From the IMG/VR virus record IMGVR_UViG_3300025073_000006: a DNA stretch of 64,000 nt; one strand, 5' to 3'. Made by a program: the position numbers and the translations under genes. Shown here piece by piece: positions 1 through 64,000 of the stretch. Numbering within the stretch: the stretch's first letter is position 1; each line of letters begins with the position of its first letter. The notes under the pieces were generated by a model. The model made no database searches. It saw only the letters and a program-made list of their open reading frames with translations, and was not told the origin of the DNA. The DNA is from a virus.

Positions 1-44
1 GAGGACGGCTTCGAGCCCGACCCGTGGCCGGGGGAGGTGACGCC

Positions 45-365
45 GTGACCCGCTACGTCGTCCTGCGCTATCAGCCGTGGACATCCCTTGACCTCAGCGG
101 CATGGCCGTCAACGCCACCCTCACCGAGAGCGCGGACGGCTGCACCGGATTCTTGCCGGTGTACGGCTCTCTCGACGACGCTCGGGCGGCGTTCCCGGAC
201 GACGAGATCGTGGCGATGCGACCGTTACGGCAGCGCGATCACGCCACCGCCAGCGATGGTGAGCAGGAACGCGAGCAGCCCGCACCCGAAGGCCACGAGG
301 CCGAGTTGGGAGAGCTTCCCGGCGGCGAGCCCGTAGGCGAGGGCGCCGATCAAGGCGACGAGTAG
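45..365 (+). CDS. Hypothetical early protein with acidic C-terminal tail
   Basis: Frame of track ORF 24..365. GTG at 45 lies 7 nt after GGGAGG (32-37). The frame is open to the window start, so it may begin upstream. No domain recognised. Confidence 0.5.
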   Translation: MTRYVVLRYQPWTSLDLSGMAVNATLTESADGCTGFLPVYGSLDDARAAFPDDEIVAMRPLRQRDHATASDGEQEREQPAPEGHEAELGELPGGEPVGEGADQGDE

Positions 366-381
366 GGAGACGTAGATCGTC

Positions 382-918
382 ATGGACACCTCACCACACA
401 GCATAGCCCGCCCCACCCTCTACATCGACCACCCCGCCACCCTGACCGCACAGGCCCGCCGCGGCGAGATCCCGCTCCGGGGCGTCTACTGCGGGATGGC
501 CGGGCACACGCGCCACGGCTCGGAGGGCCGCGTGTCGGCCCTCGCTCCCCACTACGCCGACGTGCTCGACGTGCTGGCCGGGCGCCTGCCCCTTGACCTC
601 TACGCCCGGCTCTGCCTCGCCAAGTGGGCCAGCGCCGACATCCGACCCGGCCACCTGCTCACCGAGCACGGCGCCACCGTCCCCGACGGCGCGGGCCTGT
701 ACTGCGAGTGCGCGCGGCCGGGCTCCCCGTCCAGGCGCCACCCCTGCCACCGGGAGCTGTGGCCCCTGGTGCTGGTCCCGGCCGGCTGGGATGTCGTGCT
801 CTACGGCAACCGGCTTACGGACGGCGTGAACCCCGCGCCGCACGTCATCCACGCGACGACCGGCGCCCCCTACGCCCCCGCCGCCTACGGGTGGCCCAAC
901 ACGGAGACACCCCGATGA
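382..918 (+). CDS. Hypothetical protein, Cys/His-containing
   Basis: Track ORF 382..918 with GGGAGA upstream of the ATG and protein-like composition. LYCECA...PCHRELW is faintly reminiscent of DUF4326-type phage proteins (unverified). Confidence 0.6.
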   Translation: MDTSPHSIARPTLYIDHPATLTAQARRGEIPLRGVYCGMAGHTRHGSEGRVSALAPHYADVLDVLAGRLPLDLYARLCLAKWASADIRPGHLLTEHGATVPDGAGLYCECARPGSPSRRHPCHRELWPLVLVPAGWDVVLYGNRLTDGVNPAPHVIHATTGAPYAPAAYGWPNTETPR

Positions 919-1277
919 CCGTTCGACACTTCTGGCGCATCGAAACCCCCGGTGACGACACGCTCACCGTGATCGCCGAGACGCACGGTGACGCCGTCGA
1001 CTACGCGATGGACTACTGCGACGACAGCGACGACGACAACCGCGGCAAGTACATCGTCAACCACGACGGCGACATCCACCGCTGGGTCGGCTTCGAGTCG
1101 GCCGAGGACGCCGCCGACCAGGTCCGCGACCTCGACGCCCGCGGCGTCACAGTGGACCGCCTCCTGACGCGCACCACGTCGCAGCCCGGCATCGACGAGA
1201 TCCATTGGGAGGTCGGCGCGCGGGACGCGGACTGGTGCCTGCTCCCGTCCGGCGTGCTCTGCGGAGGTGCGGATTGA
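915..1277 (+). CDS. Small strongly acidic protein
   Basis: ATG 915 overlaps the upstream stop (ATGA) and is in frame with track ORF 624..1277. About 120 aa, rich in D/E (CDDSDDDN, ESAEDAADQVRDLD). Confidence 0.65.
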   Translation: MTVRHFWRIETPGDDTLTVIAETHGDAVDYAMDYCDDSDDDNRGKYIVNHDGDIHRWVGFESAEDAADQVRDLDARGVTVDRLLTRTTSQPGIDEIHWEVGARDADWCLLPSGVLCGGAD

Positions 1278-1780
1278 CCCCGCGCATCCACTACGCAGGC
1301 GCCGCACGGTACGGGCGCACCCGTATCCTCGCCGGCTGGGCGGCCTGCTGCTCCGGCACGAAGGCTGATCGCATCCGGGCCACCGGCCAGCACACCTACG
1401 TCCCTGCTGGCGTCACCTGCGCGGCTTGTCGCCGCGTGATGGCGAAGGCGGGGATCGTCGTCGAGGCCATGGTCGCGCTCCTCGACGCTGACGACGCCCC
1501 GCCCCCGGCTGACCCCGCGCTCCTGGCCGCCGCGAACCGGGCGCTGGCCGAGCAGGTCGAGCGCCTGGAGGCCAACGCCACCGCCCGCGAGGGCGTCCTG
1601 CGCCGCGAGCACGACGCGCTGCGGAAGGCCGAGCGCGAGCGGGACGCCCTGCGCGATGCGGTGGGGGCCCTGCTCGCTCGACACTTCTGGCACCCTCCCC
1701 CGCCCGATCCCGAGGCTGACGCCGCGTGGGCCGCGCTGTGCAGGTTGCTGACCCCTTCCACCCCCACGGAGACGACATGA
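1274..1780 (+). CDS. Hypothetical protein with coiled-coil segment
   Basis: TTG 1274 is in frame with ORF 1205..1780, GGAGG lies at 1263-1267, and the start overlaps the upstream stop. Heptad-like AEQVERLEANATAREGVLRREHDALRKAERERDALRD. Confidence 0.55.
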   Translation: MTPRIHYAGAARYGRTRILAGWAACCSGTKADRIRATGQHTYVPAGVTCAACRRVMAKAGIVVEAMVALLDADDAPPPADPALLAAANRALAEQVERLEANATAREGVLRREHDALRKAERERDALRDAVGALLARHFWHPPPPDPEADAAWAALCRLLTPSTPTETT

Positions 1781-2355
1781 ACTGGCTCACCCTCCCCGAT
1801 TCACGCGCCCTGATCCTGCTCACCGACGGCGGACGGCCCGCCCTGATGCGGCTCGATCCCCGCGACCCCTACACTGGTGCCCAGAACGCCATACTCGAGA
1901 TCGAGGTCGTTACCAACTGGCGGGTCGACACGCGGACCCTCACCAGCGCCGACGACCGCGACGGCTGGTGGCTCCTGGTTGAGTGGGTCGGGCGGCTGGC
2001 GGTGCCCTGCACCTACGCCGAGTTCAAGACGGCGCCCACGCATCCCTACCCCTCCTCCCCGACCTGCGACGCCGGCAGACTCACCGGCCTGGCTGGCGTC
2101 AGCGTGACCAACGCGCTCGCCGCCGAGTGGCGCGGGCACCCGGCGGGCTCCTACCTCGTGTGGGCCTCGCACCCCGGCGCCCTCGGCGTCGTGCGCCGGG
2201 TCGGGTGGGAGAGCGTGCTGCTCCGGCTGGCGATGGACCGGCTCCCGGAGGCGACGCCCACGCCGCCGGCTGAGTGCCCCGTGTGCCACCGCGTCGGGCG
2301 GGTCCACCTCGCGCACGCATGCTCGTGCGGGTGGGTCGCGGACGTGACGCCGTGA
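1777..2355 (+). CDS. Hypothetical protein with C-terminal zinc-ribbon-like CPVCH..HACSCGW
   Basis: ATG 1777 overlaps the upstream stop (ATGA) and is in frame with ORF 1726..2355. Confidence 0.6.
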   Translation: MNWLTLPDSRALILLTDGGRPALMRLDPRDPYTGAQNAILEIEVVTNWRVDTRTLTSADDRDGWWLLVEWVGRLAVPCTYAEFKTAPTHPYPSSPTCDAGRLTGLAGVSVTNALAAEWRGHPAGSYLVWASHPGALGVVRRVGWESVLLRLAMDRLPEATPTPPAECPVCHRVGRVHLAHACSCGWVADVTP

Positions 2356-2726
2356 AGCTCACCCCCGCCCAGGCCCGCCGCCGCGACCGCAAGATCGCGC
2401 GGCGCCGCCATGCCCGCACGCTCCGAATCTTCGCTTCGCAGGTCGCCGCCCTGATGCCCGAGGAGCCCGAGTGGGTCGGCGCCGATCCCGCGGCGCCCGA
2501 GGACGCACCGCCCGCGGGTCGAGCGGTGTTCGTGGACGCCGCCGGCGAGGGCCTGGACATCCTGCTCGACTGGGCGACCGACCCCGAGGTGTACCGCCCG
2601 CCGATCCCGTCGCCAGAGGAGCCGCGTCCGCCGCGCGCCAAACCCCACTATCCCAGGGTGCCCCTCATGCTGGCGCTCCTGCTCGCCGCCGCGTCGGGCT
2701 CGGGCGGGCCGGGCGGTGAGCGGTGA
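2352..2726 (+). CDS. Hypothetical protein, Arg-rich N-terminus, hydrophobic C-terminal segment
   Basis: GTG 2352 overlaps the upstream stop (GTGA) and is in frame with ORF 2274..2726. Confidence 0.5.
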   Translation: MKLTPAQARRRDRKIARRRHARTLRIFASQVAALMPEEPEWVGADPAAPEDAPPAGRAVFVDAAGEGLDILLDWATDPEVYRPPIPSPEEPRPPRAKPHYPRVPLMLALLLAAASGSGGPGGER

Positions 2727-4219
2727 GCCCCCTCGTCTCGGTCGACCTGTTCGCGGGCGGCGGCGGCGCCTCCGAGGGCATCCGCCGCGCGACCGGCCAC
2801 GCCCCCATTGTGGCGATCAACCACAACCCAGCGGCCATCGAGATGCACCGCGCGAACCACCCGGGCACCCTGCACCTGCTGGAGAGCGTGTGGGAGGTCA
2901 GCCCCTCCGCGACCGTGCGCCGCGGTGAGGTCGACCTGCTGTGGCTGTCGCCCGACTGCACCCACTTCTCCCGGGCCAAGGGCGGCGCCCCGAAGCGCGA
3001 TCGGGAGATCCGCTCGCTGGCGTGGGTCGGCGTGGAGTGGGCGCGTACGGTTCGCCCGCGCGTGATCTGCCTGGAGAACGTCGGCGAGTTCGTCACCTGG
3101 GGGCCCCTGGACGCCGACGACAAGCCCATCCCCGAACGCAAGGGCGAGACCTTCCGCGCCTTCGTCGGGCGCCTGGAGATGCTCGGCTACCGCGTCGAGT
3201 GGCGCGTGCTCTGCGCCGCCGACTACGGCGCCCCCACGTCCCGCCGGCGGCTGTTCCTGGTCGCGCGCTGCGACGGCGAGGCCATCGTCTGGCCCGCGCC
3301 CACCCACGGCCCGGGGCGTCCGTCGCCCTGGCGGACCGCTGCCGAGTGCATCGACTGGTCGATCCCGTGCCCGAGCATCTTCGAGCGCAAGAAGCCCCTC
3401 GCGGAGGCCACGCAGCGCAGGATCGCCGAGGGCGTCCGGCGGTACGTGCTGAGCGGGTCACCCTACATCGTGCAGACCGGCCACCAGTCCAGCGACGGCG
3501 GCAAGGTGCGGGGCATCGACGAGCCGTTGTCCACCGTCGTCACGAAGGCGGAACACCTGCTCGTGTCGCCCGCCCTGGCGCGGGTCGGCAACGGGGAGCG
3601 CAAGGGCCAACGCCCGCGCGCCGAGGACATCCAGCAGGCGCTCACGACCGTGACGGGCACGCACCGCCACGCTCTCGTCGCAGCCTTCCTCGCGAAGCAC
3701 AACGGCGGCGCGACCGGCCAACCCCTCGACACGCCCGCGCACACCATCGCCGGCAACATCAACCGCGGCCCGGTGGCGGTGTTCCTCGACAAGATGCACG
3801 GCAGCGCCAGGGCCGGCATCCCCCTCGACCAGCCGGCCCCGACCATCACCGCCGGCGGCGAGCGCGGGGGCGGACACGCGGCGCTCGTGGCCGCGTTCTT
3901 GCTCAGGTACTACTCGCAGGGCGGGCAGTGGGGCGCCGTTGGCGAGCCGATGCACACGATCGTCTCGAAGGCGCGCATGGGCCTCGTCACCGTCGACCTG
4001 GCGGGCGAGGAATACGCGCTCGTGGACATCGGGATGCGGATGCTTCAGCCGCGCGAGCTGCTCGCGGCGCAGTTCAGCCCCGAGGTCGCCGAGGGCTACG
4101 TGCTCACCGGCACCAAGAGCCAGCAGGTCGCGCGGATCGGGAACAGCGTGCCGCCGCTGGTCGTGGAGGCCATCGTGCGCGCGCAGTTCGGGTTCGGCGC
4201 TCGGCGGGAGGCGGCGTGA
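2723..4219 (+). CDS. DNA (cytosine-5) methyltransferase
   Basis: C5-MTase motifs in canonical order: DLFAGGGGAS (motif I), SPDCTHFS (catalytic Cys, motif IV), CLENVGEF (VI), TSRRRLFLVA (VIII), GNSVPP (X). GTGA overlap with the upstream gene. Confidence 0.9.
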   Translation: MSPLVSVDLFAGGGGASEGIRRATGHAPIVAINHNPAAIEMHRANHPGTLHLLESVWEVSPSATVRRGEVDLLWLSPDCTHFSRAKGGAPKRDREIRSLAWVGVEWARTVRPRVICLENVGEFVTWGPLDADDKPIPERKGETFRAFVGRLEMLGYRVEWRVLCAADYGAPTSRRRLFLVARCDGEAIVWPAPTHGPGRPSPWRTAAECIDWSIPCPSIFERKKPLAEATQRRIAEGVRRYVLSGSPYIVQTGHQSSDGGKVRGIDEPLSTVVTKAEHLLVSPALARVGNGERKGQRPRAEDIQQALTTVTGTHRHALVAAFLAKHNGGATGQPLDTPAHTIAGNINRGPVAVFLDKMHGSARAGIPLDQPAPTITAGGERGGGHAALVAAFLLRYYSQGGQWGAVGEPMHTIVSKARMGLVTVDLAGEEYALVDIGMRMLQPRELLAAQFSPEVAEGYVLTGTKSQQVARIGNSVPPLVVEAIVRAQFGFGARREAA

Positions 4220-4521
4220 CCCCCTCCTCCGCCGACTGGACCTGCGCCCGCTGGTGGCTGTCCGCGCCCGACCCGACGCACGCGCCCGTGGCGCCGCTCA
4301 CCGTGGGCCGCGACATCGGACGCCTCGCGCTGCCCGAGGTGCTGTCCCCGCTCGACGTGGGCGAGGCACCGCCGGACGGCGTGGCGCGGCGGCACTGGGG
4401 CGAGGATGGCGGCGGGTGGGTCGCGTGCGGCGAGGGGTGCGCGCACGGGCCGGTGCGGGTGACGGCGATGAGCGCACGTCCGGAGCCGCGCCAGGTGGCG
4501 ATGTTCGGGGGCGGGGCGTGA
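4216..4521 (+). CDS. Hypothetical protein
   Basis: GTG 4216 overlaps the MTase stop (GTGA). It is the 3' part of track ORF 2941..4521, whose 5' part is a shadow of the MTase gene. Confidence 0.5.
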   Translation: MTPSSADWTCARWWLSAPDPTHAPVAPLTVGRDIGRLALPEVLSPLDVGEAPPDGVARRHWGEDGGGWVACGEGCAHGPVRVTAMSARPEPRQVAMFGGGA

Positions 4522-4562
4522 CTCGGCCCGCCCCTTGCACCACTCCTCACCAGGAGGCCACC

Positions 4563-4961
4563 GTGCCCAGCTACCGCGCCCTCGCTCGCCCCCCTCGCCT
4601 CGTCGGTCCACTGGTCGAGGCCCTCGCCGCCACCCACCGCACGCGGGCCCAGCAGGCCCGCATCCTCGGCATCTCCCGCGCCCAGCTCCAGGACCGGCTC
4701 TCGGGGCGGCGGGGTGCTCGCGGCTGGACCGACCGGCAGATCCGGTGGCTGGCCGAGCTGCTCGACACGTCCACGGCCGAGGCCCGGCGGCTGGTCGAGC
4801 AACACCGCGACATTGCTGTCGCGGTCGACAACACCGCCACCATCGGCATTCTTGACGATTGCACCCCCGAGCATGACGCCAGTGTCGCGGTTTGTGAACC
4901 GTGCGAGAACGTCGTGTCCATCGGTGCTTACGCCGAATGTGGCGCTGGCACCGCGACATAG
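4563..4961 (+). CDS. Putative HTH DNA-binding protein
   Basis: GTG 4563 follows AGGAGG (4552-4557) and is in frame with ORF 3939..4961. Segment AQQARILGISRAQLQDRLSG resembles a helix-turn-helix. Confidence 0.55.
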   Translation: MPSYRALARPPRLVGPLVEALAATHRTRAQQARILGISRAQLQDRLSGRRGARGWTDRQIRWLAELLDTSTAEARRLVEQHRDIAVAVDNTATIGILDDCTPEHDASVAVCEPCENVVSIGAYAECGAGTAT

Positions 4962-5085
4962 ATGTCAGGGAATTCGTGGGCATGGTTCTTGCGCGTGACC
5001 GGTTCGGGGGCACGTTCGGCGCCGCCATTGTGCGTGCTCGTCGAGAATGCGCATGGTTACGGCGTGGTTGCTTGATAGCGCGACA

Positions 5086-5113
5086 TTGGCACGGACCATG
5101 CACTACCTATGGT
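5086..5113 (+). promoter_or_regulatory. Putative sigma70-like promoter TTGGCA-N16-TATGGT
   Basis: Located in the lower-GC 190-bp gap between 4961 and 5154, about 40 nt upstream of ATG 5154. Confidence 0.3.
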
Positions 5114-5153
5114 CACGAGGCAACGACGAACCCCCGCCTCCGGAGACCACACC

Positions 5154-5459
5154 ATGACGACCACCGACACCACGACCCTGACCCCCTCCGTCGTCGCCGA
5201 GAACCTCGGGTACCTCAGCGACTTCAGGCGCGCCGCTCGCCGGGCGGCTCGCTGCCCCTCGCGCGATTCGGTCCCGGTCGTCGTCGTCGAGGGCAACGCC
5301 AAGCCCCGCGAGGTGGGCTCGCACGCGTACTACACCACGCAGGGCGGCACCCTCATCCACCACCCCAACGCCTACGGGCGGAAGTGCTACGACATGATCC
5401 GCTACCCCTCTACCCGTCACGTCGAGGTCGGCGCCGACTGGCGCCCCGTGGACTGGTAG
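5154..5459 (+). CDS. Hypothetical protein
   Basis: ATG 5154 follows GGAGA and is in frame with ORF 5109..5459. Protein-like composition. Confidence 0.55.
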   Translation: MTTTDTTTLTPSVVAENLGYLSDFRRAARRAARCPSRDSVPVVVVEGNAKPREVGSHAYYTTQGGTLIHHPNAYGRKCYDMIRYPSTRHVEVGADWRPVDW

Positions 5460-5465
5460 CCGCCC

Positions 5466-5509
5466 GCCCCCGCTCGGGGGCCCCGCAGAGCCCTGGGCGC
5501 TCCAGGGCT
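5466..5509 (+). terminator. Two tandem GC-rich hairpins after the stop at 5459
   Basis: GCCCCC-gctc-GGGGGC (5466-5481) and AGCCCTGG-gcgct-CCAGGGCT (5489-5509). There is no U-tract, so terminator function is uncertain. Confidence 0.3.
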
Positions 5510-5550
5510 GCGCCGGATTCCCGAGCCTCACCCGCACCCAGGAGCCCCCC

Positions 5551-5742
5551 ATGGCACGCGTCCCCACCTACCCAGACATCGAGACCGCCCGCTACGCCGA
5601 CGGGCAGGTGTTCGCCCGCTGGCTGCTCCGGTCGCTCCGGAGCGGGCGCATCGTCGCCCGCGGGTCGGACCGCGAGTGGTGGGAAGACGAGGCGCGGGCG
5701 CTGGACGACGCTCGGCTGATGGCCGAGGCCCGAGCCGCGTAG
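5551..5742 (+). CDS. Hypothetical small protein
   Basis: Track ORF with AGGAG 6 nt upstream of the ATG. Confidence 0.55.
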   Translation: MARVPTYPDIETARYADGQVFARWLLRSLRSGRIVARGSDREWWEDEARALDDARLMAEARAA

Positions 5743-5829
5743 AGTTCCCCGCTGTCCGCCCGCCCCGGCGGCCAGCGTCCAACCCAGGGGCACCGCGCCC
5801 GGCCGGGAGCCGGGCACCAGGAGCACACC

Positions 5830-6027
5830 ATGGACAACGACCATCGGTATGACTACGCCACCTGTCCAGGGTGCGGCCAGCGGTTTCAGTTGATCGACTG
5901 GCGCTGCGCCGTCCACCAGATCTACCACCCGGGCGGCGTGATCCCGGAGCCCGGGGTCGCGTGCAGCCCCATCGACATCTACCCGCCCGACGCCGACGCC
6001 GACCTCGGGGACGAGGAGGCGCTGTGA
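5830..6027 (+). CDS. Hypothetical small protein with CPGCG zinc-ribbon-like motif
   Basis: Track ORF with AGGAG upstream. CPGCG...C..H pattern. Confidence 0.55.
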   Translation: MDNDHRYDYATCPGCGQRFQLIDWRCAVHQIYHPGGVIPEPGVACSPIDIYPPDADADLGDEEAL

Positions 6028-6341
6028 ACCCGGTGGCTGTTCGGCTGTACGGCGAGATGATCACGGTCCGAGATGCAGGCGGGCAATCGCTGACCAGTCG
6101 GCCGTTCTGCGACGGCGGCCCCCGGTGTCTGTGCGCCCTGCACCGGGCCGCAAGGGCGGACGCCGAGCTCAACGAGGTCTTCCAGCGCGTGGCCGCGTTG
6201 CCGCTGGACGTGGACCCGGACGAGCGCAGGGCCCTGCTCGACCGGCTGGCGGATCTGATCGGGCGGCGGACGGAGAGGGACCGGCCACCGACGCACGAAT
6301 TGCCCTACGGCATCGAGGAGGGGGGAGACGATGCCGACTGA
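6024..6341 (+). CDS. Hypothetical protein
   Basis: GTG 6024 overlaps the upstream stop (GTGA) and is in frame with ORF 5871..6341. Confidence 0.5.
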   Translation: MNPVAVRLYGEMITVRDAGGQSLTSRPFCDGGPRCLCALHRAARADAELNEVFQRVAALPLDVDPDERRALLDRLADLIGRRTERDRPPTHELPYGIEEGGDDAD

Positions 6342-6672
6342 CCACGCCGGAACCCCCACGATCCTCGCCCGCCTGGGCCACGCCCTCGGCGGGCCGACGT
6401 ACCTCCTGGCTCGTCCGGATCGCCGCGTGGTGATTCGGGTGGCGTTCGACGAGCACGAGCTGGAGGTGGACGCGTCAAGCCTCGACGAGCCCGTGGGCGT
6501 CCTGCTGCGGGACGGCTCGATGCGCGTGCTCGACGACGTGGCATCAGGGGCCATCCGGCTCGCCTACGGGGCCGAGGTGGACGGGCGCAGGATCTGGCTC
6601 TACTCGGGCCAGCGAGACCGCGGACGGGCTGTGTGGACGCGGGCTACCCCTGCTCCCGGATCCGCGCCGTGA
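6331..6672 (+). CDS. Hypothetical protein
   Basis: Track ORF with GAGGAGGGGGGAG upstream of the ATG. Confidence 0.55.
   Translation: MPTDHAGTPTILARLGHALGGPTYLLARPDRRVVIRVAFDEHELEVDASSLDEPVGVLLRDGSMRVLDDVASGAIRLAYGAEVDGRRIWLYSGQRDRGRAVWTRATPAPGSAP
6642..6658. repeat. 17-bp direct repeat GGCTACCCCTGCTCCCG, copy 1
   Basis: Identical to 7119..7135. The two copies bracket gene 6713..7117. Confidence 0.8.
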
Positions 6673-6700
6673 GCCATGCCCGCAGACGGTCGGGCTTCCT
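6644..6700 (-). pseudogene. 3' remnant paralogous to the end of gene 7121..7507
   Basis: The minus frame ends ..AWLTARIREQG-stop, against ..GYLTAKVREQG-stop for 7121..7507. There is no start codon for a plausible gene, and the region is overlapped by plus-strand coding sequence. Confidence 0.35.
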
Positions 6701-6712
6701 CACCGTCAGGAG

Positions 6713-7117
6713 ATGACCATGTTCAATGAGGAAACGCAATACATGACCCCAATCACCACCCACCACGACGGCCTCGGTCTGAACGACCTGCTCGTGCTTC
6801 ACCGCGACGACCGCGACCCGGTCGCCGGCAACGCGAGTCACCGCTACGTCGGTGACATCGACGGCGCCCGCGTGCTGGACATCCAGTTTCAGCACGGGGC
6901 CCGGACGAAGCCCTCCTCGACGCCGGGCTGCCTGGAGGGGGCGGTGCTGACCGTCCTGATCGACCGGCTGGAGGGGATGCAGGCTGGCCCCTTCGCCTGC
7001 ATCGAGAACGACATCGCCCTCGCCCACATCCGCAGCGCCAGGGCCATCATCACGGACCGGGCCGCCCGGCGGAAGGCCCAGGGGGTGCTCGGCACGGACG
7101 CCGCGCACAAGTCGTAG
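6713..7117 (+). CDS. Conserved-looking small phage protein (134 aa), function unknown
   Basis: Track ORF with diverse composition and a lower-GC 5' end. Motif string HRY..G....IQFQHG...E..L..LIDRLEGMQAGPFACIENDIAL.HI..A......R..RK.QGV.GT recalls a widespread small phage family (family identity unverified). Confidence 0.7.
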   Translation: MTMFNEETQYMTPITTHHDGLGLNDLLVLHRDDRDPVAGNASHRYVGDIDGARVLDIQFQHGARTKPSSTPGCLEGAVLTVLIDRLEGMQAGPFACIENDIALAHIRSARAIITDRAARRKAQGVLGTDAAHKS

Positions 7118-7118
7118 C

Positions 7119-7135
7119 GGCTACCCCTGCTCCCG
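7119..7135. repeat. 17-bp direct repeat GGCTACCCCTGCTCCCG, copy 2
   Basis: Identical to 6642..6658. Overlaps the stop of minus gene 7121..7507. Confidence 0.8.
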
Positions 7136-7507
7136 CACCTTCGCGGTGAGGTAGCCCACCCGCTCGGTCCACGAGTCATCGGGCTCCCGGCCGAGCGCGT
7201 GGGCCTGGCGGATCATCTCCCGGTAGTAGGCCAACTCCCGGACGTGAAGCCGGGTGAGCACGGCCTCGGGGCGGCCGTCCGGGTCCAGCCTGACGCCATC
7301 GTACCGCTCGACGACGAGCCAACCCGCCTCGTCGCGGTAGGTGACCACCTGCCCAGGCGAGAGCCAGCCGGACCGCTCGTGTCGCTGGACGGCGAGGTGG
7401 TCGAGCGGGGTGAGGGGGATCCGGTCGGCGCCGTGGAGGACCCGGTCTGCGCGTAGCAGGCCCTCCACGACCCCGGCGCCGTGGGCGAGGGCAAGGCGGG
7501 CGCTCAT
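7121..7507 (-). CDS. Hypothetical protein
   Basis: ATG 7507 inside track ORF 7121..7573. Last gene of the long minus-strand block. Confidence 0.6.
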   Translation of the reverse strand: MSARLALAHGAGVVEGLLRADRVLHGADRIPLTPLDHLAVQRHERSGWLSPGQVVTYRDEAGWLVVERYDGVRLDPDGRPEAVLTRLHVRELAYYREMIRQAHALGREPDDSWTERVGYLTAKVREQG

Positions 7508-7517
7508 GGCCACCACG

Positions 7518-7967
7518 TCACGACCCGTCGGCTTCGAGGCGGGCGAGGTACTTCTGCACGTCGCGGAGAGCAATGGTCACCTCCCCTGTCAGGTCGTCGC
7601 GGCGTTCCTCCCGCCTCTCCTTGTCGGCGATGTGCTCCGCGACAACGGCCTCGACTGCTTCCAGACGGCCGAGTAGCGACTTTCCGCCCGCGTCGGGGGC
7701 GCGCACGATCCGGTCGAGGCCCTCGACTTGGCGGCGTAGGGCGGTGATATCCTCCTGGATTCTCGACCACGGGCGGGTCAAGGTCCGCCACGCCATCGCG
7801 ACGGCCACCACCATCCCGGCCAGCGTGGCGAGCCCGACCACGACCAGGACCACGCTCGACCACGCGGCATCAGCGGAGGGCGGCGGGACCTGGGCCTGGG
7901 CGATACCGGCAAGGAGGAGGACCCCGGCGAGGATGGCGGCAGCGCGCCTCACGGTGCGGCCGGACAC
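7518..7967 (-). CDS. Membrane protein with coiled-coil (lysis-cassette accessory, spanin-like?)
   Basis: N-terminal signal/TM segment AAAILAGVLLLAGIAQA, second TM VVLVVVGLATLAGMVVAVAMA, then a charged helical C-terminus. Adjacent to the holin-like gene. Confidence 0.6.
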   Translation of the reverse strand: MSGRTVRRAAAILAGVLLLAGIAQAQVPPPSADAAWSSVVLVVVGLATLAGMVVAVAMAWRTLTRPWSRIQEDITALRRQVEGLDRIVRAPDAGGKSLLGRLEAVEAVVAEHIADKERREERRDDLTGEVTIALRDVQKYLARLEADGS

Positions 7968-8389
7968 ACGGGGCAGGTTGGGCAGGGCGTCGCAGCCAGG
8001 GCGGCGCTCACGTCCTGCTGGGCCTGCTGAAGGTTGAACGCGCCGCCGTCCTTCACCATCGCGCCCGAAACGCCGATGTCATACTCGACGAGAGCGGCGA
8101 TGGTACGGTGATTCGCGCCGTTCTCGACGAGGTATTCCATCCCGAGGCTGCGCACGGGCGAGGCCGCGATCTGCGCCCGGAGCTCCAGCTCGCGCAGGGG
8201 CTCGGCGTTGACGGCCTCGCCCGTCTCCTCGACGACGCCCGCGGTTGCGGCCACCGTCTCGGGCGCGTCGGTCGAGATGGTGATCTCGGTGGCCTGCTTC
8301 CCACCAGCCTTCGCCCCGATGTAGATGCCTTCACCCACAGCGACGAGTCCGAGCGTGATCGCGATGTACAGCAGCATCTTCGACTCCAT
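7949..8389 (-). CDS. Membrane-anchored protein with Cys-rich C-terminus (lysis-cassette accessory)
   Basis: N-terminal TM LLYIAITLGLVAVGEGIYIG. C-terminus ..TPCPTCPVCPAAP. Confidence 0.6.
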   Translation of the reverse strand: MESKMLLYIAITLGLVAVGEGIYIGAKAGGKQATEITISTDAPETVAATAGVVEETGEAVNAEPLRELELRAQIAASPVRSLGMEYLVENGANHRTIAALVEYDIGVSGAMVKDGGAFNLQQAQQDVSAALAATPCPTCPVCPAAP

Positions 8390-8391
8390 GT

Positions 8392-8646
8392 TCAGTCCTC
8401 GTCCTCGTCGGACGCGCAGGGTATCGGCCGGGTCGGTCCGGGCGGCGTGCGCTCGGCGCGTAGCTCGGCCGAGGTGGGCGCCCGGTTCGGCGTCGGGAAG
8501 TTCCTCGCACCGTAGGCGACCGTGGCGCCCGTGGCGACCATCGCGAGCGCCATCGCCCCCTCACCCACGGCCTCGGGCGGCCACAGGAGCGGCAGCAGGT
8601 AGATGGCGACGACGCCGACGAGCCCGAGGAGGACGGTGCGGCTCAC
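8392..8646 (-). CDS. Holin-like small membrane protein
   Basis: 84 aa with two hydrophobic segments (VLLGLVGVVAIYLLPLLW, GAMALAMVATGATVAYGA) and a charged C-terminal tail. GTGA overlap with the upstream gene. Confidence 0.55.
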   Translation of the reverse strand: MSRTVLLGLVGVVAIYLLPLLWPPEAVGEGAMALAMVATGATVAYGARNFPTPNRAPTSAELRAERTPPGPTRPIPCASDEDED

Positions 8647-9125
8647 GGGTGCACCCTCGTCGCCCAGGCCGCCGGGTCGCGATCGATCAGGATGGTCACC
8701 TCGTGGCCCCCGGCCTCAAGCACGGCGATCTGCTCGTAGAGCCAGGTGCAGGCCGCCCGGGACTTCCTCACCGTCATCGCGTCCATGTTGCGGAGGAGGC
8801 CCGGCACGATGCAGCCCGAGGTATCCGCCTCGTCGTTTCCGGAATGAATCCGCACACCTCTGAAGCCTGGCACGCCGAGCAGCACGGGCATCAGGCGCCC
8901 GTACTTGGGGCTGTGCGTGGTCTTCACGGCGTACATGCCCGCCGGAATCGCCGTCTCGTGCGCCACCTTGATCGCCAGCACCTCGGCCGGGGTCATGTCG
9001 GCGTCGAGGCCTCGGTCCTCGTCCTCGACGGTGAAGCCGAAGTCCAGGCCCTGCCACCGGAGCGTCCCGAGCGTGGCCTCGGCGCCGAACACGTCGCGGG
9101 TGAGGTGGAGGGTGGGTGCGGTCAC
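8643..9125 (-). CDS. DUF5675-like phage protein (candidate cell-wall enzyme)
   Basis: Matches my recollection of the DUF5675 pattern: TLGTL...F.FTVEDEDRGL.......K..ETAIPAGMY.V....SPKYGRLMPVLLGVPGFRGVRIHSGN..ADTSGCI. GTG 9125 overlaps the upstream stop. Confidence 0.7.
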   Translation of the reverse strand: MTAPTLHLTRDVFGAEATLGTLRWQGLDFGFTVEDEDRGLDADMTPAEVLAIKVAHETAIPAGMYAVKTTHSPKYGRLMPVLLGVPGFRGVRIHSGNDEADTSGCIVPGLLRNMDAMTVRKSRAACTWLYEQIAVLEAGGHEVTILIDRDPAAWATRVHP

Positions 9126-9808
9126 GGCAGATAGCCGACCGGCTGCTGCACCTCGAACGTCCACGCCCGGAATTTCACCGTCGCCGCGCCAGCGACGTTC
9201 GTCTTCCGGCCCATCGCCACGAACCCGATCGGCGTCGTCGCCAACCCCCATGAGCCGGTCCTGGCGGTCGTCGCGATCATCACGCCCGCCGAGTTGAGCC
9301 CCCAACCCCGCACCTGCTGGATGGAGTTGGGCCCGTGCTCAAAGGTGACCACGGCGTGCAGCGTGTTGGGGTTCTGGTCGCCGTCGGTGTACGCCGCCTG
9401 GTGGCCCGCCCGCATCAGCGGCCCGCCCGCCGCGTCCCAGCACAGCCCGGCATGGCGCCAGGAGCCGGTGAGCGCGGTCGCGTCGGTGATGCCCATTGCC
9501 AGCCAGAGGTCGGACGTGGCGGGTGGTGCGGTGATGGTTTCGAGGACCATCTGGAGTCCCCATGGTCTCGCCGTGCTGAGTGCGGTTCCGGCGCGATCCC
9601 GGAGCGTGAAGAACCACACGGCTCCGAGCGGCACGGTGTCCGCACCCACCCCACCCAGTAGGGTTACGTCGGTGCTTGCTGCCGTCTCCGCGTCCATCGT
9701 CGCGAGCCCGCTCGGGTCACTTGTCGCGGTGGCGCTGCCGAGTAGCAGCCTGCGACGGAGCCCGGTCGCGTCGTGCGTGTCGGCGATGTTGCGCTGGATG
9801 GAGCCCAT
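9122..9808 (-). CDS. Hypothetical structural/tail-associated protein
   Basis: Track ORF with AGGAAGG upstream of the ATG. Located between the tail-fibre region and the lysis genes. Confidence 0.65.
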   Translation of the reverse strand: MGSIQRNIADTHDATGLRRRLLLGSATATSDPSGLATMDAETAASTDVTLLGGVGADTVPLGAVWFFTLRDRAGTALSTARPWGLQMVLETITAPPATSDLWLAMGITDATALTGSWRHAGLCWDAAGGPLMRAGHQAAYTDGDQNPNTLHAVVTFEHGPNSIQQVRGWGLNSAGVMIATTARTGSWGLATTPIGFVAMGRKTNVAGAATVKFRAWTFEVQQPVGYLP

Positions 9809-9817
9809 GGAACCTTC

Positions 9818-10261
9818 CTATGCGCCGTCGCGGTCGTCGGTCCAGTGGACGCGGATGGTGGTGACGGTCACGGTGCCGGTGTCGACGAGAACGGTGCCGT
9901 AGAGCTTACCCTTCGTGGTTTGCCCGGCCGGGACGCGTGGCTGCGTGTTGACGCTGAGCGTGCCCATCCGCAGCGACGTGTCGGTGAGCCCGGCCGCGAG
10001 GTCGAAGTAGGCAGACGGACCGAAGGCGATGTTGTCGCCGAGCAAGTCCCAGAACAGGATGATCTTCGCCTGCGTCGGCGCGCCCGCCGTGGCATCGAGG
10101 ATCACGTCGACCTGGGTGATCTTCGCCTGCTGGGGGAGTGCGCCGTGCAGGGTGTTGGCGTCGCGAGCCGTGTCCTCGTGGAGGAGCACGAGCTTGGTGA
10201 GCGCGAATGCCTGTTGGACCGCCGTCGGCTGGGTGTCGTTGATGAGCATTCCGGCGTTCAT
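9818..10261 (-). CDS. Hypothetical structural/tail-associated protein
   Basis: ATG 10261 in frame with track ORF 9818..10864, whose 5' part is a shadow of the sulfotransferase gene. Confidence 0.6.
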   Translation of the reverse strand: MNAGMLINDTQPTAVQQAFALTKLVLLHEDTARDANTLHGALPQQAKITQVDVILDATAGAPTQAKIILFWDLLGDNIAFGPSAYFDLAAGLTDTSLRMGTLSVNTQPRVPAGQTTKGKLYGTVLVDTGTVTVTTIRVHWTDDRDGA

Positions 10262-10263
10262 GG

Positions 10264-10926
10264 CTACCTCGACAGAGGGGTAGGGGTGATGAGGCGCTTG
10301 GCCTCGCGCCAGAGGTCGCCGTCGACGCGCTTGACGCGGGCCCGCTCGGCGTTGGTGGGGCGGGGCAGCGTGGGCGCGTCGGCCGGGCGCGCGTTCACCA
10401 GCGGGACCGGCACCAGGCCCATCGCCTCGATGGTGGCGTCGGACGCGTCGACGGGGACCAACTCGTCCACCAGCCAGTCCCCGGCGGCGTTCTGGAAGAA
10501 GTACCGCATCGCGTTCGCCCAGAGCCCCTCGCCCTGGGTCCACCTGAACCGGCGCTTCGGGTGGTTGGCCCAGAGGATGCCAGGCGCGTGGATGAGGCGC
10601 GCGGGGCAGTCGCCGGACAGCCACCCCGCGAGCACGGCCTCGAAGTCCAGGGAGCCACCGCCCCACTCGGCCAGCATCGCCCGCCGCCGGTCGTCGCTCC
10701 GCATGATGTGGAGGTAGAGGGACCGGTACCAGTCCGATGGCGGACGGAGCAGGCCGAACGTCGTCAGGTCCTTGCGCAGGGCCTGCGACGCACTCGTCGC
10801 TGGGGCGTGGGTGGAGGCGTAGAGGGTCCGCGCCCCGGGTGTCGCCAGGAGCATGGCCCGCCACCGAATGCCCGAGGTCTTCGGCATGTGGATGAGCAGG
10901 CGGCCGATGTCGGGGGCGAGGACCAT
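10264..10926 (-). CDS. Sulfotransferase-family protein
   Basis: IHMPKTSG resembles the 5'-phosphosulfate-binding loop (PKTGGT type). RPPSDWYRSLY resembles the 3'-phosphate-binding R.P..R..S.Y motif of PAPS-dependent sulfotransferases. Confidence 0.7.
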   Translation of the reverse strand: MVLAPDIGRLLIHMPKTSGIRWRAMLLATPGARTLYASTHAPATSASQALRKDLTTFGLLRPPSDWYRSLYLHIMRSDDRRRAMLAEWGGGSLDFEAVLAGWLSGDCPARLIHAPGILWANHPKRRFRWTQGEGLWANAMRYFFQNAAGDWLVDELVPVDASDATIEAMGLVPVPLVNARPADAPTLPRPTNAERARVKRVDGDLWREAKRLITPTPLSR

Positions 10927-10927
10927 C

Positions 10928-11299
10928 TCACTCCTCCAGGGCGTCCACCACAGGCCCCTGGCTGTTCAGCACGGTCAGGGTGTCCGGGATGGGGTCGCCG
11001 TTCGATTCACACGGCGCGTCGACCGTGAGGCCGAGGTCATCGTTGCGGTACGTCCGGTGGAAGGTGGTCGTTCCCGTGTCGGCCATCATGACGACGCTCA
11101 CGCCGTCCAGCGTGGCCTCCCATCCGTCCGGCAGCAGAACCGGCGGCCACAGGGCGAGGGTGAGGCCCTGCTCGATCATGGGCGCCAGGCACGAAGCCAC
11201 GCCGTTGACGACCTCCTGCAACCGGACGCCGGACTGAGCAGGGGGGATGCTCCATCGGATACTGGTGCCGTCGCTTTCGATTGTGATTGACCAGCGCAT
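10928..11299 (-). CDS. Hypothetical protein
   Basis: Track ORF with GGAGG upstream of the ATG. Confidence 0.6.
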   Translation of the reverse strand: MRWSITIESDGTSIRWSIPPAQSGVRLQEVVNGVASCLAPMIEQGLTLALWPPVLLPDGWEATLDGVSVVMMADTGTTTFHRTYRNDDLGLTVDAPCESNGDPIPDTLTVLNSQGPVVDALEE

Positions 11300-11318
11300 G
11301 TAGCCTCCGTGGGCGTGA

Positions 11319-11353
11319 GGGCCCGAACCCAGGGTATCCCATGGGCCGGGCCC
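11319..11353 (-). terminator. GC-rich hairpin after the tail-fibre gene
   Basis: GGGCCCG (11319-11325) pairs with CGGGCCC (11347-11353), with an inner CCC/GGG extension. It starts about 10 nt past the stop at 11363. Confidence 0.3.
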
Positions 11354-11362
11354 CCGTCATGG

Positions 11363-13525
11363 CTACACGATGGTGATGTCGCCGGCGGCGATGCAGGCGC
11401 CGGTAACGAGGTAGTGCGTGGAGTCGATGCCCTGGAACCGCACCCAGTCACCCACCGACGCGGTCGCCACGAGGCTGAGCGTGGTGCCAGTCATCGCGGT
11501 GCTGACGTTGTTGACCGAGACGACGCCGTAGAGGTGCGCCGCGCCATCCGAGATGGTGACGGCGTTGCCGCCGGTGTCCAGCGTCATGAACGTGAAGTCC
11601 AGGCCCTGAGCCGGCGTCGGCAGGGTGATGGCGTAGGCGGTCTGCTTGTCGACCGAGAAGACACCACCCGAGTCCGCGGCGGTGAGGGACCGCGTCGTCG
11701 TGATCGCGGCGGCCGTGTCGCTCGTGACGCGCAGCCCCTTGGCGGCCGTGGTCGTCCCGGGCGTGCCGGAACCGGTCGCGGCTCCCGGGGTGAGCGTGAT
11801 GTCGCCACCGTTCGCGTTGCCGCCCGTCCCCGCATCCCCGGCCGCGATGGCGACCGACCCACCCGCGCCGCCAGTCCCGCCCGCGCTGTTCCCACCGACC
11901 GCGCCGACGAGGCTGGCCGCTCCGCCCGCCCCGCCGTTGCCGGTGCCCGCCGAGCACGCCCCGCCAGCCCCGGCGGTCACGGCCGATGCTCCACCGGCCC
12001 CGCCCGCGCCGGCCGTGCCGTCGCTCTGCGCGCCGCCCGCGCCAGCCGTCAGGGAGGTCGCTCCACCAACCCCGCCGTTGTGGGCGCCGGACGACGCCGT
12101 GGCGCCACCGGTCCCGGCGGTGAAGGACACGAGGCCGCCAGCCCCGCCCGCAGCCGACGCACCAACGAAGGACTGCGCGCCACCGTTGCCGGCCGTCGCG
12201 GAGTAGGCGCCACCCGCCCCGCCCGCGCCAGTGCCACCCGAGGACTCACCGCCCGCCCCGAGGGTGACGGTGAGCCCGCCGCCGATGCCACCCGCGCCGG
12301 CGGCGCTGGAGTTCGTCTCGCCGCCGACCCCGCCGGTGACGGTGATCGTGCCGGCGTTCCCGCCCGCGCCGCCCGCGGCGGCGGCGGTCTGCGCGCCGCC
12401 TCGACCGGACGTGACAGCGAGCGCCCCGCCGTTGCCGCCCGCCCCGGTCCCGGCGGTGGACTTGGTCCCGCCCGCGCCCGAGATGAGGGAGGCGTCTCCG
12501 CCGTTGCCGGCGGCCGTCGACGTGAGCCCCGAGGACGCGCCAGCCGCGCCGGCCTGCACCGTCGCGGCGCCGCCCGCCCCGGAGGCGTGGGCACCCGTGC
12601 TGTTGGTCGCGCCACCCGCGCCACCGAGGACCGAGGACGCGCCACCCGCGCCACCGACCTGTCCGGACGCGGCGCCCGTGTTGGCCCCGCCCGCTCCACC
12701 ACGGAGGTAGGAGGCACCACCGGCGCCGCAGGCCACCGCGTTGGCGGCCGAGGCACCGGCACCGGCACCCACGTCGTAGGCGGCGCCGGCCTTGGCCGTC
12801 GTCGGGGTCGCACCCGCGCTCGGGGCGCGCTCGTAATAGTCCACGCCCGCCGTGTCCGTGGCCGCCGCCACCGTGGGCGCGCCACCACCACTGATCCCCA
12901 GGGCGATCACGCCGCCCAGGGCGAGGGCCATGTCGTCGGCCGCGAGGTTGAACCAGCCGGTGTTCTTGTCGGCGAGGAAGCTCAGCGACGGTGCCGCCGC
13001 CGTGCCCGCGCCGGCCTGCACCGTGCCGTCCTTGACGAGGACCGAAGACGCGTCGAGGAGCACGCCCTCGCCAGAGGTGGACTCGTTGACCTGGTCGGCC
13101 TTGATGCCGTCGACGCCGAAGTCGTCACCCGAGGTCGCGTTCGCGACGTAGCCCAGCGCCCGCGTGGTCGTGCCGTCGCTGAAGACCTTACCGCCCTCGC
13201 CCTTGTCGATCTGGGCGATGGTCGAAGCGGCGCTGTTCTTGACGGTGACGGTGTAGGCGCCGCTCGAGATGTTGACGATCGTGCGCTCGCCGTGCCACAG
13301 CGACGGCGCGGGCAGGGTGAGGTCGCGGTCAGCGCCGTTGCAGTCGACGTAGATGATGTCGGCCGCCATCCGGGTGGCCTGGGCGCCGCCGATGGTCAGC
13401 GTGACGGCGCCGGACATCGTGAGCGTCTGGTGGGCGCGCTCGATCACGGCCTCGCCGGACGAGGGGACGCGAAGGTTGAAGCGGCCGTGGGCGATGGCGT
13501 CGGATGCCATGAAACTGGGGCGCAT
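11363..13525 (-). CDS. Tail fibre / receptor-binding protein with long Gly-Ala-rich central repeat region
   Basis: ATG 13525 follows GGAG (the track ORF extends to GTG 13582). Non-repetitive N-terminal domain, about 330 aa of GAGG/GGAGG-type repeats, and a distinct C-terminal domain. Follows the ejection-protein genes. Confidence 0.8.
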   Translation of the reverse strand: MRPSFMASDAIAHGRFNLRVPSSGEAVIERAHQTLTMSGAVTLTIGGAQATRMAADIIYVDCNGADRDLTLPAPSLWHGERTIVNISSGAYTVTVKNSAASTIAQIDKGEGGKVFSDGTTTRALGYVANATSGDDFGVDGIKADQVNESTSGEGVLLDASSVLVKDGTVQAGAGTAAAPSLSFLADKNTGWFNLAADDMALALGGVIALGISGGGAPTVAAATDTAGVDYYERAPSAGATPTTAKAGAAYDVGAGAGASAANAVACGAGGASYLRGGAGGANTGAASGQVGGAGGASSVLGGAGGATNSTGAHASGAGGAATVQAGAAGASSGLTSTAAGNGGDASLISGAGGTKSTAGTGAGGNGGALAVTSGRGGAQTAAAAGGAGGNAGTITVTGGVGGETNSSAAGAGGIGGGLTVTLGAGGESSGGTGAGGAGGAYSATAGNGGAQSFVGASAAGGAGGLVSFTAGTGGATASSGAHNGGVGGATSLTAGAGGAQSDGTAGAGGAGGASAVTAGAGGACSAGTGNGGAGGAASLVGAVGGNSAGGTGGAGGSVAIAAGDAGTGGNANGGDITLTPGAATGSGTPGTTTAAKGLRVTSDTAAAITTTRSLTAADSGGVFSVDKQTAYAITLPTPAQGLDFTFMTLDTGGNAVTISDGAAHLYGVVSVNNVSTAMTGTTLSLVATASVGDWVRFQGIDSTHYLVTGACIAAGDITIV

Positions 13526-13629
13526 GTTGGGCTCCGGGCAGAACGAGGGAGAGGCAGCGTGCGGGCACACGCGGCCCGCCACGCACTACGAATACCACGA
13601 CTACCGAGAATCGACGTGATACCGCGCGG

Positions 13630-16600
13630 TTACGGGTTATCGGCGCGCTTCAGTTCCCGCTTGTCGGCGCCCGCCTTCCCCGCCGCCCGCTGCGTGTCGC
13701 GGCGGCGAAGTTCCTGGGCTGTGTCGACGAGGATCGGCTTGGCGATGAAGAAGCCCACGAGTTCGTCGCCGGGGGTGCGGCCGACGCGTGGACCCTCCAA
13801 CGTCTCCCGGATGTAGGGGTGCGTCTTCCCGGGCGTCAACCCCAGCGCCTCGCGGGTCGCCAGCGTGCCCCGCACCAGGCGCTCGACGGGGCCGTGGTCG
13901 AAGGAGCGATCCAGCGCCTGCATCGTGGAGATTCCGCGCCCCATCCCAGGCAGGGCGTGGCCGAGGTTCTGAATCCCCCACCACCGCAGCTCGTTCCCTT
14001 GCCCCACGACCCAGCGGTAGGGGATGTCAACGTCGTACCGCTTCGCCGGGTCGGGTTCATCCACGGGCCGCACGCCCAGGAAGTCGTCGACGATCAGGCC
14101 GCCCGTGAGCGCGCGGTCCAGAGCGATGAACCAGGGCGGCACCGTGTTGAAGTTGCCGCTGTCGATGTTGTAGGAGGTCGACGGATCTACACGGGTCGCG
14201 GACACGATGGGAGCCTGCCACCAGGGCGGAAGCCGGTTGGCGACCCTCGCGGCCGCTTTGGGATCGTCGAAGGCCGACAGCGCCCAGGAGATGATCTCGC
14301 CCCACAGCGTGAAGCCATCGACCGCGGGCTGTTGGCGCGTCACGAACGCGAGGCCCAGGCGGCGCAGGGGGTCGGCCTCGACATCGACGCCGCGCACGTC
14401 CACCCGCACGCCGTCCTCGATGAAGCGGCGGTAGGCCACCATGAGCTGCCGCTCGTAGTTTTCGGGCCTGACGATCCGGTACTCGTCCTCCAGGTAGAGC
14501 TGCTGCATGTCGCGGATGAGCCGCACCTGACCCGCGACCCTGGACGGGTGGTTGAGCAGGGTCCACCAGAACAGGGTCTGGTTGGCGCGCTCGTAGGCGT
14601 AGAACAGGCTCACCTGCCGCATGACGCGCTGTTCGAAGTCGGTCATGTTGCCGTAGTCGTAGAGCGCCATGCGGGCGGCGGCAGCGGCTTCGGCCGGATC
14701 CGCGCCCTTGGCGAGGTGGTCGAAGAAGACGTGCAGGCGGCCGTAGTTGTCGATCGCGGTGTAGGCGCTGACGAGTTGCTCCTGCCACCACTCGAAGGGG
14801 AGCAGGACGTTCTCGATCCACGTCCTGTGCTCGCGCCGGATGTCGTCGGTGAGCGCGCGGGCGGACTCGGCGTGAACGAACGAGGAGTTGAGGCCGTAGC
14901 TACGTGCCATCTGTCGGAGCTGCTCGGCCGAGTAGACCCTGCCGTCCTTGGTCACCAGGACGCCCCGGCCCTCGATGGCCCGCTGTTCGCCCCAGAGCCC
15001 GATGAACACGTCCTTGACGAGCTTCTGCCTGGCCGGGTTGACCTGGGCACCGAAGACGGCGCGCAACCCGTCGCGCTGGAACCACTGCCACTGCCCGTCC
15101 AGTATGTTGCCGATGTAGCTGAAGACGTTCGGCACCAGGATACCGACGACCATGCCGACCTTGATCCGGCTGAACAGCTTAGGCACGGCGTCGAAGACGA
15201 CAAGCAGTGCGTTCTCGGCGTGAAGTGCTGCACGCGAACCCACCGCCGCACCGGGGGCGGGCTCACGAAGGGGGGCGATGGTCCCGACCACCTGGCCGGA
15301 CCTGCGCGCGGTGCCGACCGTAGCCGCCTCGTCGAGCGCCAGCTTGATCTGCTCCTGGAACATCTGCGGGACCATGATGCGGCGCCCGTCGAGGTCCATG
15401 GCCGTCCACAGCCCCTCGCCGCGCTTCCATCCCCAGCGGTCCATGAGGTCGTCGGCGTAGAGCAGCGCCGCCATGTCGGGGTGGCCGTGGAACGCGCCGG
15501 GCGGGCCAGCCAGCCGCCGCCTGTCGACGGTCGGCAGATCCTGGTGAGGGGCAGGCGGACCACGGCGGACCACGCTGCCCGTGTACTGGTCGAGCGCGGT
15601 GCTGTCGTTCCAGGCCACGCGGGCGTTGAGGGCCGCCACCACATGGTCGTAGAAGCGGTCACGCAGAGGCAGGCCGACGTCCACGTCCCGGCCGCGCTCC
15701 GGGCCGAGCAGGCCGTACTCGGCAAGTTCGTCGGCCATGCGCCCCAGGATGTCGTGGGCGCGCATCCGGACGATGGCCTCGGCGAGGGCGACGTTCGGGT
15801 CCATCTTGAACGTCCGCCGCCCCTGAACGGCGTCCTTGATGCGGCGCCAGAGTGACTTGTCCGCGAGCCCGGTCGCGCGTCCCATGCCGGCCATGATGTC
15901 GAACAGCGTGGGCGGGCGGTTGGGGAGCGGCACCTGGGGCCCGTGCTCGGGCAGCCAGCGGCCCTCATAGAAGGCCTTGTAGAGCGCGACCCGGTCGTAC
16001 CACTGGAGGGTCGCCAGGATGTTGGCTTCGCTCGACCCGGTGAGGATGATGGCGATCTCGTTGGCGCGCAGCTCGACGACGCGGACACGGTCACCCAGGC
16101 CCACGGCGATGCGGCTGACGGCGTCCTCCACGTCGAGCAGCTCGGCCGGCGCGAGGTTGACTGCCGTGCGCCCGCGGTAACTGTCGAGGATGCGGAGCGC
16201 TGCCTCTTCCTCGGGTGACAGGCCGTGACGCCAGGAGTCAAGGGCATCCTGGAGGGCCACGAGGCGGACGGGGTTGAGGATGGCGTCGACGTTCGGCGCG
16301 TCCCCCGATAGGGCCTGGTGTTGGGCAAACAGGATGTCGACGATCCCAACGTCGTGCCCGTTCCGGGCGACGGGCGGGGTGAGCTCGTTCGCGACGCCGC
16401 GCAGGCTCTCCATGATGGAGCCGACGTCCTTGAAGCCCATGCGGCTGTACCAGGGCCGCATGGCACGCTGTGCCCGCACCCCGTTGCGGACCCAGTCCTG
16501 GGCGCCGCCGAGCTCGCGCGAATGCCGCTCGACGATGTCCTGGACATGGGGGTCCGGGTAGCCGGCCATCGGGCGCTCGACGATGAACGCCTTCGTGAGC

Positions 16601-19600
16601 GTGTTCTTGAGCTTGGACGGGATGGCGCGACCCAGGACGTCGACGAACGCGGCGGCGGCGGACGGCGACACGCTGGCGGTGCGCCGGGTGCGGCGGGTTG
16701 CGGCGCCGGCCTCGACGTCCAGGGCCAGCTCCTGCAACCGGTTCACCTCGGCGAAGGTGATGGTGTCGAGGTTCGCTGCCGGGTCGAGCAGGCGCTCAGG
16801 GACCAGCGACCGGCCGTAGATGGTGGCGATGGGTTCCGACGCGAGTTGGCGGGCGTAGATGCGCAGGCCCGACTGCTGAGCGGGCGTCAGGCGCACACTG
16901 GCGTCGCCCTCCCGCGCCGTCGCCACCAGGTTGGCCGGGGTGTCGCCGAGCGCGCCCGCGAGCCGGCTCAGGGCGGCCTTGCGGACGCGGCCCAGCCTCG
17001 CCTTGGGGATGACGGTGCGCGGGGTCAACGTGACCATGTCGACGCCGATCATCCACTTACGGGCGTCCTCGACCACCATGTAGGCCGCGACCTTGCTGAC
17101 CAGCTCGTCGAGCGGGACCTGGTCGCCAACCTCGAGGCCGAGCTCCTGCAACAGCTCCTCGTCACGCACCGCGGTCCGCTTGGCCTCGCGCGCCTGTCCG
17201 GCCTTCCGGATCTTCTCCTCGACGGCGTACTCGGGCCCGGGGTCGACACGGACGATCGGGAAGTCGGGCCGTCCAGCCTCACCGATGACGACGAGGCGAC
17301 GCTGAGCCACGCCCTCGGGGCGGAGCAGGCGATCCCACGAGGCGCGAACCTCGGCGGGGAGCTCGACCTGCTGGCCCCGGAATTGCGCCCACGTCTCACG
17401 CAGGCGTTCACCGACCTCGGCGACCGCGCGCCCGAGCGCGCCCGTGGGCTGCATCCGGAGCTCGACGTAGCGACGGAAGGCGTCGGCGGCCTGGTCCATG
17501 CCGAGGCGCGTCAGCACCGGCTCGCCCGGGGTCGCGCGCAGGACGTTCTCGACGGTGAGCACGTCGGGTTCGATGCGCGTGCCGTTCATGTCCTCGACGT
17601 GGGTTTCGAGGCCGAGCGCCGTGGCGATCTGCGCGGGGCTCTCGCCAGCGTTGGCGCGCTGGTGGATGTCGTCGACCATGTGCTGGGGCAGGCTGTCGTA
17701 GTAGACGGCGAGCAGGGCGCGACCGTCCTCGCCGATGAACTCCTGGAGGAGGTGGCCGTTCTCGTGCAGGAGGGTGCGCCAGTCAGCGCCCCTGAAGAAT
17801 TCCAGGAGCCAGCGGGCGTTGCCGGGCGTGCCGGTGCCAGCGGCGCCGAAGAACTGGCCGGTGAGGGGGGCGCCCGGAGCGCGGCGGGAGTGGGTGATCC
17901 TGGGGTCACTGGTCGGCCTTTCGTTTGCGATGTCCTTGATCTGCTCTGGCTTGAACACCACGAACGAAATTGGCGCTCCCTCCGGCGACGGGTCGGTCAT
18001 GACGACGCTGTCGTAGCCCATGTGCTCGGCTGCTTTCACGAAGTCGTCTTGGTAGTTCATGTACCAGTTCTGGCTTCCCTCGTTGTGTGCGGCACGGGCC
18101 GCATCGATCTCGCGCGACCGCACCGGCATCGCCTCATCGAGCGCGGCCTTCAATGCCGGCGACTCACTAAGCAGCGTGTTCTCAATGTCGTACTCATCGA
18201 TGGCGTCGTAGTCGATGGCGTCGCGGAGGGCGTCAGGGTTGCCGACGAGTGGTTCGCCGGCCTGTTCGGCGAGGTCGTCCACCCACGCCTTGACCGCCGC
18301 GTCACTGCCGTACAACTTCGTCGCCTCGGCTGCGAGCCACTCACGGAAGTCGGAGTTCTCCATGTTGCGCATCTCGCCGTATCGGCCCAGAACTACACGC
18401 CCAGAGTCGTCATCCCAGATGGCCTCCTTCGCCACCGCCTCAAACACAGCCGGATCGTTGAAGTCGGCCGGGTTTTCCATCCGCAGGTACACCTCGTACC
18501 GACGCCCAACACCATCGCCGCCGCCCCGGTAGAAGTCAGCGGTGCGCGCATCTGGCGAGAAGAAGTAGCCGTAGGCAGTGTCCTGCTGCCTGAACTCATC
18601 AATGTTGTCGAACCGTGAGCCATGGAACGCGCGGACGATGGCGCCGCCTTCGGGGATGGCCTCGACGTCGTCGAAGTTGATGACCGGAAGACCGCGACTC
18701 CACTCCTGGAACTCCGGGGTGCTCGGGGCACGGCGACTGAACTGCGCCTGCCCCTGTTCCAGCACCGACCGCCTCATCTCGGGCGTGAGGCGGATCATGT
18801 GGACCGGATCCGCGATCCTGGTCGTCTGGGCGTAGTCGAGGCCCGCGAGGTCAGGGTCGCCGTCTTGCGCCGCCCGACTCACGTAGCTGGCGGCGTCTTG
18901 CTCGGTCCCGAATTGCGCAACGTCCTCACCCGTGGACTGCCTGAATACGTGCCAGTTTTCGGCGGGCATGTCACGAGTCAGGCCGATGTCGCCGACCTCG
19001 ACCCTCGCCCCCCACTTCGCCGCGTACTTGTTCATCCACGCGGGGAGCATCTTGTCGTAGAACCCGATCATCCCTTGGCCTCCGACCGTGAGGTCGGGGC
19101 CCTTCAGGGATCCGGACTGCTCGGGCGACGCCATGATGGCCTTCACCATGTCGCCGCCGATGACGCCCTTCATCTCGGTGGCGGACTTCGCGTCGTTGTG
19201 GACGACCCTGCCGTCCTTGATGGCCTCGATGACGATGCGGGACTCCGCGCCTGGGCCCATGCTGGCCGTTATCGCCGCCTGCTCCTTAGGGGTCAGCACA
19301 CTCCACGGCTCACCGTACTCGTCCATGGCTCGCGTCTCGCGAGCGTCGCGCCACAAGTAGGGCGACATCGGCTCTTTCCGCCACCGGATCTCGTCGACCA
19401 CCTTGCGCACCTGGTCTTCGTACCGCTTGACCTGCTGAACGCCGGTGGTCCAGGACACCGCGTCGTAGTCGTTTTCGGCGGCAAACCTCAGCATCCGCTT
19501 GAGGACCATCTCGTGCCAGGTCTTCGCGAAGGGGGCGTCTGGGACCCGGTTGGCGTTGAAGGCGTCGAACTCGTTCCTCGCCCACTCATCGCGGGCCGCC

Positions 19601-22600
19601 TCGCTGCGTTCCAACTGCCGATCCGCCATGGCGCGCAGATCATCCGGCGTCATCAGGCGGCCACCGAGGTAGAGGCCGGAGGGGACGTTCGGCGCTCCAC
19701 CAGCAAGTTCGAACCGCTGGTCGAACGCCCGACGAAGGGCGCTGATCGCCTCGCGTTTGCGGTCGAAGATATCACCGGCCGCGTCGGCCCACGCTTGCGT
19801 GTCACGCGTCCACTGTTCCACCTGCTCCGGTGGGGCGTCGCTCGGCATATTACGCGGCCGCGGCGTGGTGGTTTCGTACTGAGTGACCGCGTTGGCGGCG
19901 CTCTCGTAGGCCTCGATGGCGTCGAGTTGTGCCTGGTGCGCGGCTGTGCGCTCAGCCAGCGCGACAGTTTCCCTTGCCCGCAGCGCCTGCTCCATCTCGC
20001 CCGGCAACTCTTGTGTCTTGTACCCCTTCTCCCGCCCGGCCTGGTGCAGGTCGCTCTGCACCTCCTCGATGTGGAGGATCTTCTCGCCGTTGGGCCCCAC
20101 GCGGTCGTTGAACCGGACGTGGGCGAGGAGGTTCTCGCCTTCGCCGGAAGCGGGGAAGTGGGAGGAGCGGTACGGCGGCGGGCTTATGCGATCATCTTGC
20201 GCCTTCGCCAGTCGCAATTGCGCGTCCCTGTGCCCTTGCGGCCACACCCCGGTTTGGTTCGCGATTAACACACCCTCTTCCACTTGTCGCCTGAGGCGCG
20301 CGATCCGTAGGTCCATGTTCGCTTGCGTCATGCGTAGAAGCAACCCGCGCGGCATCTTGAACAGCAGCTCGCGGTAGTTCTCGCTGTCGCCGGACAGGAC
20401 GAGGCTGGCGTACTGTGCCGGCCCTTCCGACGGCGCGAACGTGCCATCTTGGAGCAACTCCGACACGTCGATCCGCTCGTGCTCACCGTCGCGGGTCCTG
20501 ACGTCGACGTATTCGTCCCAGTCCAGGCCGGTCCAGTTCAACGCGGCCGACTCAACCGCCGCCTCCAGTTGGGCGATCTCGTCGTCGGTCAGCCTCGCGT
20601 CCGGCACGTCCGACGTGTCTGTCGCGTCGGGTTCCGCGTCCTCAAGCGCGTCAACGGCCGCGTCGTGTTGATCATCGGCTCGCTGGATCAGGTCCTCCAG
20701 AAGCGAGCGAACCGGCTCCCACGTCGGGGAGTCACCATAGTTGTTTTCGATCGACACGGACTCGTCGAGGTAGTCCTTGGCGTTGTCGATGTCCTGCCAG
20801 CCCCTCCGTAGCGCCGCCACAGCATCCCGTCCGCGGCTCGCGGCTCGTCTCGCGTCTCGCGCCACCTTTCGTTCCACGTCGCGAGCCTTCTCGATCGCGT
20901 CTTCCATGTCCGACGGGTCGACGTTGTACCGGTCCATCAGCGCACTCGACGGCGTCCCCAGCACCACCTCCCCCAACTCGACCTTGTTCTTGTCCAGGTA
21001 CGCCAGCACCTCGGCCTTCGTGACCGTCTTCTTGCCCTCCAGGAACTCGTTGAGCCGCGTCCACTTCACCTCGTCGACCTTGACACCGGCCGGGCCAGCG
21101 AACGAGGCCACACCGCCCACACGGGCCGCGTGCGCCTCAGCCTCGGCGCCCTGGTTGAGCGGGTACGTGGCGAGCATCTTGCCGTCGCGCATCACCGGCT
21201 CGTTGCCCTTCATGACCGGCTTGCCGTCCTTCACCTCGGGGACGCGCTCCTTGACCTGCCACTTACCCAGCGCGCCACGAAGTTGGTCCGGGGTGAACCG
21301 GTCCTGCTTGAGGCCCTCGACGGCGCGGCGCAGGCCCGAGTACCAGATCGGGGCGGGGTCGACGCGGCGGCTGAACTGGGGACGCTGCCCATCAGGCCAG
21401 TAGCCCCACTCGTGAATCGAGTCCCCGTTGGTGAAGATGTCCGCCGCCTTCACCCGGGCGCTCAGGATCGTGTAATCGCCGCGCAGCGCCGATTCCCCGT
21501 GGTCCTTCGCGTAGGCCTTCGTGATGGTCACCCAGTCGCCCGGGTTGATGCGCCGCGCTTCGTTGGGCGGGGCCTGCCGTAGTCGCTCCAGCTCGGCGCC
21601 CAGGCGGTCGTACTCGCCCGGGTCGCTTGCGCCGCGCTTGAGGATCCGCGCCATCCGATGCTCGATGTCGCCGACCCGCTCTGCGTTGTCCTTCGGCACC
21701 GCGCGGTAGATGGTGACCTTGGCATCGGGCCGCCCCTTCATGGCGCGGGCTATCGCGAACGCCTGGCGGTCCAGAACCTCGTCACCGGTACCGTAGTAGC
21801 GGACACCGTTCGGCCCGTAGACATCATCTGGGTACACCACGCCGGCGCCGGTCAGGTCGTGTAGCGGCGCGCCCTCTTCTGGGCCAGTGGGCCGGTGCTC
21901 GCCAGCGTAGTCGTCCTCAGCGCGGCGGCTGAACCTGGCCCGCGTCCGCTCGCTCACGGTGTCCCCGCCCCTCACGTCGATCTCGGTCACCTCCATGTCG
22001 GCCCACTCGCCGGGCAGGGCGAGGTCAGGCAGGGGCGTCGTCGTCGCAGCCTGTTCCCGGGGCGCCATGGCCCCTGTGTCGGCCTGGGCGACCTCGGGCC
22101 TGTACCGACCCCTGAACCGCGCCAGGTCCAGCGCCGTGGCTCCGGTATACGTGGACTCCGGCAGCTCGTCCATGCCCACGCCGTCCCACGCGGCCCGATG
22201 ACCGGCCGTGACGACCTCGTCGTAGAGGCCTTCGCGGGGCGGCTCGGTGCCGAACGCGAGGGCGTCGAAGTTGCGGCGGCTGAACTGCGGCTGGCCCTCG
22301 GCGATGGACTCGCGCATGGCGTCGGTCACCGGCAGGTGGTGGACCTTCTCCGACCTGTCGTGGGCGAATGATGTGTCCTTGGCGATGGGGACCTGAATGT
22401 CCGTCATCCCAGGTTTCGCGTCCCACTTCGCCGCGTACCGCTTGAGGAACCCCGGGATCATGCCGTCGTACAGGTGTTCGGCCCATTTGCCGCCGATCTT
22501 GAGGTCGAGCCCGCTGATGGACGGGTAGCCTTGGCTCTCGTCCTCCTGGACGAGGTCGTAGTTGATGCGCTCCTCAGCGCCTGCGCGATCAACGAACCGC

Positions 22601-25600
22601 TCGGGCGCGAAGTCCGGGTGGTTCATGTCCAGCGTGTAGTCGCCGTTCGTGTTGATGATCGCGAAGGCGTCCGGATCGTCAGGGTGCTCGACGACCTCGA
22701 AGAGGCTGTTGCGGTCGTACTCGCGCCGCTTCACCTCCTCACGCAGTTTCGCTCCCGGTTTCTCACCGATGTACTCGTCGATCTCGTCGATGCCCACGGT
22801 TTTGTTGATGACCGTCTTGCCATCGTGGTCGTAGGCCAGAAGGGTTTCGCCATTCGGGTCGTAGGCGACCTCGCGCACCCGCTTCGCCAAGTCGTAGCGG
22901 TCCTGCTGCGTCTTCCCGGTCGTCCACGTCACGCCGTCATAGCCGTCCTCGACGGCCATTCGCAGCGCCACCTTCATCGTGAGCTCGTGCCAGTCCTGGG
23001 GAAAGGGGGTGGGGGGCACGCGCTCACTGTTCTTCACGGCGATTTCGCGCTGCATGTCCAGGCGTTCGCGGTTGAGCACCCTCGCCCCGTAGGATGGTGC
23101 CTCGTCGCGTCCGACTGTTCCCTTGCCGACCTTGACCTCGCGGCCATCGGGGTGGCTGACGATCCACTGGTACTCGGTCTCAGCGACGGAAAGGTCTTCT
23201 GGTTGAACCTCGACAGGAAGCCCGGTGTCGGCCTCGTCGCCGCGCACGCCCTTCTTCCGCACGTCCGCCGCCCAGTCCGACTGCACCTCCTCAACGTGCA
23301 GTAGCCGCTCGCCCTTGGGGCCGAGGCGGTCGTTGACGCGGAGGTGGGCGAGGAGGTTCTCACTCATGCCGCTGAAGTGGGGAGCCTGGTATGTCGGTTG
23401 CTGGTCGCGCCACTGGTTCTCACGGTCGCTGTTCACCCGTCCGAGGGCGTCGGCGATGGCGGCTTCACGGGTCGGGTGCAGCCCGTTCCACGGCCGGGCG
23501 TGGATCTGTCCCGGAGGCGTGATGCCCCACTGCCGGGACTCGGGCTGGTTCCGGTCGACGATCGGTTCGTAGCCCTCTGGCAGCGTGGTCAGCGGTTCGG
23601 GGGGCGTCCCTCCTGGGTTGAGGCGCAGCAGCACCTCCCGGTAGTTCTCGCCGCCCGGAAGAACGTGGGCGTCGTACTGCGGCTTCGTGATGGCACCGTA
23701 TGCGAGTTCCACTTCACGGCGCGCGTCCTGCCATTCGCTCGACGCGAGCAGGTAGTCCGTGAGCGCCTCCTCGAAGGCATACGCCTCTACATACTTGTTC
23801 AGGCGGTGCAGCAGGTCAGAGACCTCGCTGGGGCCGATCCTGGTCCCGTTGTTGAGGTCGATCATCGGCTGGGCGCCGTCCATGTAGACGCCCATGATTC
23901 GCGTGTCCTGCTGGCTCGGGTAGATCGCGATGCCCTCGACCGCGCTGCGCACCTTCGCCTCTGCCGCCACCTTCCGCCGATGAACCTCCTGCATCGCGGT
24001 CTTGGCGGCCTCGGCGCGAGGGCTCTTGCCGCCCAGCACCTTCTCCTCGATCTCCACGCGGTTCGACTTGACGAACGCCCGGACCTCCTCCCGGGTCACC
24101 ACGCCCCTTCCCGCCGCCCAGGCTTCGATGCCCAACCAGTCGAGTTCGGACTGCTTGACGCCCGGCCGCTTCTTCAGGCTGGCGACCAGCGACCGGCCCT
24201 TCATCTGCTTGGCGGCACCGAAGGCGTCGTCGACGCTGCGCTCGACCGCTGAGTAGAAGGTGTCCTGGGCGCGGCGGGAGAACAGGGCCGGGCCATACTC
24301 CACGTCGGCCTCGGCATAGAACCGCTCCCACTCGGCCCGCAGCTCGGGATCGGCGGCCATCAGGCGGGTGGCGATCTCGCCCTCCCAGAACCGCCGGTCG
24401 TGCGCAGGGTCGCGCATGAACCCGGGCTCGAGGCCGGCCGCGCGCTCGATGTCGGCGAGAATGTCAGCGGTGCCTATGTTCACGCTCGGCCCAACGTCGC
24501 TGCCCCACTCGTGAAGCGCCTTCAGCAAAGCGGGCCCGCTGACGCCGTCCGTCACCGGCATGGCGGCGATGGCCTCGTTGGTGCGCTGCAACCAACGGTC
24601 GTACTCGGGGCCACGGCGAGAGTACAGGATGCGTGGGTCGCCGGGGTCGAAGGTGCCCCGGTTGCTGATCGACTTGATCTGCGTGGGCTCGAATGCCGCC
24701 ACCACCATCGGGTTGCGCACGGTGAACTTGCCGAGTTGTTCGGCACTTGACGCGACGATGAGGCCATCATGCCCGGCGGCAATCTGCTTCTCGCGCCACG
24801 TCGACCACCACGCCGTGTCGCCGCCGTGGGCCTCGCGAAGCGAATTCCACTTCCCCTGCGTCAACACCAGAGGATTCGCGATCTTGAGATAGACCGGCAT
24901 CGTGCTGTCGCCGAACATGGAGGCGAACTCGCCGTCATCGGTGAACCAGAACCCCACCTTTGACGGCCCCTTGCCGGACTTCGCCCTGTCGAATGCGTCG
25001 ATATCTGCGGCGTCGGTTCCGTGGTACACCACCAGCGGCTGTCCCTTGTCGTCCACCACCTTGCTGTCGCCGAACCACCGCTTGAACCACGGCGAGTCCG
25101 TCTTGAGGCTGGTCCAGGCATCGCGGGCTCGCGCGAAGGGATCCTCGGCGGCCGCGTAGGCGATGATGGAGGCGTCCCCACCCAGCGCCGTCCGCGCCGC
25201 CTTGAACGTCGCCCCGGTCGATACCACGTTGTCGACCAGGAACACCCGGCCCTCGGGGACTGTGGCGTTCTCGCGGAGCCGCATCGTCATCTCGCTGGCG
25301 AGCATGTCGGGGCCGCCGGACACCTTGCGGTCGTAGCTCCGGGCCCTGGCCTCGCCCGTGAGCACGTCGGCCACAGTCGCCCCGGACCGCTCGGCGATGG
25401 CCTGGGCGAGCGCGAGGTTGACGGTCGTGTCGCCCTTCGACGACGGCACCGGCACCAGGACGGCGCCCTTCGGCACACGCGGGGCCAGCAAGTCGGCCGC
25501 CGCGTCGATGCTCTCGGGCGAGCCGTTCTTGATGGCGTGCGCGACCGTGCGGCCCTCGTTGTACGGGACGCCGATGATGGCGTCGTCGGGCAGTTCGGCG

Positions 25601-28600
25601 GCGTCGGCCCGCTTGCTGAACCTCGGGCTCGCCGCGACCCCGCCCGTCTCCTCGAACACGCCCTTCCGCGCGAGCCCGGCCTGCTGCCTGAGCGAGGCCA
25701 CGGCGAGCGCCTGGATGTCGGCCTCGGTGAGGTCCAGGTACTTCCGCAGCGTCCCGAACGTCCGGTAGATCCATGCCCGGATCTGTGCCAGCAGGCGCCG
25801 CACCAGGGGCGTGTCGGGGTGGAACTCGACGAGGTAGGCCAGCCGCTCGCGCCGCACCGCCAGGTCCCGAGCCGGGCCAGGGTCTCCATCGACGCCAGCC
25901 TCGGCCGTGCGCGCCACCTCGGCGGCGAGGACCGTGTTCTTCTTGAGCAGCGCGTCCACCCGGTCGATCAGCGCCAGTTCGGCCGCCTTACCACCGAGCA
26001 TCGTCGCCATGCCGGCGTGAACACCGACCTCGTGGAGCAGGACGCGGGCCACCTCGCCCTCGGACATCTCGCGCACGTTGAGGTAGGTCTTGCCCTCGTG
26101 AAACACGCCCTTGACGCCGCGCATGTCCGACGACTTGAGCCCATCCGGCAGGGTGTCGAGGTCGTCGACAAGGACCACCTGCTCGGCCTCGAGCAACGCC
26201 TGGGCGTCTTGGCCGAACCGCTCGGTGATGATGGCGCGGGCCTGCTCGGCGGACTCCATGCGAGGTCCGAACTCCCAGGGCCGGTTGCGCGCGACGAAGC
26301 CGATGCCTCGACGCTGCTCGGCGAGGCCCATCCTCCCCGGCTGAACCGGCCCCTGCACGTCGGCCACACGGAACTGCACGTCGTCGAAGTGCCCTGCCAG
26401 CGACGTGATCTCGCCCGCCTCCAGCCGCCTCCACGCCGTCACCTCGTCGTAGGCCAGCATCATGCGGGCGGTGTCGTCGTCGATGATGCCGGTGCGGACC
26501 ATCTCCTCGAAGGCGTTCAGCCTCTCGGCGTAGCCCTGGGACGCCCGCATCTCCAACGACTCGGGGTCGACTTTGTCAAGCCGGGCCCGCCAGTTGTCGA
26601 TGGTCTGGCTGCGGGCCACCTTCGCCCGCTCGCCGAACTCGGCCAGCGTCTTGCGGACCGTCGCCTCGTCCTGGCCGGTGAGGTGCCGGATCAGGGTGGT
26701 GGCGTTCTCGCGCTGCGCCTTCGACATGACGTCGAGCGGGTTCATGCCCTTGCGCACGGCGTCCCGCATGACCTTGGCGGTGACGTGGTTGGCGGCGTCG
26801 AGGGGGTCGCGGATGGTGATCTTCGCCCGTCCGGCGGCGTCCTCGGCGTCGAGGAGGCGCCCGATCTGGACGGCCTCGGGAGCGAGCCCTGCCCATGCCC
26901 CCTCCAGCGCAGCCGTCATGCCCGCCCCGCGCAGATCGCGGTACAGTCCCGCGCCAACCCAGCCGCGACGGATCCCGGAGCCGAGGCCACGCAGCGCGAT
27001 GTCCTCGCCGGGGAACACGAAGTCGGCGATGATCCCGGAGGCGTTCAGGAACTTCCACTGCCAGGAGTCCTCGGCGAGGCCCATCCCGCGCCCGATGTTC
27101 TGCATCCCGAACATCCAGCCGGTTTCGCCCGTCTCGGTGCCCGCCAGAACGCGGGCGGTCCAGCCAGCCGACTCGAAGTCGCGCTGCGGCACGTAGTCGG
27201 ACGGGCCCCACCGCTGAAGCCCCCAGTCGACCCCTGCCAGGACCACCTCCTCAGCCATCGCCGAGGGCACACCGAAGGGGACGCGCATGGCCCAGCCGAA
27301 CGTCGTCTCGCCCCGGGCGCTCATGCTCACGGCCCCAAGGAACTCCTCGGCGTAGTCGAGCGCAGCGCCACCCGTCCGCTCGTAGGCCTCCCGGTTCGCG
27401 TCCACGCCGGCCTTCATCGAGTCGACGGTGATGGCCTGCTCGAGCGTGGCCTTGGGCAGGTCTGCCAGCGTGGCGCGCCGCCAGAACCGATTCCACACGG
27501 CGGCGACGGCCTCGTCGCGGTCGGCATCCGGCCCCTTCTTGCCCGCCGCCCGCAACGTCGGGTCGCTCGTGGCGTGGATGCCGTCCAGGTCGGCGATGAG
27601 TTCGAGCACGAGCGGGGAGGCGTCCTCGCCATCACGACGACCATCGGCCACGACGCGGGGCATCGTCGGCGCCTCGCCACCCACCCACACCCCCGACGGC
27701 AGGTTGCGGATCTCCAACGCGGGGAACAGCGGCGCCAGGTCCGCCGTCGTCTCGGCCGCCTCAATAATTTCCGCGTTCGTGAGCAGGTCGTTGTGCCGCG
27801 ACCCGTCGCGCTGGAGCTGTTCGTAGGCCTCCCGCGCGTCCTCGGGCAGCAACTTCGCCACGACCGGCGAGACGGGGCCCTCGACGGCGCGCACCAGGTC
27901 CCGGACGGCCTTGGGCGCCATCACGTTGGGCAGGAAACCCCATTCGGGATCCGCGTCTGCCGCGACCTCGCCCGCCACGGTGATCGTGCGCAGCTCGACA
28001 GGCTTGAGCCCCTCCTTGATCTCGGCCAGCGCCTCGTCCTTCCGGGGGTGGTTCCACGGCGCGATGGGCTCCTCGCCACGCGCCCGTCTCGCCATCCCCT
28101 CTTCTGAGTCGAGGATGCTGCTCCAGGTGTCGCGGATGACGCTCGCGATGGCCGATCCCTCGGGGATTTCTGCGCCCTCGGGCGGTTCGAGGCGATCCCA
28201 TGTGGCCCTTTTGATGGCGGCGAGTACGGCGCGGGGGCCGTCCCGGAGATTGTCCTCGTAGTCGGCCGCCCTCTCGATGCCGGCCGCCGTTGCCTTCTCC
28301 GCGGTCCACACCTCGCCTTCCGGCCGCCCGGTTTTCACCATGCCCGGCGCCATCGCACGCAGGGCCACATACCCGGCGTTGTCGCGCGGTGTCCCCTTGG
28401 CCTCGAAGGCGTCGAGCAGGAAGCCTGGCAGCGTCTCCGCGCCCTCAGCGTAGCTGATGTCGCGCTGAATCCGCTCCCACTCCTCACGCCTGACTGTCTC
28501 CTCGTCCAGGCTGCGGTCGGATTCGAGGCGCGTCTTCACCCTGGCCTCGGCGTAGTCTTCCAGCGCCGCCCTCAACTCGGGCTCGGACTTCGCGATGGGC

Positions 28601-28821
28601 GGGTCGCCGGGCGCCTCCTGCCGTTCGATGGGGCTGAAGTCGTCATCGTCGTCATCGTCGTCGTCGACGCCCACGTCAAGGGGCGCGACCGCGGCCCGAT
28701 CCATGGGTTCGTCGATCGGCTCGGCGCGCATCCGGTCGACCATCGCCTCAGCCTCGGAGCGAGGGAGCTTCGTGCGGGCCATGAGGTCGCGGATCGTGCG
28801 CTCGCGGTCGGTCGATGCCAT
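13630..28821 (-). CDS. Giant polyvalent virion (ejection) protein, 5,063 aa
   Basis: Single uninterrupted ORF. HEVGVH (26017-26034), ComF-like PRTase (VFLVDNVVSTGATF, 25204-25245), two ART-like modules (YHG 25018-25026, FHG 18619-27), duplicated module with H[VI]EEVQSD (23272-98, 20047-73), HENGH (17752-66), poly-Asp run (28639-65), C-terminal region with TM-like segment. Confidence 0.9.
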   Translation of the reverse strand: MASTDRERTIRDLMARTKLPRSEAEAMVDRMRAEPIDEPMDRAAVAPLDVGVDDDDDDDDDFSPIERQEAPGDPPIAKSEPELRAALEDYAEARVKTRLESDRSLDEETVRREEWERIQRDISYAEGAETLPGFLLDAFEAKGTPRDNAGYVALRAMAPGMVKTGRPEGEVWTAEKATAAGIERAADYEDNLRDGPRAVLAAIKRATWDRLEPPEGAEIPEGSAIASVIRDTWSSILDSEEGMARRARGEEPIAPWNHPRKDEALAEIKEGLKPVELRTITVAGEVAADADPEWGFLPNVMAPKAVRDLVRAVEGPVSPVVAKLLPEDAREAYEQLQRDGSRHNDLLTNAEIIEAAETTADLAPLFPALEIRNLPSGVWVGGEAPTMPRVVADGRRDGEDASPLVLELIADLDGIHATSDPTLRAAGKKGPDADRDEAVAAVWNRFWRRATLADLPKATLEQAITVDSMKAGVDANREAYERTGGAALDYAEEFLGAVSMSARGETTFGWAMRVPFGVPSAMAEEVVLAGVDWGLQRWGPSDYVPQRDFESAGWTARVLAGTETGETGWMFGMQNIGRGMGLAEDSWQWKFLNASGIIADFVFPGEDIALRGLGSGIRRGWVGAGLYRDLRGAGMTAALEGAWAGLAPEAVQIGRLLDAEDAAGRAKITIRDPLDAANHVTAKVMRDAVRKGMNPLDVMSKAQRENATTLIRHLTGQDEATVRKTLAEFGERAKVARSQTIDNWRARLDKVDPESLEMRASQGYAERLNAFEEMVRTGIIDDDTARMMLAYDEVTAWRRLEAGEITSLAGHFDDVQFRVADVQGPVQPGRMGLAEQRRGIGFVARNRPWEFGPRMESAEQARAIITERFGQDAQALLEAEQVVLVDDLDTLPDGLKSSDMRGVKGVFHEGKTYLNVREMSEGEVARVLLHEVGVHAGMATMLGGKAAELALIDRVDALLKKNTVLAAEVARTAEAGVDGDPGPARDLAVRRERLAYLVEFHPDTPLVRRLLAQIRAWIYRTFGTLRKYLDLTEADIQALAVASLRQQAGLARKGVFEETGGVAASPRFSKRADAAELPDDAIIGVPYNEGRTVAHAIKNGSPESIDAAADLLAPRVPKGAVLVPVPSSKGDTTVNLALAQAIAERSGATVADVLTGEARARSYDRKVSGGPDMLASEMTMRLRENATVPEGRVFLVDNVVSTGATFKAARTALGGDASIIAYAAAEDPFARARDAWTSLKTDSPWFKRWFGDSKVVDDKGQPLVVYHGTDAADIDAFDRAKSGKGPSKVGFWFTDDGEFASMFGDSTMPVYLKIANPLVLTQGKWNSLREAHGGDTAWWSTWREKQIAAGHDGLIVASSAEQLGKFTVRNPMVVAAFEPTQIKSISNRGTFDPGDPRILYSRRGPEYDRWLQRTNEAIAAMPVTDGVSGPALLKALHEWGSDVGPSVNIGTADILADIERAAGLEPGFMRDPAHDRRFWEGEIATRLMAADPELRAEWERFYAEADVEYGPALFSRRAQDTFYSAVERSVDDAFGAAKQMKGRSLVASLKKRPGVKQSELDWLGIEAWAAGRGVVTREEVRAFVKSNRVEIEEKVLGGKSPRAEAAKTAMQEVHRRKVAAEAKVRSAVEGIAIYPSQQDTRIMGVYMDGAQPMIDLNNGTRIGPSEVSDLLHRLNKYVEAYAFEEALTDYLLASSEWQDARREVELAYGAITKPQYDAHVLPGGENYREVLLRLNPGGTPPEPLTTLPEGYEPIVDRNQPESRQWGITPPGQIHARPWNGLHPTREAAIADALGRVNSDRENQWRDQQPTYQAPHFSGMSENLLAHLRVNDRLGPKGERLLHVEEVQSDWAADVRKKGVRGDEADTGLPVEVQPEDLSVAETEYQWIVSHPDGREVKVGKGTVGRDEAPSYGARVLNRERLDMQREIAVKNSERVPPTPFPQDWHELTMKVALRMAVEDGYDGVTWTTGKTQQDRYDLAKRVREVAYDPNGETLLAYDHDGKTVINKTVGIDEIDEYIGEKPGAKLREEVKRREYDRNSLFEVVEHPDDPDAFAIINTNGDYTLDMNHPDFAPERFVDRAGAEERINYDLVQEDESQGYPSISGLDLKIGGKWAEHLYDGMIPGFLKRYAAKWDAKPGMTDIQVPIAKDTSFAHDRSEKVHHLPVTDAMRESIAEGQPQFSRRNFDALAFGTEPPREGLYDEVVTAGHRAAWDGVGMDELPESTYTGATALDLARFRGRYRPEVAQADTGAMAPREQAATTTPLPDLALPGEWADMEVTEIDVRGGDTVSERTRARFSRRAEDDYAGEHRPTGPEEGAPLHDLTGAGVVYPDDVYGPNGVRYYGTGDEVLDRQAFAIARAMKGRPDAKVTIYRAVPKDNAERVGDIEHRMARILKRGASDPGEYDRLGAELERLRQAPPNEARRINPGDWVTITKAYAKDHGESALRGDYTILSARVKAADIFTNGDSIHEWGYWPDGQRPQFSRRVDPAPIWYSGLRRAVEGLKQDRFTPDQLRGALGKWQVKERVPEVKDGKPVMKGNEPVMRDGKMLATYPLNQGAEAEAHAARVGGVASFAGPAGVKVDEVKWTRLNEFLEGKKTVTKAEVLAYLDKNKVELGEVVLGTPSSALMDRYNVDPSDMEDAIEKARDVERKVARDARRAASRGRDAVAALRRGWQDIDNAKDYLDESVSIENNYGDSPTWEPVRSLLEDLIQRADDQHDAAVDALEDAEPDATDTSDVPDARLTDDEIAQLEAAVESAALNWTGLDWDEYVDVRTRDGEHERIDVSELLQDGTFAPSEGPAQYASLVLSGDSENYRELLFKMPRGLLLRMTQANMDLRIARLRRQVEEGVLIANQTGVWPQGHRDAQLRLAKAQDDRISPPPYRSSHFPASGEGENLLAHVRFNDRVGPNGEKILHIEEVQSDLHQAGREKGYKTQELPGEMEQALRARETVALAERTAAHQAQLDAIEAYESAANAVTQYETTTPRPRNMPSDAPPEQVEQWTRDTQAWADAAGDIFDRKREAISALRRAFDQRFELAGGAPNVPSGLYLGGRLMTPDDLRAMADRQLERSEAARDEWARNEFDAFNANRVPDAPFAKTWHEMVLKRMLRFAAENDYDAVSWTTGVQQVKRYEDQVRKVVDEIRWRKEPMSPYLWRDARETRAMDEYGEPWSVLTPKEQAAITASMGPGAESRIVIEAIKDGRVVHNDAKSATEMKGVIGGDMVKAIMASPEQSGSLKGPDLTVGGQGMIGFYDKMLPAWMNKYAAKWGARVEVGDIGLTRDMPAENWHVFRQSTGEDVAQFGTEQDAASYVSRAAQDGDPDLAGLDYAQTTRIADPVHMIRLTPEMRRSVLEQGQAQFSRRAPSTPEFQEWSRGLPVINFDDVEAIPEGGAIVRAFHGSRFDNIDEFRQQDTAYGYFFSPDARTADFYRGGGDGVGRRYEVYLRMENPADFNDPAVFEAVAKEAIWDDDSGRVVLGRYGEMRNMENSDFREWLAAEATKLYGSDAAVKAWVDDLAEQAGEPLVGNPDALRDAIDYDAIDEYDIENTLLSESPALKAALDEAMPVRSREIDAARAAHNEGSQNWYMNYQDDFVKAAEHMGYDSVVMTDPSPEGAPISFVVFKPEQIKDIANERPTSDPRITHSRRAPGAPLTGQFFGAAGTGTPGNARWLLEFFRGADWRTLLHENGHLLQEFIGEDGRALLAVYYDSLPQHMVDDIHQRANAGESPAQIATALGLETHVEDMNGTRIEPDVLTVENVLRATPGEPVLTRLGMDQAADAFRRYVELRMQPTGALGRAVAEVGERLRETWAQFRGQQVELPAEVRASWDRLLRPEGVAQRRLVVIGEAGRPDFPIVRVDPGPEYAVEEKIRKAGQAREAKRTAVRDEELLQELGLEVGDQVPLDELVSKVAAYMVVEDARKWMIGVDMVTLTPRTVIPKARLGRVRKAALSRLAGALGDTPANLVATAREGDASVRLTPAQQSGLRIYARQLASEPIATIYGRSLVPERLLDPAANLDTITFAEVNRLQELALDVEAGAATRRTRRTASVSPSAAAAFVDVLGRAIPSKLKNTLTKAFIVERPMAGYPDPHVQDIVERHSRELGGAQDWVRNGVRAQRAMRPWYSRMGFKDVGSIMESLRGVANELTPPVARNGHDVGIVDILFAQHQALSGDAPNVDAILNPVRLVALQDALDSWRHGLSPEEEAALRILDSYRGRTAVNLAPAELLDVEDAVSRIAVGLGDRVRVVELRANEIAIILTGSSEANILATLQWYDRVALYKAFYEGRWLPEHGPQVPLPNRPPTLFDIMAGMGRATGLADKSLWRRIKDAVQGRRTFKMDPNVALAEAIVRMRAHDILGRMADELAEYGLLGPERGRDVDVGLPLRDRFYDHVVAALNARVAWNDSTALDQYTGSVVRRGPPAPHQDLPTVDRRRLAGPPGAFHGHPDMAALLYADDLMDRWGWKRGEGLWTAMDLDGRRIMVPQMFQEQIKLALDEAATVGTARRSGQVVGTIAPLREPAPGAAVGSRAALHAENALLVVFDAVPKLFSRIKVGMVVGILVPNVFSYIGNILDGQWQWFQRDGLRAVFGAQVNPARQKLVKDVFIGLWGEQRAIEGRGVLVTKDGRVYSAEQLRQMARSYGLNSSFVHAESARALTDDIRREHRTWIENVLLPFEWWQEQLVSAYTAIDNYGRLHVFFDHLAKGADPAEAAAAARMALYDYGNMTDFEQRVMRQVSLFYAYERANQTLFWWTLLNHPSRVAGQVRLIRDMQQLYLEDEYRIVRPENYERQLMVAYRRFIEDGVRVDVRGVDVEADPLRRLGLAFVTRQQPAVDGFTLWGEIISWALSAFDDPKAAARVANRLPPWWQAPIVSATRVDPSTSYNIDSGNFNTVPPWFIALDRALTGGLIVDDFLGVRPVDEPDPAKRYDVDIPYRWVVGQGNELRWWGIQNLGHALPGMGRGISTMQALDRSFDHGPVERLVRGTLATREALGLTPGKTHPYIRETLEGPRVGRTPGDELVGFFIAKPILVDTAQELRRRDTQRAAGKAGADKRELKRADNP
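17925..18640 (-). other. ART-like module 2 inside the giant protein
   Basis: VRAFHGSRFDNIDEF....GYFFSPD...ADFY...YEVYLRMENP...GYDSVVM....SFVVFKPEQIKDIAN. Confidence 0.45.
24660..25035 (-). other. ART-like module 1 (ART-PolyVal-like pattern) inside the giant protein
   Basis: VVYHGT..ADIDAFD....GFWFTDD...ASMFG..VYLKIANP...GHDGLIV....VVAAFEPTQIKSISN. Same pattern as module 2. Confidence 0.45.
25145..25470 (-). other. ComF/type-I phosphoribosyltransferase-like domain inside the giant protein
   Basis: VLVPVPSSKG...LALAQAIAERSG......R.......M.........EGRVFLVDNVVSTGATFKAARTAL. The PRPP-loop-like acidic-hydrophobic stretch followed by STGAT is typical of type I PRTases. Confidence 0.6.
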
Positions 28822-28833
28822 GTGCTGCCTCTG

Positions 28834-31662
28834 TTACGGCGCGGCCAGTGCGTCAGCTTCGGCGTACTTGGCGCGCATCTGCTCGATGGTAATCTGCTTC
28901 GCGTTGTACGCCTGCATCGCGTCCTTGCGGATCTGGGCCGCCCTGGCGATGTCGACCGGATCGGCTGGCAGGTACGTAGTTGTGCGCGGCTTGCGTGGGC
29001 CGGCGGCCTGGGCCTTGGGCCGCCGGGGTGCGTCGGCCGCACGGTCCATCGGCTCGACGGGCGCGGGCGCCGTCGGGGCCGCCCGCGGGGACAACTCAGC
29101 GGCCTCGGCTTCCACCTCCTCGATGGCCTCGGCGAGGGTCTGGAGCGACGTGAGCACCCGGTCGCGTTGCAACTCCAGGTCGTCGATGTCGGTCTGCCGG
29201 CTGGCCTTGGCGAGTTTGGCGTCGATGGCCGCCAGAGTCTTCGTGTGCTCAGCCTGCAACGACAGGATGTCCGGCATGTCGCCGTAGATGTCCGTCAGCG
29301 CCTTCGCCTTCGCGGACGCCGCGCGGTCGGCGTCAGTGGGCGGGGGTTCGGGCACAGGGGCCGGCGTGGGCATCGTCGCCGTCTGCCCCGACGGCACACC
29401 CTCAGTGGCCCGCCCCACGTCCGGGGTCCACGCTCGCGCTGCCTCGCCCTGCCGGCGGCGGTCGGTGGGGCTGACGACGTCCCATCCGGCAACCCGCGGG
29501 CCCACGCGGACATGGGGCAGCGGGCCCGCGGACCCCAACGGGGCACCGGAATTGGGCGGGCCCTCAAACGGCGCCAACCGCCCCCGTGCCGCCTCGTCTT
29601 TGAGGCGCTGAGCCTCGATGGCGTCCCTGCGGGTGTCGATGTCCTCGCGCGAGACGCTCTCCCGCTCGTCCGCGCCGAGGGCCCAACCCTGGCGAGAGAG
29701 GTTGAGCGTGTCGTTGCGAAGCCCCACCCTGTCACCGGCGTTGAAGTGCCGCCGCTCGATCTCGACGAGAGTGCGACCGAAGGAGCCGACGAGCTCGGGC
29801 GGCATCCCCTGCGTCATGCTGGTGATGTCGTAGATCCGCTGCACCGCCTCGTCGGTGTCGCCCGCCGCGTGGGCATCGGCCAGGGCGTTGGCGGCCACCT
29901 CCGAGAAGTAGACGTCGTCGCGGGCCCGGTCGTTGGCCGTCGCCGCCGCCGTGCCGAGATCGGCCACCACCTCGCCCATGACGTCCGCCCGGGGGCGCTG
30001 CGCTGGGTGCTGCCCGATCATCTTGACGATCGCGGCGGCCGCATCGCCCTTCGCGAGGGTCGCCTGGTCGCTGGTGGGGGTGCCCTCGGCGTCGAGGGCC
30101 ACGAAGTACACCGAGCCGTCCGCCCTCTGGAGGTAGCGGTAGGTCCCGTTGTCGTCGTCGACGACGCGGTCGGCCTGTCCCGTCGCCATCGTCAGCGCGT
30201 CGATCGCCTTCGCGAGGTTGTCGAACAGCGCCGGGGCGTCGGCGTACAGGCCGGGGTCCATGTCGAGCAGCGACGCGGTCGACTGCTTGAGCGCCAGGAG
30301 CCGCTGCCCGCCCTCGTCGACAGTGGCCGGGTCGGCGAGCAGGCCACGAATCGCGGCAAGTTCGTCGTACAGCCAGTCGTGGACGCCGGTGAGCCCGAGC
30401 ACCTTGTCCTCGTCACCTGCCCGGTTCGCAGCAGTGTAGGGGATGGGCAGGCCAGCCGGGGCGCCGGGCTCAAGTCGGTAGTCCTGGGACGCCTCCGCCG
30501 CTGCCTTCTCGGGGTTGCCGCGGTTGCGCAGGATGTAGGTGTCGGCCTCGCCCCGCACGACGGGATCGGTGTCGGCGCGCATGTCCAGGCCCGCCTGCAA
30601 GCGCCCCAGCCGTCCCAGCGAACCCCGGGCGGGCGTCTGGAACGGCGTCTCCAGCAGGTAGTTGAAGCCGTAGCCCGCGAACAGGTCGGCACCACCCTGC
30701 GCCCGGATCCGGGCCCGCTCGGCCACGAGGTCGTCGCGTCGCTTGCGGAGGTCGGCGAGTTCGGCCTCGCTCTGTTCGGCCCCCGGCTTGACGATGGTGT
30801 CGTACCAGTCCTGCCAGCTCCCCGCGCCGGACACGCCCACGCCCGGTCCGCCGCCACTCGTCCCGACGCTACCGCCGCTCCTGGCGCTTGAGGAACGCTC
30901 GCCCAGGCCGCCAACGCCGTGGCTCATCACCCGCTGCCGCCTGGCGGCGGCTGCCTCTGGCGACAACGGGCCGAACTGCGCCTCGGCCCACTCCACCGGG
31001 GTCCTCCCGCCGAAGTGCTCCTCGCCCCACCTGGTCGCTTCCGCGCCGGCCGCGCTCTCCGGCGACAGACTCGCCGCCGCGTTGAGGTAGAGCCCCACCT
31101 TGTAGCGCAGGGCCCTGTCCTGCACCGACCCTGGCTGGATGCCCTCCTCGGCCCGGATGCGCTCGTAGGTCTGCTTGGCCTGCTCGCGCGCCATCGCCGG
31201 GTCGTCCATCGACGCGACGTTCTTGACCATCTCGCCCAGGTGCGCCTCGGACTCGCTGGAGAGGTTGGCGATCTCGCGCTGCGCCGTGCGTTCCTCGGCG
31301 GCGATCTCCTCAAGGTCCACCTCGGCCCCGATCTTGGCGGCCTCGACGGTCGCTTGACCTCTCGCAGTCGCGGCGGCGACCATGCCCGCGCTGTTGGTGG
31401 CGACCTTGACGATGTCGCCGAACTTCGCGGACGCCGAGAGTCGCAAGTTGTCGCGACTCTTGATGATCTGTGCGATCTGCTTGTCGATGTCCCGGATCTC
31501 GTCGCTGAGCGCCTTGGGGTCCATCTGGGCGAGCCGCGCTTCCATCGTGGCGTTGAACATGCGTTGGCGCTCGCCGATGAACGCCGCCCAATAGGAGACG
31601 ATGGCGGGCGTGCCCATGTCGAAGTGGGGGTCGTAGGTCGGCCGGATGAGCGGGGTCGCCAT
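28834..31662 (-). CDS. Large internal virion / ejection-associated protein (942 aa)
   Basis: Track ORF immediately upstream of the giant gene. Long helical, charged regions. Function assigned by position only. Confidence 0.75.
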   Translation of the reverse strand: MATPLIRPTYDPHFDMGTPAIVSYWAAFIGERQRMFNATMEARLAQMDPKALSDEIRDIDKQIAQIIKSRDNLRLSASAKFGDIVKVATNSAGMVAAATARGQATVEAAKIGAEVDLEEIAAEERTAQREIANLSSESEAHLGEMVKNVASMDDPAMAREQAKQTYERIRAEEGIQPGSVQDRALRYKVGLYLNAAASLSPESAAGAEATRWGEEHFGGRTPVEWAEAQFGPLSPEAAAARRQRVMSHGVGGLGERSSSARSGGSVGTSGGGPGVGVSGAGSWQDWYDTIVKPGAEQSEAELADLRKRRDDLVAERARIRAQGGADLFAGYGFNYLLETPFQTPARGSLGRLGRLQAGLDMRADTDPVVRGEADTYILRNRGNPEKAAAEASQDYRLEPGAPAGLPIPYTAANRAGDEDKVLGLTGVHDWLYDELAAIRGLLADPATVDEGGQRLLALKQSTASLLDMDPGLYADAPALFDNLAKAIDALTMATGQADRVVDDDNGTYRYLQRADGSVYFVALDAEGTPTSDQATLAKGDAAAAIVKMIGQHPAQRPRADVMGEVVADLGTAAATANDRARDDVYFSEVAANALADAHAAGDTDEAVQRIYDITSMTQGMPPELVGSFGRTLVEIERRHFNAGDRVGLRNDTLNLSRQGWALGADERESVSREDIDTRRDAIEAQRLKDEAARGRLAPFEGPPNSGAPLGSAGPLPHVRVGPRVAGWDVVSPTDRRRQGEAARAWTPDVGRATEGVPSGQTATMPTPAPVPEPPPTDADRAASAKAKALTDIYGDMPDILSLQAEHTKTLAAIDAKLAKASRQTDIDDLELQRDRVLTSLQTLAEAIEEVEAEAAELSPRAAPTAPAPVEPMDRAADAPRRPKAQAAGPRKPRTTTYLPADPVDIARAAQIRKDAMQAYNAKQITIEQMRAKYAEADALAAP

Positions 31663-31665
31663 GAC

Positions 31666-32460
31666 CTACTCCGACGCGGGCGTGGTGCGGTACAGGCTGT
31701 TCGTCGCGGAGGTGTCCCGCCCGGTGAACGCCCTCATGTAGAAGATCTGCATCGTGGGGTCGGTGTCGCCCCAGTCCACCTTTTTGACGTGCTGCGCGGC
31801 GGCGACCTGGCCCGCGAGCCCGGCGACCTGGCCGATCCCCTGCGCGATAGCCTGCCTGCGCTCCTTGACGCGCTCCGACTTGTAGGCGGTGGCGCTGTCG
31901 GCGCGGTCGAGCTGGCGGCCCATCTCCTGGAGGCGGGCCATGGTGTTGGCCTGGTTGACGGCCAGCGCCGCCTCCTGCGCGGGGCGCGCGGCCCCCTCCT
32001 CCATCGTCCGGATGTCGGCGGCCGAGGTCGTGCCGCCCGTCGCGGCGATGCGTGCGCCGGCCGCCTGCTGGGCCTCGCGCTGGATGCCGCCGGCGCGAGC
32101 GAGCCCCTGCCTGTGCTGCTCCTCGATGATCTTGGCCTGCGGGGTGGCAGCGAGTTGGCCCTTGGCGTGGGCGGCGTTCAGCTTTTCCAGCTCGGCGTTG
32201 TTGCGGCGGTCCTGGTCGGTGTTCCACGCTGCCGCGGCGATCTGCGCGGTGGTCGCCGCGGCCGAGACGCCGAGGCCGATCCCGAGCTGCTTCGCGTACT
32301 GCTGGCGAAGCGCGACGTCGGGGCTGACGGCAGCGCGGTCCATCGGGGACAGCTTCTGCGGCGTGACCCCCGCCCCTGGCGCGATCGTGAACGACTGCGG
32401 CGCGTTGGGGTCCTCGTACATGATGGAGTAGGGATTCTGGGAGGGGCTGCTTGTTGCCAT
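31666..32460 (-). CDS. Internal virion protein (264 aa), Ala/Gln-rich
   Basis: Track ORF. Position and composition only. Confidence 0.7.
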   Translation of the reverse strand: MATSSPSQNPYSIMYEDPNAPQSFTIAPGAGVTPQKLSPMDRAAVSPDVALRQQYAKQLGIGLGVSAAATTAQIAAAAWNTDQDRRNNAELEKLNAAHAKGQLAATPQAKIIEEQHRQGLARAGGIQREAQQAAGARIAATGGTTSAADIRTMEEGAARPAQEAALAVNQANTMARLQEMGRQLDRADSATAYKSERVKERRQAIAQGIGQVAGLAGQVAAAQHVKKVDWGDTDPTMQIFYMRAFTGRDTSATNSLYRTTPASE

Positions 32461-32509
32461 GGTGTCATCCTACTTCCGTCAGGGGTGCGCCACCCGATAC
32501 CGCCAGGTG

Positions 32510-32911
32510 TCAGCCGCCGAACACGCCGCCATACCACGAGTCGAACTGGCCCCCGCCCGCGGCCCGGAGCATGGGGTCGTTGCCGCCACTCGCTGCCGCG
32601 ACGGGCCTCTTGAACGCGACCGCCTCAGCCTCCTTGGCGAGCCGGTTCTGCTCGTAGGTGGCCTGCCGCGCCAGCCTGTCGCGCTTCGCCTGGGCGGCCT
32701 CAGCCTCGTTGTAGGCGTCCTTGGCGCGCTTGGCCCCGAGGAGCCCGCCCGCGACGGCCCCGGCGACGGCGCCGACGACGCCACCCACAACGGTCCCGAT
32801 GGGCCCCGCCGCGGTTCCCACGGTCGCGCCGAGCGCCGCACCCTGCCCGGCACCGCTCAGCGCGCCCTGCGTGGCTCCTGCCCGTGCTGCCTCCTGTTCT
32901 TCCGTCGGCAT
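32510..32911 (-). CDS. Glycine-zipper membrane protein (133 aa)
   Basis: AGGAGG upstream of the ATG. GxxxG-rich hydrophobic core GPIGTVVGGVVGAVAGAVAGGLLGA. Confidence 0.65.
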   Translation of the reverse strand: MPTEEQEAARAGATQGALSGAGQGAALGATVGTAAGPIGTVVGGVVGAVAGAVAGGLLGAKRAKDAYNEAEAAQAKRDRLARQATYEQNRLAKEAEAVAFKRPVAAASGGNDPMLRAAGGGQFDSWYGGVFGG

Positions 32912-32920
32912 CGCGACCTC

Positions 32921-33754
32921 CTACACCGGCACCAGGATACCCGTGAACGTCCCAAAGAAGGTATCCGTATCCGCCCCGGTCTTCCCCTGGAGGCGCACGA
33001 TGGAGCCGGCCGGGATCGCCTCCACGCCCTCGAAGTCGAACGTGGACCACACGCCCGCCGCCACGCCCCACAGGGCGATGGTGCGCCACACGCTGCCCGT
33101 CGCCTTGACCTGGAGGCGTGCGGCACCGACCGCCGTGGTGTCGAGCATCCCGACGCGGGCCCGGTCGAGCACCAGGACGTAGCCCGTCGGCACCCGGTCC
33201 CAGGCGTGCTGGATCTCGCCGGTGAAGTCGTCGCTACTCGCCGTGAGCTTCGCCCAGGTCGTGCCCTTGTTCGCGGTCCCGAAGCTGATGACGCCTGCCT
33301 GTGCGGCGGCTGAACCCACCGAGGCGGGCCGGGCGTAGAGGATGGCGTCGTAGAGGTATGCCGAGGCGACGACGGTGGTGCCGTTCATGGACACCGTCTC
33401 CTCGACGAGGGCGCCCGTGGTCGCCTGGATGCCGCCCAGCGTGACGGTCCGCACCCCGGTCCCTGCTGCGGTGTCGGCAGCCTCGGCGCTCCACACGTAG
33501 ACGGTGGCGGCGCTTGGCTGAACCACCGTGCCGTCGCCCTGGTTGGCGATGTCCTTGTAGGCGGTCCCAATGCCAGCCAGGACGCCCGTGCGCCTCACCA
33601 CGAGGCGCCTGCCCGGGGAGCGCCCAGCCGCCACCGAGGCCCGGTCGAAGTCGCGCACGGCCCTGTCGCGGGTGACAGCCTGGATGGGCACGGCCACCTG
33701 GACGACGCGCACGTCGCTGGTGTCCTTGCGGCTCTGACCGTCACGCCACGTCAC
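32921..33754 (-). CDS. Virion structural protein (277 aa)
   Basis: Track ORF (GTG start) with beta-rich, protein-like composition. Confidence 0.7.
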   Translation of the reverse strand: MTWRDGQSRKDTSDVRVVQVAVPIQAVTRDRAVRDFDRASVAAGRSPGRRLVVRRTGVLAGIGTAYKDIANQGDGTVVQPSAATVYVWSAEAADTAAGTGVRTVTLGGIQATTGALVEETVSMNGTTVVASAYLYDAILYARPASVGSAAAQAGVISFGTANKGTTWAKLTASSDDFTGEIQHAWDRVPTGYVLVLDRARVGMLDTTAVGAARLQVKATGSVWRTIALWGVAAGVWSTFDFEGVEAIPAGSIVRLQGKTGADTDTFFGTFTGILVPV

Positions 33755-33771
33755 GATGCACCTCGGTCGCG

Positions 33772-33800
33772 TTGCAGCCCGTGATGGCGGGCGCTACCTT
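33772..33800 (+). promoter_or_regulatory. Putative promoter TTGCAG-N17-TACCTT for the lipoprotein moron
   Basis: Located 31 nt upstream of GTG 33831, on the strand opposite to the surrounding late genes. Confidence 0.3.
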
Positions 33801-33830
33801 GAGGGTGAACCGAGGATACGGAGGTGTCTC

Positions 33831-34163
33831 GTGATTCACTACCTGCTTGTGGCGGTTGTTCTGACGGCGTGCGACGACGCGGCCGACGAGGTGGAAGTCG
33901 AGGTCGTCGAGGAGTGCCCGACGTTCGAGGCTCGGGCGAACCGGTGTCCCAACGGCGACCCGGACTGCTGCGAGGCGGCCGGATTCGATGACTGCGGGTG
34001 GGGCATGTTCCCGGTCGCAGTGAGTCACGATCCGGACAGCGACTGCCAGCGCGCCTACTGTGCGGCGTACTCGGACAACGGGGCGGGGTGCTGCTCGAGC
34101 TCCAGCTACAACGACTACTTCTACAATTGCGACTGCGTGGGGTTCCACTACGAGGGCGAGTAG
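33831..34163 (+). CDS. Cys-rich acidic lipoprotein (moron)
   Basis: GTG 33831 follows GGAGG. Signal peptide with lipobox VIHYLLVAVVLTAC. The 97-aa mature part has 12 Cys. Only plus-strand gene inside the minus-strand structural block. Confidence 0.7.
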   Translation: MIHYLLVAVVLTACDDAADEVEVEVVEECPTFEARANRCPNGDPDCCEAAGFDDCGWGMFPVAVSHDPDSDCQRAYCAAYSDNGAGCCSSSSYNDYFYNCDCVGFHYEGE

Positions 34164-34193
34164 GATCATCGGTACACCACGCGCACGATGATC
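34164..34193. terminator. 8-bp inverted repeat GATCATCG..CGATGATC at the convergent gene junction
   Basis: Stem 34164-34171 pairs with 34186-34193 around a 14-nt loop. Starts 1 nt after the lipoprotein stop and overlaps the 3' end of minus gene 34166..34855. Confidence 0.3.
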
Positions 34194-34855
34194 GCACGGG
34201 CGCGGACCCAGGCGAACTTCCATAACCTGGCGGTTCCGCCGTTGTGGATCATGTAGCAAGCCACGCCGAAGGAATGACGCCCACGGGTGATGCCGGTCCA
34301 GCGTCCCTCCAAGAAGTGCCATTGGCGGTATGCGTCGTTTGTGGCCACCGTGGTGCCGGTGTTGTAGATGCGGCGCGCCCCGCCGGTCCACGCCGTAGCG
34401 GAGAAACTCTCATTGGGATCACGGAAAAGGGCGAACCTGGCTGCCTCGTTTGCGCCCGCCGCGGCAGTTCCCTCTTGCTCGTAGGCGTGAAAGCACGCCC
34501 GCACGATGACCTTGGCCGTGCTCTCAGTGGTCGACGGCTGCACGTCGACGGTGCGCCACAGGCCGGGAATGGGTGTCCAGGCGTTCTGGAGCACGTCGTC
34601 GGCGATGACAAACCCCTCGAGCCTGTCGTCCGTCACGGTGTTGTGGTTGATCTCGCATGTCTGCATCACGGCGCGTTGGGGTGTGGGGATGAAGTCGGGC
34701 CGGATGACGTTGGCGCTGCTCACGAACGGGGTGGCGTCGTAGTCGGCCGCCACGATGCCGCCATTGAGCCACGTCTCGACCTCGTCGACGCGGGACAGCA
34801 GGCCAGCAGCGGTGAGGGTGTCGCCACCTGCGTAGGCGGTGAGGGTGACGGGCAT
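34166..34855 (-). CDS. Virion/tail structural protein (229 aa)
   Basis: ATG 34855 shares one nt with the upstream TAA and is in frame with track ORF 34166..34942. Confidence 0.7.
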   Translation of the reverse strand: MPVTLTAYAGGDTLTAAGLLSRVDEVETWLNGGIVAADYDATPFVSSANVIRPDFIPTPQRAVMQTCEINHNTVTDDRLEGFVIADDVLQNAWTPIPGLWRTVDVQPSTTESTAKVIVRACFHAYEQEGTAAAGANEAARFALFRDPNESFSATAWTGGARRIYNTGTTVATNDAYRQWHFLEGRWTGITRGRHSFGVACYMIHNGGTARLWKFAWVRARAIIVRVVYR

Positions 34856-35448
34856 TAGCGGAGGATCCTCTCGACGTAAAACGTCACGTCCTGGATGTCG
34901 ATCTGCACGGCCCCAATCGACCACGCGTAGAGTGCATACCACCGCTTATCTGTCGTGCTACCAGTGGTGTCGCGGGTGCTCATTCCGCCGCTAAACCATT
35001 TGTCGTCAATGCCCGCGTAGGTGCGCTGCGTCTGGTCCAACTGCGCAAACACCCCAATGCCGACCGCTCCGTCGTCGGAGTACCACAGCGAGAACTCGTG
35101 GTCATCGGCGCACTTATGTTCAAACACGCAGCGGACGATCGTTTCGTAATCCGCGTCGTCGCCAATGAAGAAGAATCCGATCTCGATATTGACGCCGCCG
35201 ATTTGTACCGGGACCGGAAACGCTGACACCACGGTACCGGCTGCATCGTCGGCGTAGACGCGGGGCACCGTATCCATGCCGTCGTTCACGGCGTCGACAG
35301 CAATGTTCCGTCGGTCAATCCCCTCCTGGGCGATGTTGACGGCGCCGATGTCGCCGCTCTGCGTGTTCCACGCAGTCTGCGTGGTGTTGAGGGCGGCGAT
35401 CTCGCCGTCGTCGCGCTTCAGGATCTCGGTGACGGTGACGCGTGCCAT
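34855..35448 (-). CDS. Virion/tail structural protein (197 aa)
   Basis: ATG 35448 shares one nt with the upstream TGA and is in frame with track ORF 34855..35463. Confidence 0.7.
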   Translation of the reverse strand: MARVTVTEILKRDDGEIAALNTTQTAWNTQSGDIGAVNIAQEGIDRRNIAVDAVNDGMDTVPRVYADDAAGTVVSAFPVPVQIGGVNIEIGFFFIGDDADYETIVRCVFEHKCADDHEFSLWYSDDGAVGIGVFAQLDQTQRTYAGIDDKWFSGGMSTRDTTGSTTDKRWYALYAWSIGAVQIDIQDVTFYVERILR

Positions 35449-36014
35449 CAGTGCCCCCGCCACACGGCGATGAGTTCAACCAGGTCCAGAACGCAGTTGT
35501 CGCCCGTGGGGCTCGTCGAATCAGTCAACCATGTTCGCGCCTGAACGGTGATGGTTGCTGTTCCTGCCCCCACGGTGGCCTCCCCGAACAGGAACGTCGA
35601 CCACGGATCCAGCGCCCCGGCGAATTGCGGCGCGAGCGCCACCTCGGTACCCGCGCAGACGATCCGGAACGCCACGTTGTTGCTACTGCTGCCGGTGGTC
35701 CATGCCCACGTCCCGCCCCATTCAATCTCGATAACGCCATCCGACGGCACTTCGATCGACATGGTCTGGACGGTCTGCCAACCGATACGCTGCCCGTCGA
35801 TCGATGCCCCGCCCGGGTCGGCGGTGATATCGCCAGCGATGACGTTGAACGTGCCCGGCACGATGTCCTCGGTGTCGACGGACACCTCGGGCAGGTTGTC
35901 GCGGTCGACGTGGCCGTTGAACTCGGCGGCGAGGGCGGCGTGGTTGAGGTTCCAGTCGCGGGCGTCGGCGACATCGCCGGCCTCGACATGCCTCACGCGG
36001 TACCGGAACGCCAT
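35448..36014 (-). CDS. Virion/tail structural protein (188 aa)
   Basis: ATG 36014 shares one nt with the upstream TGA. The 5' part of track ORF 35448..36740 is a shadow. Confidence 0.7.
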   Translation of the reverse strand: MAFRYRVRHVEAGDVADARDWNLNHAALAAEFNGHVDRDNLPEVSVDTEDIVPGTFNVIAGDITADPGGASIDGQRIGWQTVQTMSIEVPSDGVIEIEWGGTWAWTTGSSSNNVAFRIVCAGTEVALAPQFAGALDPWSTFLFGEATVGAGTATITVQARTWLTDSTSPTGDNCVLDLVELIAVWRGH

Positions 36015-38188
36015 CAGACCGACCCCCCGCCGAAGTTGTCGGTGAGCGGCACGATCCGGCGCTCGCCCTTGACTTCCAACTCCCAGCCGAGGATCTGCAC
36101 CCGCCGCCCGGCCGGGGTGAAGGCGAGTTGAAGTTCGGACATCGGGCCGTCGTTCATCGTCGAGAAGTTCCACCACACCACGACCGGCCGGTGTTCCGCC
36201 CAGGTCCACGTCACCGCCACCACGCCCGTCGACCCCAGCACGGCCGAGTCGTAGCGCGGCATCATCGACACGGAGGAGTCGGACGGGTCCACGGCGCCGT
36301 CGTCGAGCGGGTACATCTGGTCGTGGAGCAGGTAGGCGTTGCCGGACTCCGAGCGGGCGGCGTCGAAGCTCACCTCCATGCCACGGTTCACGGTGTAGGT
36401 CGCCCGGATGTCGTTCTCGCCGTAGCCGACGCAGTAGATCCCGATGCGGTGCGCCTCCACCGCGCGCCAGAGCGAGGCGAAGTTGATGTGTACCGTCTCG
36501 TACAGCGGCTCGATGTCCCACACGCCGCCCTTGTCGGACCACCCCGGGGAGTAGACGTGCAGGCCGGGCGTGCTGGCGGTGTTGCTCGACCCGAAGATCA
36601 GGTAGCCACGGTGGTCGGCCGTCTCGATGATGGCGCCGATGGGGTAGTTCTCGCGGTAGGACCAGGCACCGATCTCGTAGTGGTAGACGAGGACGCGGGT
36701 GGGGTAGGTCTCGCTGAGCGTCGGGATGGCTACCCACCATTCCTTGTCAGCGTGGTAGACGGCGCTGCGGACGTTGGCGAGGGCCGAGGTGTTGACGCGC
36801 TCCCACTCGTCGGGGAGCTGCGTGCCGAGGTTCACCACGCGCGTCGTCGTGCCGGTGTTCTCGAGCGCACCTTCGAGCAGCTTGATGCCACCCGTGCCGA
36901 TGAAGGCCACGCCGAGCCCGGGGATCTCGCTGACGCAGCCAGGCCCGCCCGCACCGTCGTTCAGCGTGAGCGTCTGCGAGTAGAACCCGTTCACCGGGTC
37001 GCCTTTGATCAGGTAGATGCCCCGCTCCTTGAAGACGACCACCGCGTTCTTCGTGGGGTAGAGGCACGTCGGCGAACCGCCCACGCCGTCGGACAGCGGG
37101 AAGCGGTTGTCGGGTGGGAAGACCTCGGGCATCCCGGGCGCGCTGTAGTAGACGCCGCCGTAGGTCGCCGTCGCCACGAACATCGTGTTCTTGAAGGTGC
37201 AGAGGAGCGTGGCGTTCGTCGGCCACGGCCCAAAGTCGAGCTCGTCGACCGCCGCCCCGAGCTGCGCATCCGGCTTCACGTCCATGAAGATCCGGGTCAC
37301 GTTGTCGAGGATGGTGGTCAGGTAGTAGAAGTTCTCGCCGCCGCTCAGGGCCAGCGGGTAGCCGTCGGCGTCGAGGATGTCCTGGGTGCGGTAGACGACC
37401 CTTCCCACCACGCTCTCGTCGCCCGTGGGCACGTCGACAGTCAAGAAGTGGCGACTTCCTGCCGCGTTGGTGAACGTCACCATGCCGCTGGCAACGCTCA
37501 ACGGCGACAACTGCCCGCGATCGTTGAGGAACGCCACCTTGTACCGGACCCCGCTGGCGGTGTCGTATTTGCCGAGCCCAATGGTGTCCGACTCGGTCTG
37601 GTTGGTGATCGAGCCTGTTGACACGTTTTTGTTGGCGGCGTAGCCGCTCGGCGGCGGCGGCGGCGACAGGAACCCGGCCCGGTCCGCCTTGCGCCCGTCG
37701 AAGACGAGGGCGTCGGACGCCCCGGTCACCATGTAGCAGAGGTTCCCCCAGGTCTGGTACTGCGGGCCCCACCACACGCCGTCAACGCTGGCGATGGACC
37801 GTGCTGTGCCGTTGAACAGGTCGCCGTCGATGTAGTAGATGTCGCTATGGTTGCCGTCCGGGGCCAGGCTGCCGTTGAAGTAGCTCCACCGCCCGGACTC
37901 CGTGGTGTAGAGCAGCCACTGCACCACGCCCGAGTGCTGGGCGAACCAGTGCAACGACGTGATCCGCGACTCGCTGTCGTAGCTGTTGACGCTGACGGTC
38001 GCCTCGCCCTGGACCTCGTCGTAGTTGTTGGTCAGGTTGCGAAACCCGCCCGCGTCCTGCCAGCCGTCCTTCGGGTTCCAACGCATGTCGCGGATGCGCG
38101 CGGCGAACTCGCGGGACGGCGACCACCGCTGGTCCATGCCCCGGAGCGGGCGGGCCTCGATGATGCTGGTGTCCTTGGGGTCGAGCAC
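36014..38188 (-). CDS. Large tail structural protein (724 aa; tail-tubular-B/nozzle-like by size and position)
   Basis: Track ORF (GTG start after AGGAAG). Beta-rich and W/Y/N-rich. Downstream of the capsid and 436-aa genes, as in podovirus tail modules. No motif-level confirmation. Confidence 0.75.
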   Translation of the reverse strand: MLDPKDTSIIEARPLRGMDQRWSPSREFAARIRDMRWNPKDGWQDAGGFRNLTNNYDEVQGEATVSVNSYDSESRITSLHWFAQHSGVVQWLLYTTESGRWSYFNGSLAPDGNHSDIYYIDGDLFNGTARSIASVDGVWWGPQYQTWGNLCYMVTGASDALVFDGRKADRAGFLSPPPPPSGYAANKNVSTGSITNQTESDTIGLGKYDTASGVRYKVAFLNDRGQLSPLSVASGMVTFTNAAGSRHFLTVDVPTGDESVVGRVVYRTQDILDADGYPLALSGGENFYYLTTILDNVTRIFMDVKPDAQLGAAVDELDFGPWPTNATLLCTFKNTMFVATATYGGVYYSAPGMPEVFPPDNRFPLSDGVGGSPTCLYPTKNAVVVFKERGIYLIKGDPVNGFYSQTLTLNDGAGGPGCVSEIPGLGVAFIGTGGIKLLEGALENTGTTTRVVNLGTQLPDEWERVNTSALANVRSAVYHADKEWWVAIPTLSETYPTRVLVYHYEIGAWSYRENYPIGAIIETADHRGYLIFGSSNTASTPGLHVYSPGWSDKGGVWDIEPLYETVHINFASLWRAVEAHRIGIYCVGYGENDIRATYTVNRGMEVSFDAARSESGNAYLLHDQMYPLDDGAVDPSDSSVSMMPRYDSAVLGSTGVVAVTWTWAEHRPVVVWWNFSTMNDGPMSELQLAFTPAGRRVQILGWELEVKGERRIVPLTDNFGGGSV

Positions 38189-38197
38189 GGGCGCTTC

Positions 38198-39508
38198 CTA
38201 CGAGATGGACGGGGTGCCGAGGTTGCGGTCGCGGGGGCTCACCCACCGGGATTCGAGCTGGTCCTCCTTCCACGAGCTCATGCGGTACCGCTCGTCGATC
38301 TTGGTCATCGAGGCCTTGAGGTTGTCGAGCGCCTCCATCGCCCTGGCGTAGTAGGCGCGGCGGTCGTCGCCCTTGAGGATGTCGGCCAGGACCGAGTTGA
38401 CGAGGTAGTCCGACACGGCAGAGGGGCCGAGCGGGGCGTCGGCCTTGCTCTGGAACGGGCGAGGCCTGAACCAGAGACGCAGGCTGATGGTGCGGTCCTC
38501 GTCGGCGGTGTAGTAGAGGCGGACGGTCTGCCTGGTGCCCTCAGGGTTGTCGTAGACCACGTCGTCGTAGGTGGCGGCGTAGGTCGGCAGCATCGTCGTG
38601 TCCGAGATGCCTGCGGCGGCCTGGGTGCCGGTGATGGTGCGGATCGCCATCCAGCGGCCGCGCTTGGTGATGTCGCGCCGGTAGACCCGGATGCGCAGGC
38701 CCGTCTCGACGAGGCCGGTGCCGGGGTTGTGGCGGATCTCCTCGAAGCCGGAGAGGTCGACCTGGTCCTGGCTCCCGGTGAGGGTGATCTGCGCCTCGGG
38801 GCTCGGCGCGGATTCGAGCCCGGCGCCCATGATGGTGTAGCGGTACTCGTAGGTACGCAGGGATAGCGCGCCCGACGTGTTCGCCGCCAAGGTCGGCGCC
38901 TCGAAGGGCGGCCGGCGCTGCTTGCTATCGTCCTCGATGGCCCACTGCGGCCGGCCGGTGGTGCTGCGCTTGAGCGTCTCCATCTCCTCGGTGAGCCGCC
39001 CGACGGAGGGGATCTTGCCCCAGCCGTCCGTCTCGCGGTCGTCCCGGTAGCCGAGCACCTGGATGGTGTCGCTGGGCAGCAGGTACTTCCAGAACTTGAT
39101 GGTCCACGCAGTCCGCTCGGTGCCAGCCAGGGCCACGCTGACCGGGGCGTCCAAATAGATGTAGCCGTTCGCCGTGTCGACCTGGACGATCTCGTACTCG
39201 GTGCCGTCCTCGTGGATCCAGGTGCCCTGCCCGGCCCAACTCGCGTTGAGCCAGGTCGGGTCCGTCGTCTCGAGGCGGCGGAGGTTGAGCGTGGTGCTGC
39301 CGAGCGAAATCGTCGCGGCTGGGTTGATCTGGGCGTAGAGGGGCAGCGTCGTCGTTCGGATGAAGAACTCGTAGGGCGGCGCGCTCTCGGCGAGGCTGTT
39401 GTACTTGTTCTGGAGTCGGCGCACGAACGAGTCGGTGTAGGTCTTGAGATCAGGGTTGAACATGATCTCGTCGTGCAGTTCCTGGACCATGCGGCCGAGC
39501 GTGCGCAT
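38198..39508 (-). CDS. Head-tail adaptor / tail structural protein (436 aa)
   Basis: ATG 39508 follows GGAG (the track ORF starts one codon earlier at TTG 39511). Function by position only. Confidence 0.7.
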   Translation of the reverse strand: MRTLGRMVQELHDEIMFNPDLKTYTDSFVRRLQNKYNSLAESAPPYEFFIRTTTLPLYAQINPAATISLGSTTLNLRRLETTDPTWLNASWAGQGTWIHEDGTEYEIVQVDTANGYIYLDAPVSVALAGTERTAWTIKFWKYLLPSDTIQVLGYRDDRETDGWGKIPSVGRLTEEMETLKRSTTGRPQWAIEDDSKQRRPPFEAPTLAANTSGALSLRTYEYRYTIMGAGLESAPSPEAQITLTGSQDQVDLSGFEEIRHNPGTGLVETGLRIRVYRRDITKRGRWMAIRTITGTQAAAGISDTTMLPTYAATYDDVVYDNPEGTRQTVRLYYTADEDRTISLRLWFRPRPFQSKADAPLGPSAVSDYLVNSVLADILKGDDRRAYYARAMEALDNLKASMTKIDERYRMSSWKEDQLESRWVSPRDRNLGTPSIS

Positions 39509-39598
39509 CAAGACACTCCAGACGAAGGCGCCCGGCGCCCCGCGGAGGACGAGGTCGCCGGGCGCGGCGAGGACCAGCCCGAGGGGGCCGGCACAGGA

Positions 39599-40099
39599 TC
39601 AGTTCCCGTCGATCGCGAACTCGATGACGTCGTACTCCACCTCGAAGTAGATGGGGGAGTCGCCGGTGGTGAGGTCGGCATTGCTCACGGTGAGCACGAG
39701 CGCGGCGTTCTCGACGGGGACGATGGCCTCGGGCGTGGCGACGGCGGCCGATGCGGGCTTGACGATGACGTGCTCGTCGTTCGTCTGGTCCACGAACCCG
39801 GTCATCTCGATGCTCGCCACTTCCTGCCCGGAGGCGTTCGTGTAGCGGATCTCCATGTCGTCGGTGCTGGCGGTGCCGATGACGTAGACGGCCGAGTTGT
39901 AGTCGAGGAAGAGGTGGGCCTCCTTGAAGACGAGCGCCTTGCCCGAACCGGGCGCGGCAACCAGCGTCTTCGGCGTGTCCTTGAGGTCAAGGACCTGCGC
40001 CGAGGTGATGGTGCCCTTGGCGAGTTGCGTGCCACCGAAGCCGGGGAACACGCTGGTACCGAGGACGCCGTCGGACTTGTACGGAACGGTTGAGGACAT
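39599..40099 (-). CDS. Virion protein (166 aa; head decoration or accessory?)
   Basis: Track ORF directly downstream of the capsid gene, beta-rich. Confidence 0.65.
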   Translation of the reverse strand: MSSTVPYKSDGVLGTSVFPGFGGTQLAKGTITSAQVLDLKDTPKTLVAAPGSGKALVFKEAHLFLDYNSAVYVIGTASTDDMEIRYTNASGQEVASIEMTGFVDQTNDEHVIVKPASAAVATPEAIVPVENAALVLTVSNADLTTGDSPIYFEVEYDVIEFAIDGN

Positions 40100-40171
40100 T
40101 GGGGTCGACTCCGAGATGAAGGGGATGGAGAGGGTTCGCGCCGACCGTCACGCGACGGTCGGCGCTGGAGA

Positions 40172-41248
40172 TCAGAAGGACTCGCCGTCGTAGAACAGGG
40201 CGGTCGAGTCGAACCGCTCGCCCATCCACTGCCCGGCGCAGTCGACGTAGCCGACGTCCACGCGACGGTCGCCCGAGTGCTGGTTGCCCTGCATCGGGAC
40301 CACGCCGAACATGCCGTCGATCTCGTCGTTCTTGAGGAAGATCGGGTAGATGCTGCCCAAGTCGAGCGAGAGCACCGACCACGGGGCCGCCGTCGTGACG
40401 GTCCCGGCCGTCGGCATGTCCGAGGTCGGGTAGCAGTCCTGCCCGTCGATCTTGAAGTCGGGACCGATGATGTCGGCCGACTGCGTGCCGGTGTACTGGC
40501 GGTAGGGGTGCATGACGCGGGCGAAGTGCGTCGCGCCGGACTGCGAGGCCAGGTAGATGACCTTCGACTTGTCGATCAGCCTCTCGCGCTGGAGGTTGCG
40601 GACGGTGATGAAGCCGAGCCGCCCGTTGGAGCCCACGGCCCCGCCCAGGTCGTAGCTGTGGTTGTTCATCCCGCTGGCGGTGGCGTAGGTCGACTTCGAC
40701 AGCCCGCCGACCGTGTTGCCCTGCGACCCGTGCGCGTCCTCTTCGATGTAGCCGGCGGATCCGACGGTCGCGTAGTCCGAACCGTTCAGGGTGGCCCATC
40801 CGCCCGTCGTGAACGCGGCGACGCCACCCGTGAGGGAGTGCGTGTGCCAGTAGCGCATCACGGCCGCGGTGACGTTCTTCGCCCTGCGCGCGATGGCCGC
40901 CTTGGCCTCGTTGCTGCCGTTGAACACGGCGCGCTCGACGATGCTGGCGAGGAACGGCGCGGTGACGAAGCCCGGCGAGAAAATCATCGACTGGAGGATG
41001 CCGACGACCGTGAGGTCGATCGACTCGTAGCCGGTCGGGATGCCGGTGAGGCTGGAGTGCTCGCTCACCTCGACGTCGGCCTTCCACTTCTGGCCGCCGT
41101 TCTTGGTGAATCCGCCCTTGCCGTAGATGCGGTGGTAGGCGTCGAGCAGCGGGAGCTGCCGACGGAGCATGTCCTGCGTCTCGGCGACCGTGATCATCAC
41201 GAGCGCGGCGAGCTCGTCGGTTTCGAAGGTGACGGAACGGGATCCCAT
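40172..41248 (-). CDS. Major capsid protein (358 aa)
   Basis: Directly follows the scaffold-like gene. Size and composition are typical of HK97-fold capsid proteins. Assignment is positional, not motif-based. Confidence 0.7.
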   Translation of the reverse strand: MGSRSVTFETDELAALVMITVAETQDMLRRQLPLLDAYHRIYGKGGFTKNGGQKWKADVEVSEHSSLTGIPTGYESIDLTVVGILQSMIFSPGFVTAPFLASIVERAVFNGSNEAKAAIARRAKNVTAAVMRYWHTHSLTGGVAAFTTGGWATLNGSDYATVGSAGYIEEDAHGSQGNTVGGLSKSTYATASGMNNHSYDLGGAVGSNGRLGFITVRNLQRERLIDKSKVIYLASQSGATHFARVMHPYRQYTGTQSADIIGPDFKIDGQDCYPTSDMPTAGTVTTAAPWSVLSLDLGSIYPIFLKNDEIDGMFGVVPMQGNQHSGDRRVDVGYVDCAGQWMGERFDSTALFYDGESF

Positions 41249-41277
41249 GGTTCACTCTCTGAAGGGGAGGGGGTTGC

Positions 41278-42216
41278 TCACCCGCGCAGACTGTTTGCGT
41301 AGGCGATGGCTTGTTTCGGGTTGCGCGCCACCCAGTCGGTCATGGCGTCTGGGTTGGAGCGGATGTGTGCGGGCGGGCCTTCGATGGTCGAGCCGCCCCC
41401 GCCACCGCTGGCACGGGCGACCTGGCGCTGGGAACGCGCGGCGGCGTCGGCGCGGCGCGCCTTGCGCTGCGTCTCGGCCGCCATCATGCGGCGCAGTTTG
41501 GCCTCGCGGACGGCCTCGTCGAGGCGCCCCGCGGGGTCTTCGCCCGCCTTCTCCCAGCCGACGATGACGGCGTTCACGTCGTCCTTGAAGGTGGGATCCG
41601 CGAAGTCGTCGGCGTACTTCTCGACGACGGCCTGGCGGCGGGCCTCGCGCTGGGCCTTGAGGGCGTGCTCCTGGATGGGCTCAGCGAACTCGCCCAGGGC
41701 CTCGGCCATCTCCTTCTTGGCGATGCTGCGCATACCCTCGGGCGTGGTCGGGTCGAGCTTGTCGACGTCGACCTTCTTGCCCTCCGCGATCAGCTTGCGG
41801 ATCTTCGGGTTGCCGAACATCTCGGCGAACGCGGCACGGGACCGCCCGAGCTCGCGCTGCTGCTCCTTGACGCTGAGCTCGACCGCCTCGGCCTGGCGAA
41901 GGGTCGCCTGGGCCACCTCGTCGGCGTGGGCCGCGCGCTTGTCCGCCACGCGCTTGAGGGCGCGGATGATGTGCCGCGCCTCGGGGGGCATGTCGGCGAT
42001 GGTGCGCTCGTTGAGGCTGGTGAGGTCGACGATGTCGTCGTCGCCGGGCTCGCCGAGCATCTCCAGCACCTTGGCGAGTGCGTCGGCTTCGGCCTCGGCG
42101 GCGGCTGCGGGGTCCGGTTCGTCGGCGGCGGCTTCTTCCGGGGTTTCCAGCTCGCCGCCTGCGTCCAGGTTCTCGTTGTCCAGTTCTTCGACTTCTTCGA
42201 TGGGTGTCGTCGGCAT
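41278..42216 (-). CDS. Scaffolding protein (312 aa)
   Basis: ATG 42216 inside track ORF 41278..42564. Acidic N-terminus, then long charged helical sequence (AEAVELSVKEQQRELGRSRAAFAE..). Located between the portal and capsid genes. Confidence 0.65.
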   Translation of the reverse strand: MPTTPIEEVEELDNENLDAGGELETPEEAAADEPDPAAAAEAEADALAKVLEMLGEPGDDDIVDLTSLNERTIADMPPEARHIIRALKRVADKRAAHADEVAQATLRQAEAVELSVKEQQRELGRSRAAFAEMFGNPKIRKLIAEGKKVDVDKLDPTTPEGMRSIAKKEMAEALGEFAEPIQEHALKAQREARRQAVVEKYADDFADPTFKDDVNAVIVGWEKAGEDPAGRLDEAVREAKLRRMMAAETQRKARRADAAARSQRQVARASGGGGGSTIEGPPAHIRSNPDAMTDWVARNPKQAIAYANSLRG

Positions 42217-42233
42217 CTCGTGGTCCTCGCGTG

Positions 42234-42848
42234 TCACATCGCCGCCCGGGACATCGCGTCCTCGCCGCCGGCTTCTTCCGGGGCGGGGGCAGGGCGAGCC
42301 GGGGAACCCTCCGGTCCGGCTCCACCACCGATGTCGGCCGAGACGGCCTCGATGAACTTCTTGTCGTTGGCCATGACCCGGAGCTTGGCGGCGACCGCCT
42401 GGTAGTCGTCCGGGGTCTTCATGGTGGTCGGGTCGAACCCGTGCTTCGGCGCGTACTTGCCTCCCTCGACCTGCATCGCCATGATGAACAGGGTCGCCAG
42501 GGGCAGCCAGATTGCCGGCGGCAGCGCGGCCGACCACGTCTTCTCGCCCTTGGTGGGCTCCCACACGATCGGGCGGATGGCGTCATAGCCAGCGGGCAGG
42601 CTGTCGCTGATCTTGCCGAGCACCCCGTTGACCTCCTCCAGCACGCGCTCCACGTCGCGGATGGGGACGGCCTGGGTGGGCACGGGGCTTTGGTCCATCA
42701 GCGAACCCTGGACGGCCTCCAGGCGCTGCTGCTCGCTGGCCGCGACATCCGCCGGTCCAGGCGGCGGCGCGGTCCCTGCTGGCGCGGGCGGCGCTCCGGG
42801 CGCGGGCGGAACGGGAACGGTTGCGGGGGGTGGTGCGAGCTGGGCCAT
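42234..42848 (-). CDS. Head-module protein (204 aa), Pro-rich N-terminus
   Basis: Track ORF with AGGAGG upstream. The C-terminus ends with DAMSRAAM. Confidence 0.6.
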   Translation of the reverse strand: MAQLAPPPATVPVPPAPGAPPAPAGTAPPPGPADVAASEQQRLEAVQGSLMDQSPVPTQAVPIRDVERVLEEVNGVLGKISDSLPAGYDAIRPIVWEPTKGEKTWSAALPPAIWLPLATLFIMAMQVEGGKYAPKHGFDPTTMKTPDDYQAVAAKLRVMANDKKFIEAVSADIGGGAGPEGSPARPAPAPEEAGGEDAMSRAAM

Positions 42849-42905
42849 AGGGCCTCCTACTCGCGTTGTAGCACCCTCAAGCGAAACCGACGTGATACCG
42901 AAAGG

Positions 42906-43604
42906 TTACACCCCAACCAGGGGCTTGGCGGCGACGTTGACCTGCCGACCCGCCATCTCTCCCGTGAACGCACGATCGCCCGCCTTGGCGATGGCCTCGT
43001 GGTATGTGCGGCGGACCTCGGGCTCGGGATGATTGGCGTAGAAGTCCATGTCTTCGCGGTATGCTGCGTAGTCCGCGGCCTCGGCTTCGCGCCGCTTCGC
43101 CATCCTGGCGTCGACGATCTCGTCGAGCTTGCCGCCCGCCTCCTCGACGTGGTTCGCCCGCATCCAGGCTTGACGTTCGGCGCGGTTCGTGAACGTGCGG
43201 CCCGCGCCCTCGTCGTAGGTGCCGTAGGGGTACTTGTCGTTGTCCATGAGCGTGGTGAACAGCGGGCGCATGGTCGCGCCGCAGTCGGGGCAGGGGTTGC
43301 CGGTGTTCGAGCCACCCGCCCGGAAGTCGATGTCGAGATGGTGTTCCTTGCCGCAGGCGTCGCAGTAGAACGGCCGGGCGACGAGCCCACGCCACCGCTT
43401 GCCGTTGCGGACGCGGATCACGGTGCCGCCCGGCGCCTCACGCAGCTCGTCGGCGTCGTCGGCGTCGCCGTCGGCCCGTGCCAGAAGGTCGTACCGCGCG
43501 GGCTCGCCGCAGGTGGGGCAGTCGCGCTCGGTGTCGCGCTCGGCGATGGACGACGAGAAGCGGAACTGGTGGTTGTTGGCGCACTGCGCCACGTAGATCG
43601 GCAT
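42906..43604 (-). CDS. Double zinc-ribbon protein (232 aa)
   Basis: ATG 43604 (the track ORF begins at TTG 43610). C..NH....CPTCG and CDACG....CPDCG motifs resemble FmdB-type zinc ribbons. Confidence 0.6.
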   Translation of the reverse strand: MPIYVAQCANNHQFRFSSSIAERDTERDCPTCGEPARYDLLARADGDADDADELREAPGGTVIRVRNGKRWRGLVARPFYCDACGKEHHLDIDFRAGGSNTGNPCPDCGATMRPLFTTLMDNDKYPYGTYDEGAGRTFTNRAERQAWMRANHVEEAGGKLDEIVDARMAKRREAEAADYAAYREDMDFYANHPEPEVRRTYHEAIAKAGDRAFTGEMAGRQVNVAAKPLVGV

Positions 43605-43606
43605 GG

Positions 43607-43792
43607 TCAACCCTGGGTCTGTGGGCCGATGCGCCCGGCGCGGAACATGGAGAGGGCCTCGGTGACCGCCTGTTCGCGCGTCTTGCCCTCGGCCACGAGC
43701 TTGTCGATCTTCGCGCCCACCGCGTCCCGTTCCGCCTGGGTGCGCGGGGTTGCGTGAGGAGCCGCCGCCCTGTCGATGGGGGAACCGCTCAT
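43607..43792 (-). CDS. Small head-module protein (61 aa)
   Basis: ATG 43792 overlaps the upstream stop (ATGA) and is in frame with track ORF 43607..43957. Confidence 0.5.
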   Translation of the reverse strand: MSGSPIDRAAAPHATPRTQAERDAVGAKIDKLVAEGKTREQAVTEALSMFRAGRIGPQTQG

Positions 43793-44067
43793 TTGCGCGG
43801 CTTCGCCGTGGCGACGAAGCGGATGGCGCCGAGGGGGATAGATGCCGGGCGCTTGTAGGATGACGTCCGGATCTTGCCCCGGTAGGCGTAGTAGCCGTCG
43901 GGATCCTTGCCGAGGCTCACGCCGGACACGCCCGCCTTCTGCTTGCGGGCCTGCCACTGCGACTGCGCCGAGGGCGGAATGCCGCGCTGCTTGGACGGCG
44001 TGTGCGGCTTGGCGGCGGCGCGCTTGCCGCGCGTCCCCGTGGCCCGAAGCATGGGGTCGGAAGGCAT
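43789..44067 (-). CDS. Small basic protein (92 aa)
   Basis: ATG 44067 in frame with track ORF 43789..44424. Lys/Arg-rich. Starts MPSDPMLRATGTRGKR. Confidence 0.5.
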   Translation of the reverse strand: MPSDPMLRATGTRGKRAAAKPHTPSKQRGIPPSAQSQWQARKQKAGVSGVSLGKDPDGYYAYRGKIRTSSYKRPASIPLGAIRFVATAKPRK

Positions 44068-44069
44068 GG

Positions 44070-44258
44070 TCAGTTCCCCCGTCGGCGGTTCTGGAGCCGG
44101 CGCATCGCGGGCGACCGCTCCTCGTCGGTCTTTGCCATGCGCTTGGGGTGGCGCTTGGCGCGCTTCGGCATGGCCGCTCGGGACATCGGGTCGTCGTCGG
44201 TGCTGCCGGATGCGACGAGTTCGTCGGCGTCGAAGGTGATGGTACGGGTCGTCATCAC
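44070..44258 (-). CDS. Small basic protein (62 aa)
   Basis: Track ORF whose start overlaps the portal stop. Contains DPMSRAAMPKRAKRHPKR. Confidence 0.5.
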   Translation of the reverse strand: MMTTRTITFDADELVASGSTDDDPMSRAAMPKRAKRHPKRMAKTDEERSPAMRRLQNRRRGN

Positions 44259-46516
44259 GCCTCCGGGGTCGGTGCGGGTTGCGCGGCGCCCTGGGTGAGC
44301 ACCTGCTGGATGCTGGCGATGAGGGCGCGCACGGCGTCGGGTTGCTGCTCGGGGGGCAGGGTGCGGATGCGTGCGACCTCGGCCTTGACCGTCGGGTCCT
44401 CGCCGAATTGCGCCTCGATCTCACCCAGGGCGGCCTCGGCCATGACCCCTGGGTCCTCGGCCGGCGCCTGGGTGGGCTGCTCGACCGGACCTGGCGCGGC
44501 GGGCGGCGGGGCGTCGGTCGGTGCGGGTTCGGCCGCTCGGTCGATGGGCGAGGGCTTCGTGGTCTTCGCGGCCTTGGCGGCGTCGAGTGCCGCCCACAGG
44601 CGGTCCGGGCTCAGGTTCGGGGGCAAGGTGAAGTTGTCGTAGATCGCCTGCATGGCCTCGCGGGCGATGATGGCCTCCGGTGAGCCCGGATCCTTGGTCG
44701 CCATCACCCACAGCTCCATGTACTTCGGCAGCACCTCGGACAGGTTGGCCCGGATCTCGAGCCGTGCGCCCGGTGTCCGGCCAACATCCGAGAAGCTGAA
44801 CTTGAACCAGGAGTCGAGATCCTTGACGGTGACCTCGACCTTGTTGCCTGTGGTGTCGAACAAGGTGATGCTCTGGCTCGCAGCCTTGCCCCGGGGCGGC
44901 TTGGACCCCTTCGGCATCCGCGCCATCATCTCGTCGGTCGGCGCGGCCCGCATCATCGGGTCCTCGTCCTCGTCCTTGTCGCGCTCCCGGGTGTAGTCCG
45001 GCTGGATGTCGACCGAGTCCTCGTCGCCGTCGTCTTCACCCTCGGCCCACTCGCCGTCGGGGGTGGGCCGCATCGCCGCCACGAGGGTCTGGACGTAGGC
45101 CTCCGCGAGCTGCTCGAGCGTCCGCTCCCAGGCCGAGGCGTAGCGACCGAACTCGGAGTCGGTGAAGTCGCGCTGGTACTGGATTTCCTCGGCGGTGACG
45201 TTCTGCCTCACGCCAAACGCCGAGGGCGACAGCGCCACCTCGGCGACGAAGTCACGCTCGGCGATGTCGGCGAACCGCTCGATGTCCACCGACGCCTTCG
45301 CGGGCTGGACCTGAGCGATGTACCGGCGGGCGTCCGAGCCGATCTCCTTCCAGGTCTTCTGGTCGGGGAACAGCACCTCCATGTCCTTGGCGCTGACCAC
45401 CTTCTTCTTCTCGTCGCTGCTCATGCCCGGCGCGCCCACCCAGATCACCTTGTCGCGGGATGCCTTGTCAGCCATCTGCGAGCGGTAGGCGTTGAGCTCG
45501 CGCTGCTGGGGCATCCACTGCGCGGCGGGGGCGAGGCCTTGGAGCGGGTACTCGGCGCGCGTCTCGAAGAAGTGGACGAAGATGTGCGGGGCCGGCTCGC
45601 CGTCGGCGTCGAGGCCGGGCATCGGGCCGACGTAGAGGGGTTCGTCCTTGCCTGCCAACTCGGCAGGCTGGTCGAGCAGGTAGACCTCGTAGGAGCCGCG
45701 GTAGACCTCGCCGTCGTCGTCCACGTAGTCCTCGGCGAAGTTGCAGAGCTCCATCACCCGCACCCACTTCGCCTCGGTCCCGACGAGCGAGGTTGACGTG
45801 GAGTCCTGAGCGCCGGGGCTCTGCGCCGTGCCGCGTGATGACCCGCGCGAGTCGAGGAAGTCGTTGCGGTACTGGCCTGCCAGCTTGTCCTTGGGCAGGT
45901 TGTACTCGGCCGCCACCTGCTCCAGGGGTCGCCATCCGACGTGGCCCCGAAACCGCTGGTGGCGCACGTCGTAGACCTCGCGGTCGATGACGGCCTCCCA
46001 GATCGGGCACACGTAGAGCTCGACCCGGTCGGGCGGCGGCTTGGCGCAGTCCTCGTGGTTGACGGCGAACCGGAAGCACACGCCCGGGTAGAGCAGGGCC
46101 TGGCGCACCGCCGAGTCCCACCGCTGGCGCTGCTCGGCGGCGAACATCCAGTCGTTGACGACCAGGCCGGCCTTGTCGGGGTCGCCCGTCGTGGTTGCTG
46201 ACGGGGAGACGTCGACGCGCATGGAGCGCGGGAACAGGTTGGCGTAGTAGGCCGACGCCGCGGGCTTGATCTTGTTCGTCTCGTACCGGTTGGAAATCGA
46301 CTTGATCTCCTCGCTCACCTCGCCCTTCGCCTCGCCGATCACCCACTGCCACCACCTCGTCTCGTAGACGGCGGCCACTCCTGCGAGCTCGGCCTGCCGC
46401 TCTTTCCAGAAGGCGTCGTGCTCAGCCAGGGCAGCCATGGCGCGCTGACGGCGCTGGCGAGGGGTCGTCGGCTCCGGCTTGGGGTCGTCGTTGATCGTGA
46501 TGTCGTCGGTGCTCAC
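44255..46516 (-). CDS. Portal protein (753 aa)
   Basis: Immediately downstream of the large terminase with a GTGA overlap. Size typical of portals. Acidic C-terminal region. Confidence 0.8.
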   Translation of the reverse strand: MSTDDITINDDPKPEPTTPRQRRQRAMAALAEHDAFWKERQAELAGVAAVYETRWWQWVIGEAKGEVSEEIKSISNRYETNKIKPAASAYYANLFPRSMRVDVSPSATTTGDPDKAGLVVNDWMFAAEQRQRWDSAVRQALLYPGVCFRFAVNHEDCAKPPPDRVELYVCPIWEAVIDREVYDVRHQRFRGHVGWRPLEQVAAEYNLPKDKLAGQYRNDFLDSRGSSRGTAQSPGAQDSTSTSLVGTEAKWVRVMELCNFAEDYVDDDGEVYRGSYEVYLLDQPAELAGKDEPLYVGPMPGLDADGEPAPHIFVHFFETRAEYPLQGLAPAAQWMPQQRELNAYRSQMADKASRDKVIWVGAPGMSSDEKKKVVSAKDMEVLFPDQKTWKEIGSDARRYIAQVQPAKASVDIERFADIAERDFVAEVALSPSAFGVRQNVTAEEIQYQRDFTDSEFGRYASAWERTLEQLAEAYVQTLVAAMRPTPDGEWAEGEDDGDEDSVDIQPDYTRERDKDEDEDPMMRAAPTDEMMARMPKGSKPPRGKAASQSITLFDTTGNKVEVTVKDLDSWFKFSFSDVGRTPGARLEIRANLSEVLPKYMELWVMATKDPGSPEAIIAREAMQAIYDNFTLPPNLSPDRLWAALDAAKAAKTTKPSPIDRAAEPAPTDAPPPAAPGPVEQPTQAPAEDPGVMAEAALGEIEAQFGEDPTVKAEVARIRTLPPEQQPDAVRALIASIQQVLTQGAAQPAPTPEA

Positions 46517-48132
46517 GGGGTCGCCATCCGGGCCAGGGCGTGCGGATCGATACGTCCTGTCCGCTGTTGTAGCGCCGATCTGCCCCTGGTGGGGCGATAC
46601 TGGCGGGTTTCAACCGTCGGGAGGTCCCGCCTGGCCCGCGCGGCGAGGCCGAGGGCGAGGACGTGGTCGTCTGTGTGGCCGTCCTGGCCCTGGAGGCGGC
46701 CGTTGTGCTCGCGGAAGTGCGTCATCTCGCGCAGGGTTTCGAGGTCGGGGATCAGGAGCGCGCCCACGTTGACCTCCTGACGGAGCTGCGACAGCATGGC
46801 CTCGCGGCTGCCTCCCGTCGTCACCCAGTCCTTCGGGTGCCCGCTCGACGTGTCCCGCCAGAGGTTGACGCCCTCGTCGTAGAGCAAGCGGATCACCTGC
46901 TTTCCGATGGCGTTGCTCTCAACGAGGGTGAGCGCGCCGCCGTACATGCGGGCGAGGGTGCTCACCTTGCGCGAGAAGTCGACCTCGCCGCCGAAGCGTG
47001 AGGTGAGCACGGCGCACATGCGGCCCAGGTCGTCGAGCACGATGGCGACCGCGAAGTCGCCGCCGTTGCACCACGACGGGTCGACGCCGATGCAGTAGGA
47101 GCGGGTCACGTCCGGGCGGCGGTAGAAGCGGATCTCGCCTGCCGGGTTGTCGGCGGCCTCTTGAAGCGTGATCAGGTGGTTGAGCCACGCGATGTCGAAC
47201 CAGCCGCCCTCCCAAGCGAGGAAGCCCTCGTCGAGATTGGACGGGTAGTCCTTGCGGAATTCCTCAAGGCCAACACCCCTGGGTCCGCTGATCTTCTGGC
47301 GCCTCCAGTAGAGGCGGGCCAAGGTTTCCGCGTCCGCGATCTGGAGGCCGATGTCCTCGGCGTAGGCGACCTCCTCCTGGTCCGGCTCCCACCCGTCCGG
47401 CGGCGTGGTCTGATACTCGGGATGCCGGTACCACGGCCAGAAGTTGACGCGCACCGACTTGTCGCCCAGGGCCACGGCGCGGCGGGCGCCGCGGACCTTC
47501 TCGGCGTACAGCGTGCCCGGCCCGGTCGGCGTCGAGATGATGTGCGTGGGGCAGTTGTCGGGCACGGTCGCCTGGATGGAGGCCCAGTTCGTGCGGGCGT
47601 TCACCCACTTGCCCATCTCCTCGCACACGACGGCGTGGTAGTTCCACGACTTCGCCTCAGTCGAGCCGCCGACGGTGACGTGCTGGATGAGGGCGTCGTT
47701 GCGCTCGAAGATGACCGAGTTCTTCGACAGGTTCAGGCGGACCGGGCCGTGGCGCTTGAGCCCGGACGCCATGTGGTCGACGAACACCCGGTAGCGCCGC
47801 ATCGAGGAGTCGGTCGTGCTCTGGTGGTTCGTCGCGATCAGGACCTTGTAGGGGAACGGCGCGGCGTGAGCCGAGGCCTGCTGGTTGGCGGCTTCCTGTG
47901 TCGAGCGGCCCACCTGCCGGGCCTTGACGTCGATCGTCTGGGTGACCGCCGGGTCCTCGTAGGCCGGCTGCGCCTCGACCTGCATCGGGTGCGGGTGGAC
48001 GAACGGGCCTGGCGGGTCGCGGGGGTCGCGCTTCTCGATGTGGAGGTTGGCGATGTAGGCCCGTCGCCCCGTGCTCGTCGTCCAGACCCAGTTCAGGTAG
48101 GCGCCCCAGTCGGGGACGTGGGCGCCCGTCAT
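46513..48132 (-). CDS. terL: Terminase large subunit
   Basis: Walker A-like KARQVGRST, Walker B-like AVVCEEMG, coupling motif STPTG, nuclease-domain acidic motifs IGVDPS and HTDDHVLAL. Confidence 0.9.
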   Translation of the reverse strand: MTGAHVPDWGAYLNWVWTTSTGRRAYIANLHIEKRDPRDPPGPFVHPHPMQVEAQPAYEDPAVTQTIDVKARQVGRSTQEAANQQASAHAAPFPYKVLIATNHQSTTDSSMRRYRVFVDHMASGLKRHGPVRLNLSKNSVIFERNDALIQHVTVGGSTEAKSWNYHAVVCEEMGKWVNARTNWASIQATVPDNCPTHIISTPTGPGTLYAEKVRGARRAVALGDKSVRVNFWPWYRHPEYQTTPPDGWEPDQEEVAYAEDIGLQIADAETLARLYWRRQKISGPRGVGLEEFRKDYPSNLDEGFLAWEGGWFDIAWLNHLITLQEAADNPAGEIRFYRRPDVTRSYCIGVDPSWCNGGDFAVAIVLDDLGRMCAVLTSRFGGEVDFSRKVSTLARMYGGALTLVESNAIGKQVIRLLYDEGVNLWRDTSSGHPKDWVTTGGSREAMLSQLRQEVNVGALLIPDLETLREMTHFREHNGRLQGQDGHTDDHVLALGLAARARRDLPTVETRQYRPTRGRSALQQRTGRIDPHALARMATP

Positions 48133-48690
48133 CTACGCCTCCGCAGTGGGCGTCATCCAGGCGCTGGCCTGCGCGACCTTGAGGTGCCGGGCGATCTCGG
48201 CCGCGTCGGCCGCGGGGTCGCCCTGGAGTCCGTGCATCCGCGAGTAGAGGTTGAGCCCGGCCGGGTCGCCCGACTCGACGAGGCGGCTGACCTCGCGCCA
48301 GAACGCGCCGTCGAGGCGGATCAGGTCGAGTTTTGTCAACCCCTGCGCCGTCGGAAACGCGGACAACCACCAGGCCGTGAAGCCGGGGACCCCCTCCCAC
48401 TCGTCCCACTCCTTACGCGTCAGGGGCGGCCCGACCCAGGGGCACGCCACCATCACCTTCTCCTCGGTCACCCGGCCGTCGCTGGCCTTCACCCACTCGC
48501 CCGTCCAGAACGTGACCTCGCCACCCACCACGCCGATGGTGGCCTCGAGGGTGCAGGACACCTGCCGGGACATCGAGTCCCACCACAGCGCCCGGGCGAT
48601 GTCACGGGCCCGCTGTTGACGGGCGCCGGGCGTGAACTCCCGCGGCTTCACGCGCGGCTCGATCCTCTTCCGTGGCTTCTTTGCCGTCAT
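48133..48690 (-). CDS. Hypothetical protein (possible terminase small subunit by position)
   Basis: Track ORF ending at the terL start. Basic N-terminus MTAKKPRKRIEPRVKPR. Confidence 0.5.
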   Translation of the reverse strand: MTAKKPRKRIEPRVKPREFTPGARQQRARDIARALWWDSMSRQVSCTLEATIGVVGGEVTFWTGEWVKASDGRVTEEKVMVACPWVGPPLTRKEWDEWEGVPGFTAWWLSAFPTAQGLTKLDLIRLDGAFWREVSRLVESGDPAGLNLYSRMHGLQGDPAADAAEIARHLKVAQASAWMTPTAEA

Positions 48691-48872
48691 CGGACCTTCC
48701 TCCCGTGCTCGTTCAGGTGGCCCTCGACCGCCGCCTCGCGTGCGTCCGACGTGATCTGCGCGTCGTCCATGCGCTCTGCTGCCGGGCGCTGTTGGTTCTC
48801 GCTTTCCAGGATGAGCCTGTACCTCGCCGCCCGGAGCGCCTCGTCAGGTGTCATCGTGCGCGTCGTCGCCAT
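48687..48872 (-). CDS. Hypothetical small protein
   Basis: Track ORF with overlapping start/stop arrangement. Confidence 0.45.
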   Translation of the reverse strand: MATTRTMTPDEALRAARYRLILESENQQRPAAERMDDAQITSDAREAAVEGHLNEHGRKVR

Positions 48873-49086
48873 CGTCGCCTCCGTCGGCCACCAGGGCCTG
48901 CATCCAGTCTACCCGCTGCCCCCCGAAGTCGCTCCGTGCCACCGCGGGCGCCGAGATGGGCCGCGTGTTCACCGGCTCGTCGAGGAGCACCATGACGGGG
49001 TGTGGCTTCCGGTTGGGGCACGCGCCCGTGTAGCACTCGCACTGGCCCATCGCGTCCAGCATGTCGCCACAGCAGCCGCACCTCAT
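48844..49086 (-). CDS. Small Cys-rich protein (80 aa)
   Basis: ATG 49086 inside track ORF 48844..49323. MRCGCCGDMLDAMGQCECYTGAC, acidic C-terminus. Confidence 0.45.
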   Translation of the reverse strand: MRCGCCGDMLDAMGQCECYTGACPNRKPHPVMVLLDEPVNTRPISAPAVARSDFGGQRVDWMQALVADGGDDGDDAHDDT

Positions 49087-49397
49087 GACGCACCGCCATC
49101 GGGGGCCACATCTCCCGGCCCGGTGTCGCCGTCGACCATCGAGATCCACGTCGAGTCTGACTCGGGGTCCACCACGATCACGACGCGGGGGTAGTCGTAC
49201 TCGACCATCGCGATCCGCAGGTACTGTCGTGCGCGCTCGGCCCGGATGACCTGACCGCGGGCGATGTTGCGGATGTAGGCGCCGGTCACCCCGAACGCCT
49301 CGCCGATCTCGCGCGAGCTCCATGTCCGCATACAGCCCTGCGTGCGGAGGAACCTCACCAGCGTCGGGCCCAGGTCGTCAGGCGTGCTGGCTGGCAT
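49083..49397 (-). CDS. HTH DNA-binding protein (104 aa)
   Basis: ATG 49397 inside track ORF 49083..49940. WSSREIGEAFGVTGAYIRNIARGQ resembles an HTH. Confidence 0.55.
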   Translation of the reverse strand: MPASTPDDLGPTLVRFLRTQGCMRTWSSREIGEAFGVTGAYIRNIARGQVIRAERARQYLRIAMVEYDYPRVVIVVDPESDSTWISMVDGDTGPGDVAPDGGAS

Positions 49398-50049
49398 GGG
49401 CGCCCTCCTCGATGGGTTCGGCGTGGGCGTCGAGGATGCGGAGTACACGCGTCTCGTTGAGGCCTGGCACGACGATGCGCGGCACGATCCCCGCGTACTC
49501 CATCGCCATCCTGACGCGGAGTCCCCCAGGAAGGCCTGTGGCCTGCTCCCGGGCGAGGGCGTCCCAGTCGCCGGCCCTCGCTGCGTGGACCAGGGCCGTG
49601 ATGGGCTTGCCGTGGCCGTGGAAGCTGCCCACCATGACGTGAGCACACCTGGCGCAGATGGCACCGGCGCCTTCGTAGACGTGGCACCTCGTGGGCCTGG
49701 GGTAGTACAGCACCCGCTTGTTTCCGCCGCACCCGGCACAGCGGGCGTACCATTGCCGGTTGAAGGTCCTGAACTCGTGCTGCGCCCATTCGCGGTCGTC
49801 GAATTGCAACTCGAGGACGCCCCCACCCATCCGCCTGACACGCCCAGGCCAGCGAACACACCCGATAATCGCCCGCCAGGACATGACGTGACCGGTGAAG
49901 AACTCCACCCTGCCGCCCGCGATCCACCGCTTGGGCACATGCGTCCCGACGACTGACGGCGGTAGCGCCGTCGCCAGCAGGGAGCCGACGACGAACGAGG
50001 GGTGGAATTCAGCGCGCCGCGTCCCGAGCCCGGTGAGGTTCAGGCCCAT
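49378..50049 (-). CDS. Hypothetical protein with CxxC..C..CxxC cluster
   Basis: Track ORF. CAGCGG...RCHVY....CARCAH. Confidence 0.5.
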   Translation of the reverse strand: MGLNLTGLGTRRAEFHPSFVVGSLLATALPPSVVGTHVPKRWIAGGRVEFFTGHVMSWRAIIGCVRWPGRVRRMGGGVLELQFDDREWAQHEFRTFNRQWYARCAGCGGNKRVLYYPRPTRCHVYEGAGAICARCAHVMVGSFHGHGKPITALVHAARAGDWDALAREQATGLPGGLRVRMAMEYAGIVPRIVVPGLNETRVLRILDAHAEPIEEGAHASQHA

Positions 50050-50053
50050 CAGC

Positions 50054-50923
50054 TCACGACTTGCCCCGCTGGGGCTTCCGGATCGGGACCTTGGATGGGG
50101 AGCCGTCGAGCTGGCGGCGGAACTCGGCCAGGGGATCGGGCGCCACTGGGTTGTCCTCGCCGCCGTTGGCGGCGGCGGCGGCGGCCGGGGCGGGCGCCGT
50201 GGGCGTGGTGGCGGCGAGCAGGGCGGCCTCCAGGCGGGCGAGGCGGTCGCGCAGCTCGGCGTTGTCCGACTCGTAGGCGACCGTCGCCTTGCCGTTGCTG
50301 CCCGCGTTGGCGGCGATGTCCTGCATGGCCTGGGCGAGGGCGGGGTCCATGTTGCGCATCCCGGTCACCACGGTCCCGTCGACCTCGGAGTACGTGAGCG
50401 GCGCCGCACCCGTCACCTCGCCGAACACCATCGGGAGGTAGAAGTGCCTTTCGCGGCGGCTGACGGTGCGCTCCTCCTGCTTGCCCTCCTGGCCGACGAA
50501 CTTGCCGCGCTTGTCGGTGTAGTGCTTGAAGATCGTGTTCCAGTCGGCGTAGATCAGCACCCACTTGCCGCTGCGCCGGTGGGTCAGGTCGCGCAGCTTG
50601 GTCTTGATCGCGGTCTGGATCATGGCGAACCAGGCCCCGTCCGTGACCTGGTTGATGTAGCCGGCGGCGTGGGGGGCCCAGAGCGATCCCAGCATCTGGT
50701 GGCGGTTCTTGCGGATGCGGGCCACGAGCTCTGGCGTGACCTCCTGCTCCTCCATCAGGGCCTGGATGGCGTGCCGGCTCACCCGCTCGAAGTCGTCGAG
50801 GCTGTCGAGCATCGGCTTGTGAGCAGGGGGAGCGGCGGGCCCCTCACCCGTGGCGTTCTTGACTCGCATCTCCTCGATGAGGTCTGCGAAGTTGTCCTGA
50901 GAGTTCACCTGGATCTGGGGCAT
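50054..50923 (-). CDS. Hypothetical protein (289 aa)
   Basis: Track ORF with AGGAGG upstream and protein-like composition. First gene after an intergenic gap. Confidence 0.65.
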   Translation of the reverse strand: MPQIQVNSQDNFADLIEEMRVKNATGEGPAAPPAHKPMLDSLDDFERVSRHAIQALMEEQEVTPELVARIRKNRHQMLGSLWAPHAAGYINQVTDGAWFAMIQTAIKTKLRDLTHRRSGKWVLIYADWNTIFKHYTDKRGKFVGQEGKQEERTVSRRERHFYLPMVFGEVTGAAPLTYSEVDGTVVTGMRNMDPALAQAMQDIAANAGSNGKATVAYESDNAELRDRLARLEAALLAATTPTAPAPAAAAAANGGEDNPVAPDPLAEFRRQLDGSPSKVPIRKPQRGKS

Positions 50924-50953
50924 CGGGCCTCCTGTGGGGTTCCTCGCGACTCT

Positions 50954-50982
50954 GTTGTACCACTTTGGATCAGTGATCGCAA
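50954..50982 (-). promoter_or_regulatory. Putative promoter TTGCGA-N17-TACAAC (minus strand)
   Basis: In the 79-bp gap upstream of 50923. The -10 lies about 30 nt from the ATG. Confidence 0.3.
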
Positions 50983-51002
50983 TCGGCGCATATCACTCGG
51001 CG

Positions 51003-51728
51003 TCATCCGCGGGCCGTCTCGTCAGCCGTGGACGTCGCCTCGCGCTCGGCGAGCCACGCTTCGATGGCGGCGGCGCGGTAGACCACGCGGGCACCGCTTG
51101 ATTTTCCGAGCCGGATGTACTTCGGGCCAATCCCCCTCAATCGCCACATCCGGAGAGTCTGGGGCTGAATGCCGAGGTAGCGGGCGACCTCGGGGCCGCT
51201 CAGGAGTTGGGGCAGGCGGTCATCGCGGAGGTGCTGTGGGGTCGATTCCGGCGGCATCGTAGACTCCTTGGAAGGGGTGGGCCCGGGGAAGACCTCGGGC
51301 GGGCCGGGTTGACTGTGGAAGATCGGGGGTGGCTGTGGCGCGACGATGAGCCGATTGTGGCCCAGCACCTCGTCTTCATCCGGGCGCCGGCCCTCCATCA
51401 ACTGGTCGATACGGCGACCCTCCATCTCCCGCACCCGGTCAATGTCGGGGTACCAGCGGAGGTGGGGGTACAGCGCCTCCAGTTCCTGCACCGTCCGCCC
51501 GAACGCGTGGTAGCCCCAGCGGTTAGGCAGTACACCGCCAGGGCTCCACAGGGACAGACCCCAGACGACGCAGCCAACGCCGGCCTTCCGGGTGACCCTG
51601 AAGTAGCCGTCCTGCCCCACTGTGTCCGGCAGTCCGGGGATCATCCAGTAGCCGGCGTACACCTTGTCGGTTGTCACCCAGGCGGGCATGGGTTCGGGCA
51701 CCGTGTCGCGCTTGATCTCGGTCATCAT
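51003..51728 (-). CDS. Protein with C-terminal excisionase/AlpA-type HTH (possibly also expressed alone from internal ATG 51257)
   Basis: Open frame from ATG 51728 (ATGATGA overlap with the upstream gene). C-terminal LLSGPEVARYLGIQPQTLRMWRLRGIGPKYIRLG....VYRAAAIEAWL is excisionase/MerR-like. AAGGAG lies 6 nt before internal ATG 51257. Confidence 0.6.
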   Translation of the reverse strand: MMTEIKRDTVPEPMPAWVTTDKVYAGYWMIPGLPDTVGQDGYFRVTRKAGVGCVVWGLSLWSPGGVLPNRWGYHAFGRTVQELEALYPHLRWYPDIDRVREMEGRRIDQLMEGRRPDEDEVLGHNRLIVAPQPPPIFHSQPGPPEVFPGPTPSKESTMPPESTPQHLRDDRLPQLLSGPEVARYLGIQPQTLRMWRLRGIGPKYIRLGKSSGARVVYRAAAIEAWLAEREATSTADETARG

Positions 51729-52243
51729 CGCCGCCTCCGCGCCGCCCGGTTGTTCGCCCCGGGCAACTCCAGCGGCCCACGCGCGCGGACCACCTCCGCG
51801 GCGGGCGGGGGCTTGCCGTCGGCGTCGAGCATGAGCTGGACGAGGGCCAGCAGGTCGTGAAGCACGTTGAACTCGTCCGCCGCTCGCAGCACCGACTCGA
51901 GGACGGCGTAGGTTGTGGCGACGGTGGCTCGCACGATCAGCGGCTCGACGAAGAAGCCGAGGCGGTGGTCGTCGAGCTCGGCGGTGCGCGTGACGAGCAG
52001 GTCGAAGTCGGACACCGGGATCGGGTGCTCGATCTTCACGCTGGGGGCCAGCGCCAGGACGCCGACCGACAGCACGCCGGCCGGCGGTCCTGCTGGCTCG
52101 GCCGGTGGGAGCAGCTCGTAGCGGATGCTGGCGCCGGACTGCTGGGCGAGGGGGTGAGCCGCTGCCGCCGCGTTGAGGCGGGTGAGCCAGCGCATACGAT
52201 CGATCGGCGTGATGAAGGGGGCGGTGTTGGTGGGCTCGGTCAT
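51725..52243 (-). CDS. Hypothetical protein
   Basis: Track ORF with ATGA-type coupling at both ends. Confidence 0.55.
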   Translation of the reverse strand: MTEPTNTAPFITPIDRMRWLTRLNAAAAAHPLAQQSGASIRYELLPPAEPAGPPAGVLSVGVLALAPSVKIEHPIPVSDFDLLVTRTAELDDHRLGFFVEPLIVRATVATTYAVLESVLRAADEFNVLHDLLALVQLMLDADGKPPPAAEVVRARGPLELPGANNRAARRRR

Positions 52244-52536
52244 GGCTCTGATCCGTCGGCGGTGGATGGAATCCGCGTCGTGATGGGTGGTGTGCCGTGC
52301 TCGAAGATGGTGACGTAGACGGACCGAGAGGGGACCTCGTCGAAGGGCAGCACCCCGTTATCGGGCGTGACACGAACCATGGGCGTACAGTCGGGCAGCG
52401 GGCACTTCGCCAGCGACTCGATCAGCGCGTAGCCCGTGCCCCGTCGAGGATGCACGTAGAGGCCGTGCCATTTCCAGCCGGGTTGGGCGCGCAGCCGGGC
52501 GATGGCGGCCTCCTCTCGCTCGGCGTAGTCCGTCAT
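52240..52536 (-). CDS. Hypothetical protein
   Basis: ATG 52536 overlaps the upstream stop (ATGA) and is in frame with track ORF 52240..52554. Confidence 0.55.
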   Translation of the reverse strand: MTDYAEREEAAIARLRAQPGWKWHGLYVHPRRGTGYALIESLAKCPLPDCTPMVRVTPDNGVLPFDEVPSRSVYVTIFEHGTPPITTRIPSTADGSEP

Positions 52537-53090
52537 GGCCGCCCCGCCCACCACTGCTCCCTGGCCTTGATCGCCACGTCGAACTGCTCCAAGCAGCCCA
52601 CCAGGTAGGCGGCCAGGATGAAGTCAGGCGTGTTCGACCCGTTCTCGGCACTGTGCCGGTTGATGGCCGACGCGATGTCCTCGCGCAGGGTCGGCGGCCT
52701 CTTCCCGGCTGCCTCCCCGCGCGTCATCTCCCACGCCTCCAGCCAGTTCAGCATCTCCTCGGGCCGGTTGCAGCCCGTGATCCGCTCGACGGACTCCAGG
52801 ATCTGGGTGACGGTGTCGGACAGCGGGGCGGGGTCGGACGGGATGTCCGTCTTCACGGTAAGCCGCCCAGCCAACGCCTTGAAGCAGCGGGCCAGAAGCC
52901 TCGCGCCGTCCTCATCCAGGAGGCTCTCTGTCCACCCGACGCGGATCGTGCCGGTGTCGCCGCGGGGCATCTCGATGTCGACGAAGACGGACTGCTTGGC
53001 CTCCGGGATGTCCCACTGCGCGTGGTCGGTCATGGTGACCCGGATGATGTAGGCCTCGGCCGGGATGCTGCTGATGTCGACGTGGATCAT
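52533..53090 (-). CDS. Hypothetical protein
   Basis: ATG 53090 overlaps the upstream stop (ATGA) and is in frame with track ORF 52533..53129. Confidence 0.6.
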   Translation of the reverse strand: MIHVDISSIPAEAYIIRVTMTDHAQWDIPEAKQSVFVDIEMPRGDTGTIRVGWTESLLDEDGARLLARCFKALAGRLTVKTDIPSDPAPLSDTVTQILESVERITGCNRPEEMLNWLEAWEMTRGEAAGKRPPTLREDIASAINRHSAENGSNTPDFILAAYLVGCLEQFDVAIKAREQWWAGRP

Positions 53091-53509
53091 GAAGGCTCCC
53101 GGCAGGCGATGGCCGACGACGCCCACCACCGGGCCATCCGGAGCTGATCGCGTGCGATCCCGTTGAGCCGCTCCAGGTCAGCCGCTTCCGGCATGGCCGG
53201 TGACGCGAGCAGCGAGATCGCCTCGTTGAGCGCGTTGCGGGCGAGCCGGATGCAGCGGATCGCCGCCGTCTGGTCAGCGACCGGGGGCGTGTACTCGACG
53301 ATAACCTCGGCGAACGCGCGGCAGTGGCTGTTCACTCGGTCGTAGGGGTTGGCGCTGTCGATGGAGTCGTGACCCGCGATGCAGCGGGCCAGCCAGCCGC
53401 ACAGGTCGGCGGCGTTGCACTCAGCCAGGCGGATCGCGGCGTAGTGCGGGGCCTGCTCCTGGGTGGGCGGGTGGTAGGTGAACCAGAGGTCCAGGGTCGG
53501 GTTGTTCAC
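53087..53509 (-). CDS. Hypothetical protein
   Basis: GTG 53509 is in frame with track ORF 53087..53644. The start WFTYHPPT..Q...Y..IR is common in small phage proteins (family unverified). Confidence 0.55.
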   Translation of the reverse strand: MNNPTLDLWFTYHPPTQEQAPHYAAIRLAECNAADLCGWLARCIAGHDSIDSANPYDRVNSHCRAFAEVIVEYTPPVADQTAAIRCIRLARNALNEAISLLASPAMPEAADLERLNGIARDQLRMARWWASSAIACREPS

Positions 53510-53510
53510 G

Positions 53511-54524
53511 TCAGGCTCCTGTGTAGTCGATGGCGTCCATGTCGAGTGTGTCCAGCGTGGCGTTTGCCGGGGCTGTGGGGGCCGTGGCCGCGTCGGCGAC
53601 CGGTACCCCCGCCATCTCCCGCCTGCGCATCTCGACGAGCACACGGGCGGCAGCTCGGGCGTCGTCGAGGGCGCGGTGGGCCTGGCCCTGCTCGACGCCG
53701 AAGTGGGTGCAGGCGGCGGCGAGGCTCACGCTGTTCTTCGCCCGGCCCTTGCGGTCGGCGATGGTGACGCTGCGGGCCCTCATGTGGTCGTGGGCCGCCA
53801 GCATGATGCAGTGGCCCCACGACCACCACAGGGCGGTACCGTGTGCGGCGATGTAGGCCGGATCGGTGGACGAGCAGCGGATACCCGTGCGCACCATCAT
53901 CGGCGCGTCGAAGGCGACGCTGAACGCCGTCACGATGATCGGGCCCGCCGCGCGGCGCAACAGGGACTCGAACAGCACCTTCGCACCCGACTCGGGTGGC
54001 GCGTGTTCGAGCATCGCCCGGGTGATGCCGTTCACCGCGAGCGCCTGGTCTGCACGCTCGTCGAGGATGTCGGGCCGCACGAGGGTCGACATGCAGGCGA
54101 CCTCGTGGCCGTAAAAATCAAGCAAGACCGCGCCGAGCTCGACGACGCGGGCCCAGTCCTGGCCCGGGAAGCCCGTCGTCTCGGTGTCGACGACGACGGT
54201 GAAGGCGTCGAAGAGGACGGGGGCGGTCGCCGGGGCTGGCTCGCGTGATGATGCGGGCGGGCGGTCGATGAGCGGGGGCAGTGGCTGGTTCAGGGCGTCA
54301 CGAACAACGGCCAGGCTGTGCGTTTTCGCCCACTCATTCACCTTCACCTCGACTTCGCCCTCGGTGCCGGTGACCTGGTCGACCACCATCAGGCCGTCCT
54401 TGACGCGCTGCACGAGGACTGCAGCGGCGTAGTCACCCTCGTCCCCGTAGTCGGCGCCGATCCCGTAGGCCCCCACCTTGTCGAGAGCGGGCAGCACTAC
54501 TGACCTCTCGCCGTTTCCTGCCAT
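53511..54524 (-). CDS. DEDDh 3'-5' exonuclease (DnaQ/epsilon-like) with N-terminal extension
   Basis: Exo I VVDTETTG, Exo II AFSVAFDAPMM, Exo III HRALDDARAAA. Confidence 0.85.
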   Translation of the reverse strand: MAGNGERSVVLPALDKVGAYGIGADYGDEGDYAAAVLVQRVKDGLMVVDQVTGTEGEVEVKVNEWAKTHSLAVVRDALNQPLPPLIDRPPASSREPAPATAPVLFDAFTVVVDTETTGFPGQDWARVVELGAVLLDFYGHEVACMSTLVRPDILDERADQALAVNGITRAMLEHAPPESGAKVLFESLLRRAAGPIIVTAFSVAFDAPMMVRTGIRCSSTDPAYIAAHGTALWWSWGHCIMLAAHDHMRARSVTIADRKGRAKNSVSLAAACTHFGVEQGQAHRALDDARAAARVLVEMRRREMAGVPVADAATAPTAPANATLDTLDMDAIDYTGA

Positions 54525-54559
54525 GTCGCCTCCGCTGGAGCGTGTAACCGGGCGGTGTC

Positions 54560-54588
54560 AGTGTACTTGATCCAGGTGGGCGAGGCAA
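54560..54588 (-). promoter_or_regulatory. Putative promoter TTGCCT-N17-TACACT (minus strand)
   Basis: In the 129-bp gap upstream of exonuclease ATG 54524, followed by a GGAGG RBS. Confidence 0.35.
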
Positions 54589-54653
54589 CGGGGGGTGAGG
54601 AAGATGCCCGCGATTTCCAAATAGCTGGCGTAGTGCCGAAATAAACCGCACCA

Positions 54654-54854
54654 TCACCGCCGCCCCTCCTGCCCCTCGCACCCCGCCTCCGCCTCGTCCA
54701 GCGCGTCGAGCACCCGATGCAGGGCCCACGTCGCCCGTGAAGCCCTCCCCCTCGCCTGGTCGAGTCGGTGGAGGTCCGCGGGGCTCAGGGACAGCCCTAC
54801 GCGCTCACGGGGGCGGCGTTCGGTGTCGGGGGTGTGTGCCGGGGTGCTGGACAT
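54654..54854 (-). CDS. Small ribbon-helix-helix-like regulator (66 aa)
   Basis: RVGLSLSPADLHRLDQARGRASRATWALHRVLDAL fits a strand-helix-helix pattern. No SD. TATACT ends 6 nt upstream of the ATG. Confidence 0.5.
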   Translation of the reverse strand: MSSTPAHTPDTERRPRERVGLSLSPADLHRLDQARGRASRATWALHRVLDALDEAEAGCEGQEGRR

Positions 54855-55025
54855 GCTCGGAGTATAGCGGGTGCGGTCGCCCGTGGCTACCCGTGGGGCG
54901 ATGGGGACATGCCGCGCCCCTGCTCATCCGTGCGTCCTTCCTCCTCCCGGGCGTCGTTGTGATCGTCGCCGTCGGTGCTTTCCCCTCCACGCCCTCACCT
55001 CTGCGCCCCCTTGAGCGTCCTCTAC

Positions 55026-55402
55026 TTGCGACGGTTGCGACGGCTTGCGACGGATCTTGCGACGTGACTTGTCTACCTTCTAGTTATGTTTTACCTCAAC
55101 TAGAATATATACGTCGCAATGTCGCACCCCAAATCGTCGCAGAGCATTTTCGCCAAATGGGTACACCCTTACCACAGGGGTATGATCCATTTCCCCGATC
55201 CCTATAGGGGCTTTTGGCGGCGACGTTGCGACGTGGCGGTGAAACCGCCGCATAGTTGGCGTTCCACCGATACACCTTACGTCGCAAGTCACTTGCGACG
55301 GCTTGCGACCGCCTGCGACGTTGACTTGCTGATTCCCCACACGCAACGCCACATTACAGCGTCACACGGATCGCGTCAAGGCGATCTGCGACATTGCGAC
55401 GG
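55026..55402. promoter_or_regulatory. Iteron cluster (TTGCGACG) with AT-rich core: putative replication origin and/or operator array
   Basis: Perfect TTGCGACG on plus at 55026, 55035, 55045, 55057, 55226, 55293, 55394. Inverted copies at 55111-55119 and 55279-55287. Near copies at 55303, 55313, 55386, 55120, 55133. AT-rich 55078-55112. Lies in the largest non-coding gap (54855..55411), next to the helicase gene. Confidence 0.65.
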
Positions 55403-55411
55403 ACCGCCCCC

Positions 55412-57451
55412 TCAACGCTCGTCGAGGCCGTCCATCGCGTCCTGGCTCTCGGCGAGCAGGGCGATGCCGGTGGGTCGCGTGTCGAGGTTCGGGGGCTGCA
55501 CCGGCATCCGGTAGTCGGTGCGCCCCTTCGCCGTCTTGGTCCATCCCCGGGCGGCCCACTGCCGGAAGATCGTGCCAGGCTCGCCGAACCCAGCCTGTTG
55601 CAGCACCCGCCGCAGGTGTGCCGACGAGCAGAGCCAGTAGTCGCCGCCGGACGACTTCCACCCGAGCCACCCACCAGGGGGCGGTTTCGTCACAGAGTCC
55701 GGGCTGTGGAAGAACTCGCCGTTTGAGCCGATCCACGCCCACGTCGTCTCCAGCGCCCTGAGCGCCTGGTCCGCCTCGCCGCACGCTTTGAGGACCTGCT
55801 GCCAGATCCACGCCAGCGTGGCGTCCGCCCCGCCCTCGGGCTTGGGGCATCCGACCGCGTGGACGAATGCCGCGGTGGCGCCGATGGTCGCCATGTACTT
55901 GGCCGCGCGTCCGGCGATCCGCGTCGTCGCGTCCTTGGCATAGTCCGCTTCGCTGCGGCGGTACGCCGCCCGCATCCCGTCGACCTGTTCGTGCGTCAAC
56001 CCGACGAGCCTGTCGAGGATGCGCGGGTAGAGGTGGCCGTGGTGCTGTCGGATGGCGGCCACGAGATCGTCAGCCTGCTTCTTGTCGCGCATGGGTGCGC
56101 CGTGGACGACGAGGATACGGGCCCGCACGCCGTCGGTGGGCGCCCAGTTCGTGATCCCCTCCTCGCTGGTCGAGATGACCACGGTGCGCCAGTCGTCGAC
56201 GTGGGCGAGCCCCAGGCGCCCCAGCGCGCCCTTGGCCCGGCTGCTGCCCTCAGCCAGGGCGTAGAGCAGGGCACCGGCGGCCGGACGGTCCTGGGGCTTC
56301 ACGAGCTGCCCCTCATTCAGAGCCAGCGGCAGGTCGCAGAGGATCCCCGCCGTCCCCTCGGCGCCGGCCAGCGTCGCACCCCACGACCGATAGCCGCGCC
56401 CGTTGCGGGGCATCCCGTAGGTGCTCACCCCGAACTCGAGGACTGTCGACTTCCCGCTTGAGCTGTCCCCGGCGAAGTCGACGCCGAAGTTCGGCGCGTC
56501 GAGGATGCGCAGGAACGGCGCGGCGGCGGCGGCGTACATGGCGAGGAAGGCGTGCGGTCGGTCCGCCACGACGCGCACCGCGTCACACCACCCCTCCCAC
56601 GTCCCCAGCGGCGCGATGGATTCGGCGAGCTGCCGGGCACCGGCCGACGAGGGCACGTAGCGGGTCGGCGATGGCGTCTGGCCGAACGGCTGGATGCACA
56701 GGTCACCCAGCAGGTAGGCGCTCCTCGACCGCCCCACCCACCCCATTCGCGCAGCCCCCGTGATGGTCGGGATGGCGGCCTGCTGATCAAGGCGGGTCAG
56801 CCACTCGACGAGGCGACGGGCCGACGACGATGACACCGGCAGGCCCTGGTCAGCGAGGCGCACAAGGGCGCGGGAGTCCAGCGCGACGGACCGGGGTACG
56901 CGCTCACGCTTCCACTCGTAGCCGTCCAGCCATGCCAGCTCGACGGAATAGGACCCGTCATCGGCGTCGACGAGGCGCGACGTGATCAGCAGGGGCACGC
57001 CGACGTGTTCGAGGTGGACCTGCCCGTCCGAGACACGGAGCCGGTGCAGCCCGTCGTCGTCTAGCCGCCATCCCGAGGGCACCGTCACGCCGGGCGGGTA
57101 GTCATCCCACCCCGACGCCTCACGCACCGTGATCGCCTCCTCGTGGTCGTCGACGACGCGGAGGTTCCGGTTTCGGCGCTTCTCGCGGTCGCGCTTCTCC
57201 TCCTTGAGCCTCGACCTGAGCAGGCCGGCGGCGGTCGCGGTCAGCACGGCGCCGAGCCTCATGCACTGCGCCTCGACTTCCGCCCCCCGGGTGAGGTAGG
57301 CGTCGACGACGCGGCCGAACAGGTCGCAGTCGCTGAGCAAGTCGATCAGGGGGCCTTGTCGCTCGGACGATGTCTCGCCCCCGTCCGCTGCGATCTGGTC
57401 GACCGTGGCCGCGAGGATGGCGACGCCGTCTCGGTGGTCGGGTGCGTTCAC
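55412..57451 (-). CDS. DUF927-type P-loop replicative helicase / origin-binding ATPase
   Basis: GTG 57451 follows GGAGGAG (the track ORF extends to 57571). Walker A FAGDSSSGKST, Walker B-like region, about 680 aa as in plasmid/phage DUF927 helicases. Adjacent to the iterons. Confidence 0.75.
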   Translation of the reverse strand: MNAPDHRDGVAILAATVDQIAADGGETSSERQGPLIDLLSDCDLFGRVVDAYLTRGAEVEAQCMRLGAVLTATAAGLLRSRLKEEKRDREKRRNRNLRVVDDHEEAITVREASGWDDYPPGVTVPSGWRLDDDGLHRLRVSDGQVHLEHVGVPLLITSRLVDADDGSYSVELAWLDGYEWKRERVPRSVALDSRALVRLADQGLPVSSSSARRLVEWLTRLDQQAAIPTITGAARMGWVGRSRSAYLLGDLCIQPFGQTPSPTRYVPSSAGARQLAESIAPLGTWEGWCDAVRVVADRPHAFLAMYAAAAAPFLRILDAPNFGVDFAGDSSSGKSTVLEFGVSTYGMPRNGRGYRSWGATLAGAEGTAGILCDLPLALNEGQLVKPQDRPAAGALLYALAEGSSRAKGALGRLGLAHVDDWRTVVISTSEEGITNWAPTDGVRARILVVHGAPMRDKKQADDLVAAIRQHHGHLYPRILDRLVGLTHEQVDGMRAAYRRSEADYAKDATTRIAGRAAKYMATIGATAAFVHAVGCPKPEGGADATLAWIWQQVLKACGEADQALRALETTWAWIGSNGEFFHSPDSVTKPPPGGWLGWKSSGGDYWLCSSAHLRRVLQQAGFGEPGTIFRQWAARGWTKTAKGRTDYRMPVQPPNLDTRPTGIALLAESQDAMDGLDER

Positions 57452-57452
57452 G

Positions 57453-58094
57453 TCAGAACTCCTCCATCTCGGCGTCAGCACCCTCGGCGTTTCGCGCTCG
57501 ACAGTACTCCTCGAACGGCTCGCCCAGGTAGATGGTCCGGATCCCCTTGTCGCGCAGCGTGGCCCGGTCATCGGCGGACATGCGCCAGCACGTCGCTACG
57601 ACGAACTTCACCCCATCCGTGTGCTCGCGGTAGAGCGCCATCTGGCGCGCGATGTCGCCGATGTCCACCGGCTTGACTTTGACTTCAACCATGGCCAGCC
57701 GAACATCCCCACTCCCCCGCCACACCCGCACTTCGTGCGAATACGGTCGGACTTCCGCGAACCCGACGATCGACAAACGCACCCTCAACACCACGTCGAC
57801 GAACCCGACGAGGTACCCGTGGCTTTTGGTGATCGGGGCCTCGATCACACTGCTCACGAAGGTCAACCCCGTCGTCCACTCCGATCTCCGCCGCCGATCT
57901 GACGGGTCGCTGGCGATTCTCACCATCTCCTCATCGGTGGGATGGTCCCCGTTGGGCCAGATCATGCCCGCGAGTTTCAGCGCCACGTCCTCGCGACAGA
58001 GGTACTGACAGGCGAGTGTGTGCCGCCGGTCGCGCTTGTCGGGGTCGCTGAACCCGAGCGATGCGAGCAGGGTCCGCTCGTGTGAATGAGCCAT
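57453..58094 (-). CDS. PD-(D/E)XK nuclease-fold protein
   Basis: GYLVGFVDVVL ... LAMVEVKVKP fits the D...(D/E)xK signature. Confidence 0.55.
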   Translation of the reverse strand: MAHSHERTLLASLGFSDPDKRDRRHTLACQYLCREDVALKLAGMIWPNGDHPTDEEMVRIASDPSDRRRRSEWTTGLTFVSSVIEAPITKSHGYLVGFVDVVLRVRLSIVGFAEVRPYSHEVRVWRGSGDVRLAMVEVKVKPVDIGDIARQMALYREHTDGVKFVVATCWRMSADDRATLRDKGIRTIYLGEPFEEYCRARNAEGADAEMEEF

Positions 58095-58236
58095 GTCAAC
58101 TCCAGCGCCGCCCAGCCTGCCGGTACTTCACTCCCGACAGGCGGGCGGCTGGAGGTGGCCCTCATGGGGGCCGACAGAGAACAGGGGCTGGTGAAGTTCA
58201 GCCACGTCCAGACAGTAGCAAGCGGCGCCGTCAAGG

Positions 58237-59817
58237 TCAAGCGCCCTCCCCGGCCGGCGCCATCTTCCGCCCGCCTCGCCCCGCCGCGAGGATGGCCTCA
58301 TGGTCGGGAACCTGCACGCGCACGAGTCGCGCATCCCACTGCACCATGTTCGGGTACACCCCCGCCTCGACGTCGATCCTCGGCCTCGCCCACCGCGCGC
58401 CGCCGTACAGCACGTCGAGCAGGTCCGCCGCCTGCCCCCTCGTCAGCGCGTAGGGCACCTTCACCAGCGCCTTGATCGCGTCCCGGTGTTCGTCGGGGAT
58501 GTGCCGGGTCTGCTTGCTGGCGCCCTTGATGGCCTCGACCTGGCGCTCGGTCACGGCGGCGAGGCACCACCCGCCCCGGTCGTATTTGGGCGGTTCAAGG
58601 ATGCCCGCGCTCAAGAGCTGCTGCCGGAGGTCGTCGAGGTAGCTCACGAGCAGGTCGAGTGCCGTCGCCTCCTCGGCGGTGGGCTCGCGGTCGCTGTGCT
58701 TGGCGCCGCCCTCCCGCTGCTCAGCCTCTGCCATCTCGACGAGCGAGCCATAGATCGCGGCCGGCGTCGACCAGCCGAACCGGCCGGACACGAGCCACGG
58801 GTCGATGATGATCCCCTCTGTCTTCGGCCCCCACCGATCTGGTTCGTCGAGCGCGCCGAGCACGCGCATGGACTCCTGGATCCACCGCACGGACGCGCCC
58901 ACGTTGCGCCGGATGGCGATCCACCGAAGCCCCGGCAGCGTCACGCCCTCGCTCAGCAGCGAGACGTGGACGAGGCAATCCGTCTCCCCCGTCCAGAGCG
59001 ACCCGATGCGCCGGGCCTGCTCCTCGGGCGATTGCCGGGAGTGGATAGGCAGCGCCCGCCAGCCTCGCTCACCGAGCCATTCCGCGTACCTCTCGGCGTC
59101 GGGGATGTCCCACGCGCTGACGACGCCTGGCCCGACGCCGCGGGCGTGCTGCTCCATCAGCGCCAGGGTCGCCTCGTCGATCCGGTCGGTGTCGTAGCCC
59201 TCGATCCGGACGATGCGCGGCGGGACCACGGCGCCGTCACGGATGGCGTCGAGCAGTCCGTACTCGACCACGACCTCGTGGAACAGCTCCAGCACCTCGC
59301 CCTTCTTCGAGCGGTACGGGGTCCCGGTGCAGCCCAGGAGCGCAGGAGGTGCCATCGCGCGGACGGTGGACAGCACGCCATCAGCCTGGGAGCGGTGTGC
59401 CTCGTCGAGCATCAGCAGCGCGACCTTGCGCCCGCGGCTGGCGAGGTCAAGGTGAAGGCGTGGGAGCGAGTCGTTGCAGCAGATGATCACGTCGCGAGTC
59501 GGCTGCTTCTTGCGCCCGTAGTACTTGCCGACGTGCTGGGCTCCGAGGCGCTCGGCGAAGGTGTTGTGCAGGTCGTTGACGAGGCGATCCTTCGGGGTCA
59601 CGACGACGACAGCCCGCCCGGCGAGGCGGGGCAGAGCAACCCATGCGACCTCGGCGAGCAGGACCGACTTCCCCGATCGCGGCGTAGCTGAGATTAAGGA
59701 AGGCGCCCGCCGCCGCATCGCCCCGACGACGAGCGGCAGCGCCTCGGCCTGCCACCGGCGAGGGGGCCGGGGTGCGCCGTCCCAGGGGGTCACAGCGCCG
59801 CCGCCCACGTCGTCCAC
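58237..59817 (-). CDS. SF2 DEAD/DEAH-box helicase
   Basis: Motif I ATPRSGKS, motif II MLDEAH, motif III GCTGTP, C-terminal RecA-like lobe. An alternative GTG start at 59793 overlaps the upstream stop (GTGA). Confidence 0.85.
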   Translation of the reverse strand: MDDVGGGAVTPWDGAPRPPRRWQAEALPLVVGAMRRRAPSLISATPRSGKSVLLAEVAWVALPRLAGRAVVVVTPKDRLVNDLHNTFAERLGAQHVGKYYGRKKQPTRDVIICCNDSLPRLHLDLASRGRKVALLMLDEAHRSQADGVLSTVRAMAPPALLGCTGTPYRSKKGEVLELFHEVVVEYGLLDAIRDGAVVPPRIVRIEGYDTDRIDEATLALMEQHARGVGPGVVSAWDIPDAERYAEWLGERGWRALPIHSRQSPEEQARRIGSLWTGETDCLVHVSLLSEGVTLPGLRWIAIRRNVGASVRWIQESMRVLGALDEPDRWGPKTEGIIIDPWLVSGRFGWSTPAAIYGSLVEMAEAEQREGGAKHSDREPTAEEATALDLLVSYLDDLRQQLLSAGILEPPKYDRGGWCLAAVTERQVEAIKGASKQTRHIPDEHRDAIKALVKVPYALTRGQAADLLDVLYGGARWARPRIDVEAGVYPNMVQWDARLVRVQVPDHEAILAAGRGGRKMAPAGEGA

Positions 59818-60287
59818 CCGAGATCCAGGGCCGAGTCCAGCGTGAGCCCTCCCTCACCCCGGTCCGCGCCGCCTGCCGCCCACCTCTGCCACCGGCTTTC
59901 GATAGCCTCCCACGGCACGAGGACCGCGACCTTCTGGCGGTCGAGCACGTAGCGCACGAGGATCGCTGCCCGGCGGCGCGCGTCGACGGACTGCCACGCA
60001 GTCAGCTTCCCGCCCTCGTCGCTGGTGATCGCCGACCACGGCAGACGGCGCCCCTCGATCTGCTTGGCTTCGAGGAGCCACGTCAAATGGTGCGCGGCGA
60101 CGACGAAATCGCACAGGGACCGCTCGCCGCGCTCCTGGACCCACACGACCTGCCGCCCCTGTTTGACGGCGCGCATCGGCGGGTACTGCTTCGCCCAGGC
60201 GTGGATCGCGCCCTGCCCCACCAGGGCGTCGAGCCCGTAGCGGATCATCGACTCCCATTCCTCCCCGGATTGCTGGGCGTGGGTCAT
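59790..60287 (-). CDS. RecU-like Holliday-junction resolvase (PD-(D/E)XK)
   Basis: GEEWESMI..Y......GAI.....K........then CDFVVAA....WLLEAKQ. Order and spacing resemble RecU. Confidence 0.6.
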   Translation of the reverse strand: MTHAQQSGEEWESMIRYGLDALVGQGAIHAWAKQYPPMRAVKQGRQVVWVQERGERSLCDFVVAAHHLTWLLEAKQIEGRRLPWSAITSDEGGKLTAWQSVDARRRAAILVRYVLDRQKVAVLVPWEAIESRWQRWAAGGADRGEGGLTLDSALDLGWTTWAAAL

Positions 60288-60979
60288 CTCCCCTCCAGTG
60301 GATTGCGGGGCCTGAGCGCGCCCCTGTCGAGTCCGCGCGCCACGGTGCGGCGGATGTCCCTGTCCAACACCCCGAGCCCGCCAGCGGACGCCTCCAGGGC
60401 AGCGCGGGCCGTCTCCCTGTCCAGCAGGCCGGCGCCGACGAGCCCCCCGAGAGAGTAGGCGATCCGGAACAGCCCCGGCGTGCGCTCACCCTGGGCAAGC
60501 CCCGCGACATCGCCGCACGCCCGATCCAGGGCCACTGCGACGAACCGCTCCGCACGCCCGTCCCCCTCGTCGAGCCGCGCCTTGACGCGCGCCCGCATCT
60601 CCCGGGCCCGCTCCTCTCGCACCGCCCGGTGTCGCTCGTCGCGCTCGTCCAGCGTCTCGACCCCCCACGATCGCCGCCGCAGCGCCACCCTCACCGCCTC
60701 ATCGTCGAGGCCCGGGTCCTCGACGTGCAGCGCCTCTGCCGCCAGGGCCAGCGCGCGAGCCGGCGAGATCGCCATCAGGGTCGACCACCACGCCGCGAGC
60801 CGTGCGCCTGTCCCCTCACCCTCGGGCGTGGCGAGCAGGTCGGCCCAGGCGTCGAGGAGGCAGCGACGGAGCAGGCCGAGCGGGTCGTCAGACGGGCGGG
60901 CGAGGGTATCGATGTGCGTCTCGAGACACCGCCGCTCGTGGTCGAGCAGGCAGAGTGGTCCGTGGATCTCGGGGGTCAC
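60284..60979 (-). CDS. Hypothetical protein (231 aa)
   Basis: Track ORF with GTGA/ATGA coupling at both ends. Confidence 0.55.
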   Translation of the reverse strand: MTPEIHGPLCLLDHERRCLETHIDTLARPSDDPLGLLRRCLLDAWADLLATPEGEGTGARLAAWWSTLMAISPARALALAAEALHVEDPGLDDEAVRVALRRRSWGVETLDERDERHRAVREERAREMRARVKARLDEGDGRAERFVAVALDRACGDVAGLAQGERTPGLFRIAYSLGGLVGAGLLDRETARAALEASAGGLGVLDRDIRRTVARGLDRGALRPRNPLEGR

Positions 60980-61512
60980 GCGCCGCTCCTCGCCAGCGCA
61001 GCCACCGCGGCCTCAACAGCGCACCCATAAACATCACACACGCGCCCAAGCCAACTCGCCCGGGGGGCGCCGCCGCCGCACTCCCACTGCGAAACAGCCT
61101 GCCGCGTGACAGCAACGCCCAAATCCGCAAGCGCAAAAACGATGGCATCCTGCGACAAATCGCGGCGCTGACGACAGGCCACAAGCATCGCCGCGAACGA
61201 CGCCGGCCGATGTGCCTCCACGCTGGGCAACAACGACTTCTTGTGCTGCCACGGCCTCGTGGGTGTCACCATTCGATCAGGCGTAAGGAGCCCCGCATCG
61301 TATCGGCCAGAGTGCACCCGACGATGACAAGTCGAGCACAACGGAACCACGTCGAGCGGTCGCGAGTAATCAACATGGTGGTAGTGAAAACGCCGCCGCT
61401 TACCGTCATTCTCGCCGCTCACGCCGCAATAAGCACACTGCCACGGCCTTCCCAGAACGCCGGTTTTCACCGCGCGTGTGCAAATCATATGCGCCCGCTG
61501 TTCCTCAGTCAT
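60976..61512 (-). CDS. HNH endonuclease-like domain fused to XRE-type HTH
   Basis: ATG 61512 inside track ORF 60976..61662. CAYCG....HYHHVDYSRPLDVVPLCSTCHRRVH (HNH/beta-beta-alpha-Me), then LSQDAIVFALADLGVAVTRQAVSQWECG (HTH_XRE). Confidence 0.6.
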   Translation of the reverse strand: MTEEQRAHMICTRAVKTGVLGRPWQCAYCGVSGENDGKRRRFHYHHVDYSRPLDVVPLCSTCHRRVHSGRYDAGLLTPDRMVTPTRPWQHKKSLLPSVEAHRPASFAAMLVACRQRRDLSQDAIVFALADLGVAVTRQAVSQWECGGGAPRASWLGRVCDVYGCAVEAAVAALARSGA

Positions 61513-61729
61513 GGGTCCCCTTCTCCTCGTCCCCGCCGACGACGACCGACACCCCGACGGCCTCGGCCACCGCCGCCAGGGACCGGAACGCGATCCCCTC
61601 CCGCACGCCGCGCTCCAAGTCGCTGACGGTCGGCTGGGACACGCCCGCCCTCGCCGCGACATCCTCCTGCTTGAGCCCGAGCCGCACTCGGGCTTCCTTG
61701 AGTCGACGACCCACCTGCACGTAGTCCAT
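61505..61729 (-). CDS. XRE/Cro-CI family transcriptional regulator (74 aa)
   Basis: ATG 61729 follows AGGAG. VGRRLKEARVRLGLKQEDVAARAGVSQPTVSDLERG is a canonical XRE HTH. First gene of the leftward block at the divergent junction. Confidence 0.75.
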   Translation of the reverse strand: MDYVQVGRRLKEARVRLGLKQEDVAARAGVSQPTVSDLERGVREGIAFRSLAAVAEAVGVSVVVGGDEEKGTHD

Positions 61730-61756
61730 GACCGCTCCTGTTTCCGGCACCGTACC

Positions 61757-61770
61757 CCGCGCCGTTATCC
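61757..61770. promoter_or_regulatory. Operator-like element CCGCGCCGTTATCC (left copy)
   Basis: Inverted partner at 61811..61823 (13 of 14 positions). Lies in the spacer of a candidate leftward promoter (GTGACG-N17-TACGGT, plus coordinates 61749-61777). Confidence 0.4.
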
Positions 61771-61800
61771 ACGTCACGTATTTTATTTGCGCCGTCCATA

Positions 61801-61829
61801 TTGACGCCCCGGATACGGCGCGGTAAGGT
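61801..61829 (+). promoter_or_regulatory. Putative rightward promoter TTGACG-N17-TAAGGT
   Basis: Located 23 nt upstream of ATG 61852 with a GGAGG RBS between. The spacer contains GGATACGGCGCGG (61811-61823). Confidence 0.4.
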
Positions 61830-61851
61830 CCCCTCATCACCTGGAGGCCCG

Positions 61852-62709
61852 ATGCCCGACACCGACGACCCGATCCCCGGCATCTACAACATGCCCTTTC
61901 CGGCGTACAAGGCCATCAGGGCTGTGAACGCGAGCAGCCTCAAGGTCGCCGCGTCCCGGTCCTGGGCCGCCTACCGCTACGACCAGGATCACCCGACCGA
62001 CGGCCACACGGCGAGCAGGGGCGCGCTGCGTGCCTACCACTGCATGACCCTCGAGGGCGCGGAGGAGTTCGACCGTCAGTTCTGGGTTCACGACCTGCAC
62101 CGGGCCAGCAAAGAGTACAAGACCATCGCGCCCGGGATGACAGCGTTGGGCAGGACCGACATCAAGACGGCCGAGCGCGACACGGCCACCGCCCTCAGCG
62201 CCAAGCTGCGCGCGGATCCGAAGACCGCCCGCTACCTCACCGGGGACGGCCATTCCGAGGTCACCCTGGTCTGGGTCGACCCCGAGACGGGTATCCTCTG
62301 CAAGGCGCGCCTCGACCGTCTCGTCCCTGGCATCATCGTCGACCTCAAGAACGTGGGCAGTACCGACGAGCGCCTTGTCCGTAGCCAGTGCCACAGGCTG
62401 CACTGGCACCTCCAGGCGGCTCACTACGTCACCGGCGCCAAGGTGCTGCTTGGGCGCGATCACGGGTTCCGCCTGATCGGTTTCGAGGACCGCCAGCCCT
62501 ACGAGTCCGCGGTGTTCGCTTTCACCCCTGACGACCTGCTCGGAGTCGGCGAGCGCCTGCGGTTCGACTTGATGCGCGAGCTGGCCGAGAACCGCAAGAA
62601 CAACACCTGGCCCGAGCGTCACGAGGACGAAGTGGAGCTTGAGGCCCCCGACTACCTCCTCCCCGAGATGGAAGACATCGACACCGACAACACGGAGGAC
62701 ATGCCATGA
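61852..62709 (+). CDS. RecE/exonuclease VIII-like PD-(D/E)XK recombination exonuclease
   Basis: GIYNMPFPAYKAI...SSLK start, E..L.W.D..TG..CKARLDRL....IVDLKNV catalytic core, Q.A.Y motif. This is the pattern of DUF3799/RecE-like phage exonucleases. Confidence 0.7.
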   Translation: MPDTDDPIPGIYNMPFPAYKAIRAVNASSLKVAASRSWAAYRYDQDHPTDGHTASRGALRAYHCMTLEGAEEFDRQFWVHDLHRASKEYKTIAPGMTALGRTDIKTAERDTATALSAKLRADPKTARYLTGDGHSEVTLVWVDPETGILCKARLDRLVPGIIVDLKNVGSTDERLVRSQCHRLHWHLQAAHYVTGAKVLLGRDHGFRLIGFEDRQPYESAVFAFTPDDLLGVGERLRFDLMRELAENRKNNTWPERHEDEVELEAPDYLLPEMEDIDTDNTEDMP

Positions 62710-63350
62710 GCCGCGACGATCTCGACCTCACCGAAGCAATGGCCGTCGATTCTACCCGACTGAACGCCGATGATCTGATCTCGGGATCGATCACGGTTCA
62801 GATCACGGGCGCCAAGACCTACCGCGCGAACGGCAAGCAGCGGGTCCAGTACGCCATCACGGGCGGGCACATGCCCTGGCACCCGTGCAAGACGCAGATG
62901 CGGCTGATGACCGAGATCGCCGGATCCCCCTCCGCTCGCCCGTGGGTGGGCAAGTGGGTTGCGCTGTTCCGCGATCCCGAAGTCACGTTCGGCAGCGACA
63001 AGACCGGCGGCGTTCGGCTCGCCGCCGTCGACGCCTCCATGTTGGACCGCCCGCGCGAGTTCAGCGTGCGGACCGGCAAGACGGCGCGCACGACCTACGA
63101 GATCGACGTGATCCGCAACCAGCGCAACCGGGGCGCACCGACCGCTGACCTCGACGGCGTGCTGGCCGATGCTGGCCTCACCGTCGCCGACCTCGACGCC
63201 TACCGCGCCACCCTCGGCAAGTCCCCCACGTCCGACCTCACCGCCGACCAGCGCGCCCAGATGGCCGTCTGGCTGGCCGATCCCCGCAACGCCGACAAAG
63301 TCCGTCCGTCCGCCGACACCGGCACCGCCCGCGAACCGGGCGAGGAGTAG
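62706..63350 (+). CDS. Hypothetical recombination-module protein (214 aa)
   Basis: Track ORF with ATGA overlap with the exonuclease gene. Confidence 0.6.
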   Translation: MSRDDLDLTEAMAVDSTRLNADDLISGSITVQITGAKTYRANGKQRVQYAITGGHMPWHPCKTQMRLMTEIAGSPSARPWVGKWVALFRDPEVTFGSDKTGGVRLAAVDASMLDRPREFSVRTGKTARTTYEIDVIRNQRNRGAPTADLDGVLADAGLTVADLDAYRATLGKSPTSDLTADQRAQMAVWLADPRNADKVRPSADTGTAREPGEE

Positions 63351-63353
63351 ACC

Positions 63354-64000
63354 ATGTCCAGCGACCACACCCACAACACCATCACCAGCGCCGAGGTCCA
63401 CGCCCTGCACGGCGGCACCCCGACCGGCCTCAAGCGCCAGGTGTTCCGCAGCGTCTTCGCGGGCGTCGACCTGTTCATCGGCCCCAACGGCGCGGGCAAG
63501 ACCACGCAGGGCCCGCTCGTCCTGGTCACCGCACAGGAGGGCCTCGCCGAGAAGCCCACCGACACGCGCCGCCCCTACCTGGGCTCGACGCTCCCCCGCG
63601 ACACCGGCCTCACCGTGACCGTGCGACTCCCCTCACGCGAGGAGCGGAGCTGGACCCGCGACCTGGGCGCCACGCGCGGCAACGCGAAGGCCGAGCCCGA
63701 CGGGCAGGCGCGGACCTACCTGGGCCATCTCCCGACCGCGTGGGACCTGAGCGACTTCTCGAGCGGCACGGCCGGCGACCGCGCGAAGATCCTCGACGCC
63801 GCTGCCAGGGCGGGCGGGGCCATCGAGGCGTGGGACGCGAAGACCGCACAGGCCAAGGTCCGCGCGCACATCCTCCCGGCCCTCGTCGACGGCGAGCAGG
63901 CGAGCGCCCGCGAACCGGCCGAGGTGGCGCTGACCGAAGCGACCCTCGAAACCCTCGACGAGTGCATCGCGGCGCTCCCGACCGCCGCGACCGGCGCCGA
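63354..64000 (+). CDS. SMC/SbcC/RecF-type P-loop ATPase, 5' partial (runs off the window)
   Basis: Not on the ORF track because there is no stop in the window. ATG 63354 follows GAGGAG. My own translation gives ..FAGVDLFIGPNGAGKTTQ.., the N-terminal Walker A typical of SMC-like ATPases. Confidence 0.65.
   Translation, partial: MSSDHTHNTITSAEVHALHGGTPTGLKRQVFRSVFAGVDLFIGPNGAGKTTQGPLVLVTAQEGLAEKPTDTRRPYLGSTLPRDTGLTVTVRLPSREERSWTRDLGATRGNAKAEPDGQARTYLGHLPTAWDLSDFSSGTAGDRAKILDAAARAGGAIEAWDAKTAQAKVRAHILPALVDGEQASAREPAEVALTEATLETLDECIAALPTAATGA

What the first reader, a model, noticed from the sequence alone, without database searches (positions are those of the whole stretch)
24660..25470. PRPP-binding PRTase fold fused to an ART-like module in an injected protein
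**Seen:**
- Between the linkers at residues 1068 and 1400 there is a ComF/type-I PRTase-like domain (VLVPVPSS.., PRPP loop VFLVDNVVSTGATF).
- It is followed directly by a module with YHGT...F..F, GFWFTDD, VYLKIANP, GHDGLIV and FEPTQIK.
- That module recurs at 17925-18640 (FHGS, GYFFSPD, VYLRMENP, GYDSVVM, FKPEQIK).

**Established knowledge:** type I PRTases use PRPP. H-Y-E type ADP-ribosyltransferase domains occur in polyvalent proteins.

**Inference:** this is a nucleotide/NAD-directed effector pair delivered with the DNA. It could modify host targets or counteract nucleotide-based or NAD-depleting defences. The specific chemistry is unknown.
Basis: partly seen in the sequence, partly recalled or inferred. 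Interest (0 to 1): 0.7.

Follow-up and report, generated by a model that had tools for sequence, protein, structure and literature searches.

The report
Phage giant protein's PRTase–ART effector module
A 5063-residue phage protein, probably packed in the virion, carries a ComF-like phosphoribosyltransferase-fold domain directly followed by an ADP-ribosyltransferase domain; both domain types were already described in such "polyvalent" proteins in 2017, so this is a well-formed new example, not a new kind of system.

Summary
Every quoted motif lies in one 5063-aa ORF (window 13630-28821, minus strand).

- **ADP-ribosyltransferase (ART) domains.** Residues 1257-1387 match Pfam ART-PolyVal (E 1e-23). 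A second, divergent copy spans residues 3385-3644.
- **Phosphoribosyltransferase (PRTase)-like domain.** Residues 1075-1250 look weak as a single sequence (Pfam PF00156 E 0.018). They nevertheless belong to a family with 927 representatives, in giant multidomain proteins and 150-200-aa solo proteins.
- **Fold evidence for that family.** Its profile matches ComF at 99.1% hhalign probability (E 9e-19). It hits only type I PRTases in the PDB. An AF2 model (pLDDT 83) retrieves ShosT-PRPP, H. pylori ComF and adenine PRTases.
- **Departure from the canon.** The family signature is Asp-Asn, not Asp-Asp (152 of 159 instances, none DD). It has no ComF zinc ribbon.
- **PRTase-ART pairing.** PRTase followed by ART recurs, including as free-standing 320-423-aa proteins. 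Most PRTase-bearing proteins have no ART, so the pairing is facultative.

Iyer et al. 2017 already described both domains in polyvalent proteins and called the PRTase role enigmatic.

Verdict: new member of a known kind. The chemistry is unresolved and interest is modest.

The parts
13630..28821 (-). Giant ORF of 5063 aa, a polyvalent-type protein in the phage late or virion gene block
   Evidence: ORF list and translation. GC3 is 0.89. Neighbouring genes on the same strand hit PHROG internal virion protein (36014-38188) and terminase (46513-48132).
25609..25620 (-). Linker motif FSKR (residues 1068-1071), the N-terminal boundary of the module
   Evidence: One of eight [FYH]S[RK]R motifs, against 0.12 expected by shuffling.
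25072..25599 (-). ComF-related type I PRTase-fold domain (residues 1075-1250) of the 'DN' family found in polyvalent proteins
   Evidence: The HMM envelope is 1075-1250, E 6e-55 against the family profile. There are 927 homologues. hhalign against ComF gives 99.1%, E 9e-19. The family profile hits only type I PRTases in the PDB. The AF2 model has pLDDT above 90 over most of the domain, and its top Foldseek hits are ShosT-PRPP, 1vch, HP1257 and H. pylori ComF.
25426..25461 (-). VLVPVPSSKGDT (residues 1121-1132): core strand plus the loop in the position of the PPi loop
   Evidence: P1124, P1126 and G1130 are invariant in 42 and in 53 family members. In the hhalign alignment this stretch matches ComF 'VPVPLH..R...R..NQ'. 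The ComF Arg, Asn and Gln residues are not kept.
25315..25359 (-). GEARARSYDRKVSGG (residues 1155-1169): loop in the position of the PRTase flexible loop
   Evidence: The family consensus is G..R.S.Y..KK.G, with S1161 and G1169 at least 90% conserved. pLDDT is lower here, 74-79. The assignment by position is inferred.
25204..25245 (-). PRPP (5-phosphoribosyl-binding) loop VFLVDNVVSTGATF (residues 1193-1206), with D1197-N1198 in place of the canonical Asp-Asp
   Evidence: D1197 and G1203 are invariant; N1198 and T1205 are at least 90% conserved. 152 of 159 domain instances are DN and none is DD. The loop aligns to the ComF VLVDDVYTTGAT motif and to PyrR and APRT PRPP loops.
25096..25140 (-). 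Low-confidence connector between the two domains (residues about 1228-1242); it contains no linker motif
   Evidence: pLDDT is below 50 at module residues 161-172. No [FYH]S[RK]R lies between residues 1068 and 1400.
24625..25095 (-). First ART-PolyVal domain (residues 1243-1399), with H1267 on strand 1, W1292 on strand 2 and D1352 on strand 5
   Evidence: Pfam PF18760 E 1.3e-23 over residues 1257-1387. Over 216 family instances the columns read H 205/207, strand-2 Y 86 / F 68 / W 31 / H 20, and D 198/202. BFVD Foldseek hits are ART-PolyVal proteins, down to E 4e-10.
24613..24624 (-). Linker motif YSRR (residues 1400-1403), the C-terminal boundary of the module
   Evidence: Free-standing ART-PolyVal and PRTase-ART proteins end at the equivalent tail, for example ..DDRFSRNPRR* and ..ARISYNRSPR*.
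17890..18669 (-). Second ART-PolyVal domain (residues 3385-3644), with an insert of about 110 aa; H3400, F3420 and D3604
   Evidence: Pfam PF18760 E 5e-16 in two stretches. The jackhmmer envelope is 3385-3644. Catalytic columns are kept. It is only 20-27% identical to copy 1.

Best explanation
Residues about 1071-1399 of a 5063-aa phage polyvalent protein form a two-domain effector module.

**Composition (shown)**
- The N-terminal half is a ComF-clade type I PRTase-fold domain. Its 5-phosphoribosyl-binding loop is intact, but the acidic pair is Asp-Asn.
- The C-terminal half is an ART-PolyVal domain that keeps its His, aromatic and Asp active-site positions.

**Likely mode of action (inferred)**
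- The protein is made late, packed into the virion and ejected into the cell with the DNA.
- The module probably acts as one unit of about 36 kDa. No linker motif separates its two domains, and free-standing homologues have the same size and ends.
- In the cell, the ART domain uses NAD+ to ADP-ribosylate host macromolecules early in infection.
- The PRTase-like domain binds PRPP or another 5-phosphoribosyl ligand such as a nucleoside monophosphate. It then either consumes or transfers that ligand, perturbing nucleotide pools as ShosT does, or uses ligand binding to help handle the entering DNA, as ComFC does.
- The two domains are co-delivered. They are not demonstrably steps of one pathway.
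For: **Domain identities**
- ART-PolyVal matches at E 1.3e-23, with H1267 and D1352 kept and W1292 within family variation.
- The PRTase-like family has 927 representatives.
- 24 of 42 members hit PF00156 at E<=0.1, best 2.5e-7.
- The family profile hits only PRTases in the PDB, from E 3.5e-4.
- Its nearest named relatives in 5.8 billion proteins are ComF family proteins, E 8e-9 to 7e-6.
- hhalign against ComF gives 99.1%, E 9e-19, over 140 columns.
- The AF2 model has pLDDT 83. Its top Foldseek PDB hits are ShosT-PRPP 8zvc, 1vch, 4paw and ComF 7p0h, all at probability 1.00.

**Polyvalent-protein context**
- Partner domains of this PRTase in 53 mid-size proteins are ART-PolyVal in 11 and Pol-beta NTase in 4. 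RadC, InPase, MuF, ddrB-ParB, NUDIX and pentapeptide also occur. This is the published polyvalent repertoire (PMC5512222).

**Module as a unit**
- The closest PRTase homologues are themselves PRTase-then-ART proteins: P0001 (320 aa), P0003 (385 aa), P0078 (375 aa) and P0047 (423 aa). The pair also sits inside a 7058-aa viral giant protein, P0009 (locus L011).
- The two domains are adjacent in 20 of 35 proteins that hold both, against 13.8 expected, P about 0.005.

**Precedents for the PRTase role**
- ShosT binds PRPP, and its toxicity depends on coupled PRTase and pyrophosphatase domains (PMC11961720). P0063 similarly combines InPase with this PRTase.
- ComFC binds PRPP, nucleoside monophosphates and ssDNA. 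Its PRPP site is needed for DNA translocation (PMC9005727).
Against: - No activity, packaging or ejection has been shown for this protein or any member of either family. No experimental paper on ART-PolyVal or on the polyvalent PRTase was found.
- The second acidic residue of the PRPP motif is Asn in 152 of 159 instances. Canonical PRPP-Mg catalysis may be impaired or altered.
- The ComF PPi-loop residues (H..R...R.NQ) are not kept.
- As a single sequence the PRTase domain stays below every curated cut-off: PF00156 14.8 against 26.3 bits; NCBIfam 25 against 143 bits.
- 66 of 101 multidomain PRTase-bearing proteins have no ART-PolyVal. Only 1 of 10 IMG/VR loci has an ART within 3 kb. Functional coupling is therefore not required.
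- Virion localisation rests on weak PHROG hits. Pfam found nothing in ten neighbouring ORFs.
Confidence: 0.6

Rival explanations
1. The PRTase-like domain is not an enzyme. It is a ComFC-like, ligand-gated DNA-handling module. It binds PRPP or a nucleoside monophosphate together with the incoming phage DNA, and protects or helps translocate that DNA during ejection. The ART acts independently.
For: - ComF is the closest named family.
- ComFC binds ssDNA and protects it from nuclease. Its PRPP site is needed for DNA transport, and no catalysis has been shown (PMC9005727).
- Family-wide replacement of the second acidic residue by Asn fits binding without canonical catalysis.
- Solo members occur on a small mobilisable plasmid and in phage early-type regions next to pentapeptide and T7 Gp5.9-like genes.
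Against: - The ComF zinc-ribbon domain, essential in ComFC, is absent. There is no Cys in residues 1068-1256.
- Near-invariance of loop residues (P1124, P1126, G1130, S1161, G1169, D1197, N1198, G1203, T1205) is as expected for a catalytic site.
- Fusion with an inorganic pyrophosphatase domain in P0063 suggests a reaction that releases PPi.
Confidence: 0.25
2. The two domains are steps of one NAD+/ADP-ribose pathway. The 'DN' PRTase-like domain binds or processes an ADP-ribose-type ligand, such as free ADPR, an ADPR-derived immune signal or the ADP-ribosylated product, instead of PRPP. The module would thereby counter NAD-depleting or ADPR-signalling defences, or build a compound modification.
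For: - ART-PolyVal is the commonest partner, in 11 of 53 mid-size proteins. An R-S-E-type ART (ADPrib_exo_Tox) and a NUDIX domain also appear as partners.
- Adjacency of the two domains is enriched.
- A solo PRTase gene lies two genes from two ART-PolyVal genes and near a NAPRTase gene. Another lies near a Macro-domain gene.
- ADPR contains a ribose-5-phosphate that a PRPP loop could hold (inference).
- The invariant Asn suggests a non-canonical ligand.
Against: - ART is the most common enzymatic domain in polyvalent proteins generally (PMC5512222), so co-occurrence has a high baseline.
- Most PRTase-bearing proteins lack an ART.
- The gene-neighbourhood cases are anecdotes.
- No type I PRT-fold protein is known to me to act on ADPR (own knowledge).
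- The model's pTM of 0.55 gives no confident interdomain interface.
Confidence: 0.12
3. The PRTase resemblance is a chance match to a common glycine-rich nucleotide-binding loop, or the giant ORF is an artefact of GC-rich DNA.
For: - Single-sequence scores are weak: PF00156 E 0.018 and PDB phmmer E 0.11.
- The word-indexed search with the single domain found nothing.
- Long spurious ORFs are common at 70% GC.
Against: - The match covers the whole domain, not only the loop. hhalign aligns 140 columns, E 9e-19. NCBIfam APRT aligns residues 21-157, E 9e-6.
- The AF2 model folds as a PRT with pLDDT above 90, and its listed Foldseek PDB hits (top 50) are all PRT-fold proteins.
- There are 927 homologues.
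- The ORF has coding-type codon-position GC and three domains with significant family matches.
Confidence: 0.02

Closest known systems
PRTase domain of polyvalent proteins (Iyer, Burroughs, Anand, de Souza, Aravind 2017, J Bacteriol; PMC5512222, section 24)
   Same: - It occurs in giant multidomain phage and plasmid proteins and as solo genes in both contexts.
- Partner domains are the published polyvalent set: ART, InPase, MuF, Pol-beta NTase, RadC and ddrB-ParB.
- It is related to ComFC and has a conserved Arg after the second strand, R1158 in the G..R.S.Y consensus.
   Different: - The paper speaks of a "characteristic catalytic DD motif". In the family recovered here the motif is DN in 152 of 159 instances and never DD. 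I could not read their alignment file to see whether this is a wording issue or a different subgroup.
- MuF fusions, which the paper calls the simplest multidomain architecture, appear in only 1 of 53 mid-size proteins here.
ComF/ComFC competence proteins (TIGR00201; PF18912 + PF00156; H. pylori ComFC, PDB 7P0H)
   Same: - It is the best named relative by profile-profile comparison: 99.1%, E 9e-19, including the N-terminal helices ahead of the PRT core.
- ComF 7p0h ranks fourth in Foldseek.
- The ..TG.T part of the PRPP loop is conserved.
   Different: - There is no 4-Cys zinc ribbon.
- The PPi loop lacks ComF's invariant H..R...R.NQ.
- The motif is DN, not DD.
- The TIGR00201 score is 16.5 bits against a cut-off of 233.55.
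- It is embedded in a phage giant protein, not a competence operon.
ShosT toxin of the ShosTA anti-phage system (PDB 8ZVC; PMC11961720)
   Same: - It is the top Foldseek hit for the PRT domain.
- It is a conflict-system PRTase that binds PRPP, has an unknown acceptor, and is coupled to a pyrophosphatase. The polyvalent family likewise occurs fused to InPase in P0063.
   Different: - ShosT is a host defence toxin with an N-terminal PPase domain.
- Sequence identity to ShosT is 12%.
- Here the domain is on the phage side and fused to an ART.
ART-PolyVal (PF18760), Tox-ART-HYD2 clade
   Same: - The score is well above the gathering cut-off.
- H, aromatic and D active-site positions are kept in both copies.
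- The conserved N-terminal F.RWFGDSKVVD motif and the C-terminal QIKS..N.GTFDP tail are present.
   Different: - The strand-2 Tyr is Trp in copy 1 and Phe in copy 2. Both are frequent family variants: W 31 and F 68 of 208.
- Copy 2 carries an insert of about 110 aa.
Phage T4 Alt (virion-packaged, injected ART)
   Same: It is the functional model: an ART delivered with the DNA that modifies host RNA polymerase and other proteins (PMC5512222, section 9).
   Different: - Alt belongs to the R-S-E clade, not the H-Y-D clade.
- Alt is a single-function protein, not part of a polyvalent giant.
- There is no PRTase partner.

Membership tests
Type I PRTase (PRT) superfamily | Significant sequence-profile similarity across the whole core domain | tested here: met
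   - hhalign against ComF gives 99.1%, E 9e-19, over 140 columns.
- The family profile hits only PRTases in the PDB, best E 3.5e-4.
- 24 of 42 members hit PF00156 at E<=0.1.
- The window sequence alone is below the Pfam cut-off, 14.8 against 26.3 bits.
Type I PRTase (PRT) superfamily | PRT fold: a parallel beta-sheet core flanked by helices, with the PRPP loop between a hydrophobic strand and a helix | tested here: met
   The AF2 model with a 40-sequence alignment has pLDDT above 90 over most of the domain. It places strand 126-133 (RVFLVDNV) before helix 137-146. All 50 listed Foldseek PDB hits are PRT-fold proteins, most at probability 0.97-1.00.
Type I PRTase (PRT) superfamily | PRPP motif: four hydrophobic residues, two adjacent acidic residues, then ..(S/T)(T/G)G.T | tested here: not met
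   The hydrophobic run and STGAT are present. The acidic pair is D1197-N1198. The family is DN in 152 of 159 instances and DD in none. The motif is therefore only partly met.
Type I PRTase (PRT) superfamily | PPi loop and flexible loop that complete the PRPP site | tested here: inconclusive
   Conserved loops lie at the expected positions: PSSKGDT with invariant P, P and G, and G..R.S.Y..KK.G. No ligand modelling was possible.
Type I PRTase (PRT) superfamily | PRPP binding or phosphoribosyl transfer activity | not testable with these tools
   This needs biochemistry.
ComF family (TIGR00201; PF18912 + PF00156) | N-terminal 4-Cys zinc-ribbon domain | tested here: not met
   There is no Cys in residues 1068-1256 and no PF18912 hit.
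ComF family (TIGR00201; PF18912 + PF00156) | Score above the family cut-off and the conserved PLH..R...R.NQ and DDV.TTGAT motifs | tested here: not met
   TIGR00201 scores 16.5 bits against a cut-off of 233.55. The ComF invariants H160, R163, R167, N170, Q171 and D237 are replaced. The domain is related to ComF but is not a member.
ART-PolyVal (PF18760) | Score above the Pfam gathering threshold | tested here: met
   Copy 1 scores 84.8 bits and copy 2 scores 60.2 bits, against a cut-off of 31.2.
ART-PolyVal (PF18760) | Active-site His on strand 1, Tyr or another aromatic on strand 2, and Asp on strand 5 | tested here: met
   Copy 1 has H1267, W1292 and D1352. Copy 2 has H3400, F3420 and D3604. 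The family columns read H 205/207, aromatic 205/208 and D 198/202. Strand assignment comes from the AF2 model.
ART-PolyVal (PF18760) | NAD+-dependent ADP-ribosyl transfer | not testable with these tools
   No experimental study of this family was found in the library.
Polyvalent protein (sensu Iyer et al. 2017) | Several domains of disparate biochemistry in one polypeptide, encoded by a phage or conjugative element | tested here: met
   The 5063-aa protein holds a PRTase-like domain, two ART-PolyVal domains, HExxH and HExxxH motifs and unassigned modules. The phage context includes terminase, primase/helicase and internal virion protein genes.
Polyvalent protein (sensu Iyer et al. 2017) | Packaged in the virion and delivered with the DNA | not testable with these tools
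   This is inferred from gene position only. The ORF starts 12 bp after the upstream same-strand ORF ends at 28834, and lies in a run of same-strand ORFs that includes the internal-virion-protein hit.

The most novel reading that the evidence does not exclude
The 'DN' PRTase-like family may not use PRPP at all. It may be a binder or enzyme for an ADP-ribose-type 5-phosphoribosyl ligand that works together with the fused ART. Possible roles are capturing or converting ADPR or ADPR-derived immune signals, or processing the ADP-ribosylated product. The PRTase-ART cassette would then be a previously unrecognised phage NAD+/ADPR counter-defence unit. The evidence does not exclude this:
- The Asn is invariant.
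- ART is the commonest partner domain.
- Adjacency of the two domains is enriched.
- Neighbouring genes include ART, NAPRTase and Macro in some loci.
Probability: 0.12. Interest if true: 0.7.

Novelty: new member of a known kind. Interest (0 to 1): 0.33.

Why it matters
The polyvalent-protein PRTase domain has been called enigmatic since 2017, and I found no experimental work on it. This window offers a cleanly delimited construct of about 330 residues (1071-1399). It has a confident model and intact conserved sites, and its natural free-standing homologues of 320-423 aa show that the pair can exist as an independent protein.

Three details could guide experiments:
- The family-wide Asp-Asn signature.
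- The clear ComF relationship without the zinc ribbon.
- The recurrent but facultative pairing with ART-PolyVal.

Beyond that, the finding confirms known biology: phages load giant multi-enzyme proteins next to their virion genes. It does not open a new class.

Tried and rejected
- **Single-sequence AF2 of the module.** pLDDT was 46, which is unusable. It was replaced by a run with a 40-sequence alignment.
- **Word-indexed homologue search with the PRTase segment alone.** It found nothing. This was a sensitivity limit, not absence, because the exhaustive HMMER search found 927 homologues.
- **Word-indexed search with the family profile.** It returned only 24 proteins. The structure alignment therefore had few PRTase rows.
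- **Family libraries.** PHROGs has no family for the PRTase domain. NCBIfam gives only sub-threshold APRT, PRTase and ComF hits.
- **Pfam on the other seven segments of the giant protein.** Nothing was significant apart from the second ART.
- **Pfam on ten neighbouring ORFs.** No hits.
- **tblastn of the C-terminal 1417 aa against phages.** No match.
- **Terminase-based searches for relatives.** None was found in GTDB genomes or IMG/VR. Conservation of the module in orthologous phages could not be tested, so I used family-level conservation.
- **The [FYH]S[RK]R linker as a general polyvalent feature.** It is not general. Each of 41 other giant proteins has at most one.
- **The two ART copies as a recent duplication.** Rejected, because they are only 20-27% identical.
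- **Foldseek PDB ranking.** PRT hits dominated it, so it gave no solved-structure match for the ART half. The BFVD search covered that half.
Full report
**1. What is there**

The finding lies inside one very long ORF, window 13630-28821 on the minus strand, 5063 aa. Its codon-position GC is 0.70 / 0.46 / 0.89, the pattern of a real gene in this roughly 70% GC sequence.

- VLVPVPSS at residues 1121-1128.
- VFLVDNVVSTGATF at 1193-1206.
- YHGT at 1266, GFWFTDD at 1290, VYLKIANP at 1310, GHDGLIV at 1350 and FEPTQIK at 1377.
- The second set at residues 3399-3629.

The two "linkers" (FSKR at 1068, YSRR at 1400) belong to a set of eight [FYH]S[RK]R motifs, against 0.12 expected by shuffling. The full unit is 24613-25620.

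**2. Genomic context**

The window is phage-like. Most ORFs with coding-type composition lie on the minus strand. They include the following:
- A primase/helicase (PHROG E 2e-72).
- A helicase.
- A terminase (PHROG E 2e-9). Its best tblastn match is Roseobacter phage CRP-7 at 25.6% identity.
- An ORF matching internal virion and virion structural proteins (E 6e-13).

The giant ORF follows in the same direction. It starts 12 bp after the preceding 942-aa ORF ends.

The phage is an orphan:
- Pfam found nothing in ten neighbouring ORFs.
- Terminase-based scans found no close relative in GTDB genomes or IMG/VR.

Virion packaging and injection are therefore inferred from gene position and from the published polyvalent-protein model. 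They are not shown.

**3. The ART domains**

- Residues 1257-1387 match Pfam ART-PolyVal at 84.8 bits, E 1.3e-23, against a cut-off of 31.2.
- A second copy at residues 3385-3644 matches at E 5e-16 in two stretches, split by an insert.
- The two copies are only 20-27% identical, so they are not a recent duplication.

| Position | Family count |
|---|---|
| Strand-1 His | 205 of 207 |
| Strand-5 Asp | 198 of 202 |
| Strand-2 residue | Y 86, F 68, W 31, H 20 |

Copy 1 has H1267, W1292 and D1352. Copy 2 has H3400, F3420 and D3604. Both keep the family's catalytic pattern. Foldseek against viral models returns ART-PolyVal polyvalent proteins.

**4. The PRTase-like domain**

Taken alone, the sequence gives only hints:
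- PF00156 at E 0.018, below the cut-off.
- APRT in the PDB at E 0.11.
- Nothing from the word-indexed search.

The exhaustive HMMER search changed the picture. It found 927 representatives at E<=1e-3 and 430 at E<=1e-10. About 40 of the best 150 are proteins of 3000-7400 aa, and about 50 are shorter than 300 aa.

A 42-sequence alignment shows invariant P1124, P1126, G1130, D1197 and G1203. K1098, S1161, G1169, N1198 and T1205 are nearly invariant.

Evidence that the family is a PRT fold:
- 24 of 42 members hit PF00156 at E<=0.1, best 2.5e-7.
- Its profile hits only type I PRTases in the PDB: PyrR, APRT, Prs, XPRT and OPRT.
- Its nearest named relatives are ComF family proteins.
- hhalign against a ComF alignment gives 99.1% probability, E 9e-19, over 140 columns. 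The aligned region includes the helices that precede the PRT core.
- An AF2 model built with 40 sequences has mean pLDDT 83, above 90 across most of this domain.
- The model's best PDB matches are ShosT with PRPP-Mg (8zvc), a Thermus PRTase-related protein (1vch), HP1257 (4paw), H. pylori ComF (7p0h) and APRTs.

**5. How it departs from canonical PRTases and from ComF**

- The PRPP-loop acidic pair is Asp-Asn in 152 of 159 domain instances, and none is Asp-Asp.
- ComF's zinc ribbon is absent. There is no Cys in residues 1068-1256.
- ComF's invariant PLH..R...R.NQ loop is replaced by PS..G.
- Scores against TIGR00201 and NCBIfam APRT models are far below their cut-offs.
- Neither PHROGs nor Pfam has a dedicated model.

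The domain belongs to the PRT superfamily and is a sister of ComF. It is not a member of ComF or of any curated PRTase family. The ..STGAT phosphate-binding part of the loop is intact, so a 5-phosphoribosyl ligand is likely. Whether the Asn variant supports PRPP-Mg catalysis is unknown.

**6. Relation to published work**

Iyer et al. 2017 (PMC5512222) defined polyvalent proteins. They list ART as the commonest protein-modifying domain. They devote a section to a PRTase domain found in phage and plasmid polyvalent proteins and as solo genes. That domain is related to ComFC and its role is "somewhat enigmatic".

The family recovered here has exactly that distribution:
- Partner domains in 53 mid-size proteins are ART-PolyVal (11), Pol-beta NTase (4) and RadC (2). 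InPase, MuF, ddrB-ParB, NUDIX, an R-S-E ART and pentapeptide repeats each appear once.
- Solo genes sit on a small Rep3/MobC/relaxase plasmid and in phage contigs.

The paper mentions a "DD motif", whereas I see DN. I could not open their alignment to resolve this. I found no later experimental work on either domain.

**7. Is the PRTase-ART pairing meaningful?**

Evidence for a unit:
- The closest homologues of this PRTase domain are themselves PRTase-then-ART proteins. Several are free-standing: P0001 (320 aa), P0003 (385 aa), P0078 (375 aa) and P0047 (423 aa).
- One pair lies inside a 7058-aa protein on a 99.8-kb IMG/VR contig.
- Within this giant protein no linker motif separates the two domains.
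- The free-standing proteins end at a tail equivalent to the YSRR linker.
- Among proteins holding both domains, 20 of 35 have them adjacent, against 13.8 expected under random placement, P about 0.005.

Evidence against an obligate pair:
- 66 of 101 multidomain PRTase-bearing representatives have no ART-PolyVal.
- Only 1 of 10 IMG/VR loci has an ART within 3 kb.
- ART has a high baseline frequency in polyvalent proteins.

Suggestive but anecdotal neighbourhoods:
- A solo PRTase gene lies two genes from two ART-PolyVal genes and near a NAPRTase gene.
- Another solo gene lies near a Macro-domain gene.

I conclude that PRTase-ART is a recurrent mobile cassette. It is not an obligate two-step system.

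**8. Mechanism**

Shown:
- The domain identities.
- The conserved site residues.
- The module boundaries.
- The phage late-gene context.

Inferred:
- The protein is packed and ejected with the DNA.
- The ART half ADP-ribosylates host targets using NAD+, on the T4 Alt model.
- The PRTase half binds PRPP or a nucleotide.

Two precedents frame what the PRTase half then does:
- ShosT is a conflict-system PRTase that binds PRPP. Its toxicity needs coupled PRTase and pyrophosphatase domains. This mirrors the InPase-PRTase fusion in P0063.
- ComFC binds PRPP, nucleoside monophosphates and ssDNA. Its PRPP site is needed for DNA translocation, with no catalysis demonstrated.

I favour an enzymatic or ligand-consuming role slightly over the pure DNA-handling role. 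The loop residues are nearly invariant, and the family fuses to a pyrophosphatase domain. The DN substitution keeps the DNA-handling rival alive. A joint NAD+/ADPR pathway is possible but weakly supported.

**9. Verdict**

Both domain families and their occurrence in polyvalent proteins are published, so this is a new member of a known kind.

Useful additions from this work:
- The family-wide DN signature.
- The quantified ComF relationship.
- The existence of free-standing PRTase-ART proteins.
- A cleanly bounded construct for experiments.

Noticed in passing
window 13630-28821 (-): residues 1068, 1400, 1514, 2180, 2297, 2483, 3361 and 3644 (for example 25609-25620, 24613-24624, 24271-24282, 22273-22284, 21922-21933, 21364-21375, 18730-18741, 17881-17892): The motif [FYH]S[RK]R occurs eight times, mostly as ..Q.QFSRR.., at module boundaries. 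Shuffling predicts 0.12 occurrences. Each of 41 other giant proteins of at least 3000 aa with this PRTase has at most one, so the motif is specific to this lineage. It could be a protease processing site or the retained basic C-terminal tail of modules that were once free-standing. Free-standing ART-PolyVal proteins end at an equivalent tail.
   Followed up: partly
window 25660-26112 (-), residues about 903-1056; HEVGVH at residue 930: This stretch has an HExxxH motif. It is similar (27-35% identity) to parts of an 'internal virion protein with endolysin domain' of Ralstonia phage RS-PII-1. It is similarly close to proteins annotated as DarB-like antirestriction or methyltransferase in Pseudoalteromonas and Shewanella phages. 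It may be a zincin-like peptidase domain of polyvalent proteins. There is no Pfam hit.
   Followed up: partly
window about 17750-17766 (-), residue 3686, HENGH: A canonical HExxH motif (TLLHENGHLLQEF) lies just after the second ART and its linker, at the start of the 1417-aa C-terminal part. That part has no Pfam hit and no tblastn match in phages. It is a candidate embedded metallopeptidase for self-processing.
   Followed up: no
window 22276-24273 (-) and 18733-21366 (-), residues 1517-2182 and 2486-3363: Two large modules look paralogous. Both contain S.HF....ENLLAH.R.NDR.GP.GE..LH.EE.QSD and later W.E...K..LR.A.E..YD.V.WTTG..Q..RY. Neither has a Pfam hit. This is an unassigned, duplicated domain type in the same giant protein.
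   Followed up: no
L004/L005/L006 (phage contigs), genes at L004 3779-5339, 6001-6531 and 11093-11737: A solo 'DN' PRTase gene lies two genes downstream of two separate ART-PolyVal genes. The same contig carries a T7 Gp5.9-like gene, a GP88 gene and a NAPRTase (NAD salvage) gene. The PRTase and ART therefore co-occur here as separate genes.
   Followed up: partly
L001/L002 (small plasmid contigs), PRTase gene at L001 3265-3750: A 161-aa solo 'DN' PRTase, in a cluster of 76 member sequences, sits on a small Rep3 / MobC / relaxase / ParA plasmid. It lies downstream of a DUF4942 gene. The family is therefore also carried by mobilisable plasmids.
   Followed up: no
protein P0063 (803 aa): Its architecture is Pol-beta nucleotidyltransferase, then InPase (polyvalent-protein inorganic pyrophosphatase, E 3e-46), then the 'DN' PRTase. 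This repeats the pyrophosphatase-plus-PRTase coupling reported for the ShosT toxin (PMC11961720).
   Followed up: partly
whole window 1-64000: The phage appears to be an orphan. The terminase's best match in 50,697 phage records is 25.6% identity to Roseobacter phage CRP-7. Terminase peptide scans found no relative in GTDB species genomes or IMG/VR. Ten ORFs around the giant gene have no Pfam hit.
   Followed up: partly

Follow-up and report, generated by a model that had tools for sequence, protein, structure and literature searches.

The capsid targeting sequence (CTS) of phage T4 is carried by the internal proteins IPI-III and Alt (reviews PMC3012670, PMC9026906). In phage P22 the incorporation of portal and ejection proteins depends on the scaffold, and DarB of phage P1 has an N-terminal packaging signal (PMC8402733 and PMC9024508). 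Short motifs are also recognised by prohead proteases, namely L/I-x-E in T4 and S/A/G-x-E in phiKZ/SPN3US (PMC5694885 and PMC10052503). For polyvalent proteins, packaging in the capsid followed by injection is predicted, and entry into the head via MuF/portal fusions and peptidase processing has been proposed (PMC5512222).

In the window (the whole stretch of DNA analysed here, 64,000 nt of the virus record IMGVR_UViG_3300025073_000006), a heptapeptide is confined to the portal and presumed internal proteins. This work covers its distribution, its conservation in related phages and the role that it may play in head assembly.

Heptapeptide copies and their carriers

A preliminary description had listed eight copies of the peptide. 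A six-frame scan with the expression [DE][PA][MT].RA[AT] recovered all of them at the coordinates listed, in frame on the minus strand and inside long GC3-rich ORFs, with no further match anywhere else in the 64 kb window. A slightly wider pattern adds three copies, to a total of 11 in nine proteins, and the six frames contain no others:

44942..44962, minus strand: portal residues 519-525, DPMMRAA, acidic loop (regex match)
44531..44551, minus strand: portal residues 656-662, SPIDRAA, C-terminal tail (wider pattern, additional)
44172..44192, minus strand: 62-aa basic protein, residues 23-29, DPMSRAA (regex match)
44038..44058, minus strand: 92-aa basic protein, residues 4-10, DPMLRAT (regex match)
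43763..43783, minus strand: 61-aa protein (43607-43792), residues 4-10, SPIDRAA (wider pattern, additional)
42240..42260, minus strand: 204-aa helical protein, extreme C-terminus, DAMSRAA-M-stop (regex match)
32558..32578, minus strand: 133-aa glycine-zipper protein, residues 112-118, DPMLRAA (regex match)
32329..32349, minus strand: 264-aa protein, residues 38-44, SPMDRAA (wider pattern, additional)
29035..29055, minus strand: 942-aa protein, residues 870-876, EPMDRAA (regex match)
28690..28710, minus strand: giant polyvalent protein, residues 38-44, EPMDRAA, with nine consecutive Asp after it (regex match)
27544..27564, minus strand: giant protein, residues 420-426, DPTLRAA (regex match)

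The carriers are the portal (two copies), three small proteins, two of these strongly basic and the 61-aa one beginning with MSGSPIDRAA, the 204-aa helical protein, the presumed internal or ejection proteins of 133, 264 and 942 aa, and a 5063-aa polyvalent effector protein (two copies), which is presumed to be the main cargo:

13630..28821, minus strand: 5063-aa polyvalent protein with two ART-PolyVal domains (PF18760, E=1.5e-22 and 1.5e-13)

The L006 orthologue of this giant protein combines ART-PolyVal with PBECR5, and the PHROGs matches of the 133-aa protein are glycine-zipper segments of tape-measure and internal virion proteins. Among the window proteins, the capsid protein, the scaffold, the terminase, the tail proteins and the products of all early genes lack the motif.

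The tag is an Asp/Glu/Ser-capped amphipathic turn with small or hydrophobic residues at positions 2, 3, 6 and 7 and a charged one at position 5, and its copies sit in disordered tails or loops. In AF2 models, portal residues 519-525 lie inside a segment with pLDDT<50 (486-544) that forms an internal loop of the portal fold, residues 656-662 lie inside the disordered segment 654-687 (pLDDT<50), and the tail of the 204-aa protein is disordered behind a Pro/Gly-rich linker and is not docked onto its own domain. Basic runs, which had been noticed after several copies, follow the motif in the small basic proteins and the 942-aa protein only, and they lie outside the motif proper.

The frequency of the peptide was compared with chance in 20 virion-module proteins (11,276 residues). 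The eight copies found with the original expression are far above both the 0.05 expected from composition and the mean of 0.06 (maximum 2) in 300 per-protein shuffles, and the wider one gives 11 copies in nine proteins versus approximately 0.1 expected. Codons vary between copies, as had been claimed (the Arg is encoded by CGG, CGA, AGG, CGC or CGT), so the conservation is at the level of the peptide and not of the DNA.

Conservation and residue switch in related phages

Orthologues in five related metagenomic phages (L148/L005, L007, L001, L002 and L004/L006) carry copies of the tag at equivalent sites. Two types can be distinguished: [DES]-P-[MIL]-x-R-A-[AST] in the R-type phages (the window, L148/L005 and L007) and D-[IVD]-[MLI]-x-[EQ]-A-A in the E-type phages (L001, L002 and L004/L006). 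The type is coherent per genome, and no genome compared mixes both, as the counts of the two patterns reveal (shuffled controls average 0.02-0.2):

Window: R-pattern 11, E-pattern 0 (ten tags and a GALGRAV match; the DPTLRAA tag falls outside this expression)
L148: R-pattern 5, E-pattern 0
L007: R-pattern 4, E-pattern 0
L001: R-pattern 0, E-pattern 4
L002: R-pattern 0, E-pattern 4
L004+L006: R-pattern 0, E-pattern 9

The peptides found at the individual sites are the following:

Portal 519-525: DPLTRAA (L148/L005), DDILHEAA (L001, L004), HDVLTEAA (L002)
Portal 656-662: EPMERAA (L148), DVMAEAA (L001), DPLAEAA (L002), DVMQEAA (L004)
62-aa protein: DLLAEAA (L002, 57 aa), DIMMEAA (L004, fused, 107 aa), SALERAS (L148, 94 aa)
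92-aa protein: N-terminus MSDPLTSAAGKRKRRRR (L002, 88 aa)
61-aa protein, N-termini: V-A-S-D-DILVEAA (L001, 67 aa), V-K-G-K-DIMHEAA (L004, 68 aa)
204-aa protein, C-termini: DIMTEAAM*, DILAEAAG*, DIMAEAAM*, GALERAV*
133-aa protein: EPMLRAA (L007), EDIMVQAA (L006)
264-aa protein: SPMDRAS at the N-terminus (L007), ETLFDAA (L006)
942-aa protein: SPLDRAA (L007, 1087 aa), DVMYEAA (L006, 915 aa)
Giant protein 38-44: DPMSRAS (L007), DVLLEAA (L006)

Some copies have Q, S or D at position 5 instead (DIMVQAA, DPLTSAA and ETLFDAA). The weakest copy, DPTLRAA of the giant protein, aligns with GDVLSEAV in the E-type orthologue of L006, which indicates that this copy is real as well. In L001 and L004 the orthologues of the 92-aa and 62-aa proteins are fused into one protein; the small basic protein of L004 is one chain with one tag, and in the window and L002 it is two chains with one tag each.

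The identity between lineages is similar throughout (approximately 56-63% in TerL and 44-54% in the portal), L001-L004 being the sole closer pair (73-75%). By the same measure, the two R-type phages compared are no more similar to each other than to the E-type phages, so common ancestry alone is insufficient to explain the R/E pattern. The preliminary description had likened the core of the motif to the F-S-R-R linkers of the giant protein; this kinship is rejected because the linkers remain [FY]SRR in the E-type L006, all of whose tags switched to E.

Related tags occur throughout a large phage group. An acidic-amphipathic peptide terminates nearly every member of the 204-aa family (105 loci, 75 cluster representatives), with 0-2 residues beyond the motif in most of the representatives; neither conserved catalytic residues nor a PDB fold match were found in this family. 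More than 100 distant relatives bear the acidic-amphipathic form, and the family spans phages of 37-69% GC. A PSSM built from the C-terminal peptide of a distant clade (cut-off of at least 12 bits) gave 89 matches in same-strand ORFs versus 1 in opposite-strand ORFs; these include portal tails, a tag-like peptide being present at the portal C-terminus of distant relatives too, and N-termini of proteins encoded upstream of the terminase. Comparison of own- and other-genome peptides in the distant relatives was only weakly positive (mean z 0.27), with z>2 in 8 of the 105 loci.

Docking, cleavage and other readings

The peptide had originally been proposed to serve either maturation cleavage or the targeting of packaged proteins to the capsid or portal. 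That it is a functional short linear motif common to packaged virion proteins is strongly supported by its positional conservation and by the genome-wide, concerted R-to-E switch; of the two roles, targeting is favoured and cleavage disfavoured. Conservation of the same sites together with a genome-wide swap of the key residue suggests a common docking tag with one co-evolving partner. We consider it fairly probable that the heptapeptide is an address tag that docks minor components into the assembling procapsid via one phage-encoded receptor. Every copy would dock into a single receptor site, the tagged components would thereby be co-assembled inside the shell, and the residue at position 5 would engage in a salt bridge, the polarity of which flipped (R to E/Q) between lineages along with the receptor.

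The best guess for this receptor, by analogy with P22 and T4, would be the scaffolding protein, in particular its conserved segment around residues 200-225; the site could alternatively be on the 204-aa helical domain, on the Zn-ribbon protein or on the capsid protein's inner face. Two candidate segments were located:

41542..41619, minus strand: scaffolding-like protein (41278-42216), residues 200-225, charge covariation (weak lead)
42354..42413, minus strand: 204-aa protein, helix residues 146-165, charge pattern (alternative candidate, weak lead)

At scaffold positions 207, 215 and 222, both R-type phages have D/N/E and the three E-type phages have R,K,K, R,K,R or K,K,K, changes that are complementary in direction to tag position 5. 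Among 3,361 columns from five phages, full charge reversal was found in 2 besides the tag for the real partition and in 2 and 6 for control partitions, so the scaffold covariation is not significant by itself. In the 204-aa protein, positions 150/161 are Q/N in the window and Q/G in L148; the E-type phages and most of 74 family representatives have K or R there. Seven representatives with acidic tags are likewise devoid of both basic residues, and across the 74 the association with the tag is not significant.

It is possible, although unlikely, that the motif is instead what a maturation protease recognises; this enzyme, from the host or encoded by the phage in a form that cannot be recognised, would trim the portal, small and internal proteins, the R-to-E switch then reflecting a changed specificity pocket. 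The concerted switch is equally compatible with a co-evolving protease or receptor, short cleavage motifs are common to many head proteins in T4 and phiKZ/SPN3US-type phages, and one HExxH motif is present in the giant protein. The hydrophobic position followed by small residues (A-A, then G, M or P) is also loosely similar to assemblin-type sites. However, Pfam and PHROGs scans of the virion module agree with the earlier failure to find a canonical prohead protease gene, and HMM scans, which a host or highly divergent protease could escape, revealed no protease family in the module or the other scanned ORFs of the window. The usual substrates, capsid protein and scaffold, lack the motif, and the residue following it is not conserved. 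The copy of the 204-aa family is extreme C-terminal throughout, so that a cut would take off only 1-4 residues, and a cut at portal residue 519 would break the core fold. Targeting is favoured over cleavage because of the undetectable protease, the untagged capsid protein and scaffold, the portal copy in an internal loop and the split small basic chains that each keep one tag; we infer docking on these grounds, and which protein is the receptor and when in assembly it acts are likewise inferred. Cleavage after docking, as in the T4 targeting sequence, would be indistinguishable at the sequence level.

Binding to a host factor, such as a chaperone, an adaptor for a protease or an envelope component with a part in ejection, seems improbable. 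R and E types would then follow different hosts, and tag types do differ among phages from different environments; besides, no receptor has been located among the phage proteins. Nevertheless, the carriers are exactly the portal and presumed capsid-internal proteins, to the exclusion of tail and early proteins, which suggests that the tag acts in head assembly, and the tag family extends over phages of such different GC content, presumably with very different hosts. Still less credible is that position 5 is a modification site marking internal proteins, for example an Arg or Glu ADP-ribosylated by the giant protein. Arg and Glu both serve as ADP-ribose acceptors and this protein has two ART-PolyVal domains, but Q, S and D also occur at position 5, distant relatives have A, N or S there, and the flanking hydrophobic and small positions are as conserved as position 5, a pattern more in keeping with a binding surface than with an acceptor site. 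Lastly, chance and composition in a 70% GC genome, or a DNA-level repeat, have a negligible probability and are ruled out by the enrichment, the codon variation and the coherent pattern counts in relatives: Ala, Arg, Pro and Asp are frequent in the virion-module proteins, but the five other frames lack any match and the sites are kept in orthologues otherwise 33-65% identical.

Comparison with described systems

The cleavage motifs of T4 and phiKZ/SPN3US are, like the tag, short and recurrent in many head proteins of one phage. However, they consist of 3 residues instead of seven, they also occur in capsid and scaffold proteins, which lack the tag, and they are accompanied by an identifiable protease gene, which was not detected here.

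The giant carrier is a member of the polyvalent proteins of phages and conjugative elements (passages of Iyer et al. 2017, PMC5512222): it has two ART-PolyVal domains, is encoded beside virion genes and has an orthologue with PBECR5. A shared targeting heptapeptide, as found here, is not described in those passages.

In P22 and P1, procapsid assembly draws in the portal and minor internal proteins by way of the scaffold or through a hierarchy among head proteins, as is proposed for this phage. P22 also resembles this module in having a separate scaffold gene and no recognisable protease, but no common linear motif has been described in its portal and ejection proteins. The DarB signal of P1 is an N-terminal region of about 30 residues in a single protein, whereas here a heptapeptide is found in nine proteins.

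Encapsulin cargo-loading peptides are, like the tag, short, terminal, attached by a flexible linker and variable between lineages, and they load diverse cargo into an HK97-type shell, which is similar to the role proposed here. Their consensus is unrelated to the tag, and encapsulins, unlike this phage, lack a portal, a scaffold and DNA; the cargo peptide binds directly to the shell protein, and the shell is one of the candidate receptors here.

The T4 CTS is strictly N-terminal and is cut off by the prohead protease gp21, whereas the tag is N-terminal, C-terminal or in an internal loop and a protease is not detectable; the portal is also tagged here, unlike in T4, and the two peptides have no sequence similarity. 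On the other hand, both are short peptides on several otherwise unrelated head-internal proteins, one of which is an ADP-ribosyltransferase, injected into the host in the case of T4. The CTS sends its carriers to the scaffolding core, and the same is proposed for the tag.

Virion module and copies of the tag

The virion module of the window (GC content about 70%) is of the tailed-phage type and lies on the minus strand, with a terminase, a portal and a separate scaffold-like protein.

Genes of the virion module in transcription order
46513-48132, minus strand, large terminase
44255-46516, minus strand, 753-aa portal
44070-44258, minus strand, 62-aa protein
43789-44067, minus strand, 92-aa protein
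43607-43792, minus strand, 61-aa protein
42906-43610, minus strand, 234-aa double Zn-ribbon protein
42234-42848, minus strand, 204-aa protein
41278-42216, minus strand, scaffold-like protein, acidic, coiled-coil
40172-41248, minus strand, 358-aa capsid protein
down to about 34166, minus strand, tail-type proteins
32921-33754, minus strand, 277-aa protein
32510-32911, minus strand, 133-aa glycine-zipper protein
31666-32460, minus strand, 264-aa protein
28834-31662, minus strand, 942-aa protein
13630-28821, minus strand, 5063-aa giant protein with two ART-PolyVal domains (PF18760 matches)

Besides the domains of the giant protein, almost nothing in the module is recognised by Pfam or PHROGs. The capsid protein has no Pfam, PHROGs or PDB sequence match, the sole hit of its family profile against PDB sequences (E=0.04) being judged spurious. 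Outside the module, the window encodes a C-5 cytosine DNA methylase (2723-4219, plus strand), an RNase T-type exonuclease (53511-54524, minus), a primase/helicase-like DUF927 protein (55412-57571, minus), an SNF2/ResIII helicase (58237-59817, minus) and a PDDEXK-like DUF3799 protein (61801-62709, plus), and no tRNA genes were found in it.

Eight copies of a heptapeptide tag, [DE][PA][MT].RA[AT], had been listed in a preliminary description. A six-frame scan with this pattern returns exactly these copies, with no further match in the 64 kb, where amino acid composition predicts 0.05 in the 11,276 residues of the module; the count never exceeded two in 300 per-protein shuffles. A slightly wider pattern adds SPIDRAA (second portal site), MSGSPIDRAA (N-terminus of the 61-aa protein) and SPMDRAA (264-aa protein), giving 11 matches against 0.1 predicted. 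As also described earlier, codons differ between copies: five Arg codons are in use and Pro and Ala codons are mixed, so selection acts on the peptide. The tag was not found in the terminase, the capsid protein, the scaffold, the tail-type proteins or any early gene of the window. This confirms the observation, which proves stronger than first reported. Seven residues long, with about four or five of them constrained, and present in nine carriers that have no other mutual similarity, the tag has the length and recurrence of a short linear motif (3-10 residues, few fixed positions, recurring in unrelated proteins).

The tag is N-terminal in four carriers (within about 45 residues) and C-terminal or nearly so in three; the internal-loop copies are those of the portal and the second site of the giant protein. 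Both portal copies fall in low-confidence AF2 loops (residues 486-544 and 654-687, pLDDT<50). In the AF2 model of the 204-aa protein, a helical domain predicted with confidence (residues about 50-175) leads into a disordered linker of 25-30 residues, rich in Pro and Gly, and then into the tag that ends the chain, itself in a segment with pLDDT<50. The remaining copies are in termini rich in Pro, Gly, Ala and Asp, which is the disordered setting of a short linear motif.

The small basic protein is also informative. In the related phage L004 it is one chain of 107 aa with one tag, and in the window (62+92 aa) and L002 (57+88 aa) it is split, each chain keeping its own tag, which fits a label needed by every polypeptide. 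The two window genes (43789-44258) correspond to a single 103-107-aa protein in L001 (12202-12513) and L004 (12229-12552); in L148, an N-terminus of the 62-aa type is joined to a C-terminus of the 61-aa type in a 94-aa protein.

A separate shared element was observed in the 62-aa protein, whose residues 5-16 (44211-44246), RTITFDADELVA, copy residues 4-15 of the capsid protein (41204-41239), RSVTFETDELAA. The pairing holds and co-varies in L001, L002, L004 and L148; in L002 both N-termini read T-M-x-S-DELA. The 62-aa protein is thus a capsid N-arm mimic followed by the tag and a poly-basic tail. No such mimic was seen in distant relatives, and the idea that the capsid N-terminus is itself tag-like was not adopted.

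Conservation and concerted change of the tag

The portal, the capsid protein and two distant portal homologues gave no match when run by tblastn against 50,697 deposited phage genomes, nor did scans of IMG/VR with single sequences bring up a relative. In the protein database there are 20 portal homologues, and these, with two other queries, led to syntenic contigs of five related phages.

Sources of the contigs of related phages
L001: portal homologue
L002, L003, L008: portal homologue
L004 and L006: two contigs from one sample
L005 and L148: one lineage
L007: homologue of the 942-aa protein

Identity between lineages is about 56-63% for the large terminase and about 44-54% for the portal, L001 and L004 being the only closer pair (73-75%). 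Portal-based scans added about 140 loci (GC 37-69%) from marine, freshwater and groundwater metagenomes and IMG/VR, most of them with the 204-aa family, the scaffold, the capsid protein and the Zn-ribbon protein. In all there are about 150 metagenomic contigs, several of about 70-75 kb. Two relatives of window proteins are labelled, from MAGs, as 'Patescibacteria group bacterium' and 'uncultured proteobacterium'; the former label looks like a binning error, given the GC content of 70%.

Conservation in related phages was borne out, since for each tag copy the orthologue has a counterpart at the corresponding position. The sequence at these sites varies by genome. R-type phages (window, L148/L005, L007) have Arg at position 5, [DES]-P-[MIL]-x-R-A-[AST], with DPLTRAA and EPMERAA (portal), SALERAS and GALERAV-stop in L148, and EPMLRAA, SPMDRAS, SPLDRAA and DPMSRAS in L007. 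E-type phages (L001, L002, L004/L006) have Glu or Gln there, D-[IVD]-[MLI]-x-[EQ]-A-A; the tags of L004/L006 are DDILHEAA, DVMQEAA, DIMMEAA, DIMHEAA, DIMAEAAM-stop, DIMVQAA, DVMYEAA, DVLLEAA and DVLSEAV.

Matches to the two patterns (shuffle means 0.02-0.2) in the fetched stretches, which for L001, L002 and L148 exclude the internal-protein genes
Window: R-pattern 11, E-pattern 0
L148: R-pattern 5, E-pattern 0
L007: R-pattern 4, E-pattern 0
L001: R-pattern 0, E-pattern 4
L002: R-pattern 0, E-pattern 4
L004 and L006: R-pattern 0, E-pattern 9

The 11 window matches are ten tags plus GALGRAV, the DPTLRAA copy being outside the R-pattern. GALGRAV (17440-17460, residues 3794-3800 of the giant protein) resembles the L148 tag GALERAV; it lies deep inside the protein and may be a chance match. 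The charge reverses together at eight or more unlinked sites, and the lineages are not otherwise grouped by type. Such simultaneous reversal is expected if one partner, changing with the tags, reads all copies. The short linear motif carried by the portal and presumed capsid-internal proteins is real, conserved and co-evolving.

In more distant phages, almost all orthologues of the 204-aa protein end in an acidic-amphipathic peptide, for example FDEDEQALAANMA, EGDDAMLASEM, TAEDKALMENM or YAEDDPLAAAM, and so do most of the 75 cluster representatives from an exhaustive search of the family. A PSSM built from these tails gave 89 matches at >=12 bits in ORFs on the same strand and 1 in ORFs on the opposite strand, an imperfect control as the latter are mostly non-coding. 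The matches include the C-terminal tail of the portal, the N-terminal residues of several proteins whose genes lie upstream of the terminase and the extreme C-terminus of giant proteins. Peptides from the same genome compared with those from other genomes gave a weakly positive result in these loci. On this evidence the near-clade heptapeptide is a lineage variant of an older tag, with weaker quantitative support in the distant phages, where it is the contrast between strands that speaks for the tag. A second conserved peptide was observed near the N-terminus of the 204-aa family (42680-42710, roughly residues 47-57; also in L048, L050, L061, L083 and others), SLMDQSPVP in the window and D-[LV]-M-A-Q-A-A-P-x-P-[ED]-K-P-F-S in marine relatives. 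The marine form resembles the E-type tag, and the peptide may be either an internal copy or part of the fold.

The giant protein, with two ART-PolyVal domains among several effector domains (two PF18760 matches here, PF18760 and PF18814 in an orthologue) and its gene within the virion module, belongs to the polyvalent proteins, for which Iyer et al. (PMC5512222) predict packaging and injection. Its domains are separated by eight [FYH]-S-[RK]-R linkers.

Linkers of the giant protein
25609-25620, minus strand, linker
24613-24624, minus strand, linker
24271-24282, minus strand, linker
22273-22284, minus strand, linker
21922-21933, minus strand, linker
21364-21375, minus strand, linker
18730-18741, minus strand, linker
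17881-17892, minus strand, linker

The proposed kinship of these [FY]SRR linkers with the tag did not hold: they are unchanged in the E-type L006 (eight in the window, nine in its orthologue). The linkers are a feature separate from the tag, perhaps domain boundaries or processing sites. After the last of them there is one HExxH motif (HENGH, 17752-17766). A run of nine Asp (28639-28665), eight residues downstream of the first tag, is kept in L007 (DDDDDDDDDE) and reduced in L006.

Docking, cleavage and the candidate receptor

The motif had been proposed to serve either maturation cleavage or targeting. Conservation and co-evolution uphold a functional motif, and docking is favoured over cleavage: the tag is probably a procapsid docking tag. 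Pfam and PHROGs scans of the module detect no protease family (no match to S78, S77, U35 or ClpP-like proteases), in agreement with the earlier failure to find a canonical prohead protease gene, and the capsid proteins and scaffolds of the six near-clade phages carry no copy. Besides, a tag sited at the extreme C-terminus makes no sense as a place to cut, cleavage within the portal loop would break the portal fold in two, and the motif is followed by a residue that is not conserved. Cleavage following docking, as in T4, is possible and compatible with the sequence. The 204-aa protein, which occupies the usual position of the protease, was rejected as a hidden prohead protease because its domain has no PDB fold match at E<=0.001 and an alignment of 57 family members contains no conserved catalytic residues (no set of His, Ser, Cys or Asp is conserved).

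In the proposed docking tag, positions 2, 3, 6 and 7 are hydrophobic or small and the cap is acidic or Ser, which is suggestive of a short amphipathic helix that would fit a groove, with position 5 forming a salt bridge. Tentatively, a single portable, lineage-coded address peptide might load the procapsid through one receptor site across this uncultivated group of roughly 70-75 kb phages. The cargo would comprise the portal, DNA-associated small proteins, ejection proteins and giant effector proteins, and tag and receptor would co-evolve as lock and key in R-type, E-type and acidic marine forms.

Covariation was sought in 3,361 aligned columns of two full R-type modules (window, L148) and three E-type modules. 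The only full charge reversals besides tag position 5 are scaffold D207 to R/K/K and E222 to K/K/K; between them, N215 becomes R/K/R. All three residues are in the best-conserved scaffold segment and change in the complementary direction. In the 204-aa protein, otherwise common basic residues at positions 150 and 161 are missing in both R-type phages. Control partitions gave 2 and 6 charge-reversal columns, similar to the real one, and the association of positions 150/161 with tag type is not significant across 74 representatives; these residues are therefore kept as leads, and the scaffold is named as the most likely candidate receptor mainly by analogy with P22 and T4. The C-terminal tag of the 204-aa protein is not folded back onto its own domain in the AF2 model. 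A comparison of residues conserved as basic in more than 90 relatives with those of the window gave far too many differences, owing to the large phylogenetic distance between the near clade and the marine majority, and was uninformative.

Implications and known systems

The choice of minor and internal proteins for encapsidation, very large injected effectors included, is poorly understood outside T4 and P1. A tag on the portal and on every presumed internal protein would offer a sequence-level rule to predict which proteins are carried and injected. The phage group is a large environmental one without relatives among the 50,697 deposited phage genomes searched. The natural charge swap between lineages is a ready-made experiment for identifying the receptor, and the tag is a simple handle to load foreign proteins into capsids. 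The tag is of high interest for phage assembly and for the prediction of injected proteins. If the proposal is true, the tag system would be the equivalent in phages of encapsulin cargo loading, legible from sequence; the injected proteome of unknown phages would become predictable and foreign cargo could be loaded.

Among known systems, the T4 capsid targeting sequence and the encapsulin cargo-loading peptides come closest, and the tag differs from both in its position, in having the portal as a carrier and in the lack of a recognisable protease. A prohead-protease cleavage motif goes with a head module in which a maturation protease gene can be recognised, and none was detected here; its sites are in the capsid and/or scaffold protein, whereas the tag is in neither. 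The T4 sequence is N-terminal on internal head proteins, as the tag is in four of its carriers only, and is removed by the prohead protease of the head module, where Pfam and PHROGs detect no protease family in the present case. On the other hand, it is likewise common to unrelated packaged proteins including an ADP-ribosyltransferase, as the tag is to nine presumed-packaged carriers with an ART polyvalent protein among them. The encapsulin shell has no portal or scaffold and receives the peptide on the luminal face of an HK97 fold, whereas here a tailed-phage module has both; nevertheless, the 204-aa, small and internal proteins share with encapsulin cargo a terminal peptide on a flexible linker.

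Follow-up and report, generated by a model that had tools for sequence, protein, structure and literature searches.

Genomic context of the repeat region

The window analysed here is a whole stretch of 64 kb from the IMG/VR virus record IMGVR_UViG_3300025073_000006. Its gene content is phage-like and includes a terminase gene (46513-48132), virion proteins and a methyltransferase. On the minus strand lies a helicase gene for a putative initiator (55412-57451; 679 aa from the ATG at 57451, with the longest ORF reaching 57571), and beyond it on the same strand lies a small ORF of 66 aa (54654-54854). The helicase stop codon (55412-55414) and the ATG of the 66-aa ORF (54854) are separated by a gap of 557 nt (54855-55411). 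The genes around this gap form a replication/recombination module with a DEAD/SNF2 helicase, an RNase_T exonuclease, a RuvC-like resolvase and a PDDEXK exonuclease.

No close relative was found among sequenced phages, and megablast of positions 54000-58000 against phage genomes returned no match. The same phage was found again as contigs of 57-79 kb in many metagenomes. Its population variants (L144-L147) are identical to the window in the gap and therefore provide no footprint. No tRNA was detected in the 64-kb window. A Pfam scan of 30 window ORFs revealed no integrase, recombinase, ParA, ParB, plasmid-type Rep or O-like initiator, and the Pfam lists precomputed for the called genes of the relatives contain no integrase, ParA/ParB or plasmid-type Rep. 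The cumulative GC skew has a weak extremum at 54295; it is confounded by gene orientation and uninformative.

An octamer clustered in the gap

The octamer TTGCGACG is strongly enriched in the gap. It occurs nine times without mismatch in the 64-kb window, and all nine copies lie within 376 bp (55026-55401). An earlier note on this DNA, made from the letters alone, had counted nine perfect octamers in the gap, and both the count and the positions were recovered when the window was searched, with no perfect copy outside the gap. Seven of the nine are on the plus strand (55026, 55035, 55045, 55057, 55226, 55293 and 55394) and two are inverted, on the minus strand (55112-55119 and 55280-55287). 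Both inverted copies had been noticed before, with starts (55111 and 55279) that are off by one because 9-mers were quoted. The gap also holds three copies with one mismatch (55135, minus; 55303 and 55313, plus), where at least five had been claimed, a slight overstatement. Two further sites, at 55120 (minus) and 55386 (plus), have two mismatches and retain the TGCGAC core, giving nine perfect and five degenerate copies in total. This hexamer core is found 14 times in the gap and 45 times in the window.

Window-wide shuffles predict 3.8 copies of the octamer per 64 kb and about 0.02 in the span of the array; about 0.01 had been estimated roughly from base composition. When the 557-nt gap was shuffled 2000 times with preservation of dinucleotides, the commonest 8-mer reached at most 4 copies, compared with the 9 observed. 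The first four copies (55026-55064) are spaced at intervals of 9, 10 and 12 bp, as the description of their 9-12 bp phasing had it. No comparable repeat cluster or AT-rich dip was found elsewhere in the 64-kb window.

Parts of the region

A plus-strand octamer (55394-55401), preceded by the degenerate copy CTGCGACA at 55386, lies 10 nt past the helicase stop codon, the distance already given in the earlier note, and the array occupies the next 376 bp. The distal iteron cluster (55280-55320) consists of an inverted copy (55280-55287), a perfect copy (55293-55300) and the copies with one mismatch at 55303 and 55313, at intervals of about 10 bp. Its first two copies form the palindrome CGTCGCAAGT-c-ACTTGCGACG; the arms, 55280-55289 and 55291-55300, match perfectly, in agreement with the palindrome previously described at 55280-55300. 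A lone octamer (55226-55233, plus strand) has the degenerate CGGCGACG beside it at 55218. Between this octamer and the next set is a central spacer (55143-55225) whose GC content is about 55%; it shows dyad symmetry and carries a CCCCTATAGGG motif. The helicase-proximal iteron set (55112-55142, minus strand) comprises a perfect copy (55112-55119), a degenerate copy (55120-55127) and a one-mismatch copy (55135-55142). On the far side of the AT-rich core are four perfect octamers (55026-55064, plus strand) at 9-12 bp spacing, in the orientation opposite to that of the 55112-55142 set.

The AT-rich core itself (55078-55112) is a putative DNA-unwinding element. Within it are an inverted repeat, TTCTAGTT...AACTAGAA, and a motif shared with relatives, which in helicase sense reads TATATATTCTAG. 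The core has a GC content of 26% in a window of 70% GC; it is the most AT-rich 35-mer of the window, the next lowest having 40% GC, so the AT-rich stretch reported at these positions was correctly placed. The least stable 50-mer of the window includes this segment; at -58.8 kcal/mol it deviates by about 5.9 sd from the mean of -82.3 (sd 4.0).

A GGCGGT-gaa-ACCGCC hairpin is present at 55235-55249, as had been noted. It is not followed by a T-run and is therefore probably incidental; when the relatives' gap sequences were read by eye, no obvious counterpart was seen. No terminator-like site was found in 54500-55700, and the sole match in an Rfam scan of the gap was a chance miRNA (E 0.15).

The helicase encoded beside the array

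The helicase matches Pfam DUF927 in its AAA+ core (E 5e-38) and PHROG 8841, a primase/helicase family. It also matches HTH_56, the Cch-type C-terminal HTH, at 17 bits, which is below the Pfam cutoff of 26.2. We built a family profile from the window protein and ten homologs at 40-55% identity, and 10 of these 11 family members match HTH_56 (best E 1e-8). The profile matched the SCCmec helicase Cch (5dgk, E 1.8e-39) and 8tch, a staphylococcal "pathogenicity island protein" (E 2.3e-39), and both alignments cover the ATPase core through the C-terminal domain. In addition, tblastn placed a match of the helicase within the SaPI-like element PT1028. By profile comparison, the helicase is homologous over its full length to Cch and 8tch. 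The HTH_56 matches of the homologs, together with alignments that span the C-terminal domains of 5dgk and 8tch, indicate by homology that a Cch-type C-terminal HTH/winged-helix domain is present, and this domain is a predicted DNA binder.

No primase homolog is found upstream of the helicase in the window; the upstream gene encodes a 213-aa protein without a Pfam or PHROG match. In two related lineages, L148 and L005, a Toprim-like gene lies upstream of the helicase (L005, E 6.7e-5), and the 213-aa protein showed no similarity to these upstream proteins. Scans of viral and genome contigs with single proteins returned nothing, or one 31%-identical match in Longimycelium. A literature search on the PDB code 8TCH yielded no relevant paper, and a search on DUF927 helicases in Streptomyces phages yielded nothing on origins, the term DUF927 appearing, among the papers listed, only in one on a Thermus mobile element.

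Conserved layout and changing word in related lineages

We compared metagenomic contigs that encode helicase homologs. All were read in the helicase sense and anchored on TATA(A)TTCTAG at the start of the AT-rich core; the repeat words are written as on the plus strand of the window, which is the reverse complement of the helicase sense. Positions are relative to TTCTAG, with m for one mismatch and inv for an inverted copy. In the window, TTGCGACG lies at -296, -215m, -205m, -195, -182inv, -128, -37m inv, -14inv, +41, +53, +63 and +72. In L148, TGGCGACA lies at -255, -246, -235, -220inv, -168, -160, -38inv, -30inv, +47, +59, +70 and +81inv. The word GGGGACAC was found in L002 (-247, -238m, -227, -216, -190inv, -138m, -119m inv, -26m inv, -17inv, +36, +48 and +72inv) and in L007 (-227, -216m, -205, -179inv, -127, -37m inv, -26inv, -17inv, +35, +61inv and +82inv), while L010 has AGCGGGTC at -287m, -217, -208, -197, -132, -22m inv, -14inv, +42m, +54 and +71m inv. 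L135 and L138 are near-identical to L007 and share its word. In L005, phased GGTGGATCA repeats adjoin an AT-rich core that contains CTAG. Thus, five words are found in five helicase lineages: TTGCGACG in the window, TGGCGACA in L148, GGGGACAC in L002, L007, L135 and L138, AGCGGGTC in L010 and GGTGGATCA in L005.

The layout around the TTCTAG core is conserved among the lineages while the word differs. TTCTAG is found in the arrays of the window, L002, L007, L010 and L148, CTAG is invariant in a four-way alignment, and the AT-rich core is flanked by oppositely oriented iterons in four lineages besides that of the window. The position and orientation of the helicase-proximal set (-14 to -38) are common to all of the relatives. 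For the far-side octamers, the relatives have one to three counterparts of like orientation between +35 and +72, after which some carry inverted copies. Equivalents of the distal cluster are located at -255 to -180 in L148, L002, L007 and L010, and counterparts of the lone copy at -127 to -138, with a pair at -168/-160 in L148. The central elements of L002, L007, L010 and L005 likewise show a CCCC(T/A)TA(G/T)G-like motif and the potential to form a hairpin, and L005 shares a central CCCCATAGG...CACACAC...GTGTGTG element. With DNA-fold z-scores of -0.3 to -2.9, the folding of the central element is only modestly better than that of shuffled sequence.

The array lies directly downstream of the helicase gene in the window, L148, L002, L007, L135 and L138, and is displaced by inserted genes in two lineages: in L010 it is placed after an HNH gene, and in L005 it is about 1 kb downstream of the helicase gene, past three small genes. 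No adjacent array-like repeats were seen within the available sequence of L008, L139 and L141.

Among the closest lineages, the words show a visible relationship (TTGCGACG, TTGGCGACA and TGGGGACAC). In the comparison of L002 with L007, whose gaps are 65% identical overall, octamer columns are 79% identical and the rest of the gap 50% (Fisher p 1.6e-7), in an alignment that the repeats themselves help to guide. Such a pattern, constant in geometry and variable in word, is characteristic of an array of binding sites co-evolving with the protein they serve. Comparison of the lineages, few of which are independent, shows that the octamer word co-varies with the helicase; P0003 and P0004, for example, share a word but are also each other's closest relatives overall.

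The small downstream gene and a natural exchange in L148

The 66-aa ORF is a conserved small gene, for which tblastn and a profile search recovered homologs; the family has eleven unannotated members. The earlier note had called it an RHH gene starting at 54854, and its start is correct. The RHH label found no support: the protein has no Pfam match at E<=1, the family profile had no RHH match against the PDB (a weak test), and a single-sequence AF2 model, likewise a weak test, gave one long helix (residues 25-65) without a beta-alpha-alpha fold. The homolog in L010 matches RHH_1 weakly (E 0.018).

Upstream of the small gene, 6 nt from its ATG, a promoter-like site ends, TAGCCA-17-TATACT (54861-54889, minus strand). 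This site lies outside the array, contains no octamer, is 137 nt from the nearest one, and is the sole promoter-like site in 54500-55700. In L148 it is kept as TAGCCA-17-TACACT. The edge of the putative origin module coincides with this promoter-like site.

L148 differs from the window in a manner that is informative about the partner of the octamers. Its small protein is 95% identical to that of the window, and residues 11-53, which include the whole putative DNA-binding part, are identical. Its helicase is 55% identical, and 45% in the C-terminal domain (the last ~140 residues). Its array contains no TTGCGACG and 12 copies of TGGCGACA. At the nucleotide level, the window and L148 are 69% alike in the helicase gene and show no homology in the gap; homology resumes, at 86%, at the small-gene promoter, where window position 54896 matches L148 position 4959. 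The break thus falls exactly between the array and the promoter of the small gene. With the core of the small protein unchanged, the helicase diverged and the word replaced, the word follows the helicase and not the small protein. Judged by the homology pattern, the helicase gene and the array behave as a single exchangeable module, and the small gene and its promoter behave as a second. These comparisons argue that the 66-aa protein is not the specificity partner of the octamers.

A putative replication origin of the self-loading initiator-helicase type

We propose, with a probability of roughly 0.8, that the gap 54855-55411 holds a putative phage replication origin of the type used by the self-loading initiator-helicases SaPI Rep and Cch (DUF927), and that the candidate binder of the octamers is the helicase encoded at 55412-57451. 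The earlier note had read the locus as a putative origin with initiator-binding iterons and an unwinding element, a reading that gains support from the homology of the helicase, the layout common to five lineages and the swap in L148. In the window, inverted iteron sets bracket the most meltable segment, an arrangement that characterised SaPI origins share.

The enrichment of the repeats, their conserved geometry, the homology of the helicase and the co-variation of the word with it are observed. The mechanism that we propose is drawn by analogy with SaPI Rep (PMC9371898), from which binding, melting and replication are inferred. The C-terminal winged-helix/HTH domain of the helicase would recognise TTGCGACG, and the opposed copies at 55112-55142 and 55026-55064 would set two helicase rings face to face over the 35-bp AT-rich core. 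Binding would distort and melt this core, after which the rings could close around single strands and bidirectional unwinding could begin. The distal cluster (55280-55320), the lone copy at 55226 and the stop-proximal copy at 55394 may act as auxiliary sites in cooperativity, looping or control.

Comparison with known origins

The design proposed here is already known from staphylococcal pathogenicity islands, and it will not surprise specialists because it is expected for the DUF927 helicase family. According to PMC9371898 and PMC7581432, which cite Ubeda et al. 2007, SaPI origins directly follow rep, and their iterons, of 5-6 nt, carry a word specific to the cognate Rep. PMC9371898 also describes an AT-rich region in the centre that divides the 6-12 iterons into two oppositely directed groups of at least two each, and Reps that are self-loading initiator-helicases with a C-terminal winged helix for recognising the iterons. 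According to PMC7581432, Cch (DUF927) is a relative of SaPIbov1 Rep. The class of SaPI Rep/Cch is defined by a Rep that binds and melts the origin without ATP and by a fragment that supports replication.

The window resembles the SaPIbov1 and SaPI1 Rep-ori arrangement in that its array is immediately 3' of the initiator-helicase gene. Iterons lie on both sides of the AT-rich core, at least two per side and opposed, the copies at 55112 and 55135 (the latter with one mismatch) facing the four plus-strand copies, and the iteron number (nine perfect, five degenerate) fits the range of 6-12. As in SaPIs, the word seems to be tied to the cognate helicase, judging from the five words in five lineages and the swap in L148, and the putative initiator would itself be the replicative helicase, with a C-terminal winged helix predicted by homology. 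The differences are also clear. The window element is an uncultivated high-GC phage of about 70-80 kb, whereas a SaPI is a 15-kb staphylococcal satellite, and iterons of the window type are 8-10 bp (8 nt in the window itself) compared with 5-6 in SaPIs. The window has an extra distal phased palindrome cluster, a lone copy and a central dyad element relative to the SaPI origin description quoted in PMC9371898, and its array, which is made up of three parts, therefore spans about 380 bp. SaPIs have the gene order pri-rep-ori, with the primase directly upstream of rep, whereas the window has no upstream primase gene and some relatives have a Toprim-like gene there. In addition, unlike in SaPIs, the array is sometimes displaced from the helicase gene by inserted genes (L010 and L005).

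In SCCmec, the putative origin is intergenic, just downstream of the helicase gene, and its short direct repeats are bound by the C-terminal domain of Cch2, according to PMC7581432. The window likewise has a DUF927 helicase with a predicted Cch-type C-terminal HTH (5dgk) and an array just downstream. The binding data, however, concern Cch2, which belongs to a different helicase family, and the SCCmec site has three 5-nt iterons without the symmetric arrangement around an AT-rich core seen in the window. At the origins of SV40 large T antigen and papillomavirus E1, inverted recognition repeats flank a meltable segment on which double hexamers form, an analogy made in PMC7581432. The window shares this arrangement of inverted repeats around a meltable segment with SF3 origins, but SF3 helicases and the P4-alpha/D5-type primase-helicases form a different clade, with an N-terminal DNA-binding domain, and we found no sequence homology between them and the window helicase.

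Iteron plasmids (RepA, pi, TrfA) carry direct iterons of 17-22 bp and use a dedicated WH-domain initiator that recruits host DnaB, and the lambda ori lies inside the O gene. Like these systems, the window has repeated initiator sites beside an AT-rich unwinding element. It differs from them in that its repeats are 8 bp long and occur in both orientations, and in that the proposed binder is the helicase itself; no Rep_3/RepA-type or O-type initiator was found among the 30 Pfam-scanned window ORFs.

Alternative explanations of the array

Arrays of short repeats, both direct and inverted, are bound by ribbon-helix-helix proteins, for example omega or ParG. In the window, L007, L010 and L148, a homologous small gene directly follows the array, and the possibility that the array is an operator for this small protein therefore needed testing; bound cooperatively, the protein would regulate its own operon or read-through transcription from the helicase gene. 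This explanation, which the earlier note had offered as an alternative or an addition, gains some support from the weak RHH_1 match of the L010 homolog. It is disfavoured by the L148 swap, in which residues 11-53 of the small protein are identical and yet no TTGCGACG remains. It is equally at odds with L002-L004, where three genes, or about 900 bp, separate the small-protein homolog from the array and no octamer precedes the homolog, and with the conserved promoter-like site, which is free of octamers and 137 nt away from the nearest. The window protein also lacks a Pfam or PDB match to RHH and a beta-alpha-alpha fold in its AF2 model. We consider an operator very unlikely. A second explanation accepts that the helicase or another phage protein binds the array and places initiation elsewhere, so that the array would serve regulation or structure, for instance as a barrier to transcription between modules, as a site of copy-number handcuffing, or as a loading site for recombination-dependent replication. 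Its position between two co-oriented transcription units agrees with such a role, the co-variation speaks for specific recognition and not for a function, and the distal cluster and central dyad element are unmatched in the SaPI origin description quoted in PMC9371898. On the other side, the one segment of the window that melts most readily lies between the inverted iteron sets, as in characterised SaPI origins, and the window offers no other comparable repeat cluster or AT-rich dip, which makes this explanation improbable.

Short repeats in direct and inverted orientation, clustered within a few hundred bp and in some cases grouped around an AT-rich core, also occur at attP arm sites, partition centromeres (parS) and terminase pac/cos sites. 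Against this likeness, integrase, recombinase, ParA and ParB were missing from the 30 Pfam-scanned window ORFs and from the relatives' Pfam lists, the terminase gene is about 7 kb away, and the array stays in the replication module, its word varying along with the helicase. Readings as attP, parS or pac, having no cognate genes nearby, were rejected as exceedingly unlikely. An origin fired by the adjacent helicase is the reading that we prefer. Within it, one elaboration concerns the central dyad element, which carries CCCC(T/A)TA(G/T)G, together with the lone copy and the distal phased cluster with its palindrome, all of which are conserved in several lineages. They could constitute a second functional unit of a compound, two-centre origin, where priming or a primer RNA starts, where another helicase assembles, or where looping or handcuffing exerts control; we regard this as speculative and rather doubtful, and if true, such an origin has not been described for DUF927 helicases.

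Implications and occurrence of the octamer in other viral contigs

If the origin reading is correct, it provides a precise pair of candidate origin and initiator for an uncultivated high-GC phage lineage without a cultured relative, and it would carry the self-loading helicase design of SaPI/Cch beyond staphylococcal satellites into a full-size phage. The five putatively cognate helicase-octamer pairs and the natural module swap are a resource for mapping how Cch-type C-terminal domains read DNA, and the pairs might be used for orthogonal replicons in high-GC hosts.

Finally, we scanned viral contigs for paired copies of TTGCGACG, and the results were mostly chance single matches. Real clusters of the octamer were found at four viral-contig loci, and these loci have no homolog of the window helicase. 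At L077, a gene for a Prim-Pol/D5_N primase-helicase is followed by 2 + 2 inverted copies of TTGCGACG around an AT-rich segment.

A mosaic boundary beside the putative origin

The DUF927 helicase gene of the window (55412-57451) was compared with its counterpart in L148, a metagenomic contig that also carries a comparable octamer array, and the two genes showed a nucleotide identity of 69%. No alignable sequence was found between the adjoining putative origin (window 54855-55411) and the corresponding segment of L148 (4546-5001), and from the promoter of the small 66-aa gene on, starting at window position 54896, identity was 86%. The mosaic boundary is sharp, and the helicase and putative origin act as a cassette that can be exchanged.

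A central element lies between the iteron groups in the window (55143-55225) and in four further contigs with helicase homologs, namely L002 (7296-7400), L007 (3090-3175), L005 (8262-8372) and L010 (3478-3585). The element, which recurs in all of the lineages examined, is dyad-symmetric and has the motif CCCC(T/A)TA(G/T)G; in L002, L007 and L005 the dyad is a stem of CACACAC...GTGTGTG. Compared with shuffled sequences, its folding was only modestly better.

Comparable repeats on other replicons

The octamer of the window, TTGCGACG, also occurs on the viral contig L077, which encodes an 879-aa Prim-Pol/PriCT_2/D5_N primase-helicase (47-3205) unrelated to the helicase of the window. Two direct and two inverted copies of TTGCGACG lie 3' of this gene and flank an AT-rich segment, within which TTCTAG is also found; L077 is a different replicon with the same octamer and the same design. 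Clusters of TTGCGACG were observed in the viral contigs L102, L110 and L117 as well. In Longimycelium tulufanense (NZ_BMMK01000086.1), a 3 kb genome contig encodes a DUF927 homolog showing 31% identity, and upstream of it a 58-bp tandem repeat with the palindrome TGCACGCGTGCA spans 380-690. Over both strands, 18 copies of the 8-mer ACGCGTGC were counted, and the repeat may be an analogous origin, sited 5' of the gene.

Annotation and assembly around the array

In L010, an inserted HNH endonuclease gene (2797-3312) separates the iteron array from the helicase stop codon. In four population variants of the phage itself (L144-L147), the public gene calls leave 888 nt without a gene, at about 5040-5928 (window 54524-55411); the 66-aa ORF (54654-54854) is conserved, with homologs in 11 clusters, yet is missing from their annotation. 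Two contigs from sample ERZ27254732 end and begin near the array, L009 ending 23 nt past the helicase stop and L149 starting 383 nt 5' of the small gene. Assembly apparently broke off within the repeat array, so that such origins may often go missing at contig ends. At its end (8657-8716), the public record of L005 retains a Nextera adapter (CTGTCTCTTATACACATCTCCGAGCCCACGAGAC) as an artefact of assembly.

Other proteins encoded in the window

A search for a family match to the 213-aa protein encoded directly upstream of the helicase (57453-58094, minus strand) returned none, and the protein shows no kinship with the Toprim-like proteins at the same position in L148 and L005. Reading by eye, we noted a PD-(D/E)xK-like motif (GFVDVVL ... 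EVKVK). A match to the Acb2/Tad1 hairpin domain (30.7 bits, above the cutoff of 27; E 3.7e-7) was obtained with a 185-aa protein (53087-53644, minus strand), which may be an anti-CBASS/Thoeris nucleotide sponge of the early region. A single ORF of 5063 aa with high GC3 (13630-28821, minus strand) contains two ART-PolyVal domains, the ADP-ribosyltransferase of polyvalent proteins; its product is a giant polyvalent protein, of a kind found in some phages and conjugative elements.
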